This document shows positions 1 through 64,000 of a DNA stretch of 64,000 nucleotides, piece after piece. Source of the DNA: an uncultured bacterium (lineage in GTDB: Bacteria; Babelota; Babeliae; Babelales; Babelaceae). The notes below the pieces were generated by a model. That model did no database searches. It was not told where the DNA came from and saw only the letters and a program-made list of their open reading frames with translations. Within the stretch, counting starts at the first letter, position 1. Each line of letters opens with the position of its first letter. Location of the stretch: NCBI GenBank assembly GCA_963848965.1, contig CAWKFG010000001.1, positions 352,001-416,000 on the forward strand, written 5' to 3'. Position numbers and translations under genes: made by a program.

Positions 1-145
1 CTATGATGCCTCATGGGGGACGTTCGGAATTTTATAAGCCGCATCTTGAGTGTAATCCCCAAAGATAAAGTAATTATAAAAAAGACCATTATATAAATGT
101 CGCAATCGCGTAGTGACTATATGCGAGGAATAATAAAGGAGATTA

Positions 146-1039
146 ATGATAAAATACATATTGTCTGCAGCAGCTTTTTTCTTTATAGCAGCTCTTAATG
201 GTATGGAAAAAGAAGCAGCTAGCTTTTTGGCACTGTTGCCAAGTGAGCTTGGGTGTCAGATTTCTGGTACTTTAATTTCTCAGGCAGTAAAGGATATTCG
301 CGATCTGCAGTTTAAGCTGGCTTCAGAACGACGGGACTCACTTATACCACCCCTATTTTTGAGTTTTAGTAAAATTGTTAATGACTACATCAAGAAATAT
401 TCTCCATTATTAAGTAATTCTGACTGTTTAGCATTCTTTATTGAGCAACTTTTTTCTGAGCTAGGATTCCGTAATTTGAGTCAAGAATTAAACCTTATTT
501 TATATGCTTTAAACCCGCCAACAACTTCCAGGAAACAGTATCCTCAGGCAAGCAGTTATGTATCTGACTGGCTGCAAGCAATCCCACATCCGGCTGTAGT
601 CAGATGGCTTCAAATAAGTTTGAACAATCCTGCCAATAAAAACACTGCTGAAAGTATTTTTTGGGAAAGTTTTTCTGTTTTTTTCGCGAATATGCCTGAA
701 TATAACGATCGTCTTGCGTTAATACTTAATGCGCTTTTACAAGCAGGTATTGATATCAATATAAAACGCAAAGAAGATGGCAATACGCCTTTAATGGTTG
801 CAGCTTCATTCTTTAATGCTCCTGTAGTACAATTTCTCCTTGCTCGTAAAGCAAATCCTCGTGAGCTTAATACAAAGGGTCAATCTGCACTTACTCTTGC
901 TCAAGAGTCTTATGAGAAACTTTTAAAGCCTGCAAAGTCTGTATTTTTCGGTACGGTAACTTTAGAAATTTCTCAAAAGAGATTGGATGATATTCGTGAG
1001 ACGATAAGACTTCTTACTCAAGCAAGTTCAAAGTCTTGA
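146..1039 (+). CDS. Secreted ankyrin-repeat protein with F-box-like N-terminal motif
   Basis: Signal peptide ending LNGME, LALLPSEL motif, ankyrin repeats (GNTPLMVAA, GQSALTLA); RBS AAGGAG. Confidence 0.8.
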   Translation: MIKYILSAAAFFFIAALNGMEKEAASFLALLPSELGCQISGTLISQAVKDIRDLQFKLASERRDSLIPPLFLSFSKIVNDYIKKYSPLLSNSDCLAFFIEQLFSELGFRNLSQELNLILYALNPPTTSRKQYPQASSYVSDWLQAIPHPAVVRWLQISLNNPANKNTAESIFWESFSVFFANMPEYNDRLALILNALLQAGIDINIKRKEDGNTPLMVAASFFNAPVVQFLLARKANPRELNTKGQSALTLAQESYEKLLKPAKSVFFGTVTLEISQKRLDDIRETIRLLTQASSKS

Positions 1040-1327
1040 TACCTAATTCTTTAAAAGAGCAAGTGAAAAGAAATTTGAACAGGCCAGTATTGGCCTGTTT
1101 CTTCCTTATCCTAGAGTATATAAAATACTTTACCAATAATGATTGGGAATACTTTTCATTATGCTTAGCTCTAGACCCCATAATTTTTAGGAAGAATCTC
1201 AAAAGATGCCTGTTTTATAGCGCAGATCCCTTATGAAATGCCTTTTGCTACTGGACAGATTGGTATTATATGCTAAAATAAAATTATCCCCGATTCGGTT
1301 TTATTAAGATTTTAAGAAGGTGTTTTC

Positions 1328-1669
1328 ATGGCGAATAAGAAAAATGAAGAAATAACATTTGCTCGATATGCGATTTTTCAGACAGGTGGTAAGCAGTACC
1401 AGGCACTTGAAGGAAAGACAATTGGTATTGAAAAGCTCGATGTAGCAGAGGGTGATTCAGTATCCTTTCAAGAGGTGCTCTTGAGAAAAACAGGTGATGG
1501 TGCTATAGAAGTAGGGCAACCGTACGTTAAGACTCCTGTAAAAGCAGTAGTCCTTAAGCACATTAAAGGGCCTAAAGTTATCGCTTTTAAGTTTAAGCGT
1601 CGTAAAAAGTATGCACGCAAGATAGGGCATAGACAGCCAATTACCGTTATTCGCATCGAAGCTATCTAA
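1328..1669 (+). CDS. rplU: 50S ribosomal protein L21
   Basis: YAIFQTGGKQY and KFKRRKKYARKIGHRQ signatures. Confidence 0.97.
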   Translation: MANKKNEEITFARYAIFQTGGKQYQALEGKTIGIEKLDVAEGDSVSFQEVLLRKTGDGAIEVGQPYVKTPVKAVVLKHIKGPKVIAFKFKRRKKYARKIGHRQPITVIRIEAI

Positions 1670-1688
1670 CTTCTCGCACGTAGCTTTT

Positions 1689-1716
1689 AAGGGCATGGTA
1701 TACATGCCCTTTTTTG
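1689..1716 (+). terminator. Rho-independent terminator of rplU
   Basis: AAGGGCATG-gtata-CATGCCCTT followed by a T tract. Confidence 0.85.
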
Positions 1717-1745
1717 CTGCTAATTCTCCTGTTATTGCCTACTCC

Positions 1746-2147
1746 TGCTAGCTAGGGGCTTAGCCCCTGTAACCCCAGCAAGGGCGCGCCCTTGCAACCC
1801 ACTTTGTCTGCTCAGAGCTACCGCTCTTCGCTCGTTCTTTTAAAGCAAAAAATCGTACCGATTTTTTGCAGTTGCACACCGCTACGCGAGTCTCCATCAG
1901 GGGAGGAACGCTCCCCTGCTGATGACACTCTGTTTACAGAACTATTGTTGGTATGAAATAACAAAGAATAAAACGTAAGTCAGCAACGGGCAACCAGGGA
2001 GTTCCCCTGGTTGCTTGACTTCGCGTAGCGACTGCTATTGTTAAAAAACGCTCAGCGTTTTTTAACGCAGAAAAAGAACAAAAGAAGTAAAAGGGTTCTA
2101 GGGCCTAAGGCCCTAGCAGGGTCCAGGGACAGCGTCCCTGGCTAGCA
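1746..2147. repeat. Non-coding element of two inverted ~170-180 bp multi-hairpin arms (MITE/PATE-like or ncRNA)
   Basis: Terminal TGCTAGC/GCTAGCA, CGCTACGCGA (1880-1889) versus TCGCGTAGCG (2021-2030), and four matching hairpins per arm. Confidence 0.75.
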
Positions 2148-2269
2148 ATGCCCCTAAAAGCATTAAAATAAAATTCAGTTATAATTAAAATAATAAGAAA
2201 TCTCTCGATTTGTGTCTACTATTTAGAGTAAGATAAAAATAGAGACATTTTATTTTGGGGGAACTGTGC

Positions 2270-4852
2270 ATGAAAGTGTACGTTATTCTTATTCTTTGTG
2301 CTTTCATCAATTTTTTTTCTTTAGAAGGGGCGAGTTCTACTGCTAATGCTGTTGTTATTGATAACAATAATAAGATACTTCTTGGCGGAATGATCTCAAA
2401 TGGCAGTGGTAACGACTTCTTGCTTGTTCGTTATAATCCAGATGGCTCCTTCGATACAACGTTTAATGCGCCTGGAATCCTTACTGGTAGACCGGGTGTA
2501 GTAATTACCGATATACGTGAAACGAATGACCAAATCAACTCAATTGTTATCGATAATAGTAATAGAATTGTCGTTGCAGGTTTTTCTAGTAATGGATTAA
2601 CGAATGATATTGCAGTTGCACGATACAATGATGATGGAAGTCTTGATACAACGTTTAATCCTGCGGGAGTAGGTTCTGGAGTTCCAGGTATAGTTATTAC
2701 TGATGTAAGTGGCTTTGACGATGCTGCCTATGCTGTAGTTATAGACAATAGTAATAGAATTGTCGTTGCAGGATCTACTAACAGCGGAGTAGCTACTTCT
2801 GTTGTAACACTACGCTATAACGATGATGGCAGTCTTGATACAACGTTTAATCCGGCGGGCATAAGTTCAGGAATTCCGGGTATAGTTATTACAACTGTTA
2901 CTGATGTTGATGATGAAGCTCGTGGAGTTGTTATAGATAATAATAACAAAATTGTCGTTGGCGGCTTTGCAAGAAGCTCTTCGGGATCCAGCTTTTTGGC
3001 TATACGTTATAATGATGATGGTACGTTAGATCCAACGTTTGCTACTCTTGGTATTTTTGTATTTGAGCGTAGCGCTAATGATAGAGCAAATGATATTGAT
3101 ATTGATAATAACAATAAAATTGTGCTGGCAGGAGTATCAAATGAAGGAACCAATAATGATTTTGCTTTAGTGCGTATAAATCCTGACGGAACATTAGATA
3201 CTACGTTTAACCCATTAGGACGTAATTCAGGGATACCCGGTATCGTTATGCAGGATGTTGGAGATAATAATGATACGGCAACTGGCCTTATTATTGATAA
3301 CAATAATAATCTTGTTACTACTGGTATTGCTCAAGTGAATACAAGTACAGTCTTTGCTACTATGCGTCATACAAATAGTGGTGATCTTGATATAACGTTT
3401 AATCCGGCTGGAACGCTTACTGGTATTCCAGGAATAGTTATTACTGAAATTATAGGGCTCGATCCTCTACTACCAGGTGAACGTGCTATTGCAGAATCTC
3501 ATGCTATAGCGCTTGATAATGAGAACAAAATAGTAGTAGCTGGTTTCTCTCAAGATATCCTTCAAAGAAATATAGTAACAGTACGATATAATAGTGATGG
3601 ATCGTTGGATACTACGCTTAATCCTGATGGGCGGCGTCCGGGAATACTCCTTTCTCTTTTAGTAGGACGAGGAATAGGCAGGCTTCCTATAGGATATCCG
3701 CAAGACGATCTATTGCCAGAGGCACTTGCTAGTTTAAGTCCTACACTTTTGCAGGAAGTAAGCTCGGGAGCTCCTATCTTTGCGATTCCAACTATTAGTG
3801 GAGAGAGCCCGCTTATTACGAGCTTAACTGATCCTGTGCTCACAGGAACTGCAAGTCCTAATGCGCTTATTACAGTCTTTAGTAACGATATTCAAGTAAC
3901 ACAGGTTTCTGCTGATGAGCAGGGGTTATGGAGAGCAGTGCTTCCTACGCTTACTGATGGTACCTATAATGTATATGTAGTTGCAGAAGATCCTCTTACT
4001 CGTTTTACGCTTGCATCTGATCGTACAGTTTTAGTAGTAGATACACATATGCCTACACCGCCGATTATTGAGAGTCCTGCACCTCATTCGTGGATAGATA
4101 CAACAGCTCCTGTTATACAAGGAACTGCAAAGCCAAGTTCGTTTATTACCTTGTTTCTTAATAATAGACGTATAACAACTGTTGTTGCTGATACTGAAGG
4201 ACGATGGACTTTTACCTCACCTGTGCTGCCAGAAGGAAAATATGCCTTATATGCCGTAAGTACTGATAGAGCTCGTAATAGAAGTGCTCGTTCTCAGGTA
4301 TATACGTTTACTATTGATACAGCTGCATTTAGAGCACCGCGTATTGTAAATCCGGTTGATAGGCTTGTTACAAATAGAAATAGACCAACAGTTACTGGTG
4401 AAGCTCGAGCAGATGCTGTAGTTACTATTGTATTAAATGGAAGGCAGATGGGGACAGTAAAAGCAAATGCTCGAGGAGGCTGGACATATACCTTTACAAC
4501 GCCACTAGCTGATGGAGATTATAGACTCTCTGCTACAATGCCGAGTCCTGCAGGTCCTACTCTTCTTACTTCTGCAATTACTACTTTTACTGTTGATACA
4601 GTACCGCCACGTCCTGCTATTATTTCTCAGATTTTAGAAGGAGGTCAAGCTTTGAGTGGTCTTGCAGAACCAGGAAGTACAGTAACGCTGTATTTAGATG
4701 GAGTATTGCTTGACCAAGTAGTTACGGATCCACGAGGAAGATGGGGCTATACACCACAAGACATCTCTGCAGGAACACATAGGCTTAGCATTACTGTTGC
4801 AGATAGAGCAGGAAATGTAAGTTCTATGGTAGAACGAACATTAGATTTATAA
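2270..4852 (+). CDS. Surface protein: delta-60 repeat beta-propeller plus bacterial Ig-like domains
   Basis: Repeated RYNxDGSLDTTFN / IDNNNKIVVAG units; C-terminal GTAxP...GxWxxT...DRAGN Ig-like repeats; signal peptide; ATG at 2270 preferred. Confidence 0.9.
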   Translation: MKVYVILILCAFINFFSLEGASSTANAVVIDNNNKILLGGMISNGSGNDFLLVRYNPDGSFDTTFNAPGILTGRPGVVITDIRETNDQINSIVIDNSNRIVVAGFSSNGLTNDIAVARYNDDGSLDTTFNPAGVGSGVPGIVITDVSGFDDAAYAVVIDNSNRIVVAGSTNSGVATSVVTLRYNDDGSLDTTFNPAGISSGIPGIVITTVTDVDDEARGVVIDNNNKIVVGGFARSSSGSSFLAIRYNDDGTLDPTFATLGIFVFERSANDRANDIDIDNNNKIVLAGVSNEGTNNDFALVRINPDGTLDTTFNPLGRNSGIPGIVMQDVGDNNDTATGLIIDNNNNLVTTGIAQVNTSTVFATMRHTNSGDLDITFNPAGTLTGIPGIVITEIIGLDPLLPGERAIAESHAIALDNENKIVVAGFSQDILQRNIVTVRYNSDGSLDTTLNPDGRRPGILLSLLVGRGIGRLPIGYPQDDLLPEALASLSPTLLQEVSSGAPIFAIPTISGESPLITSLTDPVLTGTASPNALITVFSNDIQVTQVSADEQGLWRAVLPTLTDGTYNVYVVAEDPLTRFTLASDRTVLVVDTHMPTPPIIESPAPHSWIDTTAPVIQGTAKPSSFITLFLNNRRITTVVADTEGRWTFTSPVLPEGKYALYAVSTDRARNRSARSQVYTFTIDTAAFRAPRIVNPVDRLVTNRNRPTVTGEARADAVVTIVLNGRQMGTVKANARGGWTYTFTTPLADGDYRLSATMPSPAGPTLLTSAITTFTVDTVPPRPAIISQILEGGQALSGLAEPGSTVTLYLDGVLLDQVVTDPRGRWGYTPQDISAGTHRLSITVADRAGNVSSMVERTLDL

Positions 4853-4865
4853 GAGGAAGAGCAAC

Positions 4866-5054
4866 ATGGACTATAGGCGAAAATATGTAATAAATGCTTT
4901 GTGTATAATCTTCTGTATTGTGCACATTATAGAAGCTCAGTATAAGCCAAATATTATTGTTATTATGGGTGACGATGTAGGGTGGTTTAACCTTGAAGGC
5001 ATTAAAGAGCAGCTTCAAAAAACCTTGCAAAATCAGTCAGGTCCTGGTCTATAG
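4866..5054 (+). pseudogene. Arylsulfatase N-terminal fragment
   Basis: Signal peptide plus KPNIIVIMGDDVGW sulfatase start motif, truncated at 62 aa. Confidence 0.75.
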
Positions 5055-5057
5055 ACT

Positions 5058-8000
5058 CTATTGTCGTGCATGATATAAATAGTGCATGAGTAGTAGTTCA
5101 GTTATGAGTGCAAAATGGCCTGCTATAATGGCCATAAAGCGCGCTGATGTTACTTCAAAACATGCTGCTATAGATACACTTGTTTCTATCTGTGTAGTAG
5201 TATAGTGGCCATCATTCTGTAATTTTTGTAAAGAAATTGCATAGTCGCAAAAGAATCTAAGGATCTGAATATAAAAGTAGTAGAGCCCTTGGCCTATGCC
5301 GTAAAGGCCATTTGTGTTGTAAAAATAGCTGTAGGCTTTTATGGGGCTGTTAAGAAAGTACGAAAGAAAATAATCCACAGTATGAGTAGAACTCAGCGTG
5401 TATAATGTCCCATCACAGCCGATAGAGTATGCTTGACGACCATTTGTCAGCTGCATCCCTAAAATTTGGGTTAAGCATACAAAAACATGGCCCGGCATAA
5501 GGTCGTTTATAACATGATTTGTGGTGCTGTTTGTCAAAGTAGCACTATAGTCACTTGTTGGTTCATCATGAGCACTTATATGATATTTTAGAAGTTCAGG
5601 AGTCCATCTAAAATGAATATCTTCTTGTGCAGTGTTGAGTAGAAAGCCATCGTAGGTGAGCGTATACTGTAACCATAACCAATACAAAAAGAAGCCACAT
5701 ACAGGCAAGAAAGCTGCACAGAGAAACTGAGCTATCTTCTTATTCGAACATTGAGCTCTTGTATTGGATTGTATGATGTCCAAATGTTTACCCAACAACT
5801 TTGCAATACCCATATGTATATCTTTTTTTAGATCTGTATATATATGCTTTAAAAACAATGCTTTTTCCTCTTGTGGTAATGCAGTAAGGTTAATCTCTTT
5901 GCTAAGAGAGATAAGGGTTTTCTTGGCCTCTAAATAGTTATCTGTGCTTATACATTGAGCTCTATTCTCGAGCCACTTTCTCATGCCGAGTTTTAATAGG
6001 TGTAAGAGAGTAGTAGCCTCTTTGATATTAAAAAGGAGATTAGCTTCTGGAATATGAGCAAACAGTTTAAGTACTTCTGAATCATTGTTAAAAATAGACT
6101 GTGCGAATGAAGTAAAAGATACGCGCGCTTGTTGTGCTAACGATTTACCTACTGTTGTAAGTAGATACCCTCTACTAGATTCCGGAAGGTTAGCTATATC
6201 AAGTGTAGCATTCCATTGACTAAGAGTTCTTTCAAGAGAGCCTCTTTCCTTTATATGCTCCAATGCTTCTCCATTTTTTTTGATCCATCCTTTTATGCCT
6301 GCTTGTAAAAGATCATAAGTACATGTGCCAGGCACAACAAAGCTCAATGCTGTTTTACGATCTTTGTTCATAAAGAGGGGATTTGCGCCTGCGCGAACAA
6401 GCAGCTCTAGAATATTATCGTGCTGGCGCTGTGCTGCATACGTGAGAGCAGTATAACCTGCAGTATCTTGTTTATCGACTTCTATACCTTGTGCAGCAAG
6501 AAGAGAATGGCATGCTTCTGTGCTATTATTATAGGCTGCTATCATTAAAGGAGTAAGCCCTTGAGAAGTTGTTTGATTTACGTGAACCTTTTCTGCTTCT
6601 AGTACTTCACTATTATTTTCATAAGCTGCCACCATTAAAGGAGTCCATCCTTGAACTGATATATTTCTCTGTTCTTTTTCTCTAATGAGAGAAACTTTTT
6701 TCTCAAGCTTTTGCTGTTGCTCTTCTTGAGCAAGCTCGAGAGGAAAAGTTTGTAATAAAGAACGTGTAGCTCCTTTTAAAGGCGCATAGTCAAGTACTCC
6801 TTTACCGCTACTATCTTTGGCGTTTATATCAGCACCTTTACTTAAGAGCAGTTTAATAGCTGCGCTATATTCTTCTTGTGCTGCGAGCATTAGTGCTGCT
6901 TGCCCTTGAGAATTTCTATAATGTATACAGTAAGGATAAAGTTCTAAAAGCTTTTCAATTAAAGAAGTTGCTTTATAACGTATAGCAGTATGTAAAAGTT
7001 CGCCTGCATGATGAGGCTGTAGTACTATAAGATTTCGTTCTAATAAGGTGATGAGTTGAGATGTATTTCTTTCTATCATACTCTGTACGGTTTTTATAGA
7101 GAGTTGTGGGTATGTGTTACCCATAGAAGTAATAGCTCTATGATGTATGTCACCATGGTCTTGCACTAACTGAAAACATCTTGTAAGGCAGCGTTCTAGA
7201 AAGTACTCTTTAATCTGCTGACTTTTAATAAGGGCCTCAAGAGTTGTGCGATCTTGTAGAGTAAGGGCAATAAGGAGTGCGTCATTGCCTTCATCATCTT
7301 CTTGAATATCTGGTACCTGTTCAAGCATTTGTAAAGCGGCAGTTCTTTTTCCTTTTTTGACTGCATAAAGAAATAAATTGGTACCTTGTTTGTCAATTCT
7401 CATAGTTTTAAACTCTTTACAAAGCTCTATTCCTCTCTGGTCTAAATGATCTTCCATAATTTGTTTTTTGAGAATTGTAAGCTTTTCTTGAGCTTGTACT
7501 TTCTTTTCTTGTTCTAAAGGTTCTTGAGCTGGCTTTATTCTCTTGAGAATAAGCTCCTTAATTTCTTGACATGTTGTTTTGTCTATATACTTATAAAGAG
7601 GGATTCCATGTATTTGTTGATAAAGATCTGCGTTTGCATTGAGTAAAAGCCTAATCATTTTGTGATCATTATTTTTAAGTGCATAATAGAGAGCTGTTTG
7701 ACCAAAAGCATCTAGTGCATTAAGAGAGGAAACACTAAGATGTAGCCTTGCTTTTAGAAGATTTTGCTGAGCAACATAATAGAGAAACTCATTTGCTTGA
7801 TGTTCTTTTATCCATAATTGTTTAAGAGTCGCGTATCTATCAAAACATTTTATTATATCGGTTAATTGCCTTTTCTGCGCAATAATAAAGGCAGTTTCGC
7901 CTTTATTGTTTCTTATAGTTTCATCTGAATATGGTAATAATGCTTCAAAGAGCAAAGGTTGATTATAAGATACAGCATGGATAAGTGCTGTATTGTTTTC

Positions 8001-9158
8001 AATATCCTGTAGAGCAGGATCGGCACCGTTTTCAAGGAGAAGTTCAATAACCGTTTTTGCGCCTTGTACTAACGTATCTGTAGTTGCATAGCATTTACAT
8101 GCCTGCATTAAGGGAGTAATACCATGTCTGTCCTGTCTATTGACTTCAGCTCCAGAAGATACTAGTACTCGAATGATTTCAATATATTTCGTAAGAGCTT
8201 GTTTATTATCTACTAAAGATATGTGTCCAAGAGCATGAGCTAAGGGGGTAATCCCTTCTTTGTTTGCTTTATTTATAAGGACAGAATTGGCAAGTTCCAG
8301 AACACATAAAACCTCTCCAGAGCTAATACCATAGTGTAAGGCGGTGTTACCATTTTTATCGTGGTCCAAAAGATGGCCATTGTGCTTAAGAAGAGCGCGA
8401 ACCACGCGCCATTGGCCTTTTTTTGCAGCATGTATCAAAGGCGTTAGCGCAATATCAGTGTTTATGTCTGTAGGTGACACTTTAGATTCTTGTTGAGAAG
8501 AAAGCTGTTGTGCCTGTTGCTTTGCAAGGCTTTCAAGATGAGCCATAAGAGGTTGTGATTTTTGTACTTGTGGATAAAGAGTAAGTATTTGTGGTACTGC
8601 AGTTTTGCAAGATGGTGTACATTGTACAAATATATATAAAGGAACCCTGTTTTCTGCTGTTATTAAAAGCTTATAGACAAGTTGGTTACCTCGTTGCTCT
8701 TTCTTGATAATGTGAGTTTTTCCGGTAGTAACAATGCCCTGTACATACCGTATTATATCTTCTGTAGCCCAATGATAAGGGAAAAAAGCCTTTGGTTTAG
8801 GTAGTAGAGTGCCTTTATAAATGATAAAGCCTTCATGAAAGTCATGTATGTTTTTTGAAGTAACTATCCAAAATTCTGGCGAAATTTTATAGACTGTGCC
8901 GTATCCAAGATCTTCTATGATAGGATCAAGAAGAGCACACCAGTGCAAGCCTAATATTCTTGCTGTATGATCTTTGGTGATACATTGGTAAGCACTAATG
9001 TGAGTGAGTACATCCTCTAATGATATATCATAATATTTGTTATCAAGCGAAAGAGAGATGGTGGTACTTTTTCCTTTTTCTTTCTCCATGCCAAAAGAAG
9101 AGAGAAAAAAGCACAACAAAAAACTTTGAAAGTATAAAAGTATAACATATGTACTCAC
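5058..9158 (-). CDS. Large ankyrin-repeat protein with N-terminal EndoU-like nuclease domain and C-terminal hydrophobic segments
   Basis: Signal peptide SFGME; HI...GLH...KAFFPYHW...ILTLYP; many ankyrin repeats; hydrophobic helices near the C-terminus. Confidence 0.8.
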   Translation of the reverse strand: MSTYVILLYFQSFLLCFFLSSFGMEKEKGKSTTISLSLDNKYYDISLEDVLTHISAYQCITKDHTARILGLHWCALLDPIIEDLGYGTVYKISPEFWIVTSKNIHDFHEGFIIYKGTLLPKPKAFFPYHWATEDIIRYVQGIVTTGKTHIIKKEQRGNQLVYKLLITAENRVPLYIFVQCTPSCKTAVPQILTLYPQVQKSQPLMAHLESLAKQQAQQLSSQQESKVSPTDINTDIALTPLIHAAKKGQWRVVRALLKHNGHLLDHDKNGNTALHYGISSGEVLCVLELANSVLINKANKEGITPLAHALGHISLVDNKQALTKYIEIIRVLVSSGAEVNRQDRHGITPLMQACKCYATTDTLVQGAKTVIELLLENGADPALQDIENNTALIHAVSYNQPLLFEALLPYSDETIRNNKGETAFIIAQKRQLTDIIKCFDRYATLKQLWIKEHQANEFLYYVAQQNLLKARLHLSVSSLNALDAFGQTALYYALKNNDHKMIRLLLNANADLYQQIHGIPLYKYIDKTTCQEIKELILKRIKPAQEPLEQEKKVQAQEKLTILKKQIMEDHLDQRGIELCKEFKTMRIDKQGTNLFLYAVKKGKRTAALQMLEQVPDIQEDDEGNDALLIALTLQDRTTLEALIKSQQIKEYFLERCLTRCFQLVQDHGDIHHRAITSMGNTYPQLSIKTVQSMIERNTSQLITLLERNLIVLQPHHAGELLHTAIRYKATSLIEKLLELYPYCIHYRNSQGQAALMLAAQEEYSAAIKLLLSKGADINAKDSSGKGVLDYAPLKGATRSLLQTFPLELAQEEQQQKLEKKVSLIREKEQRNISVQGWTPLMVAAYENNSEVLEAEKVHVNQTTSQGLTPLMIAAYNNSTEACHSLLAAQGIEVDKQDTAGYTALTYAAQRQHDNILELLVRAGANPLFMNKDRKTALSFVVPGTCTYDLLQAGIKGWIKKNGEALEHIKERGSLERTLSQWNATLDIANLPESSRGYLLTTVGKSLAQQARVSFTSFAQSIFNNDSEVLKLFAHIPEANLLFNIKEATTLLHLLKLGMRKWLENRAQCISTDNYLEAKKTLISLSKEINLTALPQEEKALFLKHIYTDLKKDIHMGIAKLLGKHLDIIQSNTRAQCSNKKIAQFLCAAFLPVCGFFLYWLWLQYTLTYDGFLLNTAQEDIHFRWTPELLKYHISAHDEPTSDYSATLTNSTTNHVINDLMPGHVFVCLTQILGMQLTNGRQAYSIGCDGTLYTLSSTHTVDYFLSYFLNSPIKAYSYFYNTNGLYGIGQGLYYFYIQILRFFCDYAISLQKLQNDGHYTTTQIETSVSIAACFEVTSARFMAIIAGHFALITELLLMHYLYHARQ

Positions 9159-9448
9159 AACTAGTTCCCCCCTTCATGAGATCGTTTTAACGACTTTTAT
9201 CTTTAAGCAAGATTTTAACGAAAATTGAGCGAGAATTTTCTATCGAACCCTTGCTAAGACTATAGCCGACAAGCGCCTTGAGCTACAAAAGCTAAAAAAG
9301 CTTTTCTTTCTTATGTTTGAGTATACTAATAAGTGACATAGAGGTCTAGAGCAGGAACTGTTCAAAGTAATGCTTATTGAGAGACCATAAGACTTGTCGA
9401 TAGAAGGTTAGAGACGTCTCAGTGAAATAGATGTAGTTTACGAAATTT

Positions 9449-10339
9449 CTATAATACTGCACATACTCTATAAGGGATGTGCGGCTGTTTGGGAATGATT
9501 AAGAGATCATTATTATCCATGATAGAAATGATAAAGTGATTGATTGCAATTTCATTAGCTATACTTCTTTGCTTATCTAAAAGTGTTAGAATAGAAGGAA
9601 GCTGCTTAATAAACGCTTCTTTAAGAAGAAAGTCATTATGCCCAGGGCTTGCGTTGTTGAGTAAAATCTCAGCTTGTATAATGTTTTTGTGTGGCTTAAA
9701 TATACGCTCTGAAAGCACAGGTATCCCATAGGAAAATCTCTGTGGATCACATATTTGAGCAAAGTCTGTAGCAGAATAGAGATGGTAGATTTTCTTAAAA
9801 AGAGGAGATGTTATATAAGTACAAGTGTTTTCTTGTACAGGACAGGATATTAATACAAGTCTGTCGACAGTAAAGGAGTAATTATTTTCTTCTTCTGCTA
9901 TTTTAGCAAGATAGAGAGCAATAGTAGCGCCATGACTATGTCCTATTATAGTGAGTGGCTCTTTGCAATGTTTACATATCCACTTATAAAGAGATCGTGC
10001 AGCTTCTAAACGAGCATTTATGGTAAGCTTACCAGACCATCCATAAAGGTAAAAAGAGTCAAGAGGAAATTCCTCTGGTGCTATAGTAGCTAATAAAGAT
10101 GCAATGCGGCCGAGTGTAGAGTATGTTGGTTGTTCTTTGGCATAACAGGCACCAGCAGGGCTGTATACACCATGATAATAATACGAGACGATCGGAAACA
10201 ATGTTCCATGAATAAGAATGGTACTGTTTTTAGAGGGAATTTGTTGAGAGGGAACCGTTTCTCTTTCCATTCCTTGTAAGCTTATAGATGCCACCAAAAG
10301 CATATAAAAAATAGACAGTATTTGCACCATAATTTTCAT
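9449..10339 (-). CDS. Secreted alpha/beta hydrolase
   Basis: LIHGT and GHSHG nucleophile elbow; signal peptide LQGME. Confidence 0.8.
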   Translation of the reverse strand: MKIMVQILSIFYMLLVASISLQGMERETVPSQQIPSKNSTILIHGTLFPIVSYYYHGVYSPAGACYAKEQPTYSTLGRIASLLATIAPEEFPLDSFYLYGWSGKLTINARLEAARSLYKWICKHCKEPLTIIGHSHGATIALYLAKIAEEENNYSFTVDRLVLISCPVQENTCTYITSPLFKKIYHLYSATDFAQICDPQRFSYGIPVLSERIFKPHKNIIQAEILLNNASPGHNDFLLKEAFIKQLPSILTLLDKQRSIANEIAINHFIISIMDNNDLLIIPKQPHIPYRVCAVL

Positions 10340-10427
10340 CTCTCGTAAAGGGTCTTATAGAGACTATACTACTATAAGAATAGGATACCTGCAAAGGCAA
10401 CAGAGATTACTCTGTATGATTACCTTC

Positions 10428-11078
10428 TTATGATGTTGCAAGTTTTGCTACTTTTGCTATATCTTTAATGCTGCCTGCACAAATAAGAATGTCTCCTTCT
10501 CGAACAATATGATCTTCTTCAATAAGGACAATTTCGTCTTTTATTTTTCGTCCAATGCACATAATGTTATAGGTGCTCGGTAGCTGAAGATCTTTGATTG
10601 TATATCCTACAAATCTTGTAGGAGCAGCTATCTCGCTGATGCAGTAGTCGGGACTTAAACGACTTATTGCTTTAAATGGTAAGCTCAAAATATCGGCAAG
10701 CCGTCGTCCTACTTCTCGCTCTGGTAAAATAACTTGATCTGCTCCAATAATCTGAAGAATATCTCTGTGGATATCGCTTATTGAGCGGGTAATGACTTGA
10801 GGAACTTTGAGCCTATGTTTTAAAAGAGCAGTAACAAGTATAGATTGAGCAAAGTTTTCGCCCATAGCCACAATAACAGTATTCATCTCTTCTGCGCCAA
10901 TAGTACGTAATGAATCTTCATCAATAATACGCATGCAAATAGCTTGTGTAACTTTATCTCGTATAGAAGCTATAATAGATTCATTACTATCAACTGCAAG
11001 CACCTCCATGCCATTATCTGCTAATGTTATAGCTACATCGTAGCCAAAACGGCCTACTCCAATAACACAAAATTTCAT
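10428..11078 (-). CDS. trkA: Trk/Ktr potassium uptake NAD-binding subunit
   Basis: VIGVGRFG Rossmann motif, RCK_N plus RCK_C; adjacent to trkH. Confidence 0.92.
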   Translation of the reverse strand: MKFCVIGVGRFGYDVAITLADNGMEVLAVDSNESIIASIRDKVTQAICMRIIDEDSLRTIGAEEMNTVIVAMGENFAQSILVTALLKHRLKVPQVITRSISDIHRDILQIIGADQVILPEREVGRRLADILSLPFKAISRLSPDYCISEIAAPTRFVGYTIKDLQLPSTYNIMCIGRKIKDEIVLIEEDHIVREGDILICAGSIKDIAKVAKLATS

Positions 11079-11087
11079 ATGTTTCCT

Positions 11088-12422
11088 CTAGCTCATCATA
11101 AGTCGTTCTTCTGGATATTGAAATTCTACTTTTTCTTGTCGTGCTTTCAATGCTAAAAGCATAGTAAGCGAGCCAACTCGTCCAATAAACATGTTTGTTA
11201 TAATAATAAATTTTCCAAGCACTGATAAATAGGGTGTAATATCTGTTGCTAATCCAAGATTAGTAAACGACGATACTGCTTCAAAAAAGATACTAATAAA
11301 TTTACTCTGAGGTTCAGTAAGAAGAAGGCAAAATGTGCTTACAATAACCCAAAAAATACTGAGTGAAAGTACAGCCATAGCTTTAAACACTTGATCTTGA
11401 GGAATACGTCGTCCTTTTAGTTCAACAGCCATCCGTCCTGTAATAACAGAACGAATCGTTGCTAAAAATATAGCAAAGGTAGTAACTTTAATACCACTTC
11501 CTGTAGATCCTGGTGATGATCCTATAAAGCTATACATGATTATCATAAATACGGTTGCTGTGTGTAACGTAGTGATATCTATAGAAGTGAGTCCTGCACT
11601 ACGATAAGTGATTGCGTTGAATATCATATTACTGAGAGTAACCAACCAAGAGCTGCTGCCAAAATGAGCAGGAGCTTCAAGTATAAGTAACAGAAATGTT
11701 GCTATGACCAAAGAGATGATAGTCATTGTTACTATAACTTTTGTAGTAAGCGAGAACGTATAACGCTTACGATTAATCTTTCTTTTGAGGTACAGGAAAA
11801 GCTCGTACCATGTCATAAATCCAAGACCACCGCTCAGTACTAAAAATCCTGTTATAGTAAGCATAGGAATATTGTATGCAAAGGGAATCATACTATGACC
11901 AAAGCTACTTAATCCTGCATTGCAAAAAGAAGAGATGCTATGAAAGATTGCATGAAAGAGCGCTTCAGAGGGAGGGTAATAAGGAATGATAAAAAAGTAT
12001 ATTAGAAATGCTCCTAATGACTCAAGGAGTACTGTGAGCGTTATAATGAAAAAGAGAACACGACGTGTATTTTTCCAGGTTTCAAGTTCAAGAACTTGTC
12101 CAAGCATAAGTTGTGTTGCAAATCCTAAATTAAAAAACAAAGAGATTAAGAAAAGAGAAAGCGTTAAGAGTCCAATACCCCCAATTTGAATAAGTGCTAG
12201 AATGATGCTTTTTCCAAAGAGAGTAAAAGAATCAAAGGGTACGGTAAGTACTCCTGTAACGCAGGTAGCAGCAGTAGCTGTAAAAAAGCAGTCAAGCACA
12301 GAAACAGGTACTTTTTGTGCTCCAGGAAGCATCAGAAGAACCGTTCCCAAACATATAGTTAAAAATATAGACAGCAATACAGTTCTGCCTGGCGAAAAAA
12401 ACATACGCTTGCGTGGTGCCAT
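11088..12422 (-). CDS. trkH: Trk/Ktr potassium uptake membrane subunit
   Basis: ATCVTG, SSFCNAG and GSSPGSTGSGIKVTT pore motifs. Confidence 0.92.
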   Translation of the reverse strand: MAPRKRMFFSPGRTVLLSIFLTICLGTVLLMLPGAQKVPVSVLDCFFTATAATCVTGVLTVPFDSFTLFGKSIILALIQIGGIGLLTLSLFLISLFFNLGFATQLMLGQVLELETWKNTRRVLFFIITLTVLLESLGAFLIYFFIIPYYPPSEALFHAIFHSISSFCNAGLSSFGHSMIPFAYNIPMLTITGFLVLSGGLGFMTWYELFLYLKRKINRKRYTFSLTTKVIVTMTIISLVIATFLLLILEAPAHFGSSSWLVTLSNMIFNAITYRSAGLTSIDITTLHTATVFMIIMYSFIGSSPGSTGSGIKVTTFAIFLATIRSVITGRMAVELKGRRIPQDQVFKAMAVLSLSIFWVIVSTFCLLLTEPQSKFISIFFEAVSSFTNLGLATDITPYLSVLGKFIIITNMFIGRVGSLTMLLALKARQEKVEFQYPEERLMMS

Positions 12423-12462
12423 ACTCTCTGCTCCTCAGAAATTTATGTCAGTATAGCATGTG

Positions 12463-13029
12463 CTAATGAATAAGGAACCACATACCAATAAAAATAGCAA
12501 GAGCTCCTATGGCAAAATAATAAAAATATTCATTAAGATAGTACTCAAGCTTATCTCCCCATATGCTGATACCTGTGGCAATAGCAAAGAAGCGTATGCC
12601 TCGTGCAATAAGCGAGAAAAAAATAAAAGGCAAGAGTGGTAACTTACAAAAACCTGCAGTAAGAGTAAGTGCTTTAAAGGGCATAGGAGTAAGAGCTACT
12701 GCAAATACTGTCCATGCTTGATATTTTTTAAACTGCTCTACAAGAATATCAAACTTTTCTTGAGAGATAAAAAAACTAATAATATTTTTTCCAGCAGCGT
12801 TCCATAACATGGTTCCTAGATAATATCCAGCTATTGCTCCTAAAGCAGAAGTAAGAGTAGCAATAGTCGCATACCAAAAAGCTTTACGTCGATTTTGTAG
12901 GCAATAAAATGCCAGTAGTGTGCTTACTGGTACTATAAAGAACCCCTCTATGAATACTAGAAGCCCAAAGAGGGAAGTTCCATAAGGAGAGTGTACATGC
13001 TTACCGAGCCAATTATAAATACCCTTCAT
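12463..13029 (-). CDS. YqaA/DedA (VTT domain) membrane protein
   Basis: FIEGFFIVP, ALTPMPFK and SLIARGIRFF motifs. Confidence 0.85.
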   Translation of the reverse strand: MKGIYNWLGKHVHSPYGTSLFGLLVFIEGFFIVPVSTLLAFYCLQNRRKAFWYATIATLTSALGAIAGYYLGTMLWNAAGKNIISFFISQEKFDILVEQFKKYQAWTVFAVALTPMPFKALTLTAGFCKLPLLPFIFFSLIARGIRFFAIATGISIWGDKLEYYLNEYFYYFAIGALAIFIGMWFLIH

Positions 13030-14342
13030 GCAGCTCTTTCTGTCTGCTTTAAGTAGTCGTGAATACGCTCAAATGGTATACGCTCTTGAAGCATGCTATC
13101 TCTGTGACGTATTGTTACTTGCTGGTCTTGAGCACTTTCAAAATCATAGGTAAAGCAGAAAGGAGTACCTATTTCATCTTGACGTCGATATCGTTTGCCA
13201 ATGGAGCCAGATGCATCATATTGAAGCATATATCCTTTACTCTTATAGTCTTGATAAATCTTTTCCATAGGTTCAGTCTGCTCTTTTGTAAGAGGCATAA
13301 AGGCTGCTTTATAAGGAGCAATTTGTGGAGCAAATTTAAGCACAACGCGCGATTCACCATCGACTATATCTTCATGATAAGCATCAAATAAGAGTGTTAA
13401 AAGCAAACGATCGGTTCCTACAGAACATTCGACAACATGAGGAACATAAGAAGTTTTTGTCTCTTCATCAAACACAGAAAGGTCTTTACCTGAGTATTTC
13501 ATATGCTGAGTAAGATCGAAGTTTCCTCTATTTGCAATTCCTTCAAGCTCCTTCCATCCAAAAGGAAAATGATATTCTATATCAGAAGTAGCTGTTGAAT
13601 AGTGAGAAAGCTCATCTTTTTCATGTGCACGTAATCGTATTTTTTCGGGATCTATCCCTATCGTTGTATAAAACTGTTTGCGATGTGCTGTCCAGAACTC
13701 AAAGAATTTAACTGCAGAAGATGGCGTGCAGAACCACTCTATCTCCATTTGTTCAAACTCTCTCATCCTGAAAAGAAATTGCTTAGGAGTAATCTCATTA
13801 CGAAATGCTTTGCCTATCTGTGCTATACCAAAAGGAATTTTTACGCGGTTACTTGAATAAACATTCTTGAAGTTAATAAATATCGATTGCGCTGTCTCCG
13901 GTCGTAGATAAGCAATTGAACTCGTATCTGTAGATGCTCCTACATGCGTTTTAAACATAAGATTAAATTGACGTACATCTGTCCATGTTTTATTACCGCA
14001 ATGAGGACATGGCTTATTAAGATCTATATCATCTGCTCGAAAGCGACGTTTACAGGTAAGACAATCTACCATAGGATCTTGAAAACTTTGTACGTGGCCA
14101 GATGCTTCCCATACTGCATGAGGCCCAAGAAGAGCTCCTTCAATATAAAGAATTTCAAGGCCCGTAGAGTTGAGAGACTGTGTCCAAGCAGCACGAATAT
14201 TGTGCTTTAAGAGAGCTCCCAACGGTCCTATGTCATAGACGCCATTAAGGCCCCCATAAATCTCTGCTGATTGGTAAACAAAACCACGCCTTTTACAAAG
14301 TGAAACAAGCTTTTCAAGAGTAACAGATGATGTATGTGTCAT
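13026..14342 (-). CDS. glyQS: Glycine--tRNA ligase (alpha2 type)
   Basis: LCKRRGF, YLRPETAQ, FRMREFEQME, SIGKRYRRQDEIGTP. Confidence 0.97.
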   Translation of the reverse strand: MTHTSSVTLEKLVSLCKRRGFVYQSAEIYGGLNGVYDIGPLGALLKHNIRAAWTQSLNSTGLEILYIEGALLGPHAVWEASGHVQSFQDPMVDCLTCKRRFRADDIDLNKPCPHCGNKTWTDVRQFNLMFKTHVGASTDTSSIAYLRPETAQSIFINFKNVYSSNRVKIPFGIAQIGKAFRNEITPKQFLFRMREFEQMEIEWFCTPSSAVKFFEFWTAHRKQFYTTIGIDPEKIRLRAHEKDELSHYSTATSDIEYHFPFGWKELEGIANRGNFDLTQHMKYSGKDLSVFDEETKTSYVPHVVECSVGTDRLLLTLLFDAYHEDIVDGESRVVLKFAPQIAPYKAAFMPLTKEQTEPMEKIYQDYKSKGYMLQYDASGSIGKRYRRQDEIGTPFCFTYDFESAQDQQVTIRHRDSMLQERIPFERIHDYLKQTERAA

Positions 14343-14674
14343 TAAAATCTCCTACTGCAGTCAGACGCTTCAGTATGTCCAACACCCATAGTTCTTTACC
14401 GGTTATAGTACGCTATCAAAAGAAAAATAGTTATTTTATGTACTTCTATAAGTATATACCACTCTGCTTATTTGAGCAATGAACAGTACACAAGGGGGAA
14501 TTATAAATCAGTATACTACTTGTTCTTTTATGTGTATAAGTGCTTTCTATAAGGTTAACTTGCGAGTTAAGAATTTTTATGACAAAAATAAATTGCTTAC
14601 TCTTGACTTCATTTATAAATTAAGACTACTATAAAGTCATGCTGCAGTATTAACCACTTAAAAAGGGAGGCGAT

Positions 14675-15553
14675 ATGAAAGTGAATTTTACTGCGAAACG
14701 GATAGCACTTGCTCTCTTGTTAGCACCGATAACGGGTGTACAAGGGACTGGTTACGGCTATTATGCTGGTAATAACGGGGCGTGTTGCCCGCCAGTAAGC
14801 TGTGGCTATGCACCGTTCGAATGTGGCGCACTCAACTTTGAATTCAAAGCGGGTGTAGCGCCAAAAATATGGACAGACAGGGACAGAGTGTTCGGTGTAG
14901 CACCTCAAGTTCCGTCACCACGTGGGCCGTTTGTTGACCTTGTGAAACTTCCACGTTTCCGTTGCTTATACAAGCTACCATGGACTGTAGGTTTTAAGCT
15001 TGGATGGCTCTTAAGCTGTAACTTGGAAACATTCCTTGAGTTTAACTATACTCAAGCAGATGCAAGAAGAAGATTCAGCTTTGGAGTTCCATTAGACGGT
15101 GTTAGCGCATCAGTTAATGTACGACCAACAAACAAGCTTAAAGAATTCAGCGGATTCTTAGGTACACGTTACTATTGGAACAGATGGTTCTGCAATACAA
15201 CGTCATGGTTCTTTGGTGCGAAATTGGGTGTAACTCATACTCGTGCTCGTTGCTTTGACTTTGTAGTTTCAGGAATTCCAAATACAACAGACTTTACTTC
15301 AGATGTTGGCAGATTGTTTGACAGACATACATCTGTAGCTGGCGGAGTTCATACTGGTTTTGATGTTAAGTTGTGGTGCGGCTTCTCCTTTGTATTCACT
15401 GCAGAGGTTGTAGCAAGCTGCGGTCCTCGTGGCAACCAAAACTTTATCCAAAGTACTCCTACACCAGGACTTGGAATTACAAGTGTACATATTGGATCAG
15501 TCGGTACGGAAGTTACATTCCCAGTTACCTTCGGTCTTCAATATACATTCTAA
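14675..15553 (+). CDS. Cysteine-rich outer-membrane beta-barrel protein
   Basis: Signal peptide, amphipathic beta strands, C-terminal GLQYTF; strong RBS GGGAGG. Confidence 0.7.
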   Translation: MKVNFTAKRIALALLLAPITGVQGTGYGYYAGNNGACCPPVSCGYAPFECGALNFEFKAGVAPKIWTDRDRVFGVAPQVPSPRGPFVDLVKLPRFRCLYKLPWTVGFKLGWLLSCNLETFLEFNYTQADARRRFSFGVPLDGVSASVNVRPTNKLKEFSGFLGTRYYWNRWFCNTTSWFFGAKLGVTHTRARCFDFVVSGIPNTTDFTSDVGRLFDRHTSVAGGVHTGFDVKLWCGFSFVFTAEVVASCGPRGNQNFIQSTPTPGLGITSVHIGSVGTEVTFPVTFGLQYTF

Positions 15554-15571
15554 GAAAGCTTTTGGGTTTTC

Positions 15572-15602
15572 AGGGTATGCTCTCGGGCATACCCTTTTTT
15601 TT
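15572..15602 (+). terminator. Rho-independent terminator
   Basis: AGGGTATGC-tctcgg-GCATACCCT plus T tract between convergent genes. Confidence 0.85.
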
Positions 15603-15605
15603 ATA

Positions 15606-17081
15606 CTACTCTGTTTTTGAAGCTCTTTCTTTTTCTGCGTTTTCCAGAAGTTCACGTATAGCATTCCTTCTTTCTATATATACATTGATGTCATTTGTAT
15701 CTATCTGCATAATTTCTAATATGGAGTAAATATCTCCTTGTTGGTACATAAGATGTATGTTCGCTTTATATTTAGGTGAAAGAAGAAGCTTAATCATCTC
15801 TATGTTACCCTTTTTTACTGCAACCATTAAAGCAGAGAAATGTAAGTGAGTTCCTTTTAATTGATGGTTTATATGTGCTCCATGCTCTAATAGAAGTTGA
15901 ACAATTGTAGTATGGCCTGTAAGGGTCGCTGCAATTAACGGGGTTAATCCTCCCCTATTTTCAAAATTAACATCAGCTTTATTAATAAGTAGAAACTCTA
16001 TCATTTCTTTATGGCCGAAAGCTGATGCAATAATTAAAGCAGTTTGTTGTGCAGAGTCAAGTGGTTCAATATTTTGATAAAGGAGAGAGCCATACGTATT
16101 TTGCATGTTTAAGGGACTTTGGAGACCATTAATACGAGCACCATTTTTAAGAGCGATATGAGCTATTTCAATATTGTTATCTGCAGCTGCTATACACAGT
16201 AGATCTGTAGCTTTTTGCTCTTTATTTGGATCTGCTTTTAAATACTGATCCAAAAATACTAGGGCTTGCGGAGTTTTTAAGGTAGAGCAAACGAATAATT
16301 CATTGATTTGGTTTGATGCTAGATCTTTTACCACTTTAGCAGACTCATCAGAGGTTGCTCTCTCGTATGAGGAGGCGCACATGCTTTGATATATTTGTTT
16401 GACTTCATCAAAAGTGATAGTATTATTAATTGGTACATTTAGAGCCCAGTTAGCTATTTCTTGAGCTAGTTGTGCAATAAAAGGCCTCTCTTGAAACATG
16501 AGTGTAACTACTGCTTCTGACATATCTTTTTCTTGAAGTGAATGTTCTTGAAAATATTTTTGAACTTCTTGGCTAAAGAGTTGTTTTTTTATTTCTGGGC
16601 CTTTTTGGAGTTGCTTAAAGTGAGCGATGAAAGTTTGACCAGTTGTTGTTTTTTTACAAAATTCGGCAAAACGGTCTATTTCCTTGTTGCTAAAGAGAGT
16701 TGTTAACTCTTGAATAACATATTTATGAAGTGGTTCGCTCTCATAATATTGCTTACCCACAGAAAGAAAAAGTCTCATTTTTTCTATAATTTTTTTAAAG
16801 TTCTCAAGATCTGCGGCTGCGGCAATTTTAAAAGGAACGGCGTTAGAAGCTAAAAAGTGATGAAATCTAACATATTCAGCGTCCTCAGGAGTAGGGGTAG
16901 GGTTTAATAAGTCAGGGTTGTTTAAAAAATTCGTAAGTAAAAAAACTTGAGCAACAAGCTCTGTTGGCAGCTTACTGAGGAACGAAACATCATTTTTAAG
17001 GTGGCCTTGCTGTAATGCAGATTCCATGCTAAATAATGGAAAAGCGAAAAGCAGCATCCCTAAAAAGTAGTTTTTCAACAT
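15606..17081 (-). CDS. Secreted ankyrin-repeat protein with F-box-like motif
   Basis: Signal LFSME, LSKLPTELVAQVF, C-terminal ankyrin repeats. Confidence 0.85.
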   Translation of the reverse strand: MLKNYFLGMLLFAFPLFSMESALQQGHLKNDVSFLSKLPTELVAQVFLLTNFLNNPDLLNPTPTPEDAEYVRFHHFLASNAVPFKIAAAADLENFKKIIEKMRLFLSVGKQYYESEPLHKYVIQELTTLFSNKEIDRFAEFCKKTTTGQTFIAHFKQLQKGPEIKKQLFSQEVQKYFQEHSLQEKDMSEAVVTLMFQERPFIAQLAQEIANWALNVPINNTITFDEVKQIYQSMCASSYERATSDESAKVVKDLASNQINELFVCSTLKTPQALVFLDQYLKADPNKEQKATDLLCIAAADNNIEIAHIALKNGARINGLQSPLNMQNTYGSLLYQNIEPLDSAQQTALIIASAFGHKEMIEFLLINKADVNFENRGGLTPLIAATLTGHTTIVQLLLEHGAHINHQLKGTHLHFSALMVAVKKGNIEMIKLLLSPKYKANIHLMYQQGDIYSILEIMQIDTNDINVYIERRNAIRELLENAEKERASKTE

Positions 17082-17289
17082 GCATATCCTTTCTAATTGA
17101 ATTGCAGTAACTGAATAACGGTGAACTAAAGTCTGAGGCTTTCTTGATCTTTATCTTTAAGTAAAATCAATTTTAGTATAGATTGTCACCATTCCAAGTC
17201 AAATGCTCTTGTAAGCGGTTTGAGATTTTATAATAACGCGATAAACTAAAGAGGAAATCTAATTTTCTCTGTTTTCAGAAGAGGTTCCT

Positions 17290-19011
17290 ATGCATCACTT
17301 AAAAACTTCATTTCTTATTGTTGGATGTCTTGTTATGGTGTTTTCTGCGAGTATCATGTACAGACTCTATGGTGTAACTAAGCAGCCAATTGACGTTACT
17401 AAGCAGTTAACAGTAGATCAGCCGGTTACATCGGAAAGTCCGGTTTTGATTGAAGAGCCTAAAGTAAGTAGGCATCAGCTTTGGAGTTCAATGCAGCGCA
17501 AGTTTAAAGATACTGTAGCACAGGTATTTACACAGAGTCTTAAATTTAACTGGGTTGAACCTTATAAGTCACCTAATCAACAGGAATCAACTGGAAGTGC
17601 TTTCTTTATTAACGATGATGGTGAACTTATTACTAATGCCCATGTTGTTGATCAAGCATTGGTGGTTTATATACAAATACCGTCACTTGGTAAGCGCCGC
17701 TTTGAAGTAACAATACTTGGTGTCTGTCCAGATCGCGATTTAGCACTTTTAAAATTAAAGCCAGAAGCACTTGTATCTTTAAAGAGGGAGCTTGGAAGAG
17801 ACAAGTTGCCGTATTTGACGTTTGGAGATTCTGATTTAGTGCAACGTGCTGCAAAAATTATGACATTGGGATATCCTCTTGGACAACAGGGCCTTAAAAG
17901 TACTACAGGTATTGTAAGTGGTCGAGAGCATGTAGGAGGCCATTATTTTATTCAAATAGACGCAGCAATAAATCCAGGAAACTCTGGTGGGCCATCGCTT
18001 GGTAATAAGGGTGAAGTAATTGGTGTCAACTCTGCAGGTATTTCGATTATGAATAATGGAGATCAATTGGTAGCTGCTCAAAATGTAGGCTATATTATTC
18101 CTATTAACGAAGTAAAATTGTTCTTAGAGCAGTTACGTAGTATGCCTGCTATAAACGGGACAAAATTATTGCGTAAACCTTTTTTAGGTGTACTTTTTAA
18201 TAATGCAAATGATGATCTCACTGCTTATTTGGGTAATCCAGCGCCAGGAGGCTTATTTATTGTTGATATCTATAAAGGAAGCCCACTACATAAAGCAGGG
18301 ATTCAAGCAGGAGATATGGTATACAAAATAAATGGTTATTCTGTTGACGTGTATGGAGAAATGAATGTATCTTGGAGCACAGAGGACAAGGTATCGATTA
18401 TTGATTTTGTTTCACGTTTAAAGATTGGAGAGGAGCTGCATATTCAGTACTATCGAAAAGGAGTGCGTAAAGAAGCGAGATTTAAGTTTACGCAAGCAGA
18501 GTTACCTCCTGTGCGTCGCATGTTCCCGGGTTACGAAAAAATAGATTACGAAATGCTTGGAGGCTTAATAGTCATGCAACTTTCGCTTAACCATGTGGTA
18601 CTCCTTGCACAGTATGCTCCTGAACTTGTACAATATGCAGATATTAAAAAGCATATGGATCCGATATTACTTATAACTCATGTGCTCTTAAATTCTCCTG
18701 CTTCTCGAGCGCGGTGTATAGGAGCTGGAGCTCTTATCTCTCAGGTAAATGATAAACCTGTAAAAACGTTAGAAGAGTTTAGAAAAGCTGTACTTGAAGA
18801 TTCTAAGCGAAACTTTTTAACTATACGAACAACAGAGAACGTGTTTGTAGCATTACCACTTGATGCTATTGTTGAAAGTGAACCTAGTTTAGCAGCTACG
18901 TATTTTTATCAACCTACTCAGTTGTATGAGCAGCTTTCCAAAAAATTAGGAAAAGAGACTCAGTTAGGAAGCAAAGGGCTTTCTCGATCGTTGTCCTTGC
19001 CAATTGGATAA
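17290..19011 (+). CDS. HtrA/Deg-family trypsin-like serine protease with PDZ domains
   Basis: TNAHVV, DLALLK, INPGNSGGP catalytic triad; PDZ region. Confidence 0.92.
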   Translation: MHHLKTSFLIVGCLVMVFSASIMYRLYGVTKQPIDVTKQLTVDQPVTSESPVLIEEPKVSRHQLWSSMQRKFKDTVAQVFTQSLKFNWVEPYKSPNQQESTGSAFFINDDGELITNAHVVDQALVVYIQIPSLGKRRFEVTILGVCPDRDLALLKLKPEALVSLKRELGRDKLPYLTFGDSDLVQRAAKIMTLGYPLGQQGLKSTTGIVSGREHVGGHYFIQIDAAINPGNSGGPSLGNKGEVIGVNSAGISIMNNGDQLVAAQNVGYIIPINEVKLFLEQLRSMPAINGTKLLRKPFLGVLFNNANDDLTAYLGNPAPGGLFIVDIYKGSPLHKAGIQAGDMVYKINGYSVDVYGEMNVSWSTEDKVSIIDFVSRLKIGEELHIQYYRKGVRKEARFKFTQAELPPVRRMFPGYEKIDYEMLGGLIVMQLSLNHVVLLAQYAPELVQYADIKKHMDPILLITHVLLNSPASRARCIGAGALISQVNDKPVKTLEEFRKAVLEDSKRNFLTIRTTENVFVALPLDAIVESEPSLAATYFYQPTQLYEQLSKKLGKETQLGSKGLSRSLSLPIG

Positions 19012-19014
19012 AAC

Positions 19015-19035
19015 GGTGCCGGAAGGTCCGGCACC
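19015..19035 (+). terminator. Intergenic hairpin (terminator or processing site)
   Basis: GGTGCCGGA-agg-TCCGGCACC. Confidence 0.55.
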
Positions 19036-19073
19036 ATAGCATTTTAACTTTTTACTAAAAGAGGAGAGGGAGT

Positions 19074-20642
19074 ATGATTCGAGGAATGAAGCATAATCGG
19101 TATTTATATATAGCTGTTTGCTTATTACTAACAGTAAGTAGAGCAGATGGTGCAATTGAAACGCCAAAAGGCAATTGGCAAGATGTAGAGGAAAAAGCTC
19201 AAAATACTGTTGTACAGATATTTGTACAGAAAGCTGAGTTTAATTGGCTTGATCCTTATAAGAGCCCTGAGCAAAAACAGACGTCAGGAAGCGGGTTCTT
19301 TATTAGTGATCAAGGACACATTCTTACCAATTATCATGTTGTAAGTAATGCTACATCGCTTCAAGTTACTGTGCAATGTTTAGGAAGAAAGCCTCTTGAG
19401 GTTGCTATTGTAGGAGTATGTCCTGATTTAGATGTAGCATTACTCAAGCTTACTGATGAGAGTCTCAATCTATTACGCTCACAATTAAAGCGTGTGCCTT
19501 GTTTAGAGCTTGGCAGTTCTGATGAATTATATCCTACTCAAGAGGTACTTGCTCTTGGATTTCCTTTAGGATTTAGGTACTTAAAGAGCACAGTAGGAGT
19601 TATAGCAGGGCGTGAATTTCTAGATGGTATGTGCTATATGCATATTACTGCTCCTATTAATCCCGGCAATTCAGGAGGCCCTCTTTTAAATGGTCAGGGA
19701 AAAGTAGTAGGAATTAATACAGCAGGTATTACGCTTATTCCTAATGGTAATCAACTGATTGCTGCTCAAAATGTAGGATATATTGTTCCTATTAATGATA
19801 TTAAGACGGTGCTGAAAAATATGCATACTCAGGTGCTTGTGCGTAGACCAGAGCTTGGTATTATCTGTAATCATGCAACAGATGAGCATAGTAAGTATTT
19901 AGGTAATCCAGTACCAGGCGGCATTTACGTAAATCGAGTTATCAAGAACTCGTTAGCTCATAAAGTTGGTATTTGTGAAGGAGATATGATCTATGAGCTT
20001 GAATGTGGTAAGACAAAGTACACTATTGATGAATATGGTGACGTAATTGTTGCATGGCGCGGAAGTTCAAAAATATCTCTTGCAGAACTGTTAATTCGCT
20101 GTTCAATTGGTGAGCCTCTTAAAGTAGTGCTCTATCGTAATGGTAAGCATATGGAATTGCAAGGTAATTTTGAAGTGTTGCCACCTGCGCCTATTCGTGA
20201 GATATATCCTGAATATGAAAGAGATGAGATTGACTATGAGATGATTGGCGGTGCTGTTATTATGCAGCTACGAGAAAACCATTTCCATCTTTTACACTCT
20301 ACTTCTTTGTTAAAACAGTACATGACTTTAGAAAATCGTAATGAGCATGTACTTGTTATTACTCGTATTTTACCAGGGTCACAAATGGATAGAGTTGAAT
20401 GCTTTTACCCCGGAGCGTTACTAGATAAAGTAAATGGACAAAAAGTAAGCACCTTAAAAGAGCTTCGTGATGCACTTATGAAGAGTGTTCAAATAGATAC
20501 TATTGCACTTTCTATTAAGGGTAACCAGTCGAGTGTACTCTCGCTCACTAAAGTATTACAAGATGAATTCCGTCTTGCGTATGCGTATAGGTATCCACTT
20601 ACAGAGTTTGTGCAGCAGCTTGCAAAAGCGGTAAAGAAATAG
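19074..20642 (+). CDS. HtrA/Deg-family serine protease with PDZ domains
   Basis: TNYHVV, DVALLK, INPGNSGGP. Confidence 0.92.
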   Translation: MIRGMKHNRYLYIAVCLLLTVSRADGAIETPKGNWQDVEEKAQNTVVQIFVQKAEFNWLDPYKSPEQKQTSGSGFFISDQGHILTNYHVVSNATSLQVTVQCLGRKPLEVAIVGVCPDLDVALLKLTDESLNLLRSQLKRVPCLELGSSDELYPTQEVLALGFPLGFRYLKSTVGVIAGREFLDGMCYMHITAPINPGNSGGPLLNGQGKVVGINTAGITLIPNGNQLIAAQNVGYIVPINDIKTVLKNMHTQVLVRRPELGIICNHATDEHSKYLGNPVPGGIYVNRVIKNSLAHKVGICEGDMIYELECGKTKYTIDEYGDVIVAWRGSSKISLAELLIRCSIGEPLKVVLYRNGKHMELQGNFEVLPPAPIREIYPEYERDEIDYEMIGGAVIMQLRENHFHLLHSTSLLKQYMTLENRNEHVLVITRILPGSQMDRVECFYPGALLDKVNGQKVSTLKELRDALMKSVQIDTIALSIKGNQSSVLSLTKVLQDEFRLAYAYRYPLTEFVQQLAKAVKK

Positions 20643-20649
20643 CATAGAG

Positions 20650-20674
20650 AGGGGAGTCGACAAGACTCCCCTTT
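20650..20674. terminator. Terminator hairpin between convergent genes
   Basis: AGGGGAGTC-gacaa-GACTCCCCT. Confidence 0.75.
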
Positions 20675-20685
20675 ATAGTAAAAGA

Positions 20686-21336
20686 CTACTTTTCTCGTAC
20701 GAAAAAAATATTAATTTTATCATGTTTTGGAATATCTTCTTGTACAGCTTTAAAGCCGTGCTGTTCAACCCATGATCGTACATCATCATAGAGGGGGTTT
20801 TTCTTAAACCGTTCGGTAAGACTTACTTCAATAAGAAGGGCTTTCACTGTAGAAAATATCTTTGGTGAAGCTTTAAGCACAGTAAGTTCATGTCCTTGCA
20901 TATCAAGCCACATAAAATCAATATGATTAATACCTTGTTCTTGTGCCCATATATCTAGTGTTGTAGTAGGTACTTTGAAGGGCGTGAACTGCACCTCCGG
21001 TCTTTTTACTTTATACTGGTAGGGCTCTAAAAGTGAGCTTGCTGCAGTAGAAGCGCCAGAGCTTACATGTAATGTTGCTTCTCCTACTTTGTCACTTAAG
21101 GCAATAGGAAAGCTGTGAATATTGTTATATCCTTTAGTATTTTCTATAAGCTGTTTAAAAAGCTCAGGGACAGGCTCAAAGGCATAGATAGTACCTTGAG
21201 GCCACAATCTGCTCATTTTAACAGTGTCGCGTCCAATATGCGCTCCTGCTTCTAGAATGCTAGGATTCTTTGGTAAGAATTGAGCAATAAAGAGTTTTGT
21301 AATAGGTGTTTGCACAATAGGAGGTATGGTGTTCAT
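20686..21336 (-). CDS. FkbM-family methyltransferase
   Basis: LEAGAHIG, YAFEP, IDFMWLDMQGHE. Confidence 0.9.
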   Translation of the reverse strand: MNTIPPIVQTPITKLFIAQFLPKNPSILEAGAHIGRDTVKMSRLWPQGTIYAFEPVPELFKQLIENTKGYNNIHSFPIALSDKVGEATLHVSSGASTAASSLLEPYQYKVKRPEVQFTPFKVPTTTLDIWAQEQGINHIDFMWLDMQGHELTVLKASPKIFSTVKALLIEVSLTERFKKNPLYDDVRSWVEQHGFKAVQEDIPKHDKINIFFVREK

Positions 21337-21608
21337 TGTAAAATTCCATGTGTTACTAGCTAAAGAAGAATTGCCATGACTTATGAGTCTTATACTACCA
21401 TAATTGTAGATTGCTACAAAATGAGCTTCTTCTTTGAGTCTAGACAGACAGGTGACAGTTTTGTTACCCTATGCTAAAGTTTATGTAAGAGCCATTTTTA
21501 TAAACACTCAATTGTTCACACGAGTAGTGGTATAACCCAGCTTACAGAGGAGAAAAAAATAAAGTCGTTACAAGATGGAATACCTTAAAAACGAGAGAAG
21601 GAGTAATC

Positions 21609-22169
21609 ATGAATAAAGTTTATAGCGTTTTTCTACCCATTATCTTACTTGTAAGCACATATACATGGACTTGTGACTTTGAGAAACTTAAAACAGCTGT
21701 TGAGCACAGTGATATCGTAGAAGTTGCTTATCAATTAGCAAGTGGTACAGGTGTGACACTAGAGCAAAAACAAATTCTTTTGGATATAGCCGATAAGAAA
21801 TTGCTAGAAAAAAAAGAAAAGTTTGAAGCTGGTGCTTCTATTTTTAATAAAGATACAGTTATAGGTGCCGGTTTGTTTGCACTTGCAACGACGTTATTGT
21901 TCAAAGGAGCATTGTGGTTCACTCGTTTTACAACTGCAGTAGAGAAAGATAGTCCAAATGAATACCTTCTTACAGGTATAGCAGATAATCAAAAAGCAAC
22001 AATCTATGAGCATGCACGCAAAATTGAGAGAAATGGTGTGTTTGCGCAAATTCCACTTGCAATAGTTGGTCTTTGTAAGCTCTATAAGGGTCTTACTAAA
22101 AAAGAACCTCGTAAGCACTATAGTGATGCTTTTGGAGTAAAAGTTTTACTTGAAAAGCATGTATCATAA
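21609..22169 (+). CDS. Hypothetical membrane/secreted protein
   Basis: ORF with RBS AAGGAG, signal peptide and two hydrophobic segments. Confidence 0.7.
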   Translation: MNKVYSVFLPIILLVSTYTWTCDFEKLKTAVEHSDIVEVAYQLASGTGVTLEQKQILLDIADKKLLEKKEKFEAGASIFNKDTVIGAGLFALATTLLFKGALWFTRFTTAVEKDSPNEYLLTGIADNQKATIYEHARKIERNGVFAQIPLAIVGLCKLYKGLTKKEPRKHYSDAFGVKVLLEKHVS

Positions 22170-22487
22170 CCTATAGTTAAATAATAATAGACAAAAAATA
22201 CCTGCTTTTATCTTTGAATAGCAATCGTAGAGCTTGTAAGTTGCTACTACTGCATACTGGAAATATGAGCTTTATTTATAACATTGCTATGCAAGGATAG
22301 CAGGTATTTTTATTATTTATGGCGTAACTTTTCTTTTTTGCACTGTGATGGCCGATTGGCTGACTAGATTCTTCCCTAAAGTTTATAAGCTATAAGAAGG
22401 AGCTTACGAGATTTTTAGGAAGCATAGTATTATAACTGTGCAAATTGATGTATAATTACAAAAATACTTTAGCTTAGACAACTATTT

Positions 22488-23225
22488 ATGAAAATAAAGA
22501 AGCGGTTAGATCAAAGAGTACAGGAGCTTTATCCACAGTACAGTCGTAATCAAATTCAAAGCTTTATTATGCAAAATAAAGTATTTGTGAATGGTACTGT
22601 TATTTCAAAACCAGGGATTCCTGTCAAAGATGAAGATAATGTTACTGTGCTCGCAGAAGAGCCAAAATATGTGTGCAGGGCAGGGTGGAAACTTGAGAAA
22701 GCCTTAGATATATTTGGCATTGATCCTACAGGCCTTGTTATACTTGACGCAGGGCTTTCTACAGGAGGATTTACTGATTGTTTGCTGCAGCGCGGAGCAG
22801 CACGTGTTTATGGGGTAGATGTAGGGTATGGGCAAGTACATGAAAAGATTCGTCAAGATCCTCGTGTAAGAGTATATGAGCGTACTAATTTACGCTATCT
22901 TAAAAGTCTTCCTGAAAAAGTTGATTTAGTAACGCTTGATCTTTCTTTTATCTCATTACTCAAAGTTATGGATGCTGTCCTAGGTTTAATGAAGGACAAG
23001 GGACAGCTTATAACACTTATTAAACCACAATTTGAGGCTGAGCGACATGAAGTAGGCAAAGGTGGCATTATTAAAGATCCAGAAGTTCATAAGCGAGTAG
23101 TAGAAAAAGTAATAAAAGCAATTGAAGACTATGGCCTTTCCTATCTGGGTAGTATAGAGTCCCCTATTCTAGGTTCTTCTGGTAATAAAGAATTTCTTGC
23201 TTACTTTAAGCGTAGTTCTGCATAA
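22488..23225 (+). CDS. tlyA: TlyA-family rRNA 2'-O-methyltransferase
   Basis: S4 domain, LDAGLSTGGFTDCLLQRGA, LIKPQFE, GNKEFL. Confidence 0.95.
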   Translation: MKIKKRLDQRVQELYPQYSRNQIQSFIMQNKVFVNGTVISKPGIPVKDEDNVTVLAEEPKYVCRAGWKLEKALDIFGIDPTGLVILDAGLSTGGFTDCLLQRGAARVYGVDVGYGQVHEKIRQDPRVRVYERTNLRYLKSLPEKVDLVTLDLSFISLLKVMDAVLGLMKDKGQLITLIKPQFEAERHEVGKGGIIKDPEVHKRVVEKVIKAIEDYGLSYLGSIESPILGSSGNKEFLAYFKRSSA

Positions 23226-23368
23226 AAAACTTCTAGAGACTAACTATAAGAGCCTTTTAGGAAAAAAATGATTGTCTTAATCTGAGCAAATGGTACAATA
23301 GAAAATATAGAGGGGGGTTGTGCATACACAGTACATAGTTTTATAAGCGGATATGCTAAGGGAGATTT

Positions 23369-24952
23369 ATGTTTGGAAAATACACACATTATATTGCTGC
23401 AGGTGTCTTAGTAGTTGCAAGTATAGGAGGTATATCCGTTTATACTGCCATTCAGCATCCTCGTGATTGGCAATATGCTGAAGAAAAAGCGAAGAATACT
23501 GTTGTTCAAGTATTTGCTCAACATATATCCTTTAATTGGCTTGAACCCTATAAAACACCACAGCAGTCTCAAGGAATGGGAACTGCCTTTTTTATTGATA
23601 AAGAAGGACATTTACTCACTAATTTCCATGTAGTTAATCAAGCAAAATCGTTACAAATTAGTATTCCCGCGTTAGGGAAAAAACTTGTTGATGCTACCAT
23701 TATAGGAACTTGTCCAGAGTCTGATGTAGCTTTACTCAAGCTTACTGATGAAGGCCTTGCAGAAGTGCACAAAGTTCTTAAAAAGGTTCCTTATTTGAAA
23801 TTTGGGGATTCAGATGCTCTCTATCGTACACAAGAAGTACTAGCTCTTGGATTTCCTTTAGGATTTAGGTACCTAAAAGGTACAGTAGGAGTAGTTGCAG
23901 GGCGTGAATTTTTAGATGGGATGTGCTATATGCATATTACTGCTCCCATTAACCAGGGTAATTCTGGAGGACCATTATTAAATCGTTTAGGTGAAGTAGT
24001 GGGAATTAATACAGCAGGTATTACTATTTATAATGATGGGCAGAATACAGTAGCAGCTCAGAACGTAGGGTATATTGTTCCTATTAACGATATTAAAACT
24101 TATTTAAAAGCTATGCATACACAGCAGCTTGTACGTAAACCCGTGTTTGGTATCTCGCATAATAATAGTACACTTGAACTTACTCGTTCATTAAATAATC
24201 CGCTACCTGGTGGACTCTATATCAATGATGTAATAAAGGATTCAGTAGCTGATAAGATGGATGTAAAAGTTGGTGATATGCTCTATGAAATAAATGGATT
24301 TACCGTTGATCAGTTTGGTGACGTGAGCGTAGAGTGGCGCAGTTCAGAACAGGTATCACTTGAAGAGTTTTTTGTTCGTTTGCCTATTGGAGCACCTTTA
24401 AGCTTAGTAATGTATAGAAAAGGCAAAAAAATAGTACTTAAAGGCACTTACCAGGAAGTAGTACCGTTGCCTATTCGTTTTATTTATCCAGATTTTGAAT
24501 ATGAAGCTATTGACTATGAGATGTTTGGTGGTCTTTGTATTCAGCAGCTGCGTGTTAACCACTTTAAGTACCTTCCACAAACACCTTTGTTACAGGAGTA
24601 TATGCGTCCAGACAAGCAGAATGAAGAAATACTTGTAGTAACTCGCATTCTCCCAGGCTCCTATATGGATAAGATTCGTTGCTTCTATGATGGAGTTTTA
24701 CTTGAAGAAGTAAATGAAACACCAGTAAAAAATCTTAAAGAGCTCAGAAAAGCTCTTGAAAGCGGTATAAAAAAGGGTGAAGTTGCCCTAAAAACAAAAG
24801 ATAAGATTTACACAGTAGTATCTTTAGATGCAGTTATACAAGATGAAGAACGTATAGCTCGTGATTTTGTCTTTACTCTTACTAAAACTATGCAAGCGTT
24901 GAAAGAGGGTCGTAAAGCTTTAAACGCTTCTGCTAAAAAAGATAAACAATAG
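23369..24952 (+). CDS. HtrA/Deg-family serine protease with PDZ domains
   Basis: TNFHVV, DVALLK, INQGNSGGP. Confidence 0.92.
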   Translation: MFGKYTHYIAAGVLVVASIGGISVYTAIQHPRDWQYAEEKAKNTVVQVFAQHISFNWLEPYKTPQQSQGMGTAFFIDKEGHLLTNFHVVNQAKSLQISIPALGKKLVDATIIGTCPESDVALLKLTDEGLAEVHKVLKKVPYLKFGDSDALYRTQEVLALGFPLGFRYLKGTVGVVAGREFLDGMCYMHITAPINQGNSGGPLLNRLGEVVGINTAGITIYNDGQNTVAAQNVGYIVPINDIKTYLKAMHTQQLVRKPVFGISHNNSTLELTRSLNNPLPGGLYINDVIKDSVADKMDVKVGDMLYEINGFTVDQFGDVSVEWRSSEQVSLEEFFVRLPIGAPLSLVMYRKGKKIVLKGTYQEVVPLPIRFIYPDFEYEAIDYEMFGGLCIQQLRVNHFKYLPQTPLLQEYMRPDKQNEEILVVTRILPGSYMDKIRCFYDGVLLEEVNETPVKNLKELRKALESGIKKGEVALKTKDKIYTVVSLDAVIQDEERIARDFVFTLTKTMQALKEGRKALNASAKKDKQ

Positions 24953-24959
24953 TACTTTC

Positions 24960-24986
24960 AGGGGCAGATTTACTGCCCCTTATTTT
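24960..24986 (+). terminator. Rho-independent terminator
   Basis: AGGGGCAG-attta-CTGCCCCT-tatttt. Confidence 0.8.
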
Positions 24987-25047
24987 ATCGCTTAAGCCCC
25001 TTAAAACTGGCTTTTTTTGGTAGGTATGATACTATTAGAGTAGAAGT

Positions 25048-25123
25048 GCGCCCGTAGCTCAAAGGATAGAGCGCCAGACTTCGAATCTGTAGGCTGTAGG
25101 TTCGAGTCCTACCGGGCGCGCCA
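25048..25123 (+). tRNA. tRNA-Arg(TCG); integration site
   Basis: Acceptor stem GCGCCCG/CGGGCGC, D arm TAGCTCA, anticodon loop CT-TCG-AA, T loop GGTTCGAGTCC, encoded CCA. Confidence 0.95.
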
Positions 25124-26569
25124 TGCTTGACGATCGTTACAATTTATGATTGCATCAAAGGGTTTTCTCACGTCGTAGAGCACTTTTTCATCACTTACCC
25201 GTAAGTTCAGAAGTACGAGAGTGATTAAGAGTCTCCTTTCTTCAACTTCAGAACTCATAAATAAGTCGTATGCTCGATTTGCTAGATCTAGTATATATTT
25301 TGCTGTTATAAAGTAGTTGTCTTGAGCTTCTTGAAATTGCTCAAGTCGGATACTAACATCGATGCTCTCATCCTTAATCATTTGGTAAAATCTGTCATAC
25401 TCGCTATCAGTAATTCTCCCTTTAAGTCTATCAAGGTAAAGATTATCCATCATAGTAGTAAGAGTTTTTTGTCTTTCGTTAAGTTTCTCGACCTCTTTAT
25501 TATGGAAATCCATCTTTTCTTGCTGAACAGCATTCAACGTATCGACAATAGTGGTTAAAATATCTTTAGGTACATGTAAATTTTTAAAAACGGTTGCAAC
25601 TTGCTCAGTAATTGCCTCTTCTCGGAGCCATTTAGCGCCATGTTTGCCCTTAGATTGTGTGCAATGGTAATAGATATAGCCTTTATGTTTTTCAGGAGTT
25701 ATTGCTAGTCCACAGTCTGCGCAGCGTAAAAGACCTCTATAGATATAAGGTAAGCCCGCAAACTTAAATGGTTTTTTATTAAAGCCTTCTTTAACTTGTT
25801 GTACTTGTTCAAAAAGGGAGGGGCTGATAATTATGGGATAACGATGAGGATATTCCTTATTATTCCATTTCATAACGCCACAATAGAAAGTATTTTTAAG
25901 AATGTGATCAAGAAAGCCTTTAGACCAATTAAGGCCATAGGTGTCTTTTATTTTCTGGCATAATAATTGCATAGAGTAAGCACGAGATGCATAAAGCTCA
26001 AAGATCTTTTGGACTATGCCAGCTTCATAATCATCTACAATTATGTCAGTCTTTTCATCATCTTTAGTAATGTTTTTGTAACCGTAGGGCGCCTTTGATG
26101 GCCATTCTCCTTTACGTAGCTTTTGTTCAATAGCTCTTTTAACGTTGTCGCTTATAGCATCTGAATAATACTTTGCTAACCCAAGACTGATACTAAATTG
26201 AAACTTTTCTACAGCAGAAATGCGGCTATTAATTACCTGCCCATCAGAGGCAAAGTGCAGTTCTATCTCATCACGTAGGGCTTTTTCATAAAGGATGGAG
26301 ATACGTTTATCAAAGACATTGCGAGAAAGTCGGTCAACTTTATCGCAGCAGATGGCAACTTTTTCTTGTTGGTTTAAGATAAAGTCGATAATGCGATCAA
26401 AATCGGATCTATCGTTAGAATAGGCGCTTTCATCAAAACTACAAACTTTTATAACTTGAAAGCCTTTGCTTTGGCAGTATCTTTCAAGGCGGGCAATTTG
26501 AGCAGGCAAAGAGTTACCAGCTTCCTTTTGTTCTTCAGTACTTACTCGAGCGATAAGAATAGCCTTCAT
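25109..26569 (-). CDS. Large serine recombinase (integrase); 3' end overlaps the tRNA
   Basis: ARVSTEEQ catalytic Ser, DRLSR, APYGY, recombinase domain, Zn ribbon CADCG...YYHC, coiled coil; last codons WRAR* are antisense to the tRNA 3' end. Confidence 0.93.
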   Translation of the reverse strand: MKAILIARVSTEEQKEAGNSLPAQIARLERYCQSKGFQVIKVCSFDESAYSNDRSDFDRIIDFILNQQEKVAICCDKVDRLSRNVFDKRISILYEKALRDEIELHFASDGQVINSRISAVEKFQFSISLGLAKYYSDAISDNVKRAIEQKLRKGEWPSKAPYGYKNITKDDEKTDIIVDDYEAGIVQKIFELYASRAYSMQLLCQKIKDTYGLNWSKGFLDHILKNTFYCGVMKWNNKEYPHRYPIIISPSLFEQVQQVKEGFNKKPFKFAGLPYIYRGLLRCADCGLAITPEKHKGYIYYHCTQSKGKHGAKWLREEAITEQVATVFKNLHVPKDILTTIVDTLNAVQQEKMDFHNKEVEKLNERQKTLTTMMDNLYLDRLKGRITDSEYDRFYQMIKDESIDVSIRLEQFQEAQDNYFITAKYILDLANRAYDLFMSSEVEERRLLITLVLLNLRVSDEKVLYDVRKPFDAIINCNDRQAWRAR

Positions 26570-26696
26570 ATTTGACTCACGTTATGAAACTAAATTTATT
26601 ATTCTCTACTTATTTTATCATAATGTGAACTGTTTCTATAGGCTTAAATATAAGTGATTGGTTGGGCTTTTGCCATAATCAATCAAGTATCATCTC

Positions 26697-26730
26697 TTGA
26701 CTTTGTGTCGCTTATATAAGACAATATATA
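26697..26730 (+). promoter_or_regulatory. Toxin-antitoxin promoter/operator
   Basis: TTGACT -35 followed by imperfect palindrome TGTCgCTTATATAAGACA upstream of the toxin. Confidence 0.5.
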
Positions 26731-26741
26731 GTATGAGCAGT

Positions 26742-27071
26742 ATGATACAAATTATTTTTTACACTACATCTACGGGAAAGAAGCCTTTTATTGAGTGGCA
26801 AGATGAGCTTGATGTAAAAGCTAAATCAGTTGTCATTACAAGACTTGCTAGAGTAAGATTAGGCAACTTTGGTGACTGTAAACAAATTAAAGAAGGAAAT
26901 GGCATTTGGGAGCTTCGTATTGATTACGGTCCAGGGTATAGAATTTACTTTGGTAAAAGAGGGACAACCGTTGTCGTCTTATTAATAGGTGGGGATAAAG
27001 GAAGCCAAAGTCGTGATATTGCAAAAGCAAAAAGGTATTGGCTCGAATATAAGGGATCCGAATATGAATAA
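26742..27071 (+). CDS. RelE/ParE-family addiction module toxin
   Basis: RLGNFGDCK, ELRIDYGPGYRIYF, GGDKGSQSRDI. Confidence 0.9.
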   Translation: MIQIIFYTTSTGKKPFIEWQDELDVKAKSVVITRLARVRLGNFGDCKQIKEGNGIWELRIDYGPGYRIYFGKRGTTVVVLLIGGDKGSQSRDIAKAKRYWLEYKGSEYE

Positions 27072-27369
27072 AAAAAGAGAACATATACATTATCAAGAAT
27101 GGTTATCGGAAGAGCTTAAAGATCCAAAATTGGCGCTTGCCTACCTTAATGAGGCGCTTAAAGATGAGGATCAAAGAGTATTATTATTAGCTTTAAAAGA
27201 TGTCCTTGAAGCACAAGGAAGTAGTATGACTGCACTTGCTGAGGAAGCAAACTTAAATCGTCAGAACCTCTATCGTATGCTTTCCAGGAAAGGAAATCCT
27301 CGCTGGGATAATTTATCTTCTTTGTTTAACGCTCTTGGCTATCAAGTACAACTTTCATTAAAAAAATAA
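27064..27369 (+). CDS. Addiction module antidote (HTH)
   Basis: AYLNEAL...LALKDV...LNRQNLYRMLSRKGNP; overlaps the toxin stop. Confidence 0.88.
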   Translation: MNKKREHIHYQEWLSEELKDPKLALAYLNEALKDEDQRVLLLALKDVLEAQGSSMTALAEEANLNRQNLYRMLSRKGNPRWDNLSSLFNALGYQVQLSLKK

Positions 27370-27502
27370 AAGTATTTAAGTCTTATAAGTTTACGATTCT
27401 TAGTGCGAGAAGCTAATAGCGTTAGAATTAAGCTACTGAGTCAAAAATTTCAGAGTATAGCTTAGTTTATTTAAGTACTGCTTTAATGGATGGAGGCCAG
27501 TC

Positions 27503-27658
27503 ATGAAATGCGCAGTAAATTATAAAGAAGGGTTACTAGAAAGATTAAAAGATCCTGAATACAGCGTGGCTTATTTAAATGCTTGTTTAGAGGATGAGGA
27601 CCCTCGAGTATTTTTGCTTGCACTTAAAGATGTTATCGAAGCTTATGATAAAGCTTAA
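27503..27658 (+). pseudogene. Truncated antidote paralogue
   Basis: LKDPEYSVAYLNACLEDEDPRVFLLALKDV matches the first half of 27064-27369; HTH missing. Confidence 0.75.
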
Positions 27659-28776
27659 AGTTTTGTCAGTTTTAACGGTTTAAACGTTATTATATGTTCA
27701 CGTATTGTGTTAAAGGGGCTTTGATTCAGCGGTAGCTTTATCTTATTTACATCGGCCATAAGGCGATACCAGCCTCTTTTATTGGAGTGTGCAAACATAG
27801 CTCTTAATTCTCGTATAGTTACTAATTCAAGGGCTTGTTTTAGACCATATATTTGTAGAATATGCTTTGGATTAAGATCAAGGTTGTTTAATATTAAAGC
27901 TGAGAGTGAGGCTTTTCCATTTGGTGCTCTATAGTCAAGCAAAGTTGGTCTTTTGCTTTCTAGCTCATCAAGGTAATGCAATAGTACCTTTTTTGAAGTA
28001 GAGATCTTGAAGAGACTTTTAAATGTTAAATCTGATTTAATGTTTAAAGTTTTAAAAAGCTGCTTGATTTTCTGACGCTTATTTAAACGAACTTCCATAC
28101 GTAGGATTTCTAATTTTTTTCTTTGTCGCAATGTACCAAAGATATTAAGCTGTATGGCGCTATCTTTTTCTAATGCTCGTTTGCTGCTTTGTTTTGCCTT
28201 TTCAAGATCTTTAATCTTATCGTAAAATGCAACTTCATAAGAGTTACAGTGCCATTTATAGCCATGACCTTCATTGCGATAATCTGTTTGGTTCACATCA
28301 AGCGATAGTTTTATATTAGCTTCTTTGATTTTATTAATGTAATGATAGGGAGTAGAGCCATCTGTTAGGGTAATGTTTTTAGAGTAATGAATGGCATTGA
28401 TTGAAGCTTTAGCAAGTGCTGGAGCAGAAGTTACTACGCCCATTGTTTCTAGAACTGCGGTTAATTTTTGAGTAACCAATGAGAAATCTTTGCTTTGTAG
28501 CTCATCAAAGTTATTACCGAACAATAATTTGGGCAGCGATAACTCTACTTTAAGTATTACTTCTAGTTTATCTTTAGAGTTAATCTGCTTAAAGAGGGTA
28601 AGCCGTGGTTTATATATACTATTAAGTAACTCTTTTTTGGTTGGGTTTTGCTTTGATTGCATGTAAATAGAGCCTGAAGAATTATCTAGAATCCATCGGG
28701 CAGATGGTTTAAAATTATCTGGAGCCTTAATGTTAAATGTATCGCTGCTTAACATTAAGATGATGGTATCAATCAT
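27655..28776 (-). CDS. Putative rolling-circle replication initiator (phage/plasmid gene II/X, Rep_trans-like)
   Basis: MIDTI start, SLPKLLFGNN, FYDK (candidate catalytic Tyr), LRMEVRL. Confidence 0.7.
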   Translation of the reverse strand: MIDTIILMLSSDTFNIKAPDNFKPSARWILDNSSGSIYMQSKQNPTKKELLNSIYKPRLTLFKQINSKDKLEVILKVELSLPKLLFGNNFDELQSKDFSLVTQKLTAVLETMGVVTSAPALAKASINAIHYSKNITLTDGSTPYHYINKIKEANIKLSLDVNQTDYRNEGHGYKWHCNSYEVAFYDKIKDLEKAKQSSKRALEKDSAIQLNIFGTLRQRKKLEILRMEVRLNKRQKIKQLFKTLNIKSDLTFKSLFKISTSKKVLLHYLDELESKRPTLLDYRAPNGKASLSALILNNLDLNPKHILQIYGLKQALELVTIRELRAMFAHSNKRGWYRLMADVNKIKLPLNQSPFNTIREHIITFKPLKLTKL

Positions 28777-29489
28777 AGACTTTATGCCATACGTTAGTGT
28801 TCGATAGTATCTTTTTAAAGATAAAGCAGCTGCTAATAAAAACAAGGGGTAGTAAACCTTATGATTTATTGATTATTACGAGTGTTGAAATAATGCTTCT
28901 AACCCAATTTTACGTGTGTATCAATGGAAATAGCTCAAAATTATTTATGGTAAGTCTTTTTTTGTCTGTGATATAAAACCATTAAGCCTTATCAGATAGT
29001 TTATTCCAATTAATTTGTGAAATCGTTTTTTCTTCTGAGTCATTGAAAAACCTTATTAATTGGCATGTTATGATCACTTTTTTGATAAACAGCTTGCTAT
29101 GCTCTAAATTGTTGTTCAATATACTGAACAACAATAATTGCCTTATCGAGCAGAGTTGGCTATCTAAACTATAGCGAATTAAGCTCTTAGTTTTTTGGAC
29201 AGCGCCAATGATAGAAGGTTCTACAGAGACTATGTAAGCGCTATGGCTGTTGCTATGAGAGACCCAAAGAACAGAGTGCAGTATGAGCTACATGATATCT
29301 TCTTGTAAAAGTTATGCTCTTATATTAGAATGAACGTTGTAAAATACTATCCTCTTTATCTATTAAATTTAGCTGGCTTACAATACAACCTAACAATAAG
29401 GTGTTAGATCACCAACATAAACTTGATTACTGGCTTAAAGCTTTCAATGAATAAGTGATGATAAAGTTAGCATAAGAAAAGGCTCTTAT

Positions 29490-30184
29490 ATGAGTTTACT
29501 TAAGAAAATAGATGCGAGCCATAGTGCAAGGGCTACGTTAGGAATAATCTATATTCTTTGGGTATGTATAGCATGGTCAATTGTTGGGTTTTATAAATTC
29601 TTTTTCTATTCAGAGATATTCAATTTAGATCCGTTAATAAGTACGATGGCCAAAGAGCTAACTCGCTTTTTCGTTTTTATTGGGCCTATTCTCATTTTTA
29701 TACTGTATAATATAAAAAAACCGTGGTATAGATGGCTGGGATTGTATGGATATAGGAGAGGGGCTCTATTTATAAAACAACTGTCTTAGCAATTCTCTAT
29801 AGTGTGATTGGTTCACTTATTAATATCTATGGTTTTCATAAAACTGCTCACCTTTCATCAATTTCACCGACATTTTGGCTTACAGCTTTCTCCTTGAGTA
29901 TTATTATGGAAGAGCTTGCTTTTCGCGGTTTTTTGTTTTACTTATTTGAAGGGTGGAATAAAAATGTAATCGTGCTAGTAACATCATTAGCGTTTGCTGC
30001 AAAACATATTCCAGGGTGGTTCTTTTTTCCTGGAGAACTAAGTCCGCTAGGATTCGTTAGTGACTTTTGTATGGTTTTTTTTGTAGGTTGTATCTTAGGG
30101 TATCTCTATCTAGCAACGCATTCTATCTGGGCAACATCATTAATTCATGGCATCAATAACTTGATTGTTGAGCTATTCAAATAA
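29490..30184 (+). pseudogene. Frameshifted CPBP (CAAX/Abi) intramembrane protease
   Basis: EELAFRG, FAAKH and HGINN in the second ORF; first ORF supplies N-terminal TM helices. Confidence 0.75.
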
Positions 30185-30261
30185 TTTCGTGTTTTCCAGC
30201 GCTTTATTAGAGTAGCTATATGCTTGTACAAATTTAAATGATTAACTGTTAACTATAGGGC

Positions 30262-30453
30262 TTAATACCAAAAAAAGAGAAGCCTGGATAGTTGGGAGGG
30301 TGGTCTTGATCTTAACCTGGTTATCCGTAAACATGCTGTATAAGTAACCCCTGAAGGGTTTTCTAACGACCATCGAGCTGATGGTTCAACCTCCGCAGGG
30401 GCATTAATCTGGAGTAATTTATTGCTTAGAAGTAGAATTATAGTGTCAGCCAT
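30262..30453 (-). pseudogene. N-terminal fragment of a Rep paralogue
   Basis: MADTIILLLSNKLLQINAPAEVEPSARW aligns with MIDTIILMLSSDTFNIKAPDNFKPSARW. Confidence 0.8.
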
Positions 30454-30686
30454 CTACTTATAATGTGTTTAGAGAAACAGTAATAGAAAGCAGTTAATAA
30501 TAAAAGAAAGAGCAAGTAAATCCTATCTTTAGATTTACGGCCTTTATTAAGGCTCTTTTGCTTTTCACTTATACGCTTCTCTATTGTTCCAAGTAAAAGG
30601 AAAAGATTTGTAAGGATTGAAGGTTCTCCATTGCTTACAGCTGGGTTTATTGTTATAGATTGTATTTTTGCTGCTTTCATAAACAA
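30438..30686 (-). CDS. Small hypothetical protein upstream of the Rep remnant
   Basis: Basic, hydrophobic C-terminus; overlaps the Rep remnant start. Confidence 0.4.
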   Translation of the reverse strand: MFMKAAKIQSITINPAVSNGEPSILTNLFLLLGTIEKRISEKQKSLNKGRKSKDRIYLLFLLLLTAFYYCFSKHIISRWLTL

Positions 30687-31001
30687 ACTCTCAAAATGAT
30701 GACCCTTAGGTCACCGTAAAGGTTAAACAGATTAAACTTGAATCTTAAAGTTAAGAAAACTTGGCTGTTACATTAGTAAGTTGGCGTTAAATAGCTATCG
30801 TATTGGGCTTTTGCCCAATGATAGGTGGTTCTAAAACAACGTTAACGAGAGTTATAAATGCCGCTATAAAAAGGTTCACAGCACATGGTAATGGATGATA
30901 TATAGTCATGGTATCTCCAAGCTTGTTTTTAAGTTTTTTATACTATTTCATGTTGTTCTAGATATTAATTAACCTCATTGTTATTTATTGTAGCAACAAC
31001 A

Positions 31002-31658
31002 TTATTCAGAGATTCTATTGCTTGCTGAACCTCCCCTACGGCGTTTTTTTTGTATTATCTCTTGAATTTTAGCTAGGGAGGCACCATGGCGAAGTAAGAA
31101 GCGTATTGTTTCTATATAGGCTGCAAGCTCTTGTGTTGTATTCGCTTGAAGCTTTAATACTTGAGATGTTTTAGGTAATGATTTCATTGTTTCCTTTTTT
31201 GTTGGTTTTATGGAGAACTTTATTTCTTGTACTTTCTTTCCTTGATAGACATATTCAACATCTACTTTTAGTTCAGCATTTTGATTAACTTCTGTTATTG
31301 CCTTTTTTAAGACAAAGCGATCAAAATCCTTAAAGTATTGATACTCATGAGATAGTAGACCTAGGTAATCACGAAGTACCTCTACTGAAAGAGTAGGTGC
31401 TTGATGTTCTTCAAGGAAGCATAAACATAACTCATAAAGAGCGAGAGTATATTTACAGGCAAACGTACGTTGAAGCTCTAAGTCTAGCTTGATAGGATGC
31501 CCACAGTATTTAAAAAGATGCTTTACCTCTTGGGAGTATTTGTAATAGCAAGTACCATTATCAAAATATATTGACTCTAAGAGATTAAAGGGCTTTTTTA
31601 AAGGGTTACCAGCGCCTAGAAGGACCACTCCATGTGTAGATGTTATGTCTAAAAGCAA
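31002..31658 (-). pseudogene. Rep_3/RepB-type plasmid replication initiator, 5'-degraded
   Basis: YTLALYELC, LRDYLGL, YQYFKDFDRFVLKKAITEVN, GKKVQEIKF; no clear start. Confidence 0.7.
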
Positions 31659-32159
31659 AGCTTGCTCTTTAACATAACGGGCATTATATGTTTCTAGGTA
31701 GTTTAATGACTCTTTGAAGGATACTTGATGGTAGTGATTAGGAGAGAGGTTATGAGAGGAGTAATCTAATAAAGTAGTTGGTTAACTTTTGTTGGAGTAA
31801 ATTATAGCGATGAGATATGGGTATTAAGGAATAGGGCTTTATTAAATAGCTCTCCATAGTATCTCCTATGATATAAAGTTAATAAAAGTTTTTATTAGAT
31901 TAGCCAAAAGCAAAAGAAAGTCAACGTACAGATAGGGCTTACGCATGAAAAATTACGAGGATCCTATCTCTCAAGCATTCTGAAACATGTCCATTAAAAT
32001 ATACATATAACTTTTGGTAATTTATGTGCTTTAGTTTTAAGTGATTACAGTAGTATAGGCAATAAAGTTAAAACCAAAGGGAACTACAAGGTCCTCTTTA
32101 ACTTTTTTTAATAACGTCGGCGTAATAGTGACATTGCACTCTTGCGCGTCAAAGTCAAC

Positions 32160-32711
32160 TTACTTTTGTGAAGTGACTTGCTCTTTAAGCTCTTGAGGAA
32201 GAGACTCTAACTGCTCGTCTTTAAATTTATCTCGCTGTCTTTGAATATGGTGTATAACTTGTTCTTTAAGTGAAGCAGGATGGGGTAGAACAAGATAGCT
32301 TTTGCCAGGATATATCTTAGAAGTATATGGTATTGCATAACTTGGAACTTCTGGCATATCTTCTAATGCATATCGTTTAAATGCTACCGGTAGATTTTCA
32401 ATGTCTTTGTGGATGTGATTTAGCCAGTCTATCGGTAGCAATGTTGCGGTAATAGTACCTTTACGATCCGGGCATTCTAGTTCTACTTTAGGGGTAGAAT
32501 AATTGGTAAATTCAGGTACGTTGTTATCAGTATAAGCTTCTGGTCTGTGATCCGGCGTTATGACTCTACATTCCTTACCATGAAGTATAAGGTTATTATC
32601 ATTTATTGTAGTTATTGGGACTAGGGGAAGTAGATCGAAAGATGGTACCCCATTTAATGAGAAACTGAACGGCAAACCTAAGAAAATGAAAAACTTTTTG
32701 AAGATAATCAC
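32160..32711 (-). CDS. Hypothetical secreted protein
   Basis: GTG start with RBS GAGGTG; signal peptide. Confidence 0.6.
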   Translation of the reverse strand: MIIFKKFFIFLGLPFSFSLNGVPSFDLLPLVPITTINDNNLILHGKECRVITPDHRPEAYTDNNVPEFTNYSTPKVELECPDRKGTITATLLPIDWLNHIHKDIENLPVAFKRYALEDMPEVPSYAIPYTSKIYPGKSYLVLPHPASLKEQVIHHIQRQRDKFKDEQLESLPQELKEQVTSQK

Positions 32712-32930
32712 GCTGCACCTCTATTTTTATGTGTTATTGTTAATTATACTATTATAGCCTAAAATACTAAACTTATACAACCAAATTGGATTATGCGGGC
32801 GCATAGAAATTTAAAATTCTATTGATTAATAATATACAATTATTTTATTATTTAAATCAAGTAAAATAGTTAAAAAATATTTTAAATAGTAAGCTTATTA
32901 CACTTTATTGAGAAATAGGAGCGACTCTTA

Positions 32931-33809
32931 TTGAACGTAAAGAAAGCGAAACTTGAGGGAGATTCTGCTATTAATAATCTTGCACGAGATTTACAGAACA
33001 CTTTTCCTGGTACAAGAGGATTTTCAAGTCGTAATCTCCGCTACATGGCTAATTTATATGCTACTTACTCTCAGAGTCAAAAATTGCAATCAATGATTGC
33101 AAAAATTAGTTGGACACATAATATAATTATTTTAGATCGTTGTTCTGATATGCTAGAGAGGGAGTTCTATATCAAAATGGCTGCTAAATATGGGTGGACC
33201 TCTCGGATGCTTATGAATTATATAGATAATCAGACTTATGAAAAAACATTACTTAGTGAAACCAATTTTGATAAAAGTCTTCCAGAAAATATCAAAAATA
33301 GGGTAAAACTGGCTCTAAAAGATGATTATACGTTCAGTTTTTTAGAACTTGGAGAAAAGTTTACAGAGTATCAGTTAGAAAAGGCTATATTAAGTAAAGT
33401 TGAACGATTTCTTAACGAGATGGTGGAATCTTTACATTTGTTAGTAGCCAATATCGGCTTGAAGTGGGGATTAAGAGTACTTTATAGATCTACTTCTCTA
33501 TCATCGTTTTTTAAGATGCCTTGTAGCTATAGAGCTGAAAATAGGTCCTTTTATACCTGAGTATATGGGCAAGATGCAATTTTATCTTTCGGTATTAGAT
33601 GATACCGTAAGGATTGACGGAGAAAATCCTTCCATTGGCATTATCCTCTGTAAGGATAAAAATAAGACTATAATAGAATAGCCTTAAAAGATGCAAGCAA
33701 GCCAATTGGGGTAGCAACTTATCAAATGGTTAAGAAGTTACCTCAACAATTAAAAGATCAACTTCCCTCTGTTGAGCAAATTGAGCAACTCCTTGATGAG
33801 TTAGATTAA
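32931..33809 (+). pseudogene. YhcG/DUF1016 PD-(D/E)XK nuclease, frameshifted
   Basis: GFSSRNLRYM, ISWTHN, REFYI, KDDYTFSFL; other frames continue GKMQFYL...ENPSIGIILC. Confidence 0.85.
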
Positions 33810-34058
33810 TATTACCAGTTACTGTGAATGAAATTGCTAAACTTGGAGCTTTAGCAGCATATTGCAATAGTATTCCTTATAATCTCTTCTATCTAAATAT
33901 TGTTGTTGTTATAGCGGTAAGCATAATATTTTTCTAAAAAATAGTTTTAAGCAAACCAAGTATTGATTGAATGCTCTCAAGGCTAAAGTTGAATTCTATA
34001 ATTTCGTTCCTGAATGCGTCAACGATTGTGTTAAAAGTCAACAAGTTTAAAAATTATT

Positions 34059-35003
34059 TTAAGTAGTTTGCCATTGTTCTCCTTTTCGAACCATAACATT
34101 TAAAATACCAATAACCTTTCGCATAACAGCAATGAGAGCAACTTTAGCTTTTTTACCAACAGTGCGTAGCCGTTTATAAAAGCATTTAAGTGCAGGATTA
34201 AATCTGATAACTGCTAATGTAGCCATATAAAGGATATCACGGGTAGCTTGTCTACCACCGCTAATTGATGCAGTGCCTTTAGATCCACCACTTTGCTTAA
34301 TAAAAGGTGCTACACCTAGAATAGCGGCTATTTGCTTATTACCGACTTTGCCAAGCTCAGGCATTTCTGCAAGCAAAGAGCAGGCAGTGACTTTGCCGAT
34401 ACCAGGCATAGACTCAATAATATGGCATTTTTTATTAAGAGATTCATTGTCTTGGATCAGCTGTTCAATTTCTTGTTCAACTTCCTGTAACTGTCTTTCC
34501 ATAAAGGAGATATGAGCTTCAAGAAAATTTTTACAGTAAACTTGTTGAGGATGCTGCAATTTATTGGTTTCTTGAACAATGTTTCGGACAATGTTAGTCC
34601 TGAATTTGACGAGAGCACAGAGCTTTAGCTCGTCTTGAGAACGAATAATCTCATGATATTTAGGCCGTTTTTGAGAAGCAAAGAGAGCAATCATTTGAGC
34701 ATCAATTTTATCAGTTTTAGCCTTAATGCCTTCAGAGATGATGAAGGCTCTAATGCGTCTAGGCTGAACTTGCCAAGCATTATAATTATTAATGCTAAGT
34801 TCTTGCTTGAGAAGGAAATCGTAACCACCAGAAGACTCAAAAACGATCTGTACGACAGTATAAGCAGAAAGTACTTGAATGAGTTTATTGATTCCAGCTT
34901 GTGAGTTAGCAACTCTAAAGTCTTTAGCCACAGGATGTAAGTGAATATCTAAAAATTTTTTAGAGATATCGATGCCGACAAAAATATGTGATATAGTATT
35001 CAT
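34059..35003 (-). CDS. IS110 transposase (bridge recombinase)
   Basis: GIDISK, FESSGGY, KTDKIDA (DEDD RuvC), PGIG, QSG. Confidence 0.95.
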   Translation of the reverse strand: MNTISHIFVGIDISKKFLDIHLHPVAKDFRVANSQAGINKLIQVLSAYTVVQIVFESSGGYDFLLKQELSINNYNAWQVQPRRIRAFIISEGIKAKTDKIDAQMIALFASQKRPKYHEIIRSQDELKLCALVKFRTNIVRNIVQETNKLQHPQQVYCKNFLEAHISFMERQLQEVEQEIEQLIQDNESLNKKCHIIESMPGIGKVTACSLLAEMPELGKVGNKQIAAILGVAPFIKQSGGSKGTASISGGRQATRDILYMATLAVIRFNPALKCFYKRLRTVGKKAKVALIAVMRKVIGILNVMVRKGEQWQTT

Positions 35004-35165
35004 ATAGTGCCTCGGTTTTGTATACGGGATCCTTGTCCCACTCGATTGTTCGAGCTGTACTATATATGCTAGCAGGTCCTAAGTTGACACTCGGTTTTAA
35101 AAACCAGGCAGGGGAACAGGCTCCTGCTAGCTTTCCTAAACTTAACGTCTCAAATTTAGGAACAT
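35003..35165 (-). ncRNA. IS110 bridge RNA, copy 1
   Basis: 5' hairpin, target loop (CCCCTGC / GTGTCAA) and donor loop (ACAATCG / TATACAAA) matching the insertion site and IS ends; RNA ends approximate. Confidence 0.85.
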
Positions 35166-35264
35166 AATTTCAATATACAAAGTAGGGGGCACCAACTTAA
35201 GTAAAGCTTATTTCCCATTTATATAGATTTTTAACTAAACATGTAATAGGTTAAGGAGCACGTA

Positions 35265-35591
35265 TTAGTTTTTCTTAAAAGTAGAGTGATTTGGTTGGTT
35301 TAATTGAGGTAAGCGTGCAAGAGGTTTATGTGATTGTTTTGCAATCCATAGATCATAGCGATATTGGAGATTAAGCCAGAATTCAGATGATGTACCAAAG
35401 ACGTCAGCAAAATCAAGCGCAATCGCTTCAGTGATTCTTCTTTTTTTGTTAACTATTTCACTTATTTTTGATTGAGTCCAAGTTCCTCCTAAATGCTTTG
35501 CTAATTGTTCTTGTGAAAGGTTAAGAGGCTTAAGAAATTCTTCTTGAAGAATTTCTCCTGGATGAGTAGGTATTCTTTTTGAGGGAATCAT
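35265..35591 (-). CDS. higA: HigA antitoxin
   Basis: PTHPGEILQEEFLKPL...FWLNLQ. Confidence 0.92.
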   Translation of the reverse strand: MIPSKRIPTHPGEILQEEFLKPLNLSQEQLAKHLGGTWTQSKISEIVNKKRRITEAIALDFADVFGTSSEFWLNLQYRYDLWIAKQSHKPLARLPQLNQPNHSTFKKN

Positions 35592-35606
35592 CTTTATTTC
35601 CTTAAT

Positions 35607-35900
35607 TTAATGATAATCTATAATTTCAACATTTTCTGCTCCATCTGCGCTCCAGGAAAATATGATTCGATATTGATCATTAATTCGAATACTATAGTAT
35701 CCTTGTAATGTACCTTTAAGAGCCTCTAAACGGTTTGCTGGAGGCACTTTAAGATCATTAAGAGTATATGCAGCATCAATCATATCGAGTTTTCTACATG
35801 CAATAGAATGTAGTAAAGGATCAAGCTTTTTTCTTGCTTGTTTAGAATTGATACCATTAAAAATATCTTTTGTACCTTCATCAGCAAATGATCGAATCAT
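35607..35900 (-). CDS. higB: HigB toxin
   Basis: MIRSF...PPANRLEALKG...YSIRINDQYRI. Confidence 0.92.
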   Translation of the reverse strand: MIRSFADEGTKDIFNGINSKQARKKLDPLLHSIACRKLDMIDAAYTLNDLKVPPANRLEALKGTLQGYYSIRINDQYRIIFSWSADGAENVEIIDYH

Positions 35901-35939
35901 TACTCTGCCTCTGTAATTTTATATCATTATATAATATAT

Positions 35940-36015
35940 CAATATATAAATCAAGTTTAGGATCAACAATAAGTTTTTTGGTTCTGAATGTGTCAACGAT
36001 TGTGTTAAAAGTCAA
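35940..36015 (-). repeat. att-like tail remnant joined to an orphan IS110 right end
   Basis: 21-bp IS end TTGACTTTTAACACAATCGTT (36015-35995) followed by GACACATTCAGAACC (D-T-F-R-T). Confidence 0.75.
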
Positions 36016-36028
36016 AGAATTTTACTTT

Positions 36029-36466
36029 TTATAAAAGAGTAAGTTCTGAATGTGTAATGCCTTGAGAAATATATCCAATAGCTTGCCTGTGACCAGACAT
36101 AAGCGAGGAAGGTAGTTGATCAGAGAAAAACCAATCAAGCCTTGGATGCTTGGTAATCTCTTTATTGATAGGATCTCCTTGCCAAGAAGTGATAACAAAA
36201 AAGAAGGCTATACAATCTTGGGGCAAGCGTCTTATATGCATAACATGAGCAAAGGTAATATGTTGAGGGTCAACTACAATATTGATCTCTTCTTCTAACT
36301 CTCGCCTTATCGCATTCTGAAGCGATTCATGTTCTTGAGGCTTACCTCCAGGTAGACAGTAAGTATTATCCATAAAGCCTGTACTTTTTCGTTCAAGTAA
36401 CAGAATTTGATTACTTTTACTATCAGGTTTCTTCTTTATAACGAGAGCATCAACATAGACAATCAT
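36029..36466 (-). CDS. NUDIX hydrolase
   Basis: Nudix box PGGKPQEHESLQNAIRRELEEEINI. Confidence 0.9.
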   Translation of the reverse strand: MIVYVDALVIKKKPDSKSNQILLLERKSTGFMDNTYCLPGGKPQEHESLQNAIRRELEEEINIVVDPQHITFAHVMHIRRLPQDCIAFFFVITSWQGDPINKEITKHPRLDWFFSDQLPSSLMSGHRQAIGYISQGITHSELTLL

Positions 36467-36590
36467 ATTTGATAAGCCTCATTTTTCTCTTAACCCACTG
36501 CAAGAAGCCTACTTCAATATTACTATAGAAAGGGAGTTTATAAAAGGAATGGTTATGGTTAAAAAACAAAAACCATCAAAAAACGCTCCT

Positions 36591-36770
36591 ATTGGGACTT
36601 TGGCCAAAGATCTTCCAAATGAGTTTCCGGGTATAGAGGGATTGTCAAGTCATAATATTTTAGAATAAGAGCTTTTTATAGGGCTTATTAAAGAGTGCCA
36701 CAGCCTGTGGCACAATTAGAAGAGCTCCCAGTTTTTAGGACTCCGTGAGGCCATAATGCATTATTATGGA
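36591..36770 (+). pseudogene. DUF1016 N-terminal remnant
   Basis: LAKDLPNEFPGIEGLS...PQPVAQLEELPVF, with stops. Confidence 0.6.
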
Positions 36771-36971
36771 TAATATAGCGGGAACTAGAGCTTCTACAGC
36801 TGCTGACCCCTCATTCATTTAATCAGTACTTGTTGGCTTTCTGGTGTTTTCTCTCGTAAATACTGAGGATTTTTTTAACACCAAGATCTAGTAGATATGC
36901 CAATTTACAATTTTGAAACTGTGAAGTATTATCAAATAAAACGCTCTTTGTTGCTTTGGGAAAGGGATCAT

Positions 36972-37541
36972 ATGATTTTAACTGGTTTTAAAATTGCCAT
37001 TTTAATAACTAGTGGATTTCAGCAAATTGAGATGACAAGCCCACGAAAAGTTTTAAAAGATGCTGGTGCTATTGTTCACATTGTGTCTCCTGAAAAAGAT
37101 ACAGTTCAAGGTTGGGATTGTGATGTTCCAAAAGCATTAGAGAAATTTCCTGTAGATGTTAATTTGAATGACGCATCACCTGATAATTACGATGCTTTAT
37201 TGGTTCCAGGAGGTTATGGAAGTCCAGAAGAGCTACGGCTTAATAAGAAAGCTATAGCGTTTGTTAAAGCATTTGCACATAAGCCAATTGCAGCTATTTG
37301 TCATGGTCCTAGCTTACTTATTAATGCGCATCTGACAAAGAATAAAACGCTTACTTCCTATCCAGCAATTGAGCAAGATTTAATAAATGCTGGCGCTCAT
37401 TGGATTAATAAAGCTGTGGTCATCGATGATAATTTAATAACAAGCCGTTCACCAGAAGATATAGAAGTGTTTAATAAAGCTATTCTTGACGTATTTAGCA
37501 AAGTCAAAACGAGAAAAGTTAATAAGAGGCCTAAAGTGTAA
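36972..37541 (+). CDS. PfpI/DJ-1 family protein
   Basis: YDALLVPGG, AAICHGP, LITSRSPED. Confidence 0.92.
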   Translation: MILTGFKIAILITSGFQQIEMTSPRKVLKDAGAIVHIVSPEKDTVQGWDCDVPKALEKFPVDVNLNDASPDNYDALLVPGGYGSPEELRLNKKAIAFVKAFAHKPIAAICHGPSLLINAHLTKNKTLTSYPAIEQDLINAGAHWINKAVVIDDNLITSRSPEDIEVFNKAILDVFSKVKTRKVNKRPKV

Positions 37542-37557
37542 AGTGGATAAAGACTCT

Positions 37558-37630
37558 ATGAAACGAGAGAACTTTGCTACTAACACAAAGTAGGAGCCAA
37601 TTGTAGGTTATTCTAGGACTGTAAAATTGA
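37558..37630 (+). pseudogene. RidA-family N-terminal remnant (second remnant at 56072-56116)
   Basis: MKRENFATNTK*EPIVGYSRTVK; near-identical start at 56072 (MKRENFAINTKWEPI). Confidence 0.6.
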
Positions 37631-37652
37631 TAGCGTTTCTCTAGTACAGATT

Positions 37653-38030
37653 TTAAGGAACAAAGAGTTTGGGCTCTCCTGTCTCTTCTAAATCGTCTCC
37701 TATATCTATATCGGCTAGACATATATGTTGTGTATCCTGACTTGCTGGAATTTTAGATTTTATAGCTAAAAGTTGTTGCTTTCCCAGAGCGATTTCTTTT
37801 GCATAATAAGATGCCACTTCCTCTAGTAAAGATTGAGGACGAGATAATGACTTGTACTTTACATCCGGTAAATCAAAATCCAAAGGCTTTTTAGGAAATG
37901 ATAGATTAATAGAAGCAATAATAGTGCTTTGGTCGGTTATTACTTTTGAAGATTCTAGGGCCTGTTCCATGCTATAGAGTTTTGCGTTTACTATTATAGC
38001 TAAGACTATAAAACCAATATTTTTATACAT
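37653..38030 (-). CDS. Hypothetical secreted protein (possibly truncated)
   Basis: Signal peptide LYSME. Confidence 0.55.
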   Translation of the reverse strand: MYKNIGFIVLAIIVNAKLYSMEQALESSKVITDQSTIIASINLSFPKKPLDFDLPDVKYKSLSRPQSLLEEVASYYAKEIALGKQQLLAIKSKIPASQDTQHICLADIDIGDDLEETGEPKLFVP

Positions 38031-38263
38031 ATTCTAGCACCTTTAAGAAGTATTAGATTAACTTTATAAATTATATACTAATAGAAACTCGTAATAGGTC
38101 AAGCTCAAAGTTTTTATAGGAGATGCCCGATTAATACGGCTTTATAGAAAAATGAAGCTTCAAACAATGGTTTATTGACAAAGTGTATTTTGTGGGTTAA
38201 TTTAGTGGAGGTACTTATGAATTCGTAAGATTTATAACATTAGTTAGACTGGGGATCCTTGCT

Positions 38264-40438
38264 ATGAATTATTTATGTATGATATATGCTTTAACTGCCC
38301 TCATAAGCTTTTCCTTAAATGGGATGCAGCAAGAAGTAAAAACACATCCAAATGAAACTTATAAGAAAAATTTGGAGTTACAGCAACAATTAATAAGAAG
38401 CTCTTTAAAGAGAGCCATTGATTCTTTTGCTCATAGCCAAGTAACTTCAGTACCTCAAGTATCTCTCTACACAACTCAACCAACACAATGGTTATTAGCT
38501 CCGATGCAGAAGGCTATAGTTGATGCTCAAATGGATATGCTAAAAAATATAGCTCCGGATAAAAACGAATTAACTGTTGTCTGTGCAGGAAATAGTAACT
38601 CTTGTACAAGTGCTATTTATGAAAAACTTGCAGTTAAAAAGCGTGTTATCAGCACAACAACAGAGAAAGCTTCTCCAGAATCAGTAGATATTATACTAGC
38701 ACCGTATACACTGTATAGTGAAATGGAATCTCTATTTAAAGCTTCCGAAGATCTTCTGTCTTCAGAAGATCCTTTACCCTTAGAAAGTCATCCGCTATTT
38801 AATTATTTTAGTAAGTTAAGCAAAGATGGGGTCTTTATTGTCACATTGCATAGCGGACCTAACGTGCAGGATTTTACTAACTTACTACTTAATAAGCATG
38901 AGCTTGATCTTACGCAGGTGCATCAAGCTGTACAGCCAAAGTTAAAAATATTTAATTCAATAGAGACATTTCTTCGTTGTTTAGACATATTTAAAAAATA
39001 TTATACACAAAAGACTGGTAAAGTTATTACCTGTGACTTATCATTCTCTTTGCCTCATATACCTCTCGATGTATTTTGTAACGAATATGTAAAACAATAT
39101 CCAGAACTTGGACATATGAATAATGAGCAGCTTGAGAAGTTTATACGTCTTCTTTCAGTTTTTGCTGTTGGCAATGATATCGTAGACCTTGCTATTACTT
39201 TAAAAATGTCGATAAAAGAATCAAGTGATCAGTCACAGCGTTCTTTCAAGCCTATACCAGGTATAATGAGTCTGCTTAAGAGTGAACCTATTGTGTCTCA
39301 AGGTAAGTCTAATGAGATTTCGCTAGGGCAACAGAATCTTGATAAACAGATTCAGAATTTAGAGGGTAGTGAACTATCTATGGTCCATATTAAGGGTGCA
39401 GACGGGGCAGCACAATTAGAAGCCATAAAGTCCGTTATTGGTCGTCCAAATCTTAACGTTGTTGATTTAGGAGGGGGACGTGGTGAAACTAATGCTCTTA
39501 TGAAAGCGCTTAAGGACTCTGGCTCAAACGTTCATCTATTAAATATTGAGCCGCATAAACCCTTTAAACCATTATATCTTGATGCACAAAATGCTGTTGG
39601 TATAACAGATGTAGAGGTATGGGAGCAAACTGCTCAACAACTATCAGCGCCTGAGGTAGTAAAACACTTTAAAGATAATAAGTAGATATACTCTATGCTT
39701 CGCATTCATTTTACTTTCTGTTAGGCGATTTATACAAAGCATCATTAGAGTATGCTCATGGATCTTCTACAACGCCATTAGCACAATCCATTATGGAAAT
39801 ATTTTGACATGCTTCATGAAAAGGGAATATTAGTCATTACTATGCAAAGTGGTGCTGGTGCCCGTCTATTTAGAAATGCGTTACTTGGCAATCACGGACT
39901 TAACCAACCAGCGCCAAATGTTGCTGACGAAACAGTTCCACTTTTAAGTAGTTTTGGTAATATGGCAACCTTATTACGTTCCTTTGAACTTTTTGCAGAT
40001 CATTACCAAAAAGAAACTGGTAAAGTAATTACTATTAAAATGCACTACTCTGTTGCTAATGTGCCACTTGGTAGCTATACCATAGGACAAAATCCAGAAA
40101 CCAAAGGTTATATTCTTCATGATGAGAGTAAGGAGCAAAATATGCTTGCATTAAGGATGCTTGATTTCTACGGTAACTGGCGTGAGTTACAAACACTTGC
40201 AAATGTAACTCCGGAAAAGGTTGCTGCTATGGATGTTGAAATGCAGAGGAAATTAGGGCTGGAAAACGCTACGCAGGAAGCAATTATAGCTAAACGAGAA
40301 AATGCTCGTAAAATGCAAGAAACATTCCTTCATATTTTGAGAGTATTTGCTCTAGCAAGAAAGAATATGCAGCACCCTAATATTACTCTAGAATTTAGTA
40401 TTGAACCACAACAAAAGAATACTGTTTTATCTAAGTAA
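38264..40438 (+). pseudogene. Secreted tandem SAM-methyltransferase-like protein, frameshifted
   Basis: VVDLGGGRG, LNIEP, then VDILYASHSFY in another frame after 39680; internal duplication (KTGKVIT / ETGKVIT). Confidence 0.7.
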
Positions 40439-40550
40439 AATGGAAGTTCCTTAAAAGAATGAGTTAAACTGCCGCTCAAGATGAACCTAGAGAGTTTGAG
40501 AGAGCTGAATTTCTAGGTTCAAAAAAAAGTTATGCGGGTGTAAGCAGTAA

Positions 40551-40668
40551 TTAGTTTTGATAGAAAAGTAAAGCTTGTTGTATATCTTTAAGGTCAACTT
40601 CAAACAAGATACTTTTGTTCCTAAAATAGTGCTACTTGATAGCACCATAAGTCAAGCAGGGGGCGCCA
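40551..40668 (-). repeat. att-like integrase tail with 22-nt hairpin insertion
   Basis: WRPLLDL-[TGGTGCTATCAAGTAGCACTAT]-FRNKSILFEVDLKDIQQALLFYQN*; shares GCGCCA with the tRNA 3' end. Confidence 0.75.
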
Positions 40669-40697
40669 CCCTTCGCTAAAGCTTCGACTGGCAGGCC
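40669..40697. repeat. Small REP-like palindromic repeat (related copies ~50841-50871, 52095-52132, 61401-61438)
   Basis: CCTTCGCTAAAGCTTCG..GGCAGG family. Confidence 0.6.
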
Positions 40698-40874
40698 AGT
40701 TCTTTAAAGCATGATATAAATATTTGGTCATCAGAAACAAAATACTGCTCTATCTCATTACCTAAGACTTTCTTATAATTACTTATTAAATAATAATTTA
40801 TAATATATTAAATTATAGTTAATTATATAAATATGATATAAATACTTAAAAATATAATTAAAGGAATTATTCTT

Positions 40875-41637
40875 ATGAGACTATATATAGCTAGTATATT
40901 TTTAATATTAAGTGGTTCTTGCTTTGGAATGGCGTTAGAGTCTACGAAAGAGGAAAGTGGAAATGTAAATGCTCTTTTACGAGTTTTCCCAAGCGAGCTT
41001 CTTGAAGGACTAGAACCGTATAGAAGATATGCTCAATTTGCCGCTGTTCCTATCGATATTATACAATCAGCAAGTACACTTGAAGAGGCAATTGAAAGCT
41101 TAAAAAAACTTGAAAATATCTCGACCGGAGTACGCAAAATATTTTAGTGACCCAAGAATTATTGATATACTTATTAATACTTTAACTATTAAATTTAAAA
41201 AACGACAAAAAGACTTAATTGATAAACTTTATGAAAAAGAATTTAATCAAGAAGGGTTAGACAGTTGGCTGAATAAAATATTACCCATACAGCAGGAGCT
41301 GCTTGAGGCAGCTTCAGCAGGGAATTTAGAAAAGGTAAAGCAACTTCTTGCAAAAGATAAATATAATATTAATGCTTTAGATTTGGCTAACTATACTCCC
41401 CTTTTCAATGCCGTTGAGCAGGAGCATATTCCTATAGTTCAATATTTACTTGAACACGGAGCTGATATTCATGCTCAAGCTGTAACAGGTAATACGCCTT
41501 TACATCGTGCAATTATTAGAGATAATCCTCAACTAGTAAGATTATTACTTGAGTATGGTGCTGATCCTTGGATTGAGGATATGTTTGGTGCAACAGCCTT
41601 GGATAAAGCTCTACAAAAAAGAATCCAGAAATTTTGA
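40875..41637 (+). pseudogene. Frameshifted secreted ankyrin protein
   Basis: Two overlapping ORFs: signal peptide plus FPSEL, then ankyrin repeats. Confidence 0.75.
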
Positions 41638-41842
41638 AGCTTTTTAAAGAAGTTACCGTTGAATCTAAAGTGCACAAAAGGTCGAGGTACTACTCTTTTT
41701 ATTAATCTATATCCATTGTATTAAGAAGATAAAAATGGGATGTATCTAAAAAATTAAAATCAACTAGGAAGTTAAATACTTCCTAGTTCTTTCACGTTAA
41801 ATGTGGTTAATGCAATGTAACCTTTAATTCTTTCCTAATTAT

Positions 41843-42087
41843 TGGTCACACGGCTAAGAGTTATTGAGGTTATAGAATAATTGTTTGGATCAAGTAATCG
41901 CTTAAGAGCGCTTCTACTAGTACCTAGATGCTTAGCCATCTCTGTTTGGCTTATACGATTTACCATCTCTTGTTGTAGTTCATAGGTTATTATTTGCTTT
42001 ATAGCTGCAGCTTCAGCTTTTTCTAGGATACCTTCTTTTTTAAGAAAGAGTATCGAAATCGGATTCTATATGCTTATTATTTTCCAT
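41843..42087 (-). pseudogene. XRE/HTH antitoxin-like remnant
   Basis: MENNKHIESDFD, frameshift, then GILEKAEAAAIKQ...SQTEMAKHLGTSRSALKRLLDP. Confidence 0.65.
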
Positions 42088-42117
42088 TGCTCTCTCTTAT
42101 CTAAATGTATAGGGAAG

Positions 42118-42435
42118 TTAGCGGTTATTCTTGGTGGTCAAGGGTATAACTTCTCCATCTTTTTGAGCTTGTAAGGTATAACCTAAGCCATTAAATATTT
42201 TAATAAGACTAGCAGCGCTTATTCTTCTATTTCCAGAACGAATTCCTTGAATGATAGTAGGAGATACTCCAGCTTCTTCAGCTAACCTTCTTACTGTAAT
42301 TCCATCTCTATGCATAGCCGCTAAGATGAGCTCTGATATTAAGAGATTTTCGTAATCTCGTTCAAATTCCTTTAACTCGCGTGGGCTTAATTTTTCAATA
42401 AGCTCATCGTAGGTAGATTTCATTTTTTTAGTCAT
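42118..42435 (-). CDS. XRE-family HTH protein (antitoxin-like)
   Basis: ITVRRLAEEAGVSPTIIQGIRSG. Confidence 0.8.
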   Translation of the reverse strand: MTKKMKSTYDELIEKLSPRELKEFERDYENLLISELILAAMHRDGITVRRLAEEAGVSPTIIQGIRSGNRRISAASLIKIFNGLGYTLQAQKDGEVIPLTTKNNR

Positions 42436-42459
42436 TGTAATATCCTTTATTATATCTTT

Positions 42460-42831
42460 TTACATAATCATCGGAATATTAAAAATAGGCAGGTCATATA
42501 ATTGTCGCACAGCCTGTGCGAATTTTTCATAAGCTAGATAAAACGCCTGCATTCTAAACATATTGGCTCTAGAGAACCCTGCAACCCCAGGGAATTCAGC
42601 TTGTAAATCCTTGCCTAGACTTTCTATAACACTTTCTCCCCAACTGTTTTTTGCCTGTTTTTCAGTTAATATCTTTCCAATATACCAATAGAGCTTAAGT
42701 AACTCTTTGTTTGCAGAAAGAATTGCTTTGATTTGAGCTTCTCTTACTTGCTTTTTAAGATCAGCTAATACTTCAGCATATTCTCTTAACTCTATGCCCT
42801 TTGTGTCTTTTAGATTGACTTTTTTTATCAT
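42460..42831 (-). pseudogene. DUF1016 N-terminal fragment
   Basis: ANKELLKLYWYIG, WGESVIESLGKDL, GFSRANM. Confidence 0.85.
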
Positions 42832-42834
42832 GGG

Positions 42835-43076
42835 CTAGCCTTTATTCGTTTGTGTCGCGGCATGGATAAGTTTTGCTAGAGTTTTAATTGTAGGATTCGA
42901 TTTATCAGACATAGCAAGGTAGATAGTTTGCCTATGTAGTCCAGTTTGTTTTGATAATAATGTTTTGTTTTTAGACTTTATGTAGTTACTTAATATATCT
43001 ATTACTTCTCTTGGATTGTTATTTTCTAGCGCATTCAAGATTGCAAGCCGTAATCTGATTTTTCTTTTCTTTCCAT
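42835..43076 (-). pseudogene. Addiction module antidote remnant
   Basis: TGLHRQTIYLAMSDKSNPTIKT HTH; 5' frameshift. Confidence 0.65.
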
Positions 43077-43214
43077 AAGCTTCTCCGATTCATTAAAAGG
43101 TACATAAATAGTGTATATTAAAATATACAAAGGTGCAAGCACTTTATTTAGAGAAGACCTCAATGGCTTATTTGTAAGACCCGTACTACTCAGATCATGA
43201 GCTAAAACTAGAGT

Positions 43215-43439
43215 TTAGTTAGTTTTAGTGATTTAAACTTTGTTATATGTTTGCGTAGTGTGTTAAAAGGGCTTTGGTTTAAGGGTAACTTTATTTTATT
43301 TAGATCAGCTATGAGGCGATACAAGCCCCCTTTATTAGAATGTGCAAACATAGTTCTCAGTTCCCATATGGTTACTACCTCAAGCGCTTATTTTAAACCA
43401 TATTAAGATGTGCTTTGGATTAAGATCAAGGTTGTTTAA
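43215..43439 (-). pseudogene. C-terminal remnant of the Rep gene
   Basis: Nucleotide similarity to 27655-27890 (e.g. TGCTTTGGATTAAGATCAAGGTTGTTTAA). Confidence 0.8.
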
Positions 43440-43543
43440 GGAAGTTTTCTAGCCGGTGAAAAAGCGTAAGCTTTTGTAAATCTCAGATTTCTTTGTTAAA
43501 GTTTAGTTGAAAGCTGTTCGACAAGTTTACAAAGGAGTAAGCT

Positions 43544-44066
43544 ATGTATAGAAGTTTTTGTTCTACTCTAATGAGTATTGCATTATTTTTCTCTCTAGTA
43601 AATGCGCATGATGTGGAGCAAAGTACCTGCCATCATGACGAAGGAAACATCTTTATTATTCTTAATAAACCGTTGCACCGCTATCTTCAAGCACACTACA
43701 GCCATAAGTATGAAACAGCTAAAGAATTGTTAAAGCATATCCATACACTAGAGCTTATTATTCAAGAAAATACCTGCTTTTATTCTTTGTTTATTAAAGA
43801 TCTCTCTTCAAAATCTAAGATTATTATAAAAGGCAGAGAGCGATTGTTAGAATCTATTATCGGCCAAGGCATGATTGATAATACTATTATTAAGCTCTTC
43901 TTTTGTATATAAAGAGCGGTCATTGCAGTGTCACTTTAATAAACAGAAAAGAGTCGGTATTATTAAGCTTGATGAAAGGCAAGCTCAGAAGTTCTGTTAT
44001 CGTCTGTTAGCTCTTGCAGAAAGAACGGATAATCAACTTTATAAAAAGCTTTATCCTAACTTATAA
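43544..44066 (+). CDS. Hypothetical secreted protein, probably split by a frameshift
   Basis: RBS AAGGAG, signal peptide, two overlapping ORFs. Confidence 0.5.
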
Positions 44067-44304
44067 GAGTATACATGTTTGTAAGCTAGTTTGCAGTTAA
44101 GTAGAGTCTCTGGATAATAAACCTGAGTTTAGAGTTGCTGTAGTGACTATATGTATTTAAAGTTATATAATGTTAGTATGTTGTGCACTAGAAAGTGCTC
44201 TTTCTGGCTTTTAGATTATATCTTTACGCATTGATGTGAGTGCGTTATAGTGAAAAGTTAAGCTCTGTAAATCAGGTAAATCCCAAATGATACGGAAGTT
44301 TTCG

Positions 44305-44535
44305 TTATAATTCATTATTATTTTCAGAAGAATTTTTTGCTGAATATAGATCTTTATATTTGTGTTTAGAAAGAAGCTCTATCATTTCTGTATAATCTTC
44401 ATTTAAAGCAATATCAAGAGGATTGAATTGCCATTTGTTGGTTCGAATAGTACCATCTGCACCATGCTCAAGTAGGAGCTGTGCTATTTTTATAGTGTTT
44501 TTTTCTGTGGCTAAATGCAAAGGAGTAACACCATA
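44305..44535 (-). pseudogene. Ankyrin C-terminal fragment
   Basis: GVTPLHLA...LLLEHGAD...PLDIA without a start. Confidence 0.7.
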
Positions 44536-44708
44536 ACTTCTTTAGGAATCTCCAGCAAAAAAAAGAAGCTACTCTTTAATGTTTCTCTAAAAATTATTAA
44601 GTAAATAAAATATTGATTGAATGCTATCAAGGCTAAAATTTAGCTCTATAATTTTGTTCCTGAATGCGTCAACGATTGTGTTAAAAGTCAACAAGTTTAA
44701 AAATTATT

Positions 44709-45653
44709 TTAAGTAGTTTGCCATTGTTCTCCTTTTCGAACCATAACATTTAAAATACCAATAACCTTTCGCATAACAGCAATGAGAGCAACTTTAGCTT
44801 TTTTACCAACAGTGCGTAGCCGTTTATAAAAGCATTTAAGTGCAGGATTAAATCTGATAACTGCTAATGTAGCCATATAAAGGATATCACGGGTAGCTTG
44901 TCTACCACCGCTAATTGATGCAGTGCCTTTAGATCCACCACTTTGCTTAATAAAAGGTGCTACACCTAGAATAGCGGCTATTTGCTTATTACCGACTTTG
45001 CCAAGCTCAGGCATTTCTGCAAGCAAAGAGCAGGCAGTGACTTTGCCGATACCAGGCATAGACTCAATAATATGGCATTTTTTATTAAGAGATTCATTGT
45101 CTTGGATCAGCTGTTCAATTTCTTGTTCAACTTCCTGTAACTGTCTTTCCATAAAGGAGATATGAGCTTCAAGAAAATTTTTACAGTAAACTTGTTGAGG
45201 ATGCTGCAATTTATTGGTTTCTTGAACAATGTTTCGGACAATGTTAGTCCTGAATTTGACGAGAGCACAGAGCTTTAGCTCGTCTTGAGAACGAATAATC
45301 TCATGATATTTAGGCCGTTTTTGAGAAGCAAAGAGAGCAATCATTTGAGCATCAATTTTATCAGTTTTAGCCTTAATGCCTTCAGAGATGATGAAGGCTC
45401 TAATGCGTCTAGGCTGAACTTGCCAAGCATTATAATTATTAATGCTAAGTTCTTGCTTGAGAAGGAAATCGTAACCACCAGAAGACTCAAAAACGATCTG
45501 TACGACAGTATAAGCAGAAAGTACTTGAATGAGTTTATTGATTCCAGCTTGTGAGTTAGCAACTCTAAAGTCTTTAGCCACAGGATGTAAGTGAATATCT
45601 AAAAATTTTTTAGAGATATCGATGCCGACAAAAATATGTGATATAGTATTCAT
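44709..45653 (-). CDS. IS110 transposase
   Basis: Same 314-aa protein as copy 1. Confidence 0.95.
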   Translation of the reverse strand: MNTISHIFVGIDISKKFLDIHLHPVAKDFRVANSQAGINKLIQVLSAYTVVQIVFESSGGYDFLLKQELSINNYNAWQVQPRRIRAFIISEGIKAKTDKIDAQMIALFASQKRPKYHEIIRSQDELKLCALVKFRTNIVRNIVQETNKLQHPQQVYCKNFLEAHISFMERQLQEVEQEIEQLIQDNESLNKKCHIIESMPGIGKVTACSLLAEMPELGKVGNKQIAAILGVAPFIKQSGGSKGTASISGGRQATRDILYMATLAVIRFNPALKCFYKRLRTVGKKAKVALIAVMRKVIGILNVMVRKGEQWQTT

Positions 45654-45815
45654 ATAGTGCCTCGGTTTTGTATACGGGATCCTTGTCCCACTCGATTGTT
45701 CGAGCTGTACTATATATGCTAGCAGGTCCTAAGTTGACACTCGGTTTTAAAAACCAGGCAGGGGAACAGGCTCCTGCTAGCTTTCCTAAACTTAACGTCT
45801 CAAATTTAGGAACAT
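45653..45815 (-). ncRNA. IS110 bridge RNA, copy 2
   Basis: Same sequence as copy 1. Confidence 0.85.
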
Positions 45816-45940
45816 AATTTCAATATACAAAGTAGGGGGTGCCACGTTCTTAAAGTGCTTGTTTTGCCTATTCGTAAGTTTTTTTTGTTAAATCGTAAAA
45901 CATAACGCTGCCGTAAAAGAAGTCCAACTACTCTTAGTTT

Positions 45941-46909
45941 TTACTTTAGCTCTATAAGTTGAAGAAGCTTGTAAGCGGGATCTTGAATGTTGGGCAAAAT
46001 GCTTGTATGAGCCAATGAGCAGATCAGTTCTTTCTTTTGTGCTATATATAGTCTGTCTTCTTTAAACTCTTGTGCTATAAAGAGTAAACAATACAAAGCT
46101 TTATTTCTATCGGCATGGGAAGGATAGAAAAGCTGGCACAATAGGCTATTAATAAGCTTTTGTCGTAAAGAGGCAGATTGTATACTTTTTATAACATATA
46201 TAATAAAGCGAGAAAGATTGTTTCTTACCTCCAGAGCAGGATCGTCAAGAAAGAGATAGATTCTGCTTACTGTATCTTCGTAGTCTTTTCCTATCCAATT
46301 AAGTAAATTAGCTGCAGTGCTTCGTTTTTTGCTATCGCTATCATATTTGAGTATATCAATAAGATGTTCTTTATAAGCAGGTACTATATGGCTTAGCTCT
46401 AGAGCAATCTGATGTAGCTGAGAATCTGAAAAGTCAAGGTAACCGTTATCCCAATTTTCTTTTATCGCAATGCCCTGTTTAAAAGATGTAAAGAATTGCT
46501 GATAGAGTGAATCATGAAGTTCTATAAGTTGGGAATTCTGCCACTGTATCGTATGATAAGGCTGAGCTCTAAAGCAGGGTCTTTCAATTATATTGATTAC
46601 AAGATAGGCGTCCCCTTGATCATAGAGCACAAAGTCGCATAATATCTCTTGAAATGCGTATATTTTTTTTAGAGTCAAAGCCCACTCTTTTAAATGCTCT
46701 TGACTAAAGTCATTAGAATCACAGGGTTTGCCAATAGTAAGGGGAATAAAGGGTACAAATTTGGCTTTATCTACTTTTGTTCCTATAAGCTCAATGCCTT
46801 TAAATATCCAAGCTTGAAGGTTTGCTCCTAAATTCAGGAATACTAGGCATATCCATAGGTTATTGAAATTTTTATTATTTTTCATTTTAAACTTTTTGTT
46901 TGAATACAC
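45941..46909 (-). CDS. Hypothetical protein with HEAT-like repeats
   Basis: KRSTAANLL, LDDPALEVRNN, HADRNKAL; start uncertain. Confidence 0.6.
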   Translation of the reverse strand: MYSNKKFKMKNNKNFNNLWICLVFLNLGANLQAWIFKGIELIGTKVDKAKFVPFIPLTIGKPCDSNDFSQEHLKEWALTLKKIYAFQEILCDFVLYDQGDAYLVINIIERPCFRAQPYHTIQWQNSQLIELHDSLYQQFFTSFKQGIAIKENWDNGYLDFSDSQLHQIALELSHIVPAYKEHLIDILKYDSDSKKRSTAANLLNWIGKDYEDTVSRIYLFLDDPALEVRNNLSRFIIYVIKSIQSASLRQKLINSLLCQLFYPSHADRNKALYCLLFIAQEFKEDRLYIAQKKELICSLAHTSILPNIQDPAYKLLQLIELK

Positions 46910-47082
46910 TTTTTTCTACATACTCAAAAATTGTCCCACAGCTGTGGGACAATTTAAGGACCTTTCCTATGCTTATTGGAGACATAGTAAAGCTTACGAT
47001 AAAACTTAAGGTCTTAGCTTTTCTATCTCTTCTTGTAGAGAATCATTCTTTTAAACATATTAATTATTTACTTTTAATCAAT

Positions 47083-47457
47083 CTAAACAGACCATGTGCT
47101 TTTCTTAATCTCTTCTAGTGGTTCATTTGTTACTATAAGCTCATTAATCTTAGCTTCTGTAATGTTAATTTTAGGACCACTTGTATATTTCGTAACGGTT
47201 AAAGTATTTTCGCTATTAAAATCAATTGAAATTTCGTTAAAAGTTAGTTGTTTATTAAAGATTAGTGACAGTATTTTTTTTCCGCCTAAAAATTTTTTCA
47301 TAGCTGGATCAGAAGATAAAATTTCCATTTCACGGGGTTCTAATTGAATTACCTTTTTGACTTTTTCTTCCATTGCCATAAGATTAAATGAAAGAGTTAC
47401 CAGCTTTATAGCAATTAGTAAAGAAAACAGTCCCATAAATAGTTTTATTTGTTGCAT
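47083..47457 (-). CDS. Hypothetical secreted protein
   Basis: Signal peptide LMAME. Confidence 0.55.
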   Translation of the reverse strand: MQQIKLFMGLFSLLIAIKLVTLSFNLMAMEEKVKKVIQLEPREMEILSSDPAMKKFLGGKKILSLIFNKQLTFNEISIDFNSENTLTVTKYTSGPKINITEAKINELIVTNEPLEEIKKSTWSV

Positions 47458-47854
47458 ATAAAGCCTTTCTTGAGTTTATGTTTACTAAAGAATCCTTATC
47501 TCATTAACTGTAGAGCCTACTTATGAAATTGTCTGAACTTCAGTAATGTTTGAAGTGTCAAACTAAAATTATTGCTTAGCGCCTTTACTTAAAAAAAGTC
47601 TACTATACCTTTATCTTTATGTCCACTCACATGGAAGGAATTGTGTCGATGAAAAATAAAAGATTTTTTTTGATAAGTAGTAGTGTTTCCATACTCTTGC
47701 TTAAAAGTAATGGAAATGCAATGTATGAAGGTGGGGTAGATCAACGTATCTCTAGCAATCAAGCAAAGATTGACTCATTAAAAAGAGCTTTCTCCTAAAA
47801 AGCGCTGCAACCATAGAGTTTTTAACCAGAATTTTTTCTAAAAAAATTTAATTA

Positions 47855-47883
47855 TTGACCGACAGTCGGTCATATGGTATAAT
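47855..47883 (+). promoter_or_regulatory. Sigma70 promoter overlapped by a TetR operator
   Basis: TTGACC-N17-TATAAT containing the palindrome TGACCGAC-A-GTCGGTCA (47856-47872). Confidence 0.85.
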
Positions 47884-47924
47884 TGTTATGATTTAAGTTA
47901 GAAACTTTAAAACGAAGGGCAATT

Positions 47925-48560
47925 ATGGTCAGAACTGTAAAAAAACCTACCGAACGTAAGCTTGATATTATAGTAGCTGCTAAACATTTATTTCAAACTA
48001 AGGACTATGAAAAAACTACAATGCAAGATGTGATGGAGAGCTTGGGTATTGCCAAAGGGACTATCTATCATTATTTCTCGTCTAAACAGGCACTTCTTGA
48101 AGCAGTAGTTGAACATATTGTTGATAGTAATATTGAGCTTATGCAAGTACATGTTCAGAAAGCAAAAGGTAATGCCCTAAAAAAGCTGCAAGTTCTCATT
48201 GAAACAGGTAATATAGCTGCTGCTCATGCAAATATTTTGGAAAGCATTCATCGACCTGGCAATGAGGCAATGCATGTCCGCCTTTTGGCTACAACATTAA
48301 TTAAACAGGCGCCCTTATATGCGCAAGTAATCAAACAGGGGTGCGATGAAGGAATTTTTAAGACAAGTGCTCCCTTGGAGTGTGTAGAATTTATTCTTTG
48401 TGCTGTTCAATTTTTGACCGATAGTGGAATTTATCCTTGGAAAAATGAAGATGTTTTACGCAGAATACAGGCATTTCCTACTATAATTGAATCACTTCTT
48501 AAGGCCCCTAAAGGATCATTCACATTTTTATTAAATATATTTTTAAACAATAGAGGATAA
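47925..48560 (+). CDS. TetR/AcrR-family regulator
   Basis: TTMQDVMESLGIAKGTIYHYFSSK. Confidence 0.93.
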   Translation: MVRTVKKPTERKLDIIVAAKHLFQTKDYEKTTMQDVMESLGIAKGTIYHYFSSKQALLEAVVEHIVDSNIELMQVHVQKAKGNALKKLQVLIETGNIAAAHANILESIHRPGNEAMHVRLLATTLIKQAPLYAQVIKQGCDEGIFKTSAPLECVEFILCAVQFLTDSGIYPWKNEDVLRRIQAFPTIIESLLKAPKGSFTFLLNIFLNNRG

Positions 48561-49454
48561 ATGAATACGATAAAACAATTACATGTCTATCAACCGATGC
48601 TATTTTTTCTAAGCGCTTTATTTATTGGAAGTATAGCTTGGTTTAGTGCTGCTTATAGTAGTTATCAACCATCTTTAAATTATTTGTTATTTCCTTTAAT
48701 CCTTGCAGGCATGAGCAGTCCAACCATCGCAGCATTAATGATGTTTGCTAAATCAAGAGATAAAGATTTATGGGGTGATTTTTGCCAAAAATTGCGATTT
48801 GATAGAATTAAAATACGTTTTCTTCCCCTTCTTTTGCTTATACCTTGTTTAATTTTACTATCAATTGCCATTTCCTTATTATTTGGGTTTTCTTCAGATC
48901 AATTTTCACTAGCCTCTATTCCAGATCCCGCTTTGAAAGGGAAAAATATTTTAGCAATTGTTTTGATAGTTCTTCTATCCTGTAGTTTAGAAGAAATTGG
49001 TTGGAGAGGATACGGTATTGATAGTTTAAAGAGTAAATACAACTTGTGGAAAACATCTTTGATCTTCGCCTCCATTTGGGCTTTGTGGCATGTTCCTGCA
49101 TTCTTTATTAAGAATGGCTATTTTCAACAAGAGGTTTGGAATTTAGGTATTATACATACAGCTAATTATTTTATAGGCTATTTTCCAATTACTATTTTGA
49201 TAAATTGGCTCTACATTAAAAATAATCGCAGCATACTAATTGCTCTAGTATGTCATGCAAGTATGAATCTTTTCTATGGTCTTTTGCAAATCCAACCATT
49301 TACCAAAATTATTATCACGCTTCTATTATTGCTAACTGCAAGCATAATTGTTATCAGAAACAAAAAAATGTTTTTTATTAAAAACTCAGATAGCAGCATC
49401 AAGAGCAGCGCCATTCTCTACGAGTATTTCTATCACCTTTTTACGACCATTTAA
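48561..49454 (+). CDS. CPBP (CAAX/Abi) intramembrane protease
   Basis: EEIGWRGY, WALWHVP, HASMN. Confidence 0.9.
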   Translation: MNTIKQLHVYQPMLFFLSALFIGSIAWFSAAYSSYQPSLNYLLFPLILAGMSSPTIAALMMFAKSRDKDLWGDFCQKLRFDRIKIRFLPLLLLIPCLILLSIAISLLFGFSSDQFSLASIPDPALKGKNILAIVLIVLLSCSLEEIGWRGYGIDSLKSKYNLWKTSLIFASIWALWHVPAFFIKNGYFQQEVWNLGIIHTANYFIGYFPITILINWLYIKNNRSILIALVCHASMNLFYGLLQIQPFTKIIITLLLLLTASIIVIRNKKMFFIKNSDSSIKSSAILYEYFYHLFTTI

Positions 49455-49500
49455 CCTAGCAATTATTAGCGCAGTTCGATCACCACAACTTTTACTATTA

Positions 49501-50429
49501 GAGCCTATCCGTAAATTCATAATTTGTTAAAAATAATGATAGCTACGGCAAAATAAACCATAGCCATATAGTTTAAAGCGTATTTTTCATAACGAACAAA
49601 CAAGCGCCTAAACCGATTGAGCCATGAATGCGTAGGTTCAATGAACCAGCGTTGATAACCTTCTGGTACACCATAAACTTTATTTTTAGCTTTTCTTTTA
49701 TTTTTCATTATTTTAGGTACATAGCTGTAATGCAGCAAGTAGGCTCTTATTTGCGCTGAATCATAAGCTGCATCTAAACTTATAATTTTGCTATAAGGCA
49801 TGGATATATGCTTAGGAATGGATAATAAGGTATCCAAAAATAGCTGAGAATCGTGCTGATTAGCGCTACCTAACGCACAACCGATAACTATACCGTTTTT
49901 ATCAGTTAATATGCTTCGTTTTGTTCCTAATTTTCTCCTATCTACTGGGCTCTTGCCTGTTTTCTCTGAACCCAAGGGCGCTTTAATATAAACACAATCA
50001 GCAGCTTGAGTTTCTAGACTAAGTCCGTGAATTTTATCATATTGGTCAAGTTCAGCATACCATAAATATTTAAAGAACTCGACAGACCTTAATTTTTGAA
50101 ACAGTTTATGGACAGCAGAGTACGATCCAAAGCATCTAGGCAATGCATTCCATTGTATACCTGTCCTTAACAGATAATAGATACCATTTATTGCTCTTTT
50201 CATATCCATTGAGGGTCTTCCCCGCTTTGATTTTTCGCTTATTTTTGGTATTATTTTTTCTATATCTTTCCATAAATTTGGAGTTATAAGAAACTTCTTG
50301 TTTATGCATACTTCATAACAATTTTTTGTATGACACATGTGTAAATCTCCTTCTTGATCGTTGATCGCGATTCTTTAGAAGGAGATTTTATTATATTTTC
50401 AACCTTTTTTCCATTTTAGAGATAGGCTC
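49501..50429 (-). mobile_element. IS5-family insertion sequence
   Basis: Terminal IRs GAGCCTATC / GATAGGCTC with TTA target duplication (49498-49500, 50430-50432). Confidence 0.9.
49517..50338 (-). CDS. IS5-family transposase
   Basis: GIYYLLRTGIQWNALP, GTKR, DAAYD, RWFIEPTHSWLNRFRRL. Confidence 0.92.
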   Translation of the reverse strand: MCHTKNCYEVCINKKFLITPNLWKDIEKIIPKISEKSKRGRPSMDMKRAINGIYYLLRTGIQWNALPRCFGSYSAVHKLFQKLRSVEFFKYLWYAELDQYDKIHGLSLETQAADCVYIKAPLGSEKTGKSPVDRRKLGTKRSILTDKNGIVIGCALGSANQHDSQLFLDTLLSIPKHISMPYSKIISLDAAYDSAQIRAYLLHYSYVPKIMKNKRKAKNKVYGVPEGYQRWFIEPTHSWLNRFRRLFVRYEKYALNYMAMVYFAVAIIIFNKL

Positions 50430-50809
50430 TTAATATTAACTTTATGTAAGAGGAGCTCTAGTTGTGTAATATTGTCTGTTTCAGCTGCTGTGAAAAGTTG
50501 CTTTGTGTCTGCTTATTTAGGAACTGTTGCATTGCATTAGTGCTAATAAACAATCCAATAAAAGAAATAAAAATAATTCTTTTCATAGGGTCCTTCTGGG
50601 CTTTTTGGGAAATTTTATACAAACAAATGATTGAGATGCTCTTTTACGTTTAAGTCTTTTCTTCTTGATTGAATATTCATTAGTAGTATACTACATTGCT
50701 CCCTTTACTATGCGCTCAGTAGAGGCATTTGTTCCTGTCTTTGCTATAATAGTTAATAAAGGCATTGCTTTCGCCTCTCCTTTTTAGTATAACTTAAGAG
50801 CGCTCTTGC

Positions 50810-50910
50810 AACTGCCTTGCGCTTGGAAGGTGCTTGCCTTGCCTGTCTGCCGTAACTTTAGTGAAGGCTGGATATCTTCCCTATAAATAAGGGAGGCCTA
50901 CGGCGATTTT
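50810..50910 (+). repeat. ~90-100 bp dispersed repeat (second copy 52083-52171) upstream of effector-like genes
   Basis: AACTGCCTTGCGC...GAAGGCTGGATATC...GGAGG..TACGGC in both copies. Confidence 0.7.
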
Positions 50911-50935
50911 TACTAAAAGCTTTTATGAGGATAGT

Positions 50936-51898
50936 ATGTGTTACAGTTTATTGCTTTCTCTCTTCATCGTAGTAGTATTACCTGCTTTAGGTATGGAACC
51001 TGATTGTTCAATCCGTATAACTGCCAAAGGAGATAAGAATGTACGTATTCCACTAGTCTGTCTTACACAAGAAGTAGCTCAGCTATTACAGAACAAGGAC
51101 ATTTGCCAATGGTTTAAAAATATTTCTCCTGAGCTCATTCAAACTCTTGTTCGGTTTTGTAACTTTATCCGAATGGAATCTAAAGTTGATACTCAATCTG
51201 GTATGAAAAAATTTGTTATACTCAATATCAGTTTTGAAGATATGCCAGAGTTTTTAAGGGTGCTCGTAATCCTTTCTTTACATCAGAAAGTTATTACCGA
51301 AGCTATACGTTACTATGTTGAAAAGGCAGAAAAACGTAAGATATACCTTAACAATTACCAGTTTCATACTGACGCTGAAAAAGATAGCTCTATAAAGTTA
51401 GAGATAGCTAAATGGTATTTTTTAAAATATGGTTCACACTTAGATATACCTCAAGGTTCCTTTCCATCGATATCGATACATGATCTTTTAGAGGCAGAAA
51501 AGAAGATAACAGCAACTACAGTGAGCAAGATGGTAGGAAAACTTGCACAAATTGATACTTATTGTCAACTAGATGATATAGTTATTATGTTAAATAATTT
51601 TCGTTTAACTTCTCTTGATGGAATGAACGAGTTGCTTATACAGCTTAAGGTGTCTAAAGAGAAAATAGGGGCTATAGATTTGAGGGGACATTATACTAAT
51701 AAAAATCTGATTAAACTATCCATCAACAGTCTTGATTCTGCTGATTATAAAGCTCTTAAGGTCCTTTACTTAGATAATGAATCAGTTTTTCTTCCTGGTA
51801 AAGTGTCTGCTCCTATTGTAAGTAGTGCATGGCAGCCTGTAGTAGATAAAGAGCCTGTGATTATTAAAATGCAGCCTGCACATAGCGTAATAAATTAA
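50936..51898 (+). CDS. Hypothetical secreted protein (degenerate LRR-like C-terminus)
   Basis: Signal ALGME; LNNFRLTSLDG, LKVLYLDN. Confidence 0.6.
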   Translation: MCYSLLLSLFIVVVLPALGMEPDCSIRITAKGDKNVRIPLVCLTQEVAQLLQNKDICQWFKNISPELIQTLVRFCNFIRMESKVDTQSGMKKFVILNISFEDMPEFLRVLVILSLHQKVITEAIRYYVEKAEKRKIYLNNYQFHTDAEKDSSIKLEIAKWYFLKYGSHLDIPQGSFPSISIHDLLEAEKKITATTVSKMVGKLAQIDTYCQLDDIVIMLNNFRLTSLDGMNELLIQLKVSKEKIGAIDLRGHYTNKNLIKLSINSLDSADYKALKVLYLDNESVFLPGKVSAPIVSSAWQPVVDKEPVIIKMQPAHSVIN

Positions 51899-52294
51899 AG
51901 GCTAACGAAAGAGCATTGTTGATAATGAATTAAGGAGCATCTTCATTGATGCAGCTGAGATTCGTAGATCGTATGCATATTAAGGTTAAAAAACGGGGAG
52001 AGCAAGACTCCCTAGCCATGTACCCACTACCCTCATTATCAAGAGATACATACTTCTTCATAACTTAAGATAGAGACTTCATAACTGCCTTGCGCCTGAC
52101 TGTGTCCGCCAAAGCCTTTAGGCGAAGGCTGGATATCTCCCATATTAATAAAGGAGGATTACGGCAAATTTTCTCTAAATAAATTGACATCTAAATAATA
52201 AGTACATAGGCTGTGGGATTAACAAGGTTAGTTAGGATATAATGTCTCAATTTTTCTTAAGCTAAAAAATTGTATGTGAGCGGGAGTTGGAGCC

Positions 52295-55200
52295 ATGGTA
52301 AAAAACTATATATTACTTTTTCTTTTTATTAATCAATCTTTACAAGCTATGGAGTCTAAACATAAGCTTGAAGACTGTGAAAATAGTAGTCGTAACTATA
52401 AAAAACCATGTTTTTCCCTTTCTGATGCAGTTGTATATCAACCTGATCTGATGGTTGCTTCTCCATTTGTATATAAAGCTTTAGAAGCTATGAAGCCTAA
52501 ACATAAGCTTGAGGACGGTGAAAATAGTAGTCGTGACTGTAAAAAACCACGTTTTTCCCTTCCTGCTCATCTGGTGGCCGCTTCTCCATTTGCATATCAA
52601 GTTGTTCGAGCCGCAAGCAAATTTATCAGAGGTAATAGACCACCAAGAAATAACTCTATTTTACTTGATAAAATTACCACCGTTACTATAAAGGCAAAAG
52701 AGTCACAGAGTAATGGTATTCCATTATTCAGAAATTGCTTTGAACTGTCTTTTCTTAGAGAGTTGGCTGCAAATAACAAAGATCGAGAAGTATGGCTAGA
52801 GCTTGTCAATGAAGAAGAGTGTGTCATGCATACTCCATTTTCTATGCCTATACTTAAGGTTATAGCAGAGCTTTTGGCAAATTATGAGGCTGTAAAAAGT
52901 TTGGGTTTTGATATAACTCAAACATATGTAGGTTTACATGAAGTACTTGCAAGATACTCTATAGACACAGAAAGTAAGAAAGCTGAACTGATACAAGCAA
53001 TCCGTTTTTTTAAACTACCTTTTTTTCAAGCAATAGAGACACATACTTTTGGAAAAGCTCTTCAGCTTTTAGAGCAAGCAAAATCAACAGATACTTTATA
53101 CAGCACAGTAGAAAGAGAGAATCTTAAGACTTTGATTGAAGCAGATAGCCAGCATGCGCAAAAAATGAAAGTGCAAGGAACCTCCTATGTGGATTCCATA
53201 TCAGAGAATCAGCTTAATATGACTCCAAGCAAGAAGCGACGTATCGCGTTTACGTTAGCAAAAACGTATGAAGCACAGAAGTATATGCTTGGCTTCAATG
53301 ATGTTTTAGATGATCGTTCATGGCAAGATCTTGAAATAGTAGCGGGATCTCAATCAAGTCCTAAATCTTTTTTTGCTTTTTGTATTGATCAAACGGTAAC
53401 CGAATTAGGGAAAGCGCTTCTTTACAAAAGAATAGTGTATCCTACTAGTAACGTTACGTTTCTCAGGCAACAGCAAGAGATACTTAAAGCCCTTATCTCT
53501 CATCATAACTTTAATCAAATAGATAGATGCCTTAAAGAGCTTGGCGAGATTGAAAAAGAAAATAATATGCTATCATTTTGGGATAATGACGAACTTAACT
53601 TATGCGTCAAAAGTACTGAAATTAATGTTCCTCGTTGGCAACAGTTTTCTAAATGGTTAAATGAATGTTCATTGACAGTTGAAATACTAAGAGAAGGTCC
53701 GCAGCTTTATTTGGTAATTATAGTAGCAGAGGTTAACAAGCTTAAAAATAAGATTGTTCTTAACCTAAAAAATTTTCAATCATATCTTAATTTAGATAAA
53801 AATAAGGTTATAGAAATTATTAAAGATGTGTCTAGCTTTGAAATGTTTGTAGTTAAAGAAGTTGTTTTCAATCCTTTTATAGCATCAATCCTTATGGCAA
53901 AAATTAGTGGAGCTGTAGGTGGAGCTGCAGGTGGGTACGCAGGTTATGGATTTCAATTTTTATCAATGATAAGTAATGCAGATGCTATGAAGGACATGAT
54001 TGTGCTACATTTTGCTTTACAAAAGAAGCTCATGCTCGTAGCTCAGTATATTGCTAAAATTAAAGAGCTTTACACTTTGCTTAAAACAGATGTTCAAGAT
54101 CTTGAAAGTACGTTGCCTTTTTTAAAAGCATTAAATATAGAAAGATTGCAACAGGATGCTCAAACTGCTCGAATGTATGGTGCAAACAATATATTTAGTC
54201 AATTTTGGGCAAAAGTAAGTTCAGCATCTGATATTGATAATTTATTAAACAGCCTTGAAACAGCTACATTCCAAGGAGAGCCTAGCAAATACTCTTTTAC
54301 TGGTCGTATAGTTTCAGCCTATCGCATTATGCATGATTGTAAGGATAAATTAATCCAACCGCTTGGTGCTGTTGGAGAACTTGATATGTATATGTCTATA
54401 GCCCGTCTTTATAAAAAGTACAAAGAACAGAATCTGGAATTTTGCTTACCTACCTATAATGTCTCGCCGTCTCCTTTTATAAGGATGAATCAGTTCTGGA
54501 ATCCTATGGTAGGGAACACAGCTGTTCCTAATTCGCTTACAATTGGAGGGAATCTGCCGCAAAATGTGGTAATTACTGGGCCTAACGGAGGGGGAAAATC
54601 TACTGTTATGAAAAGTGTTGTTCTTGCAGTTATTATGGCTCAAACGCTAGGAATTTGTCCAGCGCAAAGCATGGAGTTTACACCATTTGTAAAAATTCGC
54701 AGTTACTTAAATATGACTGATGACATTACTAAAGGACAATCACTTTTTCAGGCTATAGCTCAAAGAGCTGTCGATATTCATAAGGACGTTGCAGGAGTTT
54801 CTCAAGGTGAATGTTCTCTTACGCTTTTTGATGAATTATTCGATGGAACAGAAGCTCAAGCAGGAGAAGCATTGGCATGTGCTTTTATTCAAGACCTTAA
54901 TAAAATGAAGCATAATATTTGTTTACTTATAACGCACTTTCAACAATTGCCTCGTATAATTGATAACATGTCAGTGTCTAGGAATTTTCAAGTAGCAGTT
55001 GATCCCAGCCAAGCTAAGCTTATCTATCCTTACAAGCTTGAATCTGGGGTATCTAAAGAATCAGTTGCATTTAAAGTATTGGCAGAAAGGGGTTTTGATA
55101 AGGAGCTTCTAGGTAAAGCAGAAAAAGTCCGACAAACTTTGAGATTTAAGCATGCTTTTGAAGAATTGCAAGAGCTTATGATGCAGGGACAAGAACTACC

Positions 55201-55330
55201 AGAGGAATTGCAGCGTGATCCAGAACTTATTACGGCTATAAGAAATCTTATAAATCTAAGACATTACCATGCTTTTAGGAGTCTAGCTAAAAAAAAAGAT
55301 AGCCCAAAGTCCCTTGGTAGAGACCTCTAG
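52295..55330 (+). CDS. Secreted MutS-related ATPase (domain V) protein
   Basis: Signal LQAME; ITGPNGGGKST, DDITKGQSLF, LFDELFDGT, LITHF, YKLESGVS. Confidence 0.85.
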   Translation: MVKNYILLFLFINQSLQAMESKHKLEDCENSSRNYKKPCFSLSDAVVYQPDLMVASPFVYKALEAMKPKHKLEDGENSSRDCKKPRFSLPAHLVAASPFAYQVVRAASKFIRGNRPPRNNSILLDKITTVTIKAKESQSNGIPLFRNCFELSFLRELAANNKDREVWLELVNEEECVMHTPFSMPILKVIAELLANYEAVKSLGFDITQTYVGLHEVLARYSIDTESKKAELIQAIRFFKLPFFQAIETHTFGKALQLLEQAKSTDTLYSTVERENLKTLIEADSQHAQKMKVQGTSYVDSISENQLNMTPSKKRRIAFTLAKTYEAQKYMLGFNDVLDDRSWQDLEIVAGSQSSPKSFFAFCIDQTVTELGKALLYKRIVYPTSNVTFLRQQQEILKALISHHNFNQIDRCLKELGEIEKENNMLSFWDNDELNLCVKSTEINVPRWQQFSKWLNECSLTVEILREGPQLYLVIIVAEVNKLKNKIVLNLKNFQSYLNLDKNKVIEIIKDVSSFEMFVVKEVVFNPFIASILMAKISGAVGGAAGGYAGYGFQFLSMISNADAMKDMIVLHFALQKKLMLVAQYIAKIKELYTLLKTDVQDLESTLPFLKALNIERLQQDAQTARMYGANNIFSQFWAKVSSASDIDNLLNSLETATFQGEPSKYSFTGRIVSAYRIMHDCKDKLIQPLGAVGELDMYMSIARLYKKYKEQNLEFCLPTYNVSPSPFIRMNQFWNPMVGNTAVPNSLTIGGNLPQNVVITGPNGGGKSTVMKSVVLAVIMAQTLGICPAQSMEFTPFVKIRSYLNMTDDITKGQSLFQAIAQRAVDIHKDVAGVSQGECSLTLFDELFDGTEAQAGEALACAFIQDLNKMKHNICLLITHFQQLPRIIDNMSVSRNFQVAVDPSQAKLIYPYKLESGVSKESVAFKVLAERGFDKELLGKAEKVRQTLRFKHAFEELQELMMQGQELPEELQRDPELITAIRNLINLRHYHAFRSLAKKKDSPKSLGRDL

Positions 55331-55797
55331 ATGCAGAGCCAATGGACCTAGAGGTTTTGTCTGAAATTGAATTGTACAGCACTTTAAAAAATAAGTTTTT
55401 GGTTGACAACAGGAGTTTTTTCGTACTATAGTCGAGCTCAAGTATCAACCTATAAAAAAGGGATCTCTTATGAACGATATACGTATAGCTACTAAAGCTT
55501 CTTCAGCTTTAGCTAAAAAACGAGAAAGAGTCAAAGAGCTTGTAAAAGCGTCAATGATTACCCAAGGCTATTACTATAATGGAATGGAAGGGCCGCCTTT
55601 GAGAGTAGGATATGGCGCGAGGAAGAACGTTAAAGCTTAATCAAACTTTATGTATGCTTAAGCTACTTTAGATGCTGTACACAAAATTAATGGAAGATTT
55701 AAGAGCTCATTATGCTAATCTTGATGCAATGCAAGAAAGGCATAAGAATGAAAATGAAGATAATCCTAGAGCAGCAAAGTAGCTAAGCATACTCCTA

Positions 55798-55862
55798 CTA
55801 TTCCATATCAAGCTTTTTGTTCAGAAAATAGTGCTACTTCATAGCACCATGCGTCCAAGAAG
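55798..55862 (-). repeat. Degenerate att-like tail with the same 22-nt hairpin insertion
   Basis: FLDA-[TGGTGCTATGAAGTAGCACTAT]-FLNKKLDME*. Confidence 0.6.
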
Positions 55863-56175
55863 ATTTAAATTTATTCTAAGCAGATAGCCATTGTTCATCT
55901 TTGCGAATCATAACATTTAAAACACTAGGATGTGCTAATACTAAGCTAATCAATAATATTAACGCCAATTCGAGCTAAGGACTAGATAAAAAAGGCCCAC
56001 TACAGTATTCTTTACTTTAGATGAAGATTGATGTGTCTTAATAGGCTAGTTTTCGCGCTTACTGGGGTTTTATGAAACGAGAGAACTTTGCTATTAATAC
56101 AAAATGGGAACCAATTTTTTTGCTAATTTAACGTAATTATTTTGGGTTGGGTCAATATAACCAAAGAGGGAACGG

Positions 56176-56622
56176 ATGTTGATTAGCACATATACCATAG
56201 AGACCAAAGCTTCTCAAGAATCGGTTTGGAATATTTGGCAAGATATAAAAAATTGGAATACCTGGGACCTTGCAACTGAATATAGTTCTATCAATGGACC
56301 ATTTAAGGAGGGGGCCGAAGGCAGCTGGAAAGCTAAAGGGGGGCCGCTTTTGTCGATTAAGGTAACTCGAGTCGAGCCTTTGAAAATGTCGGTTATAGAG
56401 TTTAAGCTCTTTTTAGCTCGAATCATCGTTTCACATCACATTTTTGAATCAGCTGGAAAAACATATGTTACTGAGCACATTGAAATCAAGGGGCCTTTAG
56501 GCTTTTTGTTTGCTTATCATAGCGGTCATATAATAAAGAAAAATCTCCTCCAGGGGCTAGAAGCGTTAGTAAAAAAAGCAGAATCTTTAAGCAAAACACA
56601 GAAGCGTTCACGAGAAAAGTGA
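56176..56622 (+). CDS. SRPBCC/polyketide cyclase-like protein
   Basis: VWNIWQDIKNWNTWD, GPFKEG, IKGPL. Confidence 0.8.
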   Translation: MLISTYTIETKASQESVWNIWQDIKNWNTWDLATEYSSINGPFKEGAEGSWKAKGGPLLSIKVTRVEPLKMSVIEFKLFLARIIVSHHIFESAGKTYVTEHIEIKGPLGFLFAYHSGHIIKKNLLQGLEALVKKAESLSKTQKRSREK

Positions 56623-56775
56623 CGTATAGTATGTTTATCTAAATATCATTAAAATTTCTTAGGGTTTTCAGCCTTATAGAGAATTGTATAGTTCAAAACT
56701 CTCGATTGAATTGACAATGCTGGCATTTTCTATATAATTATTCTATTAGAAAAGTCTTGAGGGGGGGGTTTTTCC

Positions 56776-59373
56776 ATGAGTTTCACTTGTAGTTTTTGTA
56801 AAGACGCCATATCTGTTAGTCGTAAATCAGATAGTATCATTGTTCATGGCGCAAAAGAGCATAACTTAAAAAATATTTGTTTTGAGATTCCTAAGGGAAA
56901 ATTAGTCGCATTAACCGGACCTTCGGGATCAGGTAAGTCCTCTATTGCAACCGATATTTTGCAAAAAGAATGCGTAAGGCAATTTTTAGAGTCACTTGGC
57001 ATGGTTACTGATCATATAGAAAAAGCAAAAGCACATATGATTATGGGATTATCCCCTTCAATTGGTGTTACACAACGTGTAACTGATTTTAATCCCCGCT
57101 CTACTGTAGGTACTCGATCAGGTATTCTTACTATTTTACGGAATCTATTTTCAGTTTTAGGATGTCAACTTTGTAACAGCTGTAGAAAAAAGGTCAAGCA
57201 ACCCTTGCAAGATAAGCATAAACTAACAGTAGTTGAAATTGACGAAGATGAAACAAATTCTTCTTCAAAGAAAAGGAAGATAAGCTACTTTGGTTGTCCG
57301 CAGTGTGGTCAGCAGCTAGAAAAATTGAAAATGGCACACTTTTCTTTTAATGCACTAGCAGGAGCTTGTGCAAGTTGTAAAGGAGTTGGTGAAATTATAA
57401 GCGTCGACCTCTCGCATTTACTTAATGAAGAAAAAACAATAAGGAACGGGGGAGTTGATCTTTGGAGTGAGGCACTGGCAAAGCATTACGAAAATGTTAT
57501 CCTTGCTGCTAGCAGACATTATAGTTTTTCATTTGATCCTGCTTTGCCTATAAAGGATTATACGAAAGAACAAAGAAATTTCCTCCTTTATGGCATTACT
57601 TTTTCAGATTTTATAAAAGCCCACAAGGATATTCAAGCGCCTAAGAAAGTTAGTGAAGGAAATTTTGAAGGTATTATTACTTATTTATTAAACCTCTATA
57701 AAAAGAATCCTGCAAAGGCACCACATGACGTTAAGAAATATATCGTGCATCAGCCATGTACTGAGTGTAAAAATACACGGTTAGGTAGACTTGGCAGAGA
57801 AGTAACTGTAGGTGAAAAAACTATTATTGATGTGAGTGGCCTTAGTTTAAATGAATTACTCAAATGGATATATGACTTGGATCAGCATGTTGCAGAGGAT
57901 GAATTGCAAGTAATTGTAGCTTTTTCAGATGCATTAAAAGAACGGACATCACATTTAATAGACGTAGGTTTAGAGTATCTTACTTTGGATCGTACGCTTC
58001 CTTCGCTATCTGCCGGTGAATCTCAAAGAGTAAGGCTTGCGAGCTTGCTTGGCAGCGGGCTTACGGGTGTCTTATATGTATTAGATGAACCAACGACAGG
58101 CTTGCATCCTCATGATAATCAAAAATTATTAAAAACAATGAGGATGATACAAGAAATGGGTAATACTGTTTTAATAATTGAACATGATATGGATATTGTT
58201 AAAAATGTGGATTATATAATAGATATAGGGCCTGGTGGAGGAAGCAAAGGCGGTGAAATTGTAGCTACCGGGACTCCTTTGGATGTTATGGCTTGTGAAA
58301 AATCTATTACTGGAAAATATTTAGCCAAAAAAGCAACTATTAACCTGAATCCTTCTATTTGTAAGGCTGAGGCACTTACTATACGTGGTGCTCGTGAACA
58401 TAACTTAAAAAATATTGATGTCAGTATCCCAATAAACCAATTTGTTGTGTTGACTGGTGTCTCTGGTTCAGGAAAATCAACATTCCTCTTTGATATCGTA
58501 GATAAAGCAGCGAGAAAGCATTTTTATCAAGCAAGTGAAGTTCCTGGAAAATATGATTCTATAGATGGTTTAGATTACTTTAATCGAGTCATAACCGTTG
58601 ACCAAGTTACCATAGGTAATTCAAAGTCATCGCGTTCTAACATAGCAACTTATACAAAGCTTTTTGATTTGATTCGCGATTTATTTGCTTCTTTACCAGA
58701 GGCAAAATCGCAAGGATTTAGTGCTGATAAGTTTTCTTTCAATACATCAGATGAGCGTTGTGAAAACTGTAATGGGGCAGGTAGCGTTGCCGTCGACATG
58801 ACCTTTATGCCAGATATTGAAACAGTATGTCCTGTATGTAACGGCATGCGATTTAATGAAGAGTTATTAACAGTACAGTTTCAAGGGCATAACATTGCAA
58901 ACATTCTAGATATGACGGTAAGCGAAGCTATTCACTTATTTGAGCAAGAAAAGAAGATTCTTACGCTCTTGGATTTAATAAAACAAGTTGGTTTGGGATA
59001 TTTAAAGTTGGGACAATCAACTTCGACATTATCTGGAGGAGAAGCTCAACGAATCAAATTAGCAACTGAATTGTCGAAACCTGAGACTGGAAACACGTTA
59101 TACTTATTAGATGAACCAACAACAGGTTTGAATCCGCAAGAAGTTGAAAGGCTACTTGATATCTTGAGAAAATTAGTATCTAAAGGAAATACGGTAATAA
59201 CAATTGAGCATAATTTAGATGTTATTTGTAATGCAGATACAATTATTGATTTTGGGCCAGGCGGTGGAAGTGCAGGCGGTAAAATTGTTGTGGCAGGTAC
59301 ACCTCAAGAAATTGTTGCCAATAAAGATTCATTAACAGGACAAAGCCTAAAGGCTTATTTAGCAAAGTCTTAA
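56776..59373 (+). CDS. uvrA: UvrA-like ABC ATPase (class II/DrrC-like)
   Basis: GAKEHNLKN, two Walker A/ABC signatures, Zn fingers; shorter than canonical UvrA. Confidence 0.85.
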   Translation: MSFTCSFCKDAISVSRKSDSIIVHGAKEHNLKNICFEIPKGKLVALTGPSGSGKSSIATDILQKECVRQFLESLGMVTDHIEKAKAHMIMGLSPSIGVTQRVTDFNPRSTVGTRSGILTILRNLFSVLGCQLCNSCRKKVKQPLQDKHKLTVVEIDEDETNSSSKKRKISYFGCPQCGQQLEKLKMAHFSFNALAGACASCKGVGEIISVDLSHLLNEEKTIRNGGVDLWSEALAKHYENVILAASRHYSFSFDPALPIKDYTKEQRNFLLYGITFSDFIKAHKDIQAPKKVSEGNFEGIITYLLNLYKKNPAKAPHDVKKYIVHQPCTECKNTRLGRLGREVTVGEKTIIDVSGLSLNELLKWIYDLDQHVAEDELQVIVAFSDALKERTSHLIDVGLEYLTLDRTLPSLSAGESQRVRLASLLGSGLTGVLYVLDEPTTGLHPHDNQKLLKTMRMIQEMGNTVLIIEHDMDIVKNVDYIIDIGPGGGSKGGEIVATGTPLDVMACEKSITGKYLAKKATINLNPSICKAEALTIRGAREHNLKNIDVSIPINQFVVLTGVSGSGKSTFLFDIVDKAARKHFYQASEVPGKYDSIDGLDYFNRVITVDQVTIGNSKSSRSNIATYTKLFDLIRDLFASLPEAKSQGFSADKFSFNTSDERCENCNGAGSVAVDMTFMPDIETVCPVCNGMRFNEELLTVQFQGHNIANILDMTVSEAIHLFEQEKKILTLLDLIKQVGLGYLKLGQSTSTLSGGEAQRIKLATELSKPETGNTLYLLDEPTTGLNPQEVERLLDILRKLVSKGNTVITIEHNLDVICNADTIIDFGPGGGSAGGKIVVAGTPQEIVANKDSLTGQSLKAYLAKS

Positions 59374-59546
59374 TACAGAGGAATAGTTTGGTTACTTGAG
59401 GCTAAAGCCACTATTAATGCTCAAGGTTTTGCCAATTAGACTACTTTACATCGTATAGCACATAAGCATAAGAAGTGGTTAAGTTACTTTTGATTAGGAA
59501 ATAGTAGAGTGTTTCTCATTGTGCTTATGCTCTAGAATATCTGGAG

Positions 59547-61013
59547 CTAGTTCGCCATTGATTTTTCAATCATATCTGCTACTAAATTACCCGATTGACA
59601 AGCTGCTTCCATTGTTCCTGGTACATCAAGTAATGTTGAAGTATGCTCGCCAGCAAAGTAGACTTGCTGATTAATGGGGGCAAAGAGAGCCTTAACTGTT
59701 ATATTGTTATTTTTTTGCAGAGTAGTAAAGAGTGCCTCTTGCCCTGGGGCACTATATGCGTAGGTACCTTTAGCAAATGGGTCATTGGGCCAGCTATATC
59801 CAACTGGACCAGAATATCTGACAAATAATTTATCAAGAGCGTGAATAGGCGCCTGTTTAGGTAAAGAACTTTTTTCAAATCCACTTGCAAAAAGCGATTG
59901 AGCTTGAGCGTACGTTTGAGTAATATCGTGTGGTGAAAATAAACTCGATTCTCTAGTAAAATAGACGGTAACCATTGTTTCAACAAATGTGAAGATACCA
60001 AGATTATCGTTAAGAAAGATAGTTGATGTAGGAAAAGTTCCAGAAAGAGGGACTATAATTTTTGCATTGTTGCCGTTATGAATAGTTCTGATAGCTCTAA
60101 GCCTATCTTCTGGAATAACATTTTCATCAAATGCAATATCGTTATAGACGGGACAGGGTATTGCAAGAACCAAAATATCTGCTGTTGTGCTAGATCCATT
60201 CTTAAATGTTAGGGTATAACCATCTTGTTTATTTTTTGTAACTGATATCAGTGGCATTCCCAAATGGACTCTATCGCCAAGCTTTTTGGCGAGTGCTTCA
60301 GGTAATTTACTATTACCATCATGAATACGTGCAAAGGAAGTACTAGTATCTTGATGTGCTGAGGAAATTCCGCCCTTTATCATGTAGTATAAAGTTTCAA
60401 CATATGAAGAAGACAATTGCTCAATTGATGCTCCTTCGTATCCAGCAAGCATGGTACTTAAACATGCCTTTAACGGCTCATTTGGTTTAAAAAGTTGGTT
60501 AAATACGTCAAGCATGGATTTTGAAGTTTGCTTAAGAACATCTAGCTGTTCTTTAAGCGTCTCTAAATTAAAGTTATGCTTTCTGATCATCTCTTTAACT
60601 GACATTAGTACACCATTGTGGTGAAAAACATAATTAAAGGTTACTGTTTTATGTAACACTTTCAATTCAAGCTCTTGTATCAATTGGTTGATATTGTCAG
60701 CACTACCTCCGTCGGCAATGTTTTCTGCACCCAACTCTGCAATGTTATCATTAATAAAAGCAGATAATATTCTGCCTCCAACACGATTTCTTGCTTCATA
60801 TACATGAACGTCAAAACCTTTTTTATGCATGCGATACCCTGCAGTCAGACCTGCAAGTCCTGCTCCAATGATAACAATTTTTTTGTCAGACAATTTTTTA
60901 GCAGTATTTTCAGAACAAAGATTTGAATTGGTACATAGCGTTGCTATAATCATAAAAGATATGCTCTTTTTCACTGTATTTTGTTTTCCAACTAAGCTTA
61001 AGTTAAATGCCAT
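59547..61013 (-). CDS. Flavin monoamine oxidase family protein
   Basis: IIGAGLAGL, EARNRVGGRI, FAGEHT, GTMEAACQSG. Confidence 0.9.
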   Translation of the reverse strand: MAFNLSLVGKQNTVKKSISFMIIATLCTNSNLCSENTAKKLSDKKIVIIGAGLAGLTAGYRMHKKGFDVHVYEARNRVGGRILSAFINDNIAELGAENIADGGSADNINQLIQELELKVLHKTVTFNYVFHHNGVLMSVKEMIRKHNFNLETLKEQLDVLKQTSKSMLDVFNQLFKPNEPLKACLSTMLAGYEGASIEQLSSSYVETLYYMIKGGISSAHQDTSTSFARIHDGNSKLPEALAKKLGDRVHLGMPLISVTKNKQDGYTLTFKNGSSTTADILVLAIPCPVYNDIAFDENVIPEDRLRAIRTIHNGNNAKIIVPLSGTFPTSTIFLNDNLGIFTFVETMVTVYFTRESSLFSPHDITQTYAQAQSLFASGFEKSSLPKQAPIHALDKLFVRYSGPVGYSWPNDPFAKGTYAYSAPGQEALFTTLQKNNNITVKALFAPINQQVYFAGEHTSTLLDVPGTMEAACQSGNLVADMIEKSMAN

Positions 61014-61103
61014 ACTTTATGCAAATCTAATACATAGTGTTAGACATTCTAATACATAATGTTAAATTTACTAGGCTTCAATTTTTTGGCAAGAAGTTCT
61101 TAC

Positions 61104-61460
61104 TTAAAGATCAAGAAAGCCAGTGGCTTTAGCCAGTTGGATGAATTGATTCCTTATGCTATACTTTATACGAGAAGCTTAAGGAGAAAAATATGCTTTT
61201 GACCTATAAAATAAAGCATTATAGAGATTTAGACCAAGAGCTTATAAAAGCTATGTAGGCGTAGATCTTAATACTTTTGGTCATTGTGCTGTTATGGCTG
61301 ATCCTCAGGCATGTTCATTTGAGTATAGACAGAGTTATACGTGCGTGCTCACTGAAAGTCTTACGGAGCTCTGCTGATAATGCCAGTAACTCCCGCACCT
61401 CCTGCCTTCGCTCTCTGAGCTTCGGCGGACACGGCAGGGCTTTAGCCCGGCGTTATTCAG
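61104..61460 (+). mobile_element. Internally deleted IS200/IS605 tnpB element, copy A
   Basis: TTAC target, AAAG plus left hairpin, tnpB start MLLTYKIKH and YVGVDLN fragment, right end ending TCAG. Confidence 0.85.
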
Positions 61461-61504
61461 TTCAGTTAACCAGTAATAGAGTCTTCTCTTAAGCTGTGAA
61501 GATA

Positions 61505-62536
61505 TTACCTTGTAAGAAAAAGCTTAAAAAAATCTTCTAATTCTTTAGAAGGTATAGGTTGCTTTTCAAATCCTTCAAAGAAAGAACCTCTTAAGAAAAA
61601 GCCTAAAGGTGGTTGGGCAATAGGAGTATAACCCAACTCTAGAAGCATTTTATTAACAACTTTAATATGCTCTGCTCCAGCATAAACAAGTGTTTTATTA
61701 ACTCGTTTTTGGCTTTCGATTATATCTCTAATCAGACCTATTTCTGTTAAATTAAGAGCTGGGTCTATATAAGTTTTAAAAACGTACGAGATATCAGCAT
61801 CTTTTAAATCTCCTTTTTGTAGAGCTTCTATAAAGGCAGCTGCAACCGATCCAGGTTTTAATGTTATTTCAAAGCCCGAAGGTGCTTTTAAAGTAACTTC
61901 ATGAGTATGCTTTAGAAATAATAGTTTAAGGCGAGCATCATAAATTTTTATTGATCCTTCTAACTGGGCAAGCAAAGCTTTACCTCCTGGGTTTGTTATA
62001 GTTTGTTTTAGCTCTTTGACAAGATCTAACACTACCTTTATAGTGTCTAATAGTTCTTTTGTACTAACATTTTCTCTTACTACTGATTTAAAGTCCTCAT
62101 CTGTATACTTGTTAATAAGAAATGATAAAACAAAGTTAAATACATACTTGAGGAATTTCCTTAAGGCAGGCAATTTAACTTGAAAATTAGAAAGGATGAA
62201 AGATAGGTTGCCATGTTTTAAACCATGCTGATAGGCATATCTTGAAAAGAGATCAAGACAGATATCCTTTTCTGAAGTTGGCTCCAGATCCTCTTCAAAA
62301 ATGTGTTCCAGAACGATTTCACTTTCTTGGTCTGATTTTGCTAGTTGCTCGAGGAAAGGAGAAAAAAGATTTTTATGGCATATGTCTTTCTTTCCTTCTT
62401 TATGGTAATCTCCTATAGTCCCAACTATTTTATTGCCTTTAACCCAAAGAGCAAGAGATATAGCATAGGATAGGGTTACTGAAGACCACATACTAAAGAA
62501 TAAGAAAAATAAAGAGATTGCGAACATTTTTTTCAT
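61505..62536 (-). CDS. Hypothetical secreted protein
   Basis: Signal peptide; GDYH and YAGAEH motifs hint at a metal-binding fold. Confidence 0.65.
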   Translation of the reverse strand: MKKMFAISLFFLFFSMWSSVTLSYAISLALWVKGNKIVGTIGDYHKEGKKDICHKNLFSPFLEQLAKSDQESEIVLEHIFEEDLEPTSEKDICLDLFSRYAYQHGLKHGNLSFILSNFQVKLPALRKFLKYVFNFVLSFLINKYTDEDFKSVVRENVSTKELLDTIKVVLDLVKELKQTITNPGGKALLAQLEGSIKIYDARLKLLFLKHTHEVTLKAPSGFEITLKPGSVAAAFIEALQKGDLKDADISYVFKTYIDPALNLTEIGLIRDIIESQKRVNKTLVYAGAEHIKVVNKMLLELGYTPIAQPPLGFFLRGSFFEGFEKQPIPSKELEDFFKLFLTR

Positions 62537-62858
62537 TTTTTACCTAAGTTTTAATATTTTATATTTTATATTATAAAATTAGTATATAGGATATTTTGGG
62601 GTTTTTTCAATCTTTTTTAAGTTCCTCAATGTAAAGGCTCTATAGATTCAAGAATGATAATTTGCTCTACCTTAGTTGTCTCTATGATAATGAACAGGGC
62701 TGTGCCAGTTTACAATTTTAATTATTTCAAAATTCCATAAATTCTATTTCTTGTATTATCTTTCCTTAATAGAATCTTGAACATTCTTCTATAGCTCATT
62801 CCTTGCGATTTTTAGCTTGAGAGGTAGAACTATATAAAATTAGACATACTAGTGCATC

Positions 62859-63080
62859 TTAGGTCGTGTGAACTTTACTTTGGTAGTGTTTTAGCAGCTC
62901 TTGTATCTCCTCATGCCCTCTCATTCTAGCTGTGCTTAAAGCCGTTTCACCTTTGTTATTTTTAGCACTAACATTAGCTCCTGCGGCTAATAGCAGCTTC
63001 ACTACCTCTGTATGGCCATTTCTTGCAGCACTCATTAAAGCAGTAAAGCCACTCCAATCTTGGCCATTTACACCAACAGT
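62859..63080 (-). pseudogene. Ankyrin C-terminal fragment
   Basis: GFTALMSAARNGHTEVVKLLLAAGANV; no credible start. Confidence 0.75.
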
Positions 63081-63211
63081 TGAATTTGTTAAGTAGGTCT
63101 TTGTACGAATATAATTTATTGGGCGCAATAGAGAACTAGATTTTTTTGTTAGTTTGTTTTGCAATAAAATCTATATTCAAAAGATGCTTATTGTAAGCTG
63201 AATATGGTGTA

Positions 63212-63613
63212 CTGAATAACGCCGGGCTAAAGCCCAGCGGTTCGAGAGTTACTGGCATTATCAGCAGAGCTCCGTAAGACTTTCAGTGAGCACGCATGTA
63301 TAACTCTGTCTATACTCAAATGAACATGCTTAATGACGCAATGCTATATTGAATGCAGCATTGACATCAGCATGGTCAACGTGTCCACACTCTCGACACT
63401 TAAATACCTTCTTATGCCGGTTACTTCTTTGCTGACATTTACTACAATCCTTGGAGGTATAACGAGGATCTATATACATAACCGGTACTCCTAGCAGCTT
63501 GGACTTATACTCAATATAGCTATCAAGCTTATAGTATGCCCAACTGTTCAAGAAGTGCTTAAAGGAATCAATTCATCCAACTGGCTAAAGCCACTGGCTT
63601 TCTTGATCTTTAA
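63212..63613 (-). mobile_element. Internally deleted IS200/IS605 tnpB element, copy B
   Basis: Same ends as copy A, inverted; carries the TnpB C-terminal part. Confidence 0.85.
63330..63551 (-). pseudogene. tnpB: TnpB C-terminal fragment
   Basis: YIEYK, IDPRYTSKDCSKC, FKCRECG, ADVNAAFNIA. Confidence 0.9.
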
Positions 63614-63660
63614 GTAAAAAAGGCAGCTTTAACAGCTGCCCCTATACAGAACTATTTACT

Positions 63661-64000
63661 TTAAGAAGATTTTTGTGAATCAAGAAATTTTATAACTGCT
63701 TTCATATCCGTGCAGAACAAAGCATTATGTATATACTGTAGAGAACTGGTTTTTGCATTTCTCATTGCTTCATTAAGATTTTTAATGGCTTTTAGTTCCT
63801 CTACATTTTGAGTAGTTAGATCAACATATGTTAAGGTGTTTGCAAAACAAGTATCAATATTGAGTCTTACTAAAGCATCATAATATCCTTGATAAGCAGA
63901 TTTCCAGAGCTCATAAACCGTTGTAGGATCACTCGTCTGCAAAAGCTCTGTAATGGTCTTATTTAATGCATGTCTTTTTGTTACATGCAGTTGGCTTAAT
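63661..64000 (-). CDS. Hypothetical protein, 5' end outside the window
   Basis: Open frame running to the window edge; terminator-like GGCAGC/GCTGCC downstream. Confidence 0.5.
   Translation of the reverse strand, partial: LSQLHVTKRHALNKTITELLQTSDPTTVYELWKSAYQGYYDALVRLNIDTCFANTLTYVDLTTQNVEELKAIKNLNEAMRNAKTSSLQYIHNALFCTDMKAVIKFLDSQKSS

Follow-up and report, generated by a model that had tools for sequence, protein, structure and literature searches.

An array of large serine recombinase tails at a tRNA gene in a Dependentiae genome, best read as site-specific accretion followed by decay

The composite SCC islands of staphylococci (SCCmec, ACME) carry the large serine recombinases (LSRs) CcrAB and CcrC, which target rlmH. 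Chromosomal integrons hold cassette arrays with many toxin-antitoxin (TA) pairs, and IS1111-attC insertion sequences target their attC sites. In myxophage Mx8 (IntP/IntX) and in the SSV1-type integrases, attP lies within the integrase gene and integration alters or splits the protein; arrays of alternative integrase tails are, to our knowledge, known for neither. The tycheposons of Prochlorococcus mostly use tyrosine recombinases (910 of 937, according to the accessible part of the report; bioRxiv 10.1101/2020.12.28.424599), and serine integrases with tRNA genes as their targets were not known at the time of a 2014 database paper, according to its accessible part (PMC4383910). The locus described here is a tRNA-anchored array of tandem units with one LSR gene and five interrupted or truncated C-terminal tails; a search found no published description of such arrays.

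The window is the whole stretch of 64,000 nucleotides that was analysed, and its host is a protist-dwelling Dependentiae bacterium, compared here with 261 genomes at the level of the order. Several contig ends of the assembly are foreign, high G+C sequence. As the preliminary description had it, the island is anchored at a tRNA-Arg and has one integrase: tRNA-Arg(TCG) lies at 25048..25123 on the plus strand (ARAGORN; Rfam tRNA, 71.5 bits), and the intact 486-residue LSR encoded at 25109..26569 on the minus strand (Int) is the only one in the whole assembly. In all three relatives that keep left-flank synteny, tRNA-Arg(TCG) is followed after 3–7 nt by tRNA-Arg(CCT), whereas in this genome 81.5 kb separate the two, with right-flank synteny to relative G008 retained; the island is therefore an insertion. 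Int has the Resolvase, Recombinase and Zn_ribbon_recom domains (Pfam PF00239, PF07508 and PF13408), its N-terminal catalytic domain matching PF00239 over residues 3–156 (E 8.5e-21). The A-R-V-S motif at residues 7–10 is invariant or nearly so across 81 aligned homologues, and the structure model of a metagenomic homologue, P0059, has long helices at 335–382 and 388–415 after the ribbon, as expected for an inserted coiled coil. There are 2170 homologues at E<=1e-10, the closest with 72% identity. The nearest NCBIfam models are XisF, CcrB and CcrA, and identification as a Ccr protein is ruled out by scores far under the cut-offs (CcrB 77.7 bits against 900, CcrA 74.7 against 700, CcrC 38.4 against 900).

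Int ends in W-R-A-R-stop; the antisense of the tRNA 3' end supplies its last five codons, with the stop counted among them. The last bases of tRNA-Arg(TCG) are the B arm of the integration site, forming attL with the 3' end of int. Int 3' ends elsewhere are likewise fused to tRNA ends: nearly all of 120 homologues end just past a conserved W, with residues readable as tRNA antisense, and the 3' end of int overlaps that of a tRNA at 23 of 29 genome loci and at 22 of 31 complete 3' ends on metagenome contigs. In P0059 the int ORF runs on into a contiguous tail of the type found in the window.

Five related tail peptides had been proposed, all on the minus strand, and these were searched for with an HMM built from seven tails of other genomes only, run against 129,589 six-frame fragments of the window's genome. 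Tails 1, 3 and 4 are recovered. Tail 1 consists of a head of TGG plus 12 nt, seen in the sequence at 35180..35194, and a distal part of 27 codons and a stop at 33937..34020 (E 3.3e-9 for 34026–33958); tail 4 is split likewise, into a head at 45830..45844, also seen in the sequence, and a distal part at 44587..44670 (E 4.9e-9 for 44676–44596). Tail 3 (40551..40668) is complete from TGG to stop and frameshifted by a 22-nt hairpin insert at 40626–40647, its distal part matching at 40625–40572 (E 0.043). The other two, both without the TGG head, are weaker, truncated remnants that DNA repeats unite with the rest: the 47-nt repeat D5, at 85–87% identity, which includes the right tip of an insertion sequence (IS) described below, and the 41-nt repeat D12, at 88%. 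The tail-2 remnant (35953..36015, from D5) joins the final ~21 nt of the IS right end to tail codons, deletion having removed the tail head and the body of the IS; it is 92.5% identical over 40 nt to the IS end and flank, and reaches only E 1.9 with the HMM (35994 downward). The tail-5 remnant (55798..55861, from D12) carries the same 22-nt insert as tail 3, at 55828–55849, and is absent from the best 30 HMM matches listed.

The heads at 35194, 40668 and 45844 do start with TGG followed by a C-rich run. The further claim that a crossover there would rebuild a full-length integrase fails for the DNA as it stands: in-frame reading from tails 1, 3 and 4 stops after 12, 15 and 12 codons, and no tail restores Int because a 1159-bp IS110-family element (tails 1 and 4) or the 22-nt insert (tails 3 and 5) intervenes. 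The tails are nevertheless homologous to the C-termini of related serine recombinases, as the contiguous tail of P0059 and intact far-end tails in relatives attest. Among 58 tails of other genomes, mean column entropy at codon positions 1, 2 and 3 is 1.17, 0.85 and 1.53 for codons 11–20 and 1.09, 0.82 and 1.52 for codons 21–31, and it is flat past codon 31 and upstream of the TGG; this coding-type periodicity indicates that the tails are under coding constraint. The pLDDT of the tail is below 50 in the structure model, which thus lends no structural support to any role of the tail.

The attP lies within the int gene, and the tail forms its P arm. The P' arm comprises the final 20 nt of int ahead of the TGG (25124..25143, minus strand), and its last 8 nt recur exactly in inverted form in tail 3 (8/8) across a 10-nt spacer. 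The family consensus of int 3' end plus tail has the same dyad, an 8-bp inverted repeat around a 10-bp spacer, as expected of an LSR attP of ~50 bp with an imperfect dyad. In 18 of 19 tRNA arms an outer GAAC motif ends at +24, and in 29 of the 31 motif-bearing tails it ends at +30 (27 of the 58 tails have no match to the motif pattern), in line with the LSR rule of an attB half-site about 5 bp shorter than the attP half-site. By analogy, this shift resembles that of LI integrase, in which the zinc-ribbon motif of attB lies 5 bp inward relative to attP (PMC3783163). According to the accessible part of the same source, A118/LI, Bxb1 and phiC31 share with this family the domain set, the imperfectly palindromic attP of ~47–50 bp and the attB outer motif ~5 bp closer to the centre, whereas their integrases do not overlap attP. 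The core idea of the preliminary description is supported, with tails homologous to recombinase C-termini and a crossover at the tRNA CCA/TGG.

Between the tails lie the units, whose cargo intervals, except that of the second unit, are given without strand; those of the first, third and fifth units were annotated with Pfam, PHROGs and NCBIfam. In the int-bearing unit (cargo and backbone, 26697..33560), a Gp49/HI1420-type TA pair and a 396-residue ORF of no family are accompanied by CAAX-protease fragments and by one fragment each of a Rep_3-type initiator and of DUF1016/YhcG. A HigB/HigA-type TA pair (35265..35900, minus strand; PF05015 and PF01381) provides the only genes of the ~0.8-kb unit that separates tail 1 from the remnant of tail 2. 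The third unit (36029..40438) encodes Nudix and DJ-1/PfpI proteins and three ORFs of no family. The decayed fourth unit (40875..44520; Pfam and comparison with the int-bearing unit) includes an ankyrin gene and an ankyrin fragment, an HTH gene, a DUF1016 N-terminal fragment, an HI1420 fragment and, at 43209–43439, the 3'-terminal part of a second version of the 396-residue ORF (80.5% identity to 27656–27891); backbone fragments are common to 25124–33933 and 40669–44586. The fifth unit (45941..55330) has ORFs of no family, a TetR regulator, a CAAX protease, an IS4/IS5-type DDE transposase and a 1011-residue MutS-domain protein. The TA pairs, Nudix, PfpI and ankyrin genes reported earlier are confirmed by Pfam; the methyltransferase reported with them was found by neither Pfam nor NCBIfam among the ORFs tested.

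The earlier statement that no tail is followed by another integrase holds for complete genes, but a 23-codon LSR gene remnant, corresponding to catalytic-domain positions 93–115, lies at 40712..40780 on the minus strand, 44 nt from the tail-3 TGG. It is 73–76% identical in DNA to Int 26230–26291 (repeat D8), with an LSR HMM E of 0.31 genome-wide. The TGG itself is adjoined by a two-hairpin flank (40669..40709, minus strand), which comparison with tRNA trailers shows to be of the same type as the trailer after the CCA of nine tRNA genes in this genome. Because the remnant is short, with E 0.31 alone, and is set off from tail 3 by this 41-nt trailer-type flank, it is not a simple junction of int and tail, which counts against an origin of the unit by accretion and decay.

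The element that interrupts the tails belongs to the IS110 family. Copy 1 (34021..35179, minus strand, 1159 bp; PF01548 and PF02371; NCBIfam IS110 RNA-guided transposase NF033542, 200.1 bits against a cut-off of 140) encodes a 314-residue DEDD transposase at 34059–35003, with the right end of the element ~38 nt after the stop codon. Copy 2 (44671..45829, minus strand; repeats D1 and D3) occupies the same position in tail 4 as copy 1 in tail 1, and remnants are found at tails 2 and 5, the latter a 70-nt right end of a related element (55856..55925, minus strand) that abuts the tail and is 81% identical to the intact copies (D3). The genome has three copies, all within tails and all 15 nt past the tail TGG, and the IS appears to target the tails. 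Its 176-nt left end matches no Rfam family and has a predicted bridge RNA, with a fold z-score of -4.26 and a 7x7 internal loop. One side of the loop has an 8-mer identical to the left target (reached in 69 of 5000 shuffles), and the opposite side one that is complementary to the tail-2 right target (156 of 5000); for the left target of tail 1 the longest exact match is just 6 nt (1346 of 5000), and the match to the window's own tails is imperfect. In this model, the predicted loop would have the geometry of IS621, in which the two sides of an internal loop match the left and right targets, and its guide loop would match tail sequence (PMC11208160, accessible part). The DEDD and Transposase_20 domains are as in IS110/IS621 in that account, and so would be the long folding left end and the predicted target-matching loop sides, but the apparent core is TT rather than CT, and in nature this IS inserts into an attachment arm that belongs to a different mobile element.

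Relatives display the same parts in other arrangements. An LSR of the Int family is present in 94 of the 261 genomes; in most cases its gene runs into the end of a tRNA, and an intact tail of ~31 codons lies at a distance of 5–20 kb. The tail is present in 113 genomes, most sequenced examples having no IS; at 5 of 58 sampled sites, as in P0059, a homologous tail is contiguous with the int ORF. Single elements with one int at a tRNA and one intact same-strand tail 5–20 kb away occur in genomes G184, G186, G114 and G004 and on metagenome contigs L151, L155, L160, L163, L167, L168 and L189. Several LSR genes in tandem, intact or broken, are found in G144, G158, G241, L157 and L170, and G187 has an LSR pseudogene. 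Arrays of several tails, with or without an integrase, recur in the window's genome and in other genera. The window's genome has 17 tail matches, the most in the order, for its one LSR, and on contig C4, at tRNA-Arg(TCT), it carries a second array of eight units with eight tails in 20 kb and no LSR. The only matches between this array and that of the window are, by blastn, the IS, its 70-nt remnant and one 94-nt stretch, tblastx adding DUF1016/YhcG. G027 has six tails 0.7–0.85 kb apart, 84–97% identical to one another, which delimit six TA units and are the only sequence repeated there; G238 and G165 have arrays without any LSR. Such cassettes carry TA pairs as well as Abi, Fic and ankyrin genes. 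The most distal tail of the G238 array lies directly against a tRNA trailer of native type, and hairpin flanks of cassette type adjoin its inner tails and the tRNA.

We consider site-specific accretion and decay, now frozen, to be the best reading of the window, which would be the tRNA-proximal 31 kb of an accretion array, with a probability of roughly two in three. The builders would be a family of LSRs that integrate at tRNA 3' ends and have attP within the final codons of their own genes. While the element is free and circular, the int ORF would continue through the crossover into the conserved tail of ~31 codons. On integration at the tRNA, a few codons read from the antisense of the tRNA would replace this tail, which would then remain as the P arm of the junction at the opposite end of the unit. 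Every later integration would add one more unit and one more tail. Only the tRNA-proximal unit has retained its integrase; of the integrase-less remainder, at least one unit (40669–45844) is a decayed element and another, with HigBA, is a minimal TA unit. IS110-family insertion at tails 1 and 4, with remnants at 2 and 5, and the 22-nt insert in tails 3 and 5 have broken all P arms. If Int activity depends on the tail and these interruptions abolish recombination, the array would be frozen, Int being unable to regain an intact tail because every P arm in the window is broken.

The preliminary description had offered two alternatives, serial accretion with loss of integrases and an integron-like array; the first is favoured for the window because of the int remnant at tail 3, the backbone fragments that 40669–45844 shares with the int-bearing unit, and the tandem LSR arrays of relatives, and the second finds its support at the level of the family. 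Canonical LSR rules forbid attP x attL, so the addition of units to an occupied tRNA would not follow from them, which counts against accretion. The attL and attR of A118/LI, Bxb1 and phiC31 are inert without a directionality factor (PMC3783163, accessible part), whereas the arrays here imply reuse of occupied sites. Decay of full elements also explains poorly the very short, unrelated, integrase-less cassettes between near-identical tail sites.

The integron-like alternative regards the integrase-less units as non-autonomous cassettes with a tail and att site, moved by an LSR that acts either in cis or in trans; recombination of the tRNA/int junction with any one of the distal tails would, by nested excision, yield a circle whose Int bears the tail of that cassette. 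We think this unlikely for the window. It would account for the widespread arrays of short unrelated units split by conserved tail sites of 50–120 bp (C4, G027, G238, G165), for cassette contents like those of chromosomal integrons, for the excess of tails over LSRs in this genome, for the coding periodicity kept in the tails and for the arrangement of trailer and flanks in G238, which is as expected with cassette addition at the tRNA. Yet no single cassette turned up at two sites or in two arrays, truncated genes plainly make up several of the units, a recombination directionality factor was not identified, and gene orientation within units is mixed; such a system cannot operate in the window now, because every tail is interrupted. 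Comparison with integrons proper is similarly divided. An array of short unrelated cassettes between conserved sites, with one recombinase gene at one end, is found in the window and is paralleled in the C4 array and G027, and a DEDD-transposase IS specialised on the recombination site is also shared. However, the only recombinase is a serine enzyme, no tyrosine recombinase family being found by Pfam among 35 ORFs, and a tRNA rather than attI is the anchor. In place of attC, with its folded single strand and co-oriented promoterless cassettes, the sites are attP-type arms, double-stranded and at the same time coding for a peptide; genes lie on both strands, and no Pc promoter is evident. For the Dependentiae as a whole, it is tentatively conceivable that cassettes are mobilised by a tRNA-targeting serine recombinase in a system that has converged on integrons, in which small integrase-less units, often with TA or defence genes, would bear an attP-type arm that is a spare 31-codon C-terminus. 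Excision circles that complete Int would shuttle cassettes between tRNA sites, the choice of tail could tune Int, and the bridge-RNA IS would be specialised on the arms as IS1111-attC elements are on attC.

The remaining explanations are far weaker. A partial assembly artefact, such as a repeat-induced misjoin across both IS copies, is very improbable: a separate 9474-bp contig (C3) is 99.55% identical to 35180–44639, the stretch between the copies, and some contig ends are foreign, but the sequences of tails 1, 3 and 4 differ from one another, the same architecture occurs on another contig and in other genomes, and C3 looks like a variant copy rather than the same reads because it differs from contig C1 by 25 mismatches and 14 gaps. 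That the tails are repeated flanks carried or created by the IS, as target copies or ends, is hardly credible and already contradicted, since although four of the five window tails have an IS or an IS-end remnant and D5 includes the IS right tip, tails are spread over 113 genomes mostly without the IS, an HMM made without the window's genome still finds the window tails, tail 3 has no IS110 sequence and tails run contiguously with int ORFs elsewhere. Equally implausible is the reading of the tails as ordinary displaced pieces of tRNA 3' ends, such as tyrosine-integrase islands leave when they duplicate the end of a tRNA: the arrays are tRNA-anchored and every tail type has as its initial 6 nt the final 6 nt of a tRNA, but the tails diverge beyond those 6 nt, the scanned region ORFs include no tyrosine integrase, and the reading is contradicted by the 3-nt periodicity across 31 codons, an outer motif 6 nt further outward and the inverted repeat with the LSR 3' end.

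Accretion of this kind has close parallels. As in SCC islands, an LSR integrates at the 3' end of a conserved gene, and tandem units, some without a recombinase alongside others bearing one, lie between short repeated sites; the differences are that Int is not a Ccr protein, that the target is a tRNA end rather than rlmH, that the host is a Dependentiae bacterium, and that attP lies within the recombinase gene of the window, with exchange of a conserved 31-codon tail. Location of attP in the integrase gene is shared with Mx8 IntP/IntX and the SSV1-type integrases, which differ in being tyrosine recombinases. Tycheposons likewise grow by repeated integration at tRNA genes, with a partial tRNA copy between neighbours and scattered integrase fragments and partial tRNAs, and likewise carry replication modules and cargo; their junctions, however, are true partial tRNAs, and a swap of the integrase tail is not described in the accessible part of that report (bioRxiv 10.1101/2020.12.28.424599).

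The findings place a family of serine integrases that target tRNA genes in 94 of 261 genomes of one order. With attP inside int, integration exchanges the conserved 31-residue tail of the enzyme, a possible switch between the integrated and the free state. The natural attP/attB pairs at tRNA ends could be of interest to those who mine serine integrases as tools, and the IS110-family element, apparently programmed against an attachment arm, offers a natural case of one mobile element disabling another. For the bacteria themselves, with their reduced genomes and dependence on protists, the arrays of TA, defence and ankyrin genes anchored at tRNAs appear to be a principal way of acquiring genes.

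Int is encoded by a 486-aa ORF at 25109-26569 on the minus strand and has the three Pfam domains of large serine recombinases (LSRs). Its C-terminus, W-R-A-R-stop, is the antisense of the 3' end of tRNA-Arg(TCG), which ARAGORN and Rfam place at 25048-25123 on the plus strand; at the gathering threshold Rfam reports tRNA only. Both tblastn and a family HMM run over 82,728 six-frame fragments identify Int as the sole LSR of the 1.73-Mb, five-contig assembly. Its nearest NCBIfam families are XisF and CcrB/A, but its scores are far under their cut-offs.

In three relatives, G024, G010 and G008, tRNA-Arg(TCG) comes after the protease gene of the left flank, and tRNA-Arg(CCT) lies 3-7 nt beyond it. 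In the genome of the window (G000, the window being C1:352001-416000), 81.5 kb of DNA separates these two co-oriented tRNA genes (C1:377123 to 458603; from window position 25123 to past its end), and the genes past tRNA-Arg(CCT) are syntenic with those of G008. Comparison of these gene orders indicates a very large insertion, of which the window contains the proximal portion; the 41 genomes searched include none of the same genus. The tRNA-Arg(CCT) gene of G000 is not abutted by any tail, the tail being a C-terminal coding segment of about 31 codons that starts at TGG. The stretch past 55.9 kb, from the genes for SRPBCC, a UvrA paralogue and an amine oxidase onward, may also be inserted DNA.

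The preliminary description had noted five minus-strand segments of the window that encode related peptides. A tail HMM built from seven tails, all of other genomes, was run over 129,589 fragments of G000 and recovers three of them: tail 1 (35194-33937, E 3.3e-9), tail 4 (45844-44587, E 4.9e-9) and tail 3 (40668-40551, E 0.043). Tail 2 (36015-35953) reaches an E of 1.9 only and tail 5 (55861-55798) is not among the 30 best matches listed; both are headless remnants, identified via the DNA repeats D5 and D12 that are common to other tails. A strict tail regular expression has no match in the window, since each tail there is interrupted. Across the order, the profile search finds tails in 113 of 261 genomes, with 17 matches in G000 and a maximum of 7 elsewhere. 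In 58 tails of other genomes, variation is highest at codon position 3 and lowest at position 2 through codon 31, and this periodicity is absent past codon 31 and upstream of the TGG. Such a pattern argues for selection on the translated tail peptide, not on the DNA site alone.

Tails 1 and 4 are each broken 15 nt past the TGG by an identical 1159-bp IS110-family element, and contig C4 has a third copy, identically placed within one of its tails, so that all three copies are in tails. Tail 2 retains just the last ~21 nt of the element, and tail 5 adjoins a 70-nt remnant of a related one (81% identity). A hairpin insert of 22 nt occupies one and the same codon position in tails 3 and 5, and is found elsewhere in G000 only in the duplicate contig C3. 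As a result, the reading frame ends after 12, 15 and 12 codons in tails 1, 3 and 4, respectively, and the earlier proposal that crossover at the tRNA CCA would rebuild a full-length Int fails for the DNA as it stands. The 176-nt left end of the element has a predicted stem with a 7x7 internal loop at 64-72/90-98 (fold z -4.26). An 8-mer on the 5' side of the loop equals the left target of the C4 tail (a match reached by 69 of 5000 shuffles), and one on the 3' side is complementary to the right target of tail 2 (156 of 5000); the match is weaker for tails 1 and 4 themselves. This predicted arrangement is like that described for IS621, in which left and right target guides are placed on the sides of the loop (PMC11208160). 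Rfam at E<=5 gives nothing relevant within the element.

Contig C3 (9474 bp) is 99.55% identical, with 25 mismatches and 14 gaps, to window 35180-44639, the segment between two copies of the IS110-family element, and its ends fall at the repeat of element plus tail; possible explanations are a duplicate copy, a strain variant and an assembly leftover. The starts of C1, C2, C4 and C5 (e.g., C4:2989-3279) have a G+C content well above the ~0.37 of the genome, reaching 0.65-0.66 in the vicinity of two tRNAs where C4 begins, a sign that the assembly may be contaminated or have chimeric ends.

A search with the Int protein gives 2170 homologues at E<=1e-10, from sources named Dependentiae, Babeliales and TM6, names that help to place the organism in the Dependentiae. 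Nearly all of the best 120, whose C-termini were compared, finish a few residues past a conserved W, and the residues beyond it resemble tRNA antisense. One metagenomic homologue, P0059, instead runs on past the W through a contiguous 33-residue tail of the window type; seven others have a tail of a second type. The P0059 tail has a pLDDT of <50 in an AlphaFold2 model and, as a word-based protein query, matches nothing except P0059. LSRs of this family are present in 94 of 261 genomes of the order (E<=1e-30). The 3' end of int overlaps a tRNA 3' end in 23 of the 29 best genome loci (Asp, Gln, Glu, Arg and others), and the same holds for 22 of 31 complete 3' ends on metagenome contigs. Where a relative has a single element, a lone intact tail lies 5-20 kb from int and is encoded by the same strand. 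In one genome locus (L053, G152:C1:50000-69999), the LSR gene at tRNA-Asn (2795-5254) is broken near codon 440 by a ~1 kb insert.

Consensus sequences derived from 19 int 3' ends and from 58 tails pair as an inverted repeat of 8 bp, with a 10-bp spacer starting at TGG between the halves; for Int paired with tail 3 of the window the repeat is 8/8. The last base of an outer GAAC motif is at +24 in 18 of 19 tRNA arms and at +30 in 29 of 31 pattern-matching tails; the remaining 27 of the 58 tails have no match to the GAAC expression. Compared with the tRNA arms, the motif of the tails lies 6 nt further out, a shift similar to the 5 bp by which the position of the zinc-ribbon motif differs between attP and attB of LI integrase (PMC3783163). 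Together, the inverted repeat and the shift make the int 3' end plus tail look like a regular LSR attP, with the tRNA end as the B arm and a predicted crossover within the shared 6 nt starting at TGG. A conserved two-hairpin trailer directly follows the CCA in 9 of 33 listed G000 tRNAs by a count made by eye (e.g., tRNA-Asp at C4:219922 and tRNA-Leu at C1:325278), is also seen at window 40669-40709, and flanks at least 23 of 58 sampled tails of other genera. Its role may be that of a native terminator or of a processing signal, or it may belong to the attachment site.

The preliminary description had seen no other integrase after the tails; Int is indeed the only LSR of the assembly, but 23 codons of an LSR gene remain at 40712-40780, at a distance of 44 nt from the TGG of tail 3. 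The unit to the right of this LSR remnant repeats the 3' end of the first unit's 396-aa ORF as a 236-nt copy (80.5% identity) and also contains pieces of DUF1016, HI1420 and ankyrin genes. Tandem arrays in relatives show what such a locus looks like before decay: three LSRs share one orientation in G144, tRNA-Asn and an LSR are followed in G158 by a tail joined to a second LSR, and the layouts of G241, L157 and L170 are similar. On the LSR remnant, the shared fragments and these arrays, site-specific accretion followed by decay is ranked first for the window. The entry of a further unit at an occupied tRNA site is not accounted for by canonical LSR rules. The window also has a 46-nt repeat of 89% identity (37557-37602, downstream of the PfpI gene, and 56071-56116, upstream of the SRPBCC gene) and an unusual MutS-like cargo gene (52295-55330) for a 1011-aa protein with MutS domains III and V only. 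Near the start of this gene, a stretch of 107 nt is directly repeated at a distance of 141 nt (84% identity).

Tail arrays are found elsewhere, with and without an LSR. Contig C4 has eight co-oriented tails, spaced 1.3-6.8 kb, up to tRNA-Arg(TCT) and without an integrase, and further tails of G000 precede tRNA-Glu (three) and tRNA-Asp (one). Among the products of the C4 units are AbiEi/Eii, Fic with an HTH partner, ankyrin proteins, DUF4143 ATPases and YhcG fragments; at C4:443931-447109, the reverse transcriptase/maturase gene of a group II intron (557 aa) interrupts a YhcG/DUF1016 nuclease gene. No cassette was found in both G000 arrays, as blastn matches only the IS110-family element, its 70-nt remnant and one 94-nt stretch, to which tblastx adds DUF1016/YhcG. 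G165 has three tails. G238 has five tails at tRNA-Asp and no LSR was found there; a native-type trailer adjoins its distal-most tail, while cassette-type hairpin flanks adjoin the inner tails and the tRNA, as expected if units join at the tRNA. The G027 array (L144, G027:C8:33000-52999, at 1347-5290) has six tails spaced 0.7-0.85 kb, distal to an LSR at tRNA-Asp. Its units, encoding ParE, Gp49/HTH, PIN-like, HI1420 and ParE/RelB proteins, are single toxin-antitoxin units between near-identical sites, and its only repeated DNA is these 35-92-bp sites (84-97% identity). It is the most integron-like of the arrays examined.

Among the closest known kinds are SCC composite islands and integrons with IS1111-attC, and the closest for the tail swap is Mx8 IntP/IntX. 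Tycheposon islands also belong to the closest kinds (bioRxiv 10.1101/2020.12.28.424599). A passage of the 2014 Islander paper gives tRNA targeting by serine integrases as not known (PMC4383910), and a literature search over titles and abstracts, with most subscription papers outside it, found no description of this LSR family.

The preliminary description had left the choice between serial accretion and an integron-like array of cassettes. Accretion with decay comes first for the window, and integron-like cassettes served by the LSR in trans are a live reading for the family. Short toxin-antitoxin units with near-identical sites fit poorly with the decay of 10-kb elements and better with small non-autonomous units, and the flank pattern of G238 agrees with the addition of such units at the tRNA.

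Follow-up and report, generated by a model that had tools for sequence, protein, structure and literature searches.

An IS110-family insertion sequence with a predicted bridge RNA, apparently directed at serine-integrase tails in an uncultured Dependentiae genome

Our analysis reveals a mobile element in the genome of an uncultured member of the Dependentiae that is, with high probability, an IS110-group insertion sequence (IS), still active or active until very recently, and working in the manner of IS621. Two of its three intact copies lie in the window that we analyzed, a stretch of 64,000 nucleotides (contig CAWKFG010000001.1 of assembly GCA_963848965.1, positions 352,001 to 416,000). In the mechanism that we propose, excision would join the element's ends, and that joint would create a promoter (TTGACT-17-TATATT) transcribing a bridge RNA of ~165 nt from the left end. 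The donor loop of this RNA would hold the joined ends ACAATCG-TT-(T)GTATA and its target loop a site of the form CCCCTGC-TT-GACAC, while the DEDD/Tnp recombinase would swap strands at the TT core. The programmed site would correspond to the first four codons (P-L-L-D/Y) of a tail, by the crossover point of tRNA-Arg-integrating serine-integrase islands in this genome, and the IS would thus insert into displaced integrase tails. The anatomy of the element, its guide matches, the covariation across its family, and the family of sites that it occupies can all be read from the DNA itself.

The initial annotation had placed an IS110-family element at 34021-35181 on the minus strand, and this assignment held, as did every stem and guide coordinate given with it. 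Judging from the junction sequences, copy 1 (34021..35181, minus strand, a span that counts the TT core on either side, at 35181-35180 and 34022-34021) has a body of 1157 nt (35179-34023), in which the 1156 nt from GTATA to AATCG (35178-34023) are 100% identical across all three genomic copies. The copy is without terminal inverted repeats, and both junctions show a 2-nt core with no longer target duplication. The left end measures 176 nt and the right end 36 nt beyond the stop codon. This layout, in which the left end is long and holds a structured RNA while the right end is short, is that of the IS110 group; in the IS1111 group, the long and short ends are exchanged.

Between these ends lies a gene for a 314-aa recombinase with DEDD_Tnp_IS110 and Transposase_20 domains (34059..35003, minus strand). 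Both the N-terminal RuvC-like DEDD domain (PF01548, E 3.1e-19, residues 9-150) and the C-terminal Tnp domain (PF02371, E 2.5e-19, residues 193-277) are present, as expected of the IS110 family, and the protein matches the solved ISCro4 and IS621 recombinases (chains 8wt6, 9t56) with E values of 3e-34 and 4e-31, respectively. Across 34 homologues, residues D12, E56, D98, and S238, which we take to be equivalent to the catalytic residues of IS621, never vary, and conservation of D101 is at least 90%. The closest relative found is a 61% identical protein. Searches for closer relatives returned at most 44% identity over a partial match and 43% over full length in genome contigs, at most 49% in the metagenome contigs searched, and at most 55% over full length in 261 genomes of the class, with 57-64% for a split copy in one of them (G019). 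Outside the source genome (G000), no near-identical copy was found in the searched genomes, the exception being public metagenome contigs (runs X1-X3, 2 studies) that carry a 93%-identical variant; the best matches among public runs carry 13% of the sampled words, as contigs, and no run with a match is recorded as RNA.

The left end encodes a predicted bridge RNA (35001..35165, minus strand). The prediction is based on its fold and on helix covariation, with both ends estimated, the 5' end from the junction promoter; toward its 3' end it runs over the ribosome site (GAGG) and start codon (ATG) of the recombinase gene. All of its parts lie on the minus strand. A 13-bp 5' hairpin (35133..35162), with TTCCTAAA (35162-35155) facing TTTAGGAA (35140-35133), is followed by a target-binding loop (35068..35131), whose closing stem pairs GCTAGCAGG (35131-35123) with CCTGCTAGC (35076-35068) and which holds an inner hairpin between the left and right target guides. 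The donor-binding loop (35001..35066) is closed by ATATAGT (35065-35059) and ACTATAT (35008-35002). When the RNA was folded from its inferred start, a check proposed with the initial annotation, the minimum free energy structure (-53.9 kcal/mol, z = -4.5) contained the first loop together with the hairpin and the two closing stems; of 200 shuffles, 0 folded as well. In the second loop of that structure, GCUCGA pairs with UCGAGU in place of the CUCG/CGAG helix of the family.

Comparison with relatives points to the same structure. Specifically, when a hand-written structure was evaluated on an improved alignment, four helices covaried in 21 relatives, with 92% of positions paired and compensatory change in 17 of 21 pairs; 0 of 500 shuffles reached that level, and slid controls were 31-42% paired. 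RNAalifold, run on a first alignment of 12 sequences, recovered the donor-loop helices only, because the first stem was misaligned. Rfam 15, which may lack a bridge RNA model, returned no relevant family for the whole window at the gathering score or for 33900-35300 at E up to 10. In addition, the right end carries a -35 box (TTGACT, 34036..34041, minus strand) and the left end a -10 box (TATATT, 35172..35177, minus strand), the former of which would work only when joined to the left end, as in a circular form. Once the ends were joined in a script, TTGACT-17 nt-TATATT gave 10/12 matches to a sigma-70-type promoter; upstream of the integrated copies, nothing reaches 9/12.

These features are supportive of an IS621-type bridge RNA architecture, as had been claimed at the outset, and the claim is borne out from four sides: protein homology, helix covariation, guide-flank covariation, and a promoter found at the junction only. 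According to the published account of IS621 (PMC11208160), the RNA is located in the long left end and consists of a 5' hairpin and two loops, one for the target and one for the donor; guides on the left have the sense of their DNA, those on the right are antisense and take in the core, and a promoter is rebuilt at the circle junction. The element studied here resembles IS621 in each of these respects, namely, the RNA in a long left end, the hairpin with two loops, the senses of the guides, and the junction promoter, all read here from sequence.

Four predicted guides, all on the minus strand, lie within the two loops. The left target guide is CCCCUGC (35114-35108), with CU after it; on the right, the target guide is GUGUC-AA (GTGTCAA, 35090-35084). 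The left donor guide, ACAAUCG (ACAATCG, 35049-35043), followed by AG, is identical to the element's last 7 nt. Its counterpart on the right, UAUACA-AA (TATACAAA, 35024-35017), is, as UAUACAAA, complementary to TT-TGTATA; for copy 3, its match is TT-GTATA, 7 nt. On the target side, CCCCUGC faces CCCCTAC, CCCCTAC, and CCCCTGC in copies 1, 2, and 3, and GUGUCAA faces TT-GACGC (twice), TT-TACAT, and TT-GACAC. The right target of copy 3 agrees with the guide at 3 of 5 positions plus one G:T wobble, and the scar described below is the only site where it agrees at 5 of 5. To gauge chance matching, we shuffled the 176-nt left end 20000 times with dinucleotides preserved. The two target matches (at most 1 mismatch each, in order, 10-45 nt apart) arose in 129 of these shuffles, and the two donor matches, required to be exact, in 1.

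The exact register of the guides is less settled than their positions. At copies 1 and 2 the junctions read CCCCTAC-TT-TGTATA... and ...ACAATCG-TT-GACGC, and here the rejoined ends ACAATCG-TT-TGTATA match the donor guides as originally proposed. The proposal does not extend to copy 3, where the left junction is CCCCTGC-TT-GTATA, with one T fewer, as it is also in the metagenome variant. No single donor form and register fits every junction, and homology to most relatives would allow a left guide UCCCCUG, with a 1-nt spacer, instead. The bases after the left guides (CU in the target, AG in the donor) do not pair with the TT core; full complementarity to it is confined to the 3' guides. The core itself was predicted to be TT, against CT in IS621, and this proved correct: the relatives likewise have a CT core and ..AG in both 3' guides, whereas this element has TT and ..AA in both.

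The link between guides and flanks extends to the family as a whole. When the core and 5 nt of right flank were taken as their reverse complement, an exact match lay in the element's own target-loop region at 48 of 63 loci, compared with 36 of 3858 non-cognate pairings (0.9%). For the left flank plus core at 8/9 or better, the figures are 14 of 41 loci and 13 of 1640 non-cognate pairings, a left-target count weakened by an automatic left-end rule that mis-assigned at least three loci (L023, L026, and L044). An argument can be made that the left-end matches are instead subterminal repeats bound by the transposase at the DNA level, with a leader that regulates translation and no guide RNA, given that the donor-loop closing stem overlaps the ribosome-binding site and start codon. 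Yet, the left guides have the same sense as their DNA while the right guides are antisense, the guides sit in internal loops between covarying helices, and they change together with the flanks of each relative. This pattern is the one shown experimentally for IS621 (PMC11208160). Furthermore, the flanks of a target cannot serve a transposon as binding repeats of its own. We therefore regard the DNA-level reading as very improbable. We infer that a bridge RNA is made and that recombination is RNA guided in this element.

The insertion sites point to a single programmed target. We looked for other copies in unrelated sequences; every intact copy instead fell in one repeat family. Copy 2 (44671..45831, minus strand) is identical to copy 1 and sits in a paralogous tail, and copy 3 lies on contig C4 beside another tRNA-Arg, at the site CCCCTGC-TT-TACAT. 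A solo right-end remnant of 19 nt (TTGAC...ACAATCG, then TT-GACAC; 35990..36015, minus strand) marks a further site as a scar, and a 3' fragment of a related IS, 81% alike (55856..55925, minus strand), abuts TT-GGACGC of another tail. The junctions of the 93% metagenome variant read ...TGTCCCCTGC-TT and TT-TACATGTTTCGGAAC. All six share the same point of the repeat family, in support of the proposal that the IS specializes in the P-L-L-D codons beside an att core. The sites first read from the window were also confirmed in the sequence: CCCCTAC-TT-GACGC for both insertions, CCCCTGC-TT-GAC for the tail at 40668, and TT-GACAC for the scar.

That tail contains an unoccupied target-like site, CCCCTGC-TT-GAC (CCCCTGCTTGAC, 40651..40662, minus strand), after TGGCGC and a palindromic hairpin; this perfect left-match site, at 40662, carries no IS. 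Genome wide, CCCCT[AG]C-TT occurs 30 times. Three occurrences are the left junctions of the copies, and the 27 unoccupied ones comprise the site designated C, its duplicate on contig C3, and 25 outside tails.

A shared site could also result from duplication of an IS-bearing segment rather than from targeted insertion. In favor of this, contig C3 (9.4 kb) duplicates the interval between copies 1 and 2 at 98-99% and ends at the IS boundaries. However, copies 1 and 2, though identical as elements, share only the last 8 nt of their left flanks, and their right flanks are 83.5% alike over 97 nt; because the left flanks are unrelated beyond those 8 nt, the two copies represent independent insertions. 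Copy 3 is on another contig by another tRNA-Arg, and the metagenome variant has other flanks again, making duplication an extremely remote explanation for the common site.

The target consists of P-L-L-D/Y codons directly after TGG, the reverse complement of the CCA end of a tRNA. These codons open a tail of ~30 codons that is conserved at the protein level, with the consensus ..W(C/R)PLL(D/Y)xFRN..L.FE.DLK.IQ.. across 13 sites, synonymous-type codon variation, and diversity of 0.53/0.31/0.54 at the three codon positions. Being too short for tblastn, the tails were found by peptide and regex searches. At site A, the tail D-A-F-R-N-E-I-I-E-F-N-F-S-L-E-S-I-Q... runs to a stop (33934..34020, minus strand), and IS copy 1 splits it from its P-L-L codons.

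The tails resemble the C-terminal end of one serine-integrase homologue. A tRNA-Arg(TCG) gene (25048..25123, plus strand) ends in GCGCCA, the proposed attachment core, and a large serine recombinase of 486 aa (25109..26569, minus strand), with PF00239, PF07508, and PF13408 (Resolvase, Recombinase, and zinc-ribbon domains), has last codons W-R-A-R-stop that extend across the tRNA 3' end in reverse complement. The integrase end and the tail at 40668 both have TGG CGC in one and the same frame. In P0180, a homologue of this integrase, residues 480-515 align with three uninterrupted tails at 58, 53, and 38% identity. Among the 114 homologues listed, 111 run to a conserved W and diverge after it, the remaining three either lacking it or falling outside the listing, and a PLVDAFRN tail is present in 1. 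Searched with the integrase by tblastn, the genome yielded one gene only, set against about 14 tails.

Taken together, the in-frame TGGCGC, the divergence of homologues after W, and the P0180 tail form the basis for provisionally placing the crossover at the tRNA 3' end; in TGGCGC, it would give a join that is in frame and fits the homologues. No empty or circular form of the island was seen. We also considered 40668 as an attR with a GC crossover in the palindrome GTCAA-GC-TTGAC and rejected it, as the join would be out of frame. It appears that the serine-integrase gene spans attP, so that integration would strand its tail at the island's far end, and that displaced tails accumulate beside two tRNA-Arg genes; the tails would then mark attR/attP arms.

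It is possible that the IS targets a different feature of these sites, namely, the REP-like or terminator-like palindrome GGCCTGCCAACCGAAGCTTTAGCGAAGGTTGGCG found after tRNA genes, and that its position in integrase tails is incidental. REP sequences are the targets of many IS110 elements, repeated sequences resembling palindromes are those of relatives in other Dependentiae, and the palindrome forms a hairpin just upstream of the site at 40668 and also occurs by tRNA-Glu and tRNA-Lys genes. Nevertheless, the 14-nt target lies wholly on the tail side of TGGCG, with no part in the hairpin. Upstream of copies 1 and 2, all that is present is one degenerate arm of it; at copy 3 and in the C4 array, the sequence is TGGTGT and there is no hairpin. 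Hairpins without a PLL-type tail (for example, by tRNA-Glu, at C2:10420, and at C4:518920) carry no IS. The palindrome is thus an unlikely target, and the integrase tail the better candidate.

A broader reading would make the IS a parasite of a parasite. Homing to the first codons of the integrase tail, it would split an attR (or a free attP) from its half-site and so would lock islands in place, and the cassette-like tail arrays at both tRNA-Arg genes, built by islands whose integrase gene spans attP, would represent an accretion system without a described counterpart in Dependentiae. We offer this tentatively, judging it somewhat more likely to be wrong than right. Literature searches of limited scope found no report of IS110 elements targeting integrase att sites and none of serine recombinases with tRNA in Dependentiae.

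Other mobile elements offer points of comparison. Elements of the IS1111-attC group and IS4321/IS5075 specialize in integron attC sites and Tn21 inverted repeats, respectively, and in the attC- and inverted repeat-targeting elements of the IS1111 group, it is the right end that is long and holds the guide RNA, and inverted repeats of 7-17 bp lie in subterminal positions. The work of Post and Hall (2009) and of Partridge and Hall (2003) is reportedly the source for these elements. The analogy to them drawn in the initial annotation stands with regard to lifestyle but not group membership, given a right end of 36 nt, a structured RNA in the left end, and no subterminal inverted repeats. In tandem islands of the SCC type, Ccr large serine recombinases act at the 3' end of rlmH, with arrays of repeated att remnants. 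The large serine recombinase, the 3' end of a conserved gene, and the att remnant arrays are common to both systems; here, in contrast, the anchor is tRNA-Arg and the remnant looks like the C-terminal coding tail of the integrase itself. Like ISPpu9 and ISPpu10 of Pseudomonas putida, as far as partial accounts of those elements go, this IS is a multicopy IS110 element confined to one repeated intergenic sequence; their targets are REP-type repeats, whereas the one described here enters a protein-coding remnant linked with a serine integrase.

The element is a well-behaved addition to the known IS110 bridge-RNA type. It shares both recombinase domains and clear sequence homology with IS621 of Escherichia coli and with ISCro4. 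Unlike them, it has a TT rather than a CT core, a right target guide of 7 nt including the core, left guides that do not pair with the core, and a natural target that lies not in REP but in a coding tail next to the att site of another mobile element. It provides a probable natural TT-core bridge recombinase whose donor and target are readable from five insertions of the IS or its near-identical variant and from one empty look-alike, and it is suited to a plasmid assay. The coordinated change from AG to AA in both 3' guides is a clean natural case of core reprogramming. More generally, our findings add a probably RNA-guided IS specialized in the attachment region of another element, in a host phylum that is uncultured and protist associated. 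The integrase gene that apparently spans attP, together with displaced tails marking past integrations, may bear on how islands build up at tRNA genes.

The insertion sequence (IS) at 34021-35181 (copy 1) lies on the minus strand with TT bounding both sides, and its sole protein is a recombinase of 314 aa (35003-34059, minus strand). This protein carries the IS110-family domains DEDD_Tnp_IS110 and Transposase_20 (E about 3e-19 each), is homologous to the solved recombinases ISCro4 (E 3e-34) and IS621 (E 4e-31), and has invariant residues D12, E56, D98, and S238 when aligned with 33 homologues. The non-coding ends, 176 nt on the left and 36 nt on the right, have the layout of the IS110 group and not that of the IS1111 group, of which the element is not a member. 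On every point that could be compared, it resembled the IS110-group bridge-RNA elements. A second copy (44671-45831) is identical to the first, and a third lies on contig C4 of the same genome; the three are identical across 1156 nt. Separately, a 9474-bp contig (C3) ends at the IS boundaries and holds a second version, 98-99% identical, of the stretch between copies 1 and 2 (35182-44650), reflecting either strain heterogeneity or a tandem duplication, flanked by the IS, that the assembler collapsed.

The insertion sites are alike. As the initial annotation stated, copies 1 and 2 sit in CCCCTAC-TT-GACGC, each side having a single G:T-type wobble. Their left flanks agree only over the last 8 nt, and their right flanks show 83.5% similarity across 97 nt, so these copies represent independent insertions into paralogous sites. 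Copy 3 lies between ...TGTCCCCTGC-TT and TT-TACATGTTTCGGAAC. In addition, a solo right end of 19 nt (36015-35990) abuts TT-GACAC, and a 70-nt piece of an IS with 81% similarity (55856-55925) abuts TT-GGACGC. Contigs from three public sequencing runs in two studies (X1-X3) carry an IS that has 77-78 differences across 1160 nt and whose loose ends (left ...CTGTCCCCTGC, right TACATGTTTCGGAACCGAGAGC...) mark a further such site, in a different organism; a fourth run (X4) yielded two 151-nt pieces identical to the window and may be the sample from which it came. The genome contains 30 CCCCT[AG]C-TT sites, three of which are the left junctions of the IS copies themselves, and the IS is absent from all 25 that fall outside the tail family described below. 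The target-like site CCCCTGC-TT-GAC at 40662-40651 and its duplicate on C3 are also without an IS. Copies in unrelated sequences, which would have spoken against programmed targeting, were looked for and not found, given that the copies, the solo end, the fragment, and the X1-X3 variant occupy like sites and the 25 outside sites are empty.

The sequences flanking the IS are members of a 13-site family that encodes ..S-(K/E)-E-D-W-(C/R)-P-L-L-(D/Y)-x-F-R-N-x-x-L-x-F-E-x-D-L-K-D-I-Q.. up to a stop. These tails of about 30 codons are conserved at the protein level; their codon variation is synonymous in kind (TTT/TTC, AGG/CGG, CTT/TTA, GAT/GAC), with diversity of 0.53, 0.31, and 0.54 at codon positions 1, 2, and 3, and no long ORF is attached to a tail at any of the 13 sites. 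One array, on the minus strand downstream of tRNA-Arg(TCG) (25048-25123), comprises sites 34021, 35994, 40668, 44671, and 55860, with tails at approximately 33934-34020, 35900-35996, 40540-40662, 44587-44670, and 55740-55862. A second (C4:435238-453619) adjoins tRNA-Arg(TCT). In each, TGGCGC or TGGTGT precedes P-L-L and is the reverse complement of the neighboring tRNA 3' end, GCGCCA or ACACCA. Together with the position of the integrase and the ends of its homologues described below, the presence of arrays beside both tRNA-Arg genes suggests that islands accrete in tandem.

The source of the tails appears to be an integrase. The only large serine recombinase in the window and in the genome (25109-26569) overlaps the 3' end of tRNA-Arg(TCG), and its C-terminus, ...N-D-R-Q-A-W-R-A-R-stop, reads through that end. 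The names carried by integrase homologues (Candidatus Babeliales, Dependentiae, TM6) put the host in the Dependentiae. Among the integrase homologues listed, 111 of 114 share ...PF(D/N)...W and then diverge, the other three being without that W or not listed. After the W, most stop immediately or read through a reverse-complemented tRNA (..LGRKDSNLR..). One homologue, P0180, goes on W-S-P-L-V-D-A-F-R-N-G-K-V-E-F-T-I-S-L-S-H-I-Q-S-T-F..., and three uninterrupted tails of the window's genome match its residues 480-515 with 58, 53, and 38% identity (E values of 1e-8, 1e-7, and 4e-3 in a small search set). Furthermore, the integrase end and the tail at 40668 read TGG CGC in the same frame. From this alignment, the divergence after W, the shared frame, and the tRNA-end match, we infer that the integrase gene spans attP, with crossover at TGG/CCA. 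On integration, the 30-codon tail would be replaced by a few codons derived from the tRNA and would end up at the island's far end. The proposal that the IS targets the att-like tail of a serine-integrase element is supported by these data, its flanks being members of the tail family beside TGG. In occupying a recombination site of another element, the IS parallels the IS1111 elements that target attC or Tn21 ends. Our literature search returned no paper describing an IS110 element that targets the att region of a serine integrase, nor any on serine-integrase islands of this type in Dependentiae.

Other features accompany the tails. A 22-nt hairpin-forming insert (TGGTGCTAT-C/G-AAGTAGCACTAT; 40626-40647 and 55828-55849) occupies the same place in two tails, just past the IS right-target position, and breaks the tail frame. 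A palindrome, GGCCTGCCAACCGAAGCTTTAGCGAAGGTTGGCG, at about 40663-40715 recurs at C4:523949, C1:347077, C2:5219, C2:10420, and C4:518920; it lies immediately 3' of the CCA in tRNA-Glu and tRNA-Lys, is also found at island ends spaced about 5 kb from one another, and looks like a tRNA terminator carried in att duplications. A HigB-like toxin (97 aa) and HTH antitoxin (108 aa) at 35265-35900 fill the short cassette from the tail at 35181 to the solo right end at 35994, and a Gp49-like small protein is encoded at 26697-27071. A Rep3-type plasmid initiator fragment, two DUF1016/YhcG nuclease fragments, and an IS4/IS5-type transposase (31002-31658, 32931-33560, 42460-42831, and 49517-50338) indicate that the island region is a mosaic of mobile DNA. 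Toward the window's edges are an 865-aa ORF with diverged 192-nt tandem repeats of families D1 and D4 (2255-4852) and two nested inverted-repeat pairs (59 nt, 98%, and 107 nt, 91% complementarity) around about 2 kb (61097-63620), enclosing a 343-aa ORF with no Pfam match.

The left end of the IS is predicted to encode a bridge RNA. All the stems and guides proposed in the initial annotation were found in place in the sequence. Folded from an inferred start at 35165, the RNA forms a 13-bp 5' hairpin, a first loop, closed by GCUAGCAGG/CCUGCUAGC and containing an inner hairpin, and a second domain whose closing stem is AUAUAUAGU/ACUAUAUAU. Its folding energy is -53.9 kcal/mol (z = -4.5), and none of 200 shuffles folds as well. 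When the left end was shuffled with its dinucleotides preserved, 129 of 20000 shuffles contained both target matches (each with at most 1 mismatch, in order, 10-45 nt apart), and 1 of 20000 contained both exact donor matches. When the right end is joined to the left by script, TTGACT, a 17-nt spacer, and TATATT give 10 of 12 promoter matches (16-nt spacer in the form with one T fewer); no promoter of at least 9/12 occurs upstream of the integrated copies. This predicted promoter matches the one at the circle junction described for IS621 (PMC11208160).

Since Rfam searches gave no hit for the left-end RNA, the architecture was tested on relatives: 21 loci from genome contigs, 80 from metagenome contigs, and 15 and then 23 from related genomes. 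In an alignment of 21 left ends (A3) with four helices written by hand, 92% of cells are paired and compensatory change is seen in 17 of 21 pairs, a level reached by none of 500 shuffles; sliding helix partners by 1-3 columns lowers pairing to 31-42%. For the guides, 116 loci were considered, of which 100 gave usable protein matches; 69 remained after filtering for a start no less than 140 nt into the locus, an ORF of 800 nt or more, and 40 nt or more of downstream sequence, with the window genome's two other copies left out. A 7-mer common to the right end and donor loop was found in 64, of which 63 were unique. An exact reverse complement of the core and the five adjoining flank bases was present in the locus's own target-loop region at 48 of 63 loci, compared with 36 of 3858 non-cognate pairings. 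On the left, flank plus core matched at 8/9 or better in 14 of 41 loci versus 13 of 1640 non-cognate pairings, using a crude left-end finder that was wrong for at least three loci. Multi-copy relatives in five other Dependentiae genomes follow the same guide logic, each with its own repeated target; in one (G242), left guide CCAACC-CU and right guide CUAAAA-AG correspond to the site CCAACC-CT-TTTTAG. Fold, covariation, and guide-flank matching together support the claimed IS621-type architecture, and the element would work much as IS621 does, as judged from sequence.

The core is TT at the junctions of the window's IS, with AA in its right target guide (GUGUC-AA; 7 nt, core included) and right donor guide (UAUACA-AA); the two positions after its left guides (CU, AG) do not follow the core. 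A CT core occurs at the right junction in 61 of 64 parsed loci. Both 3' guides finish in AG in those left ends that were read by eye; in relatives the left end begins TGTAT and the right end finishes ACAGTTG or ACAATCG. Durrant et al. describe TT cores as functional for IS621, better with a longer right target guide (PMC11208160). One degenerate relative (L117; 52% identical, one stop codon) has, at locus position ~2599, right end ACAATCG-CT directly followed by TGTATC, which looks like a joined or tandem end. As for register, the left and right junctions are CTAC-TTT-GTATA and CG-TT-GAC in copies 1 and 2, and CTGC-TT-GTATA and CG-TTT-ACATG in copy 3 and the X1-X3 metagenome variant. The two bases separating CCCCTGC from TACATG in empty paralogues of the C4 array favor the original reading, a guide CCCCUGC followed by the core, with a donor of 1157 or 1156 nt, and the closest relative (L023) fits it. 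By homology with most relatives, which have a guide of 7, a core of 2, and one spacer base before the stem, the left guide would instead be UCCCCUG; this reading needs no indel at copy 3 but does not fit copies 1 and 2. Either donor form could be accommodated by the four-A run of the right donor guide.

In the mechanism we consider most likely, the circular form of the IS would transcribe the bridge RNA, whose donor loop would bind the joined ends and whose target loop would bind CCCCTGC-TT-GACAC-like sites, the P-L-L-D/Y codons beside the att core, with the recombinase exchanging strands at TT. Notable in this system are the TT core, its decoded target, and the arrays of integrase tails. An IS in a tail puts 1.16 kb between the proposed crossover and the tail-side half-site, and we speculate that such an insertion should disable the att site.
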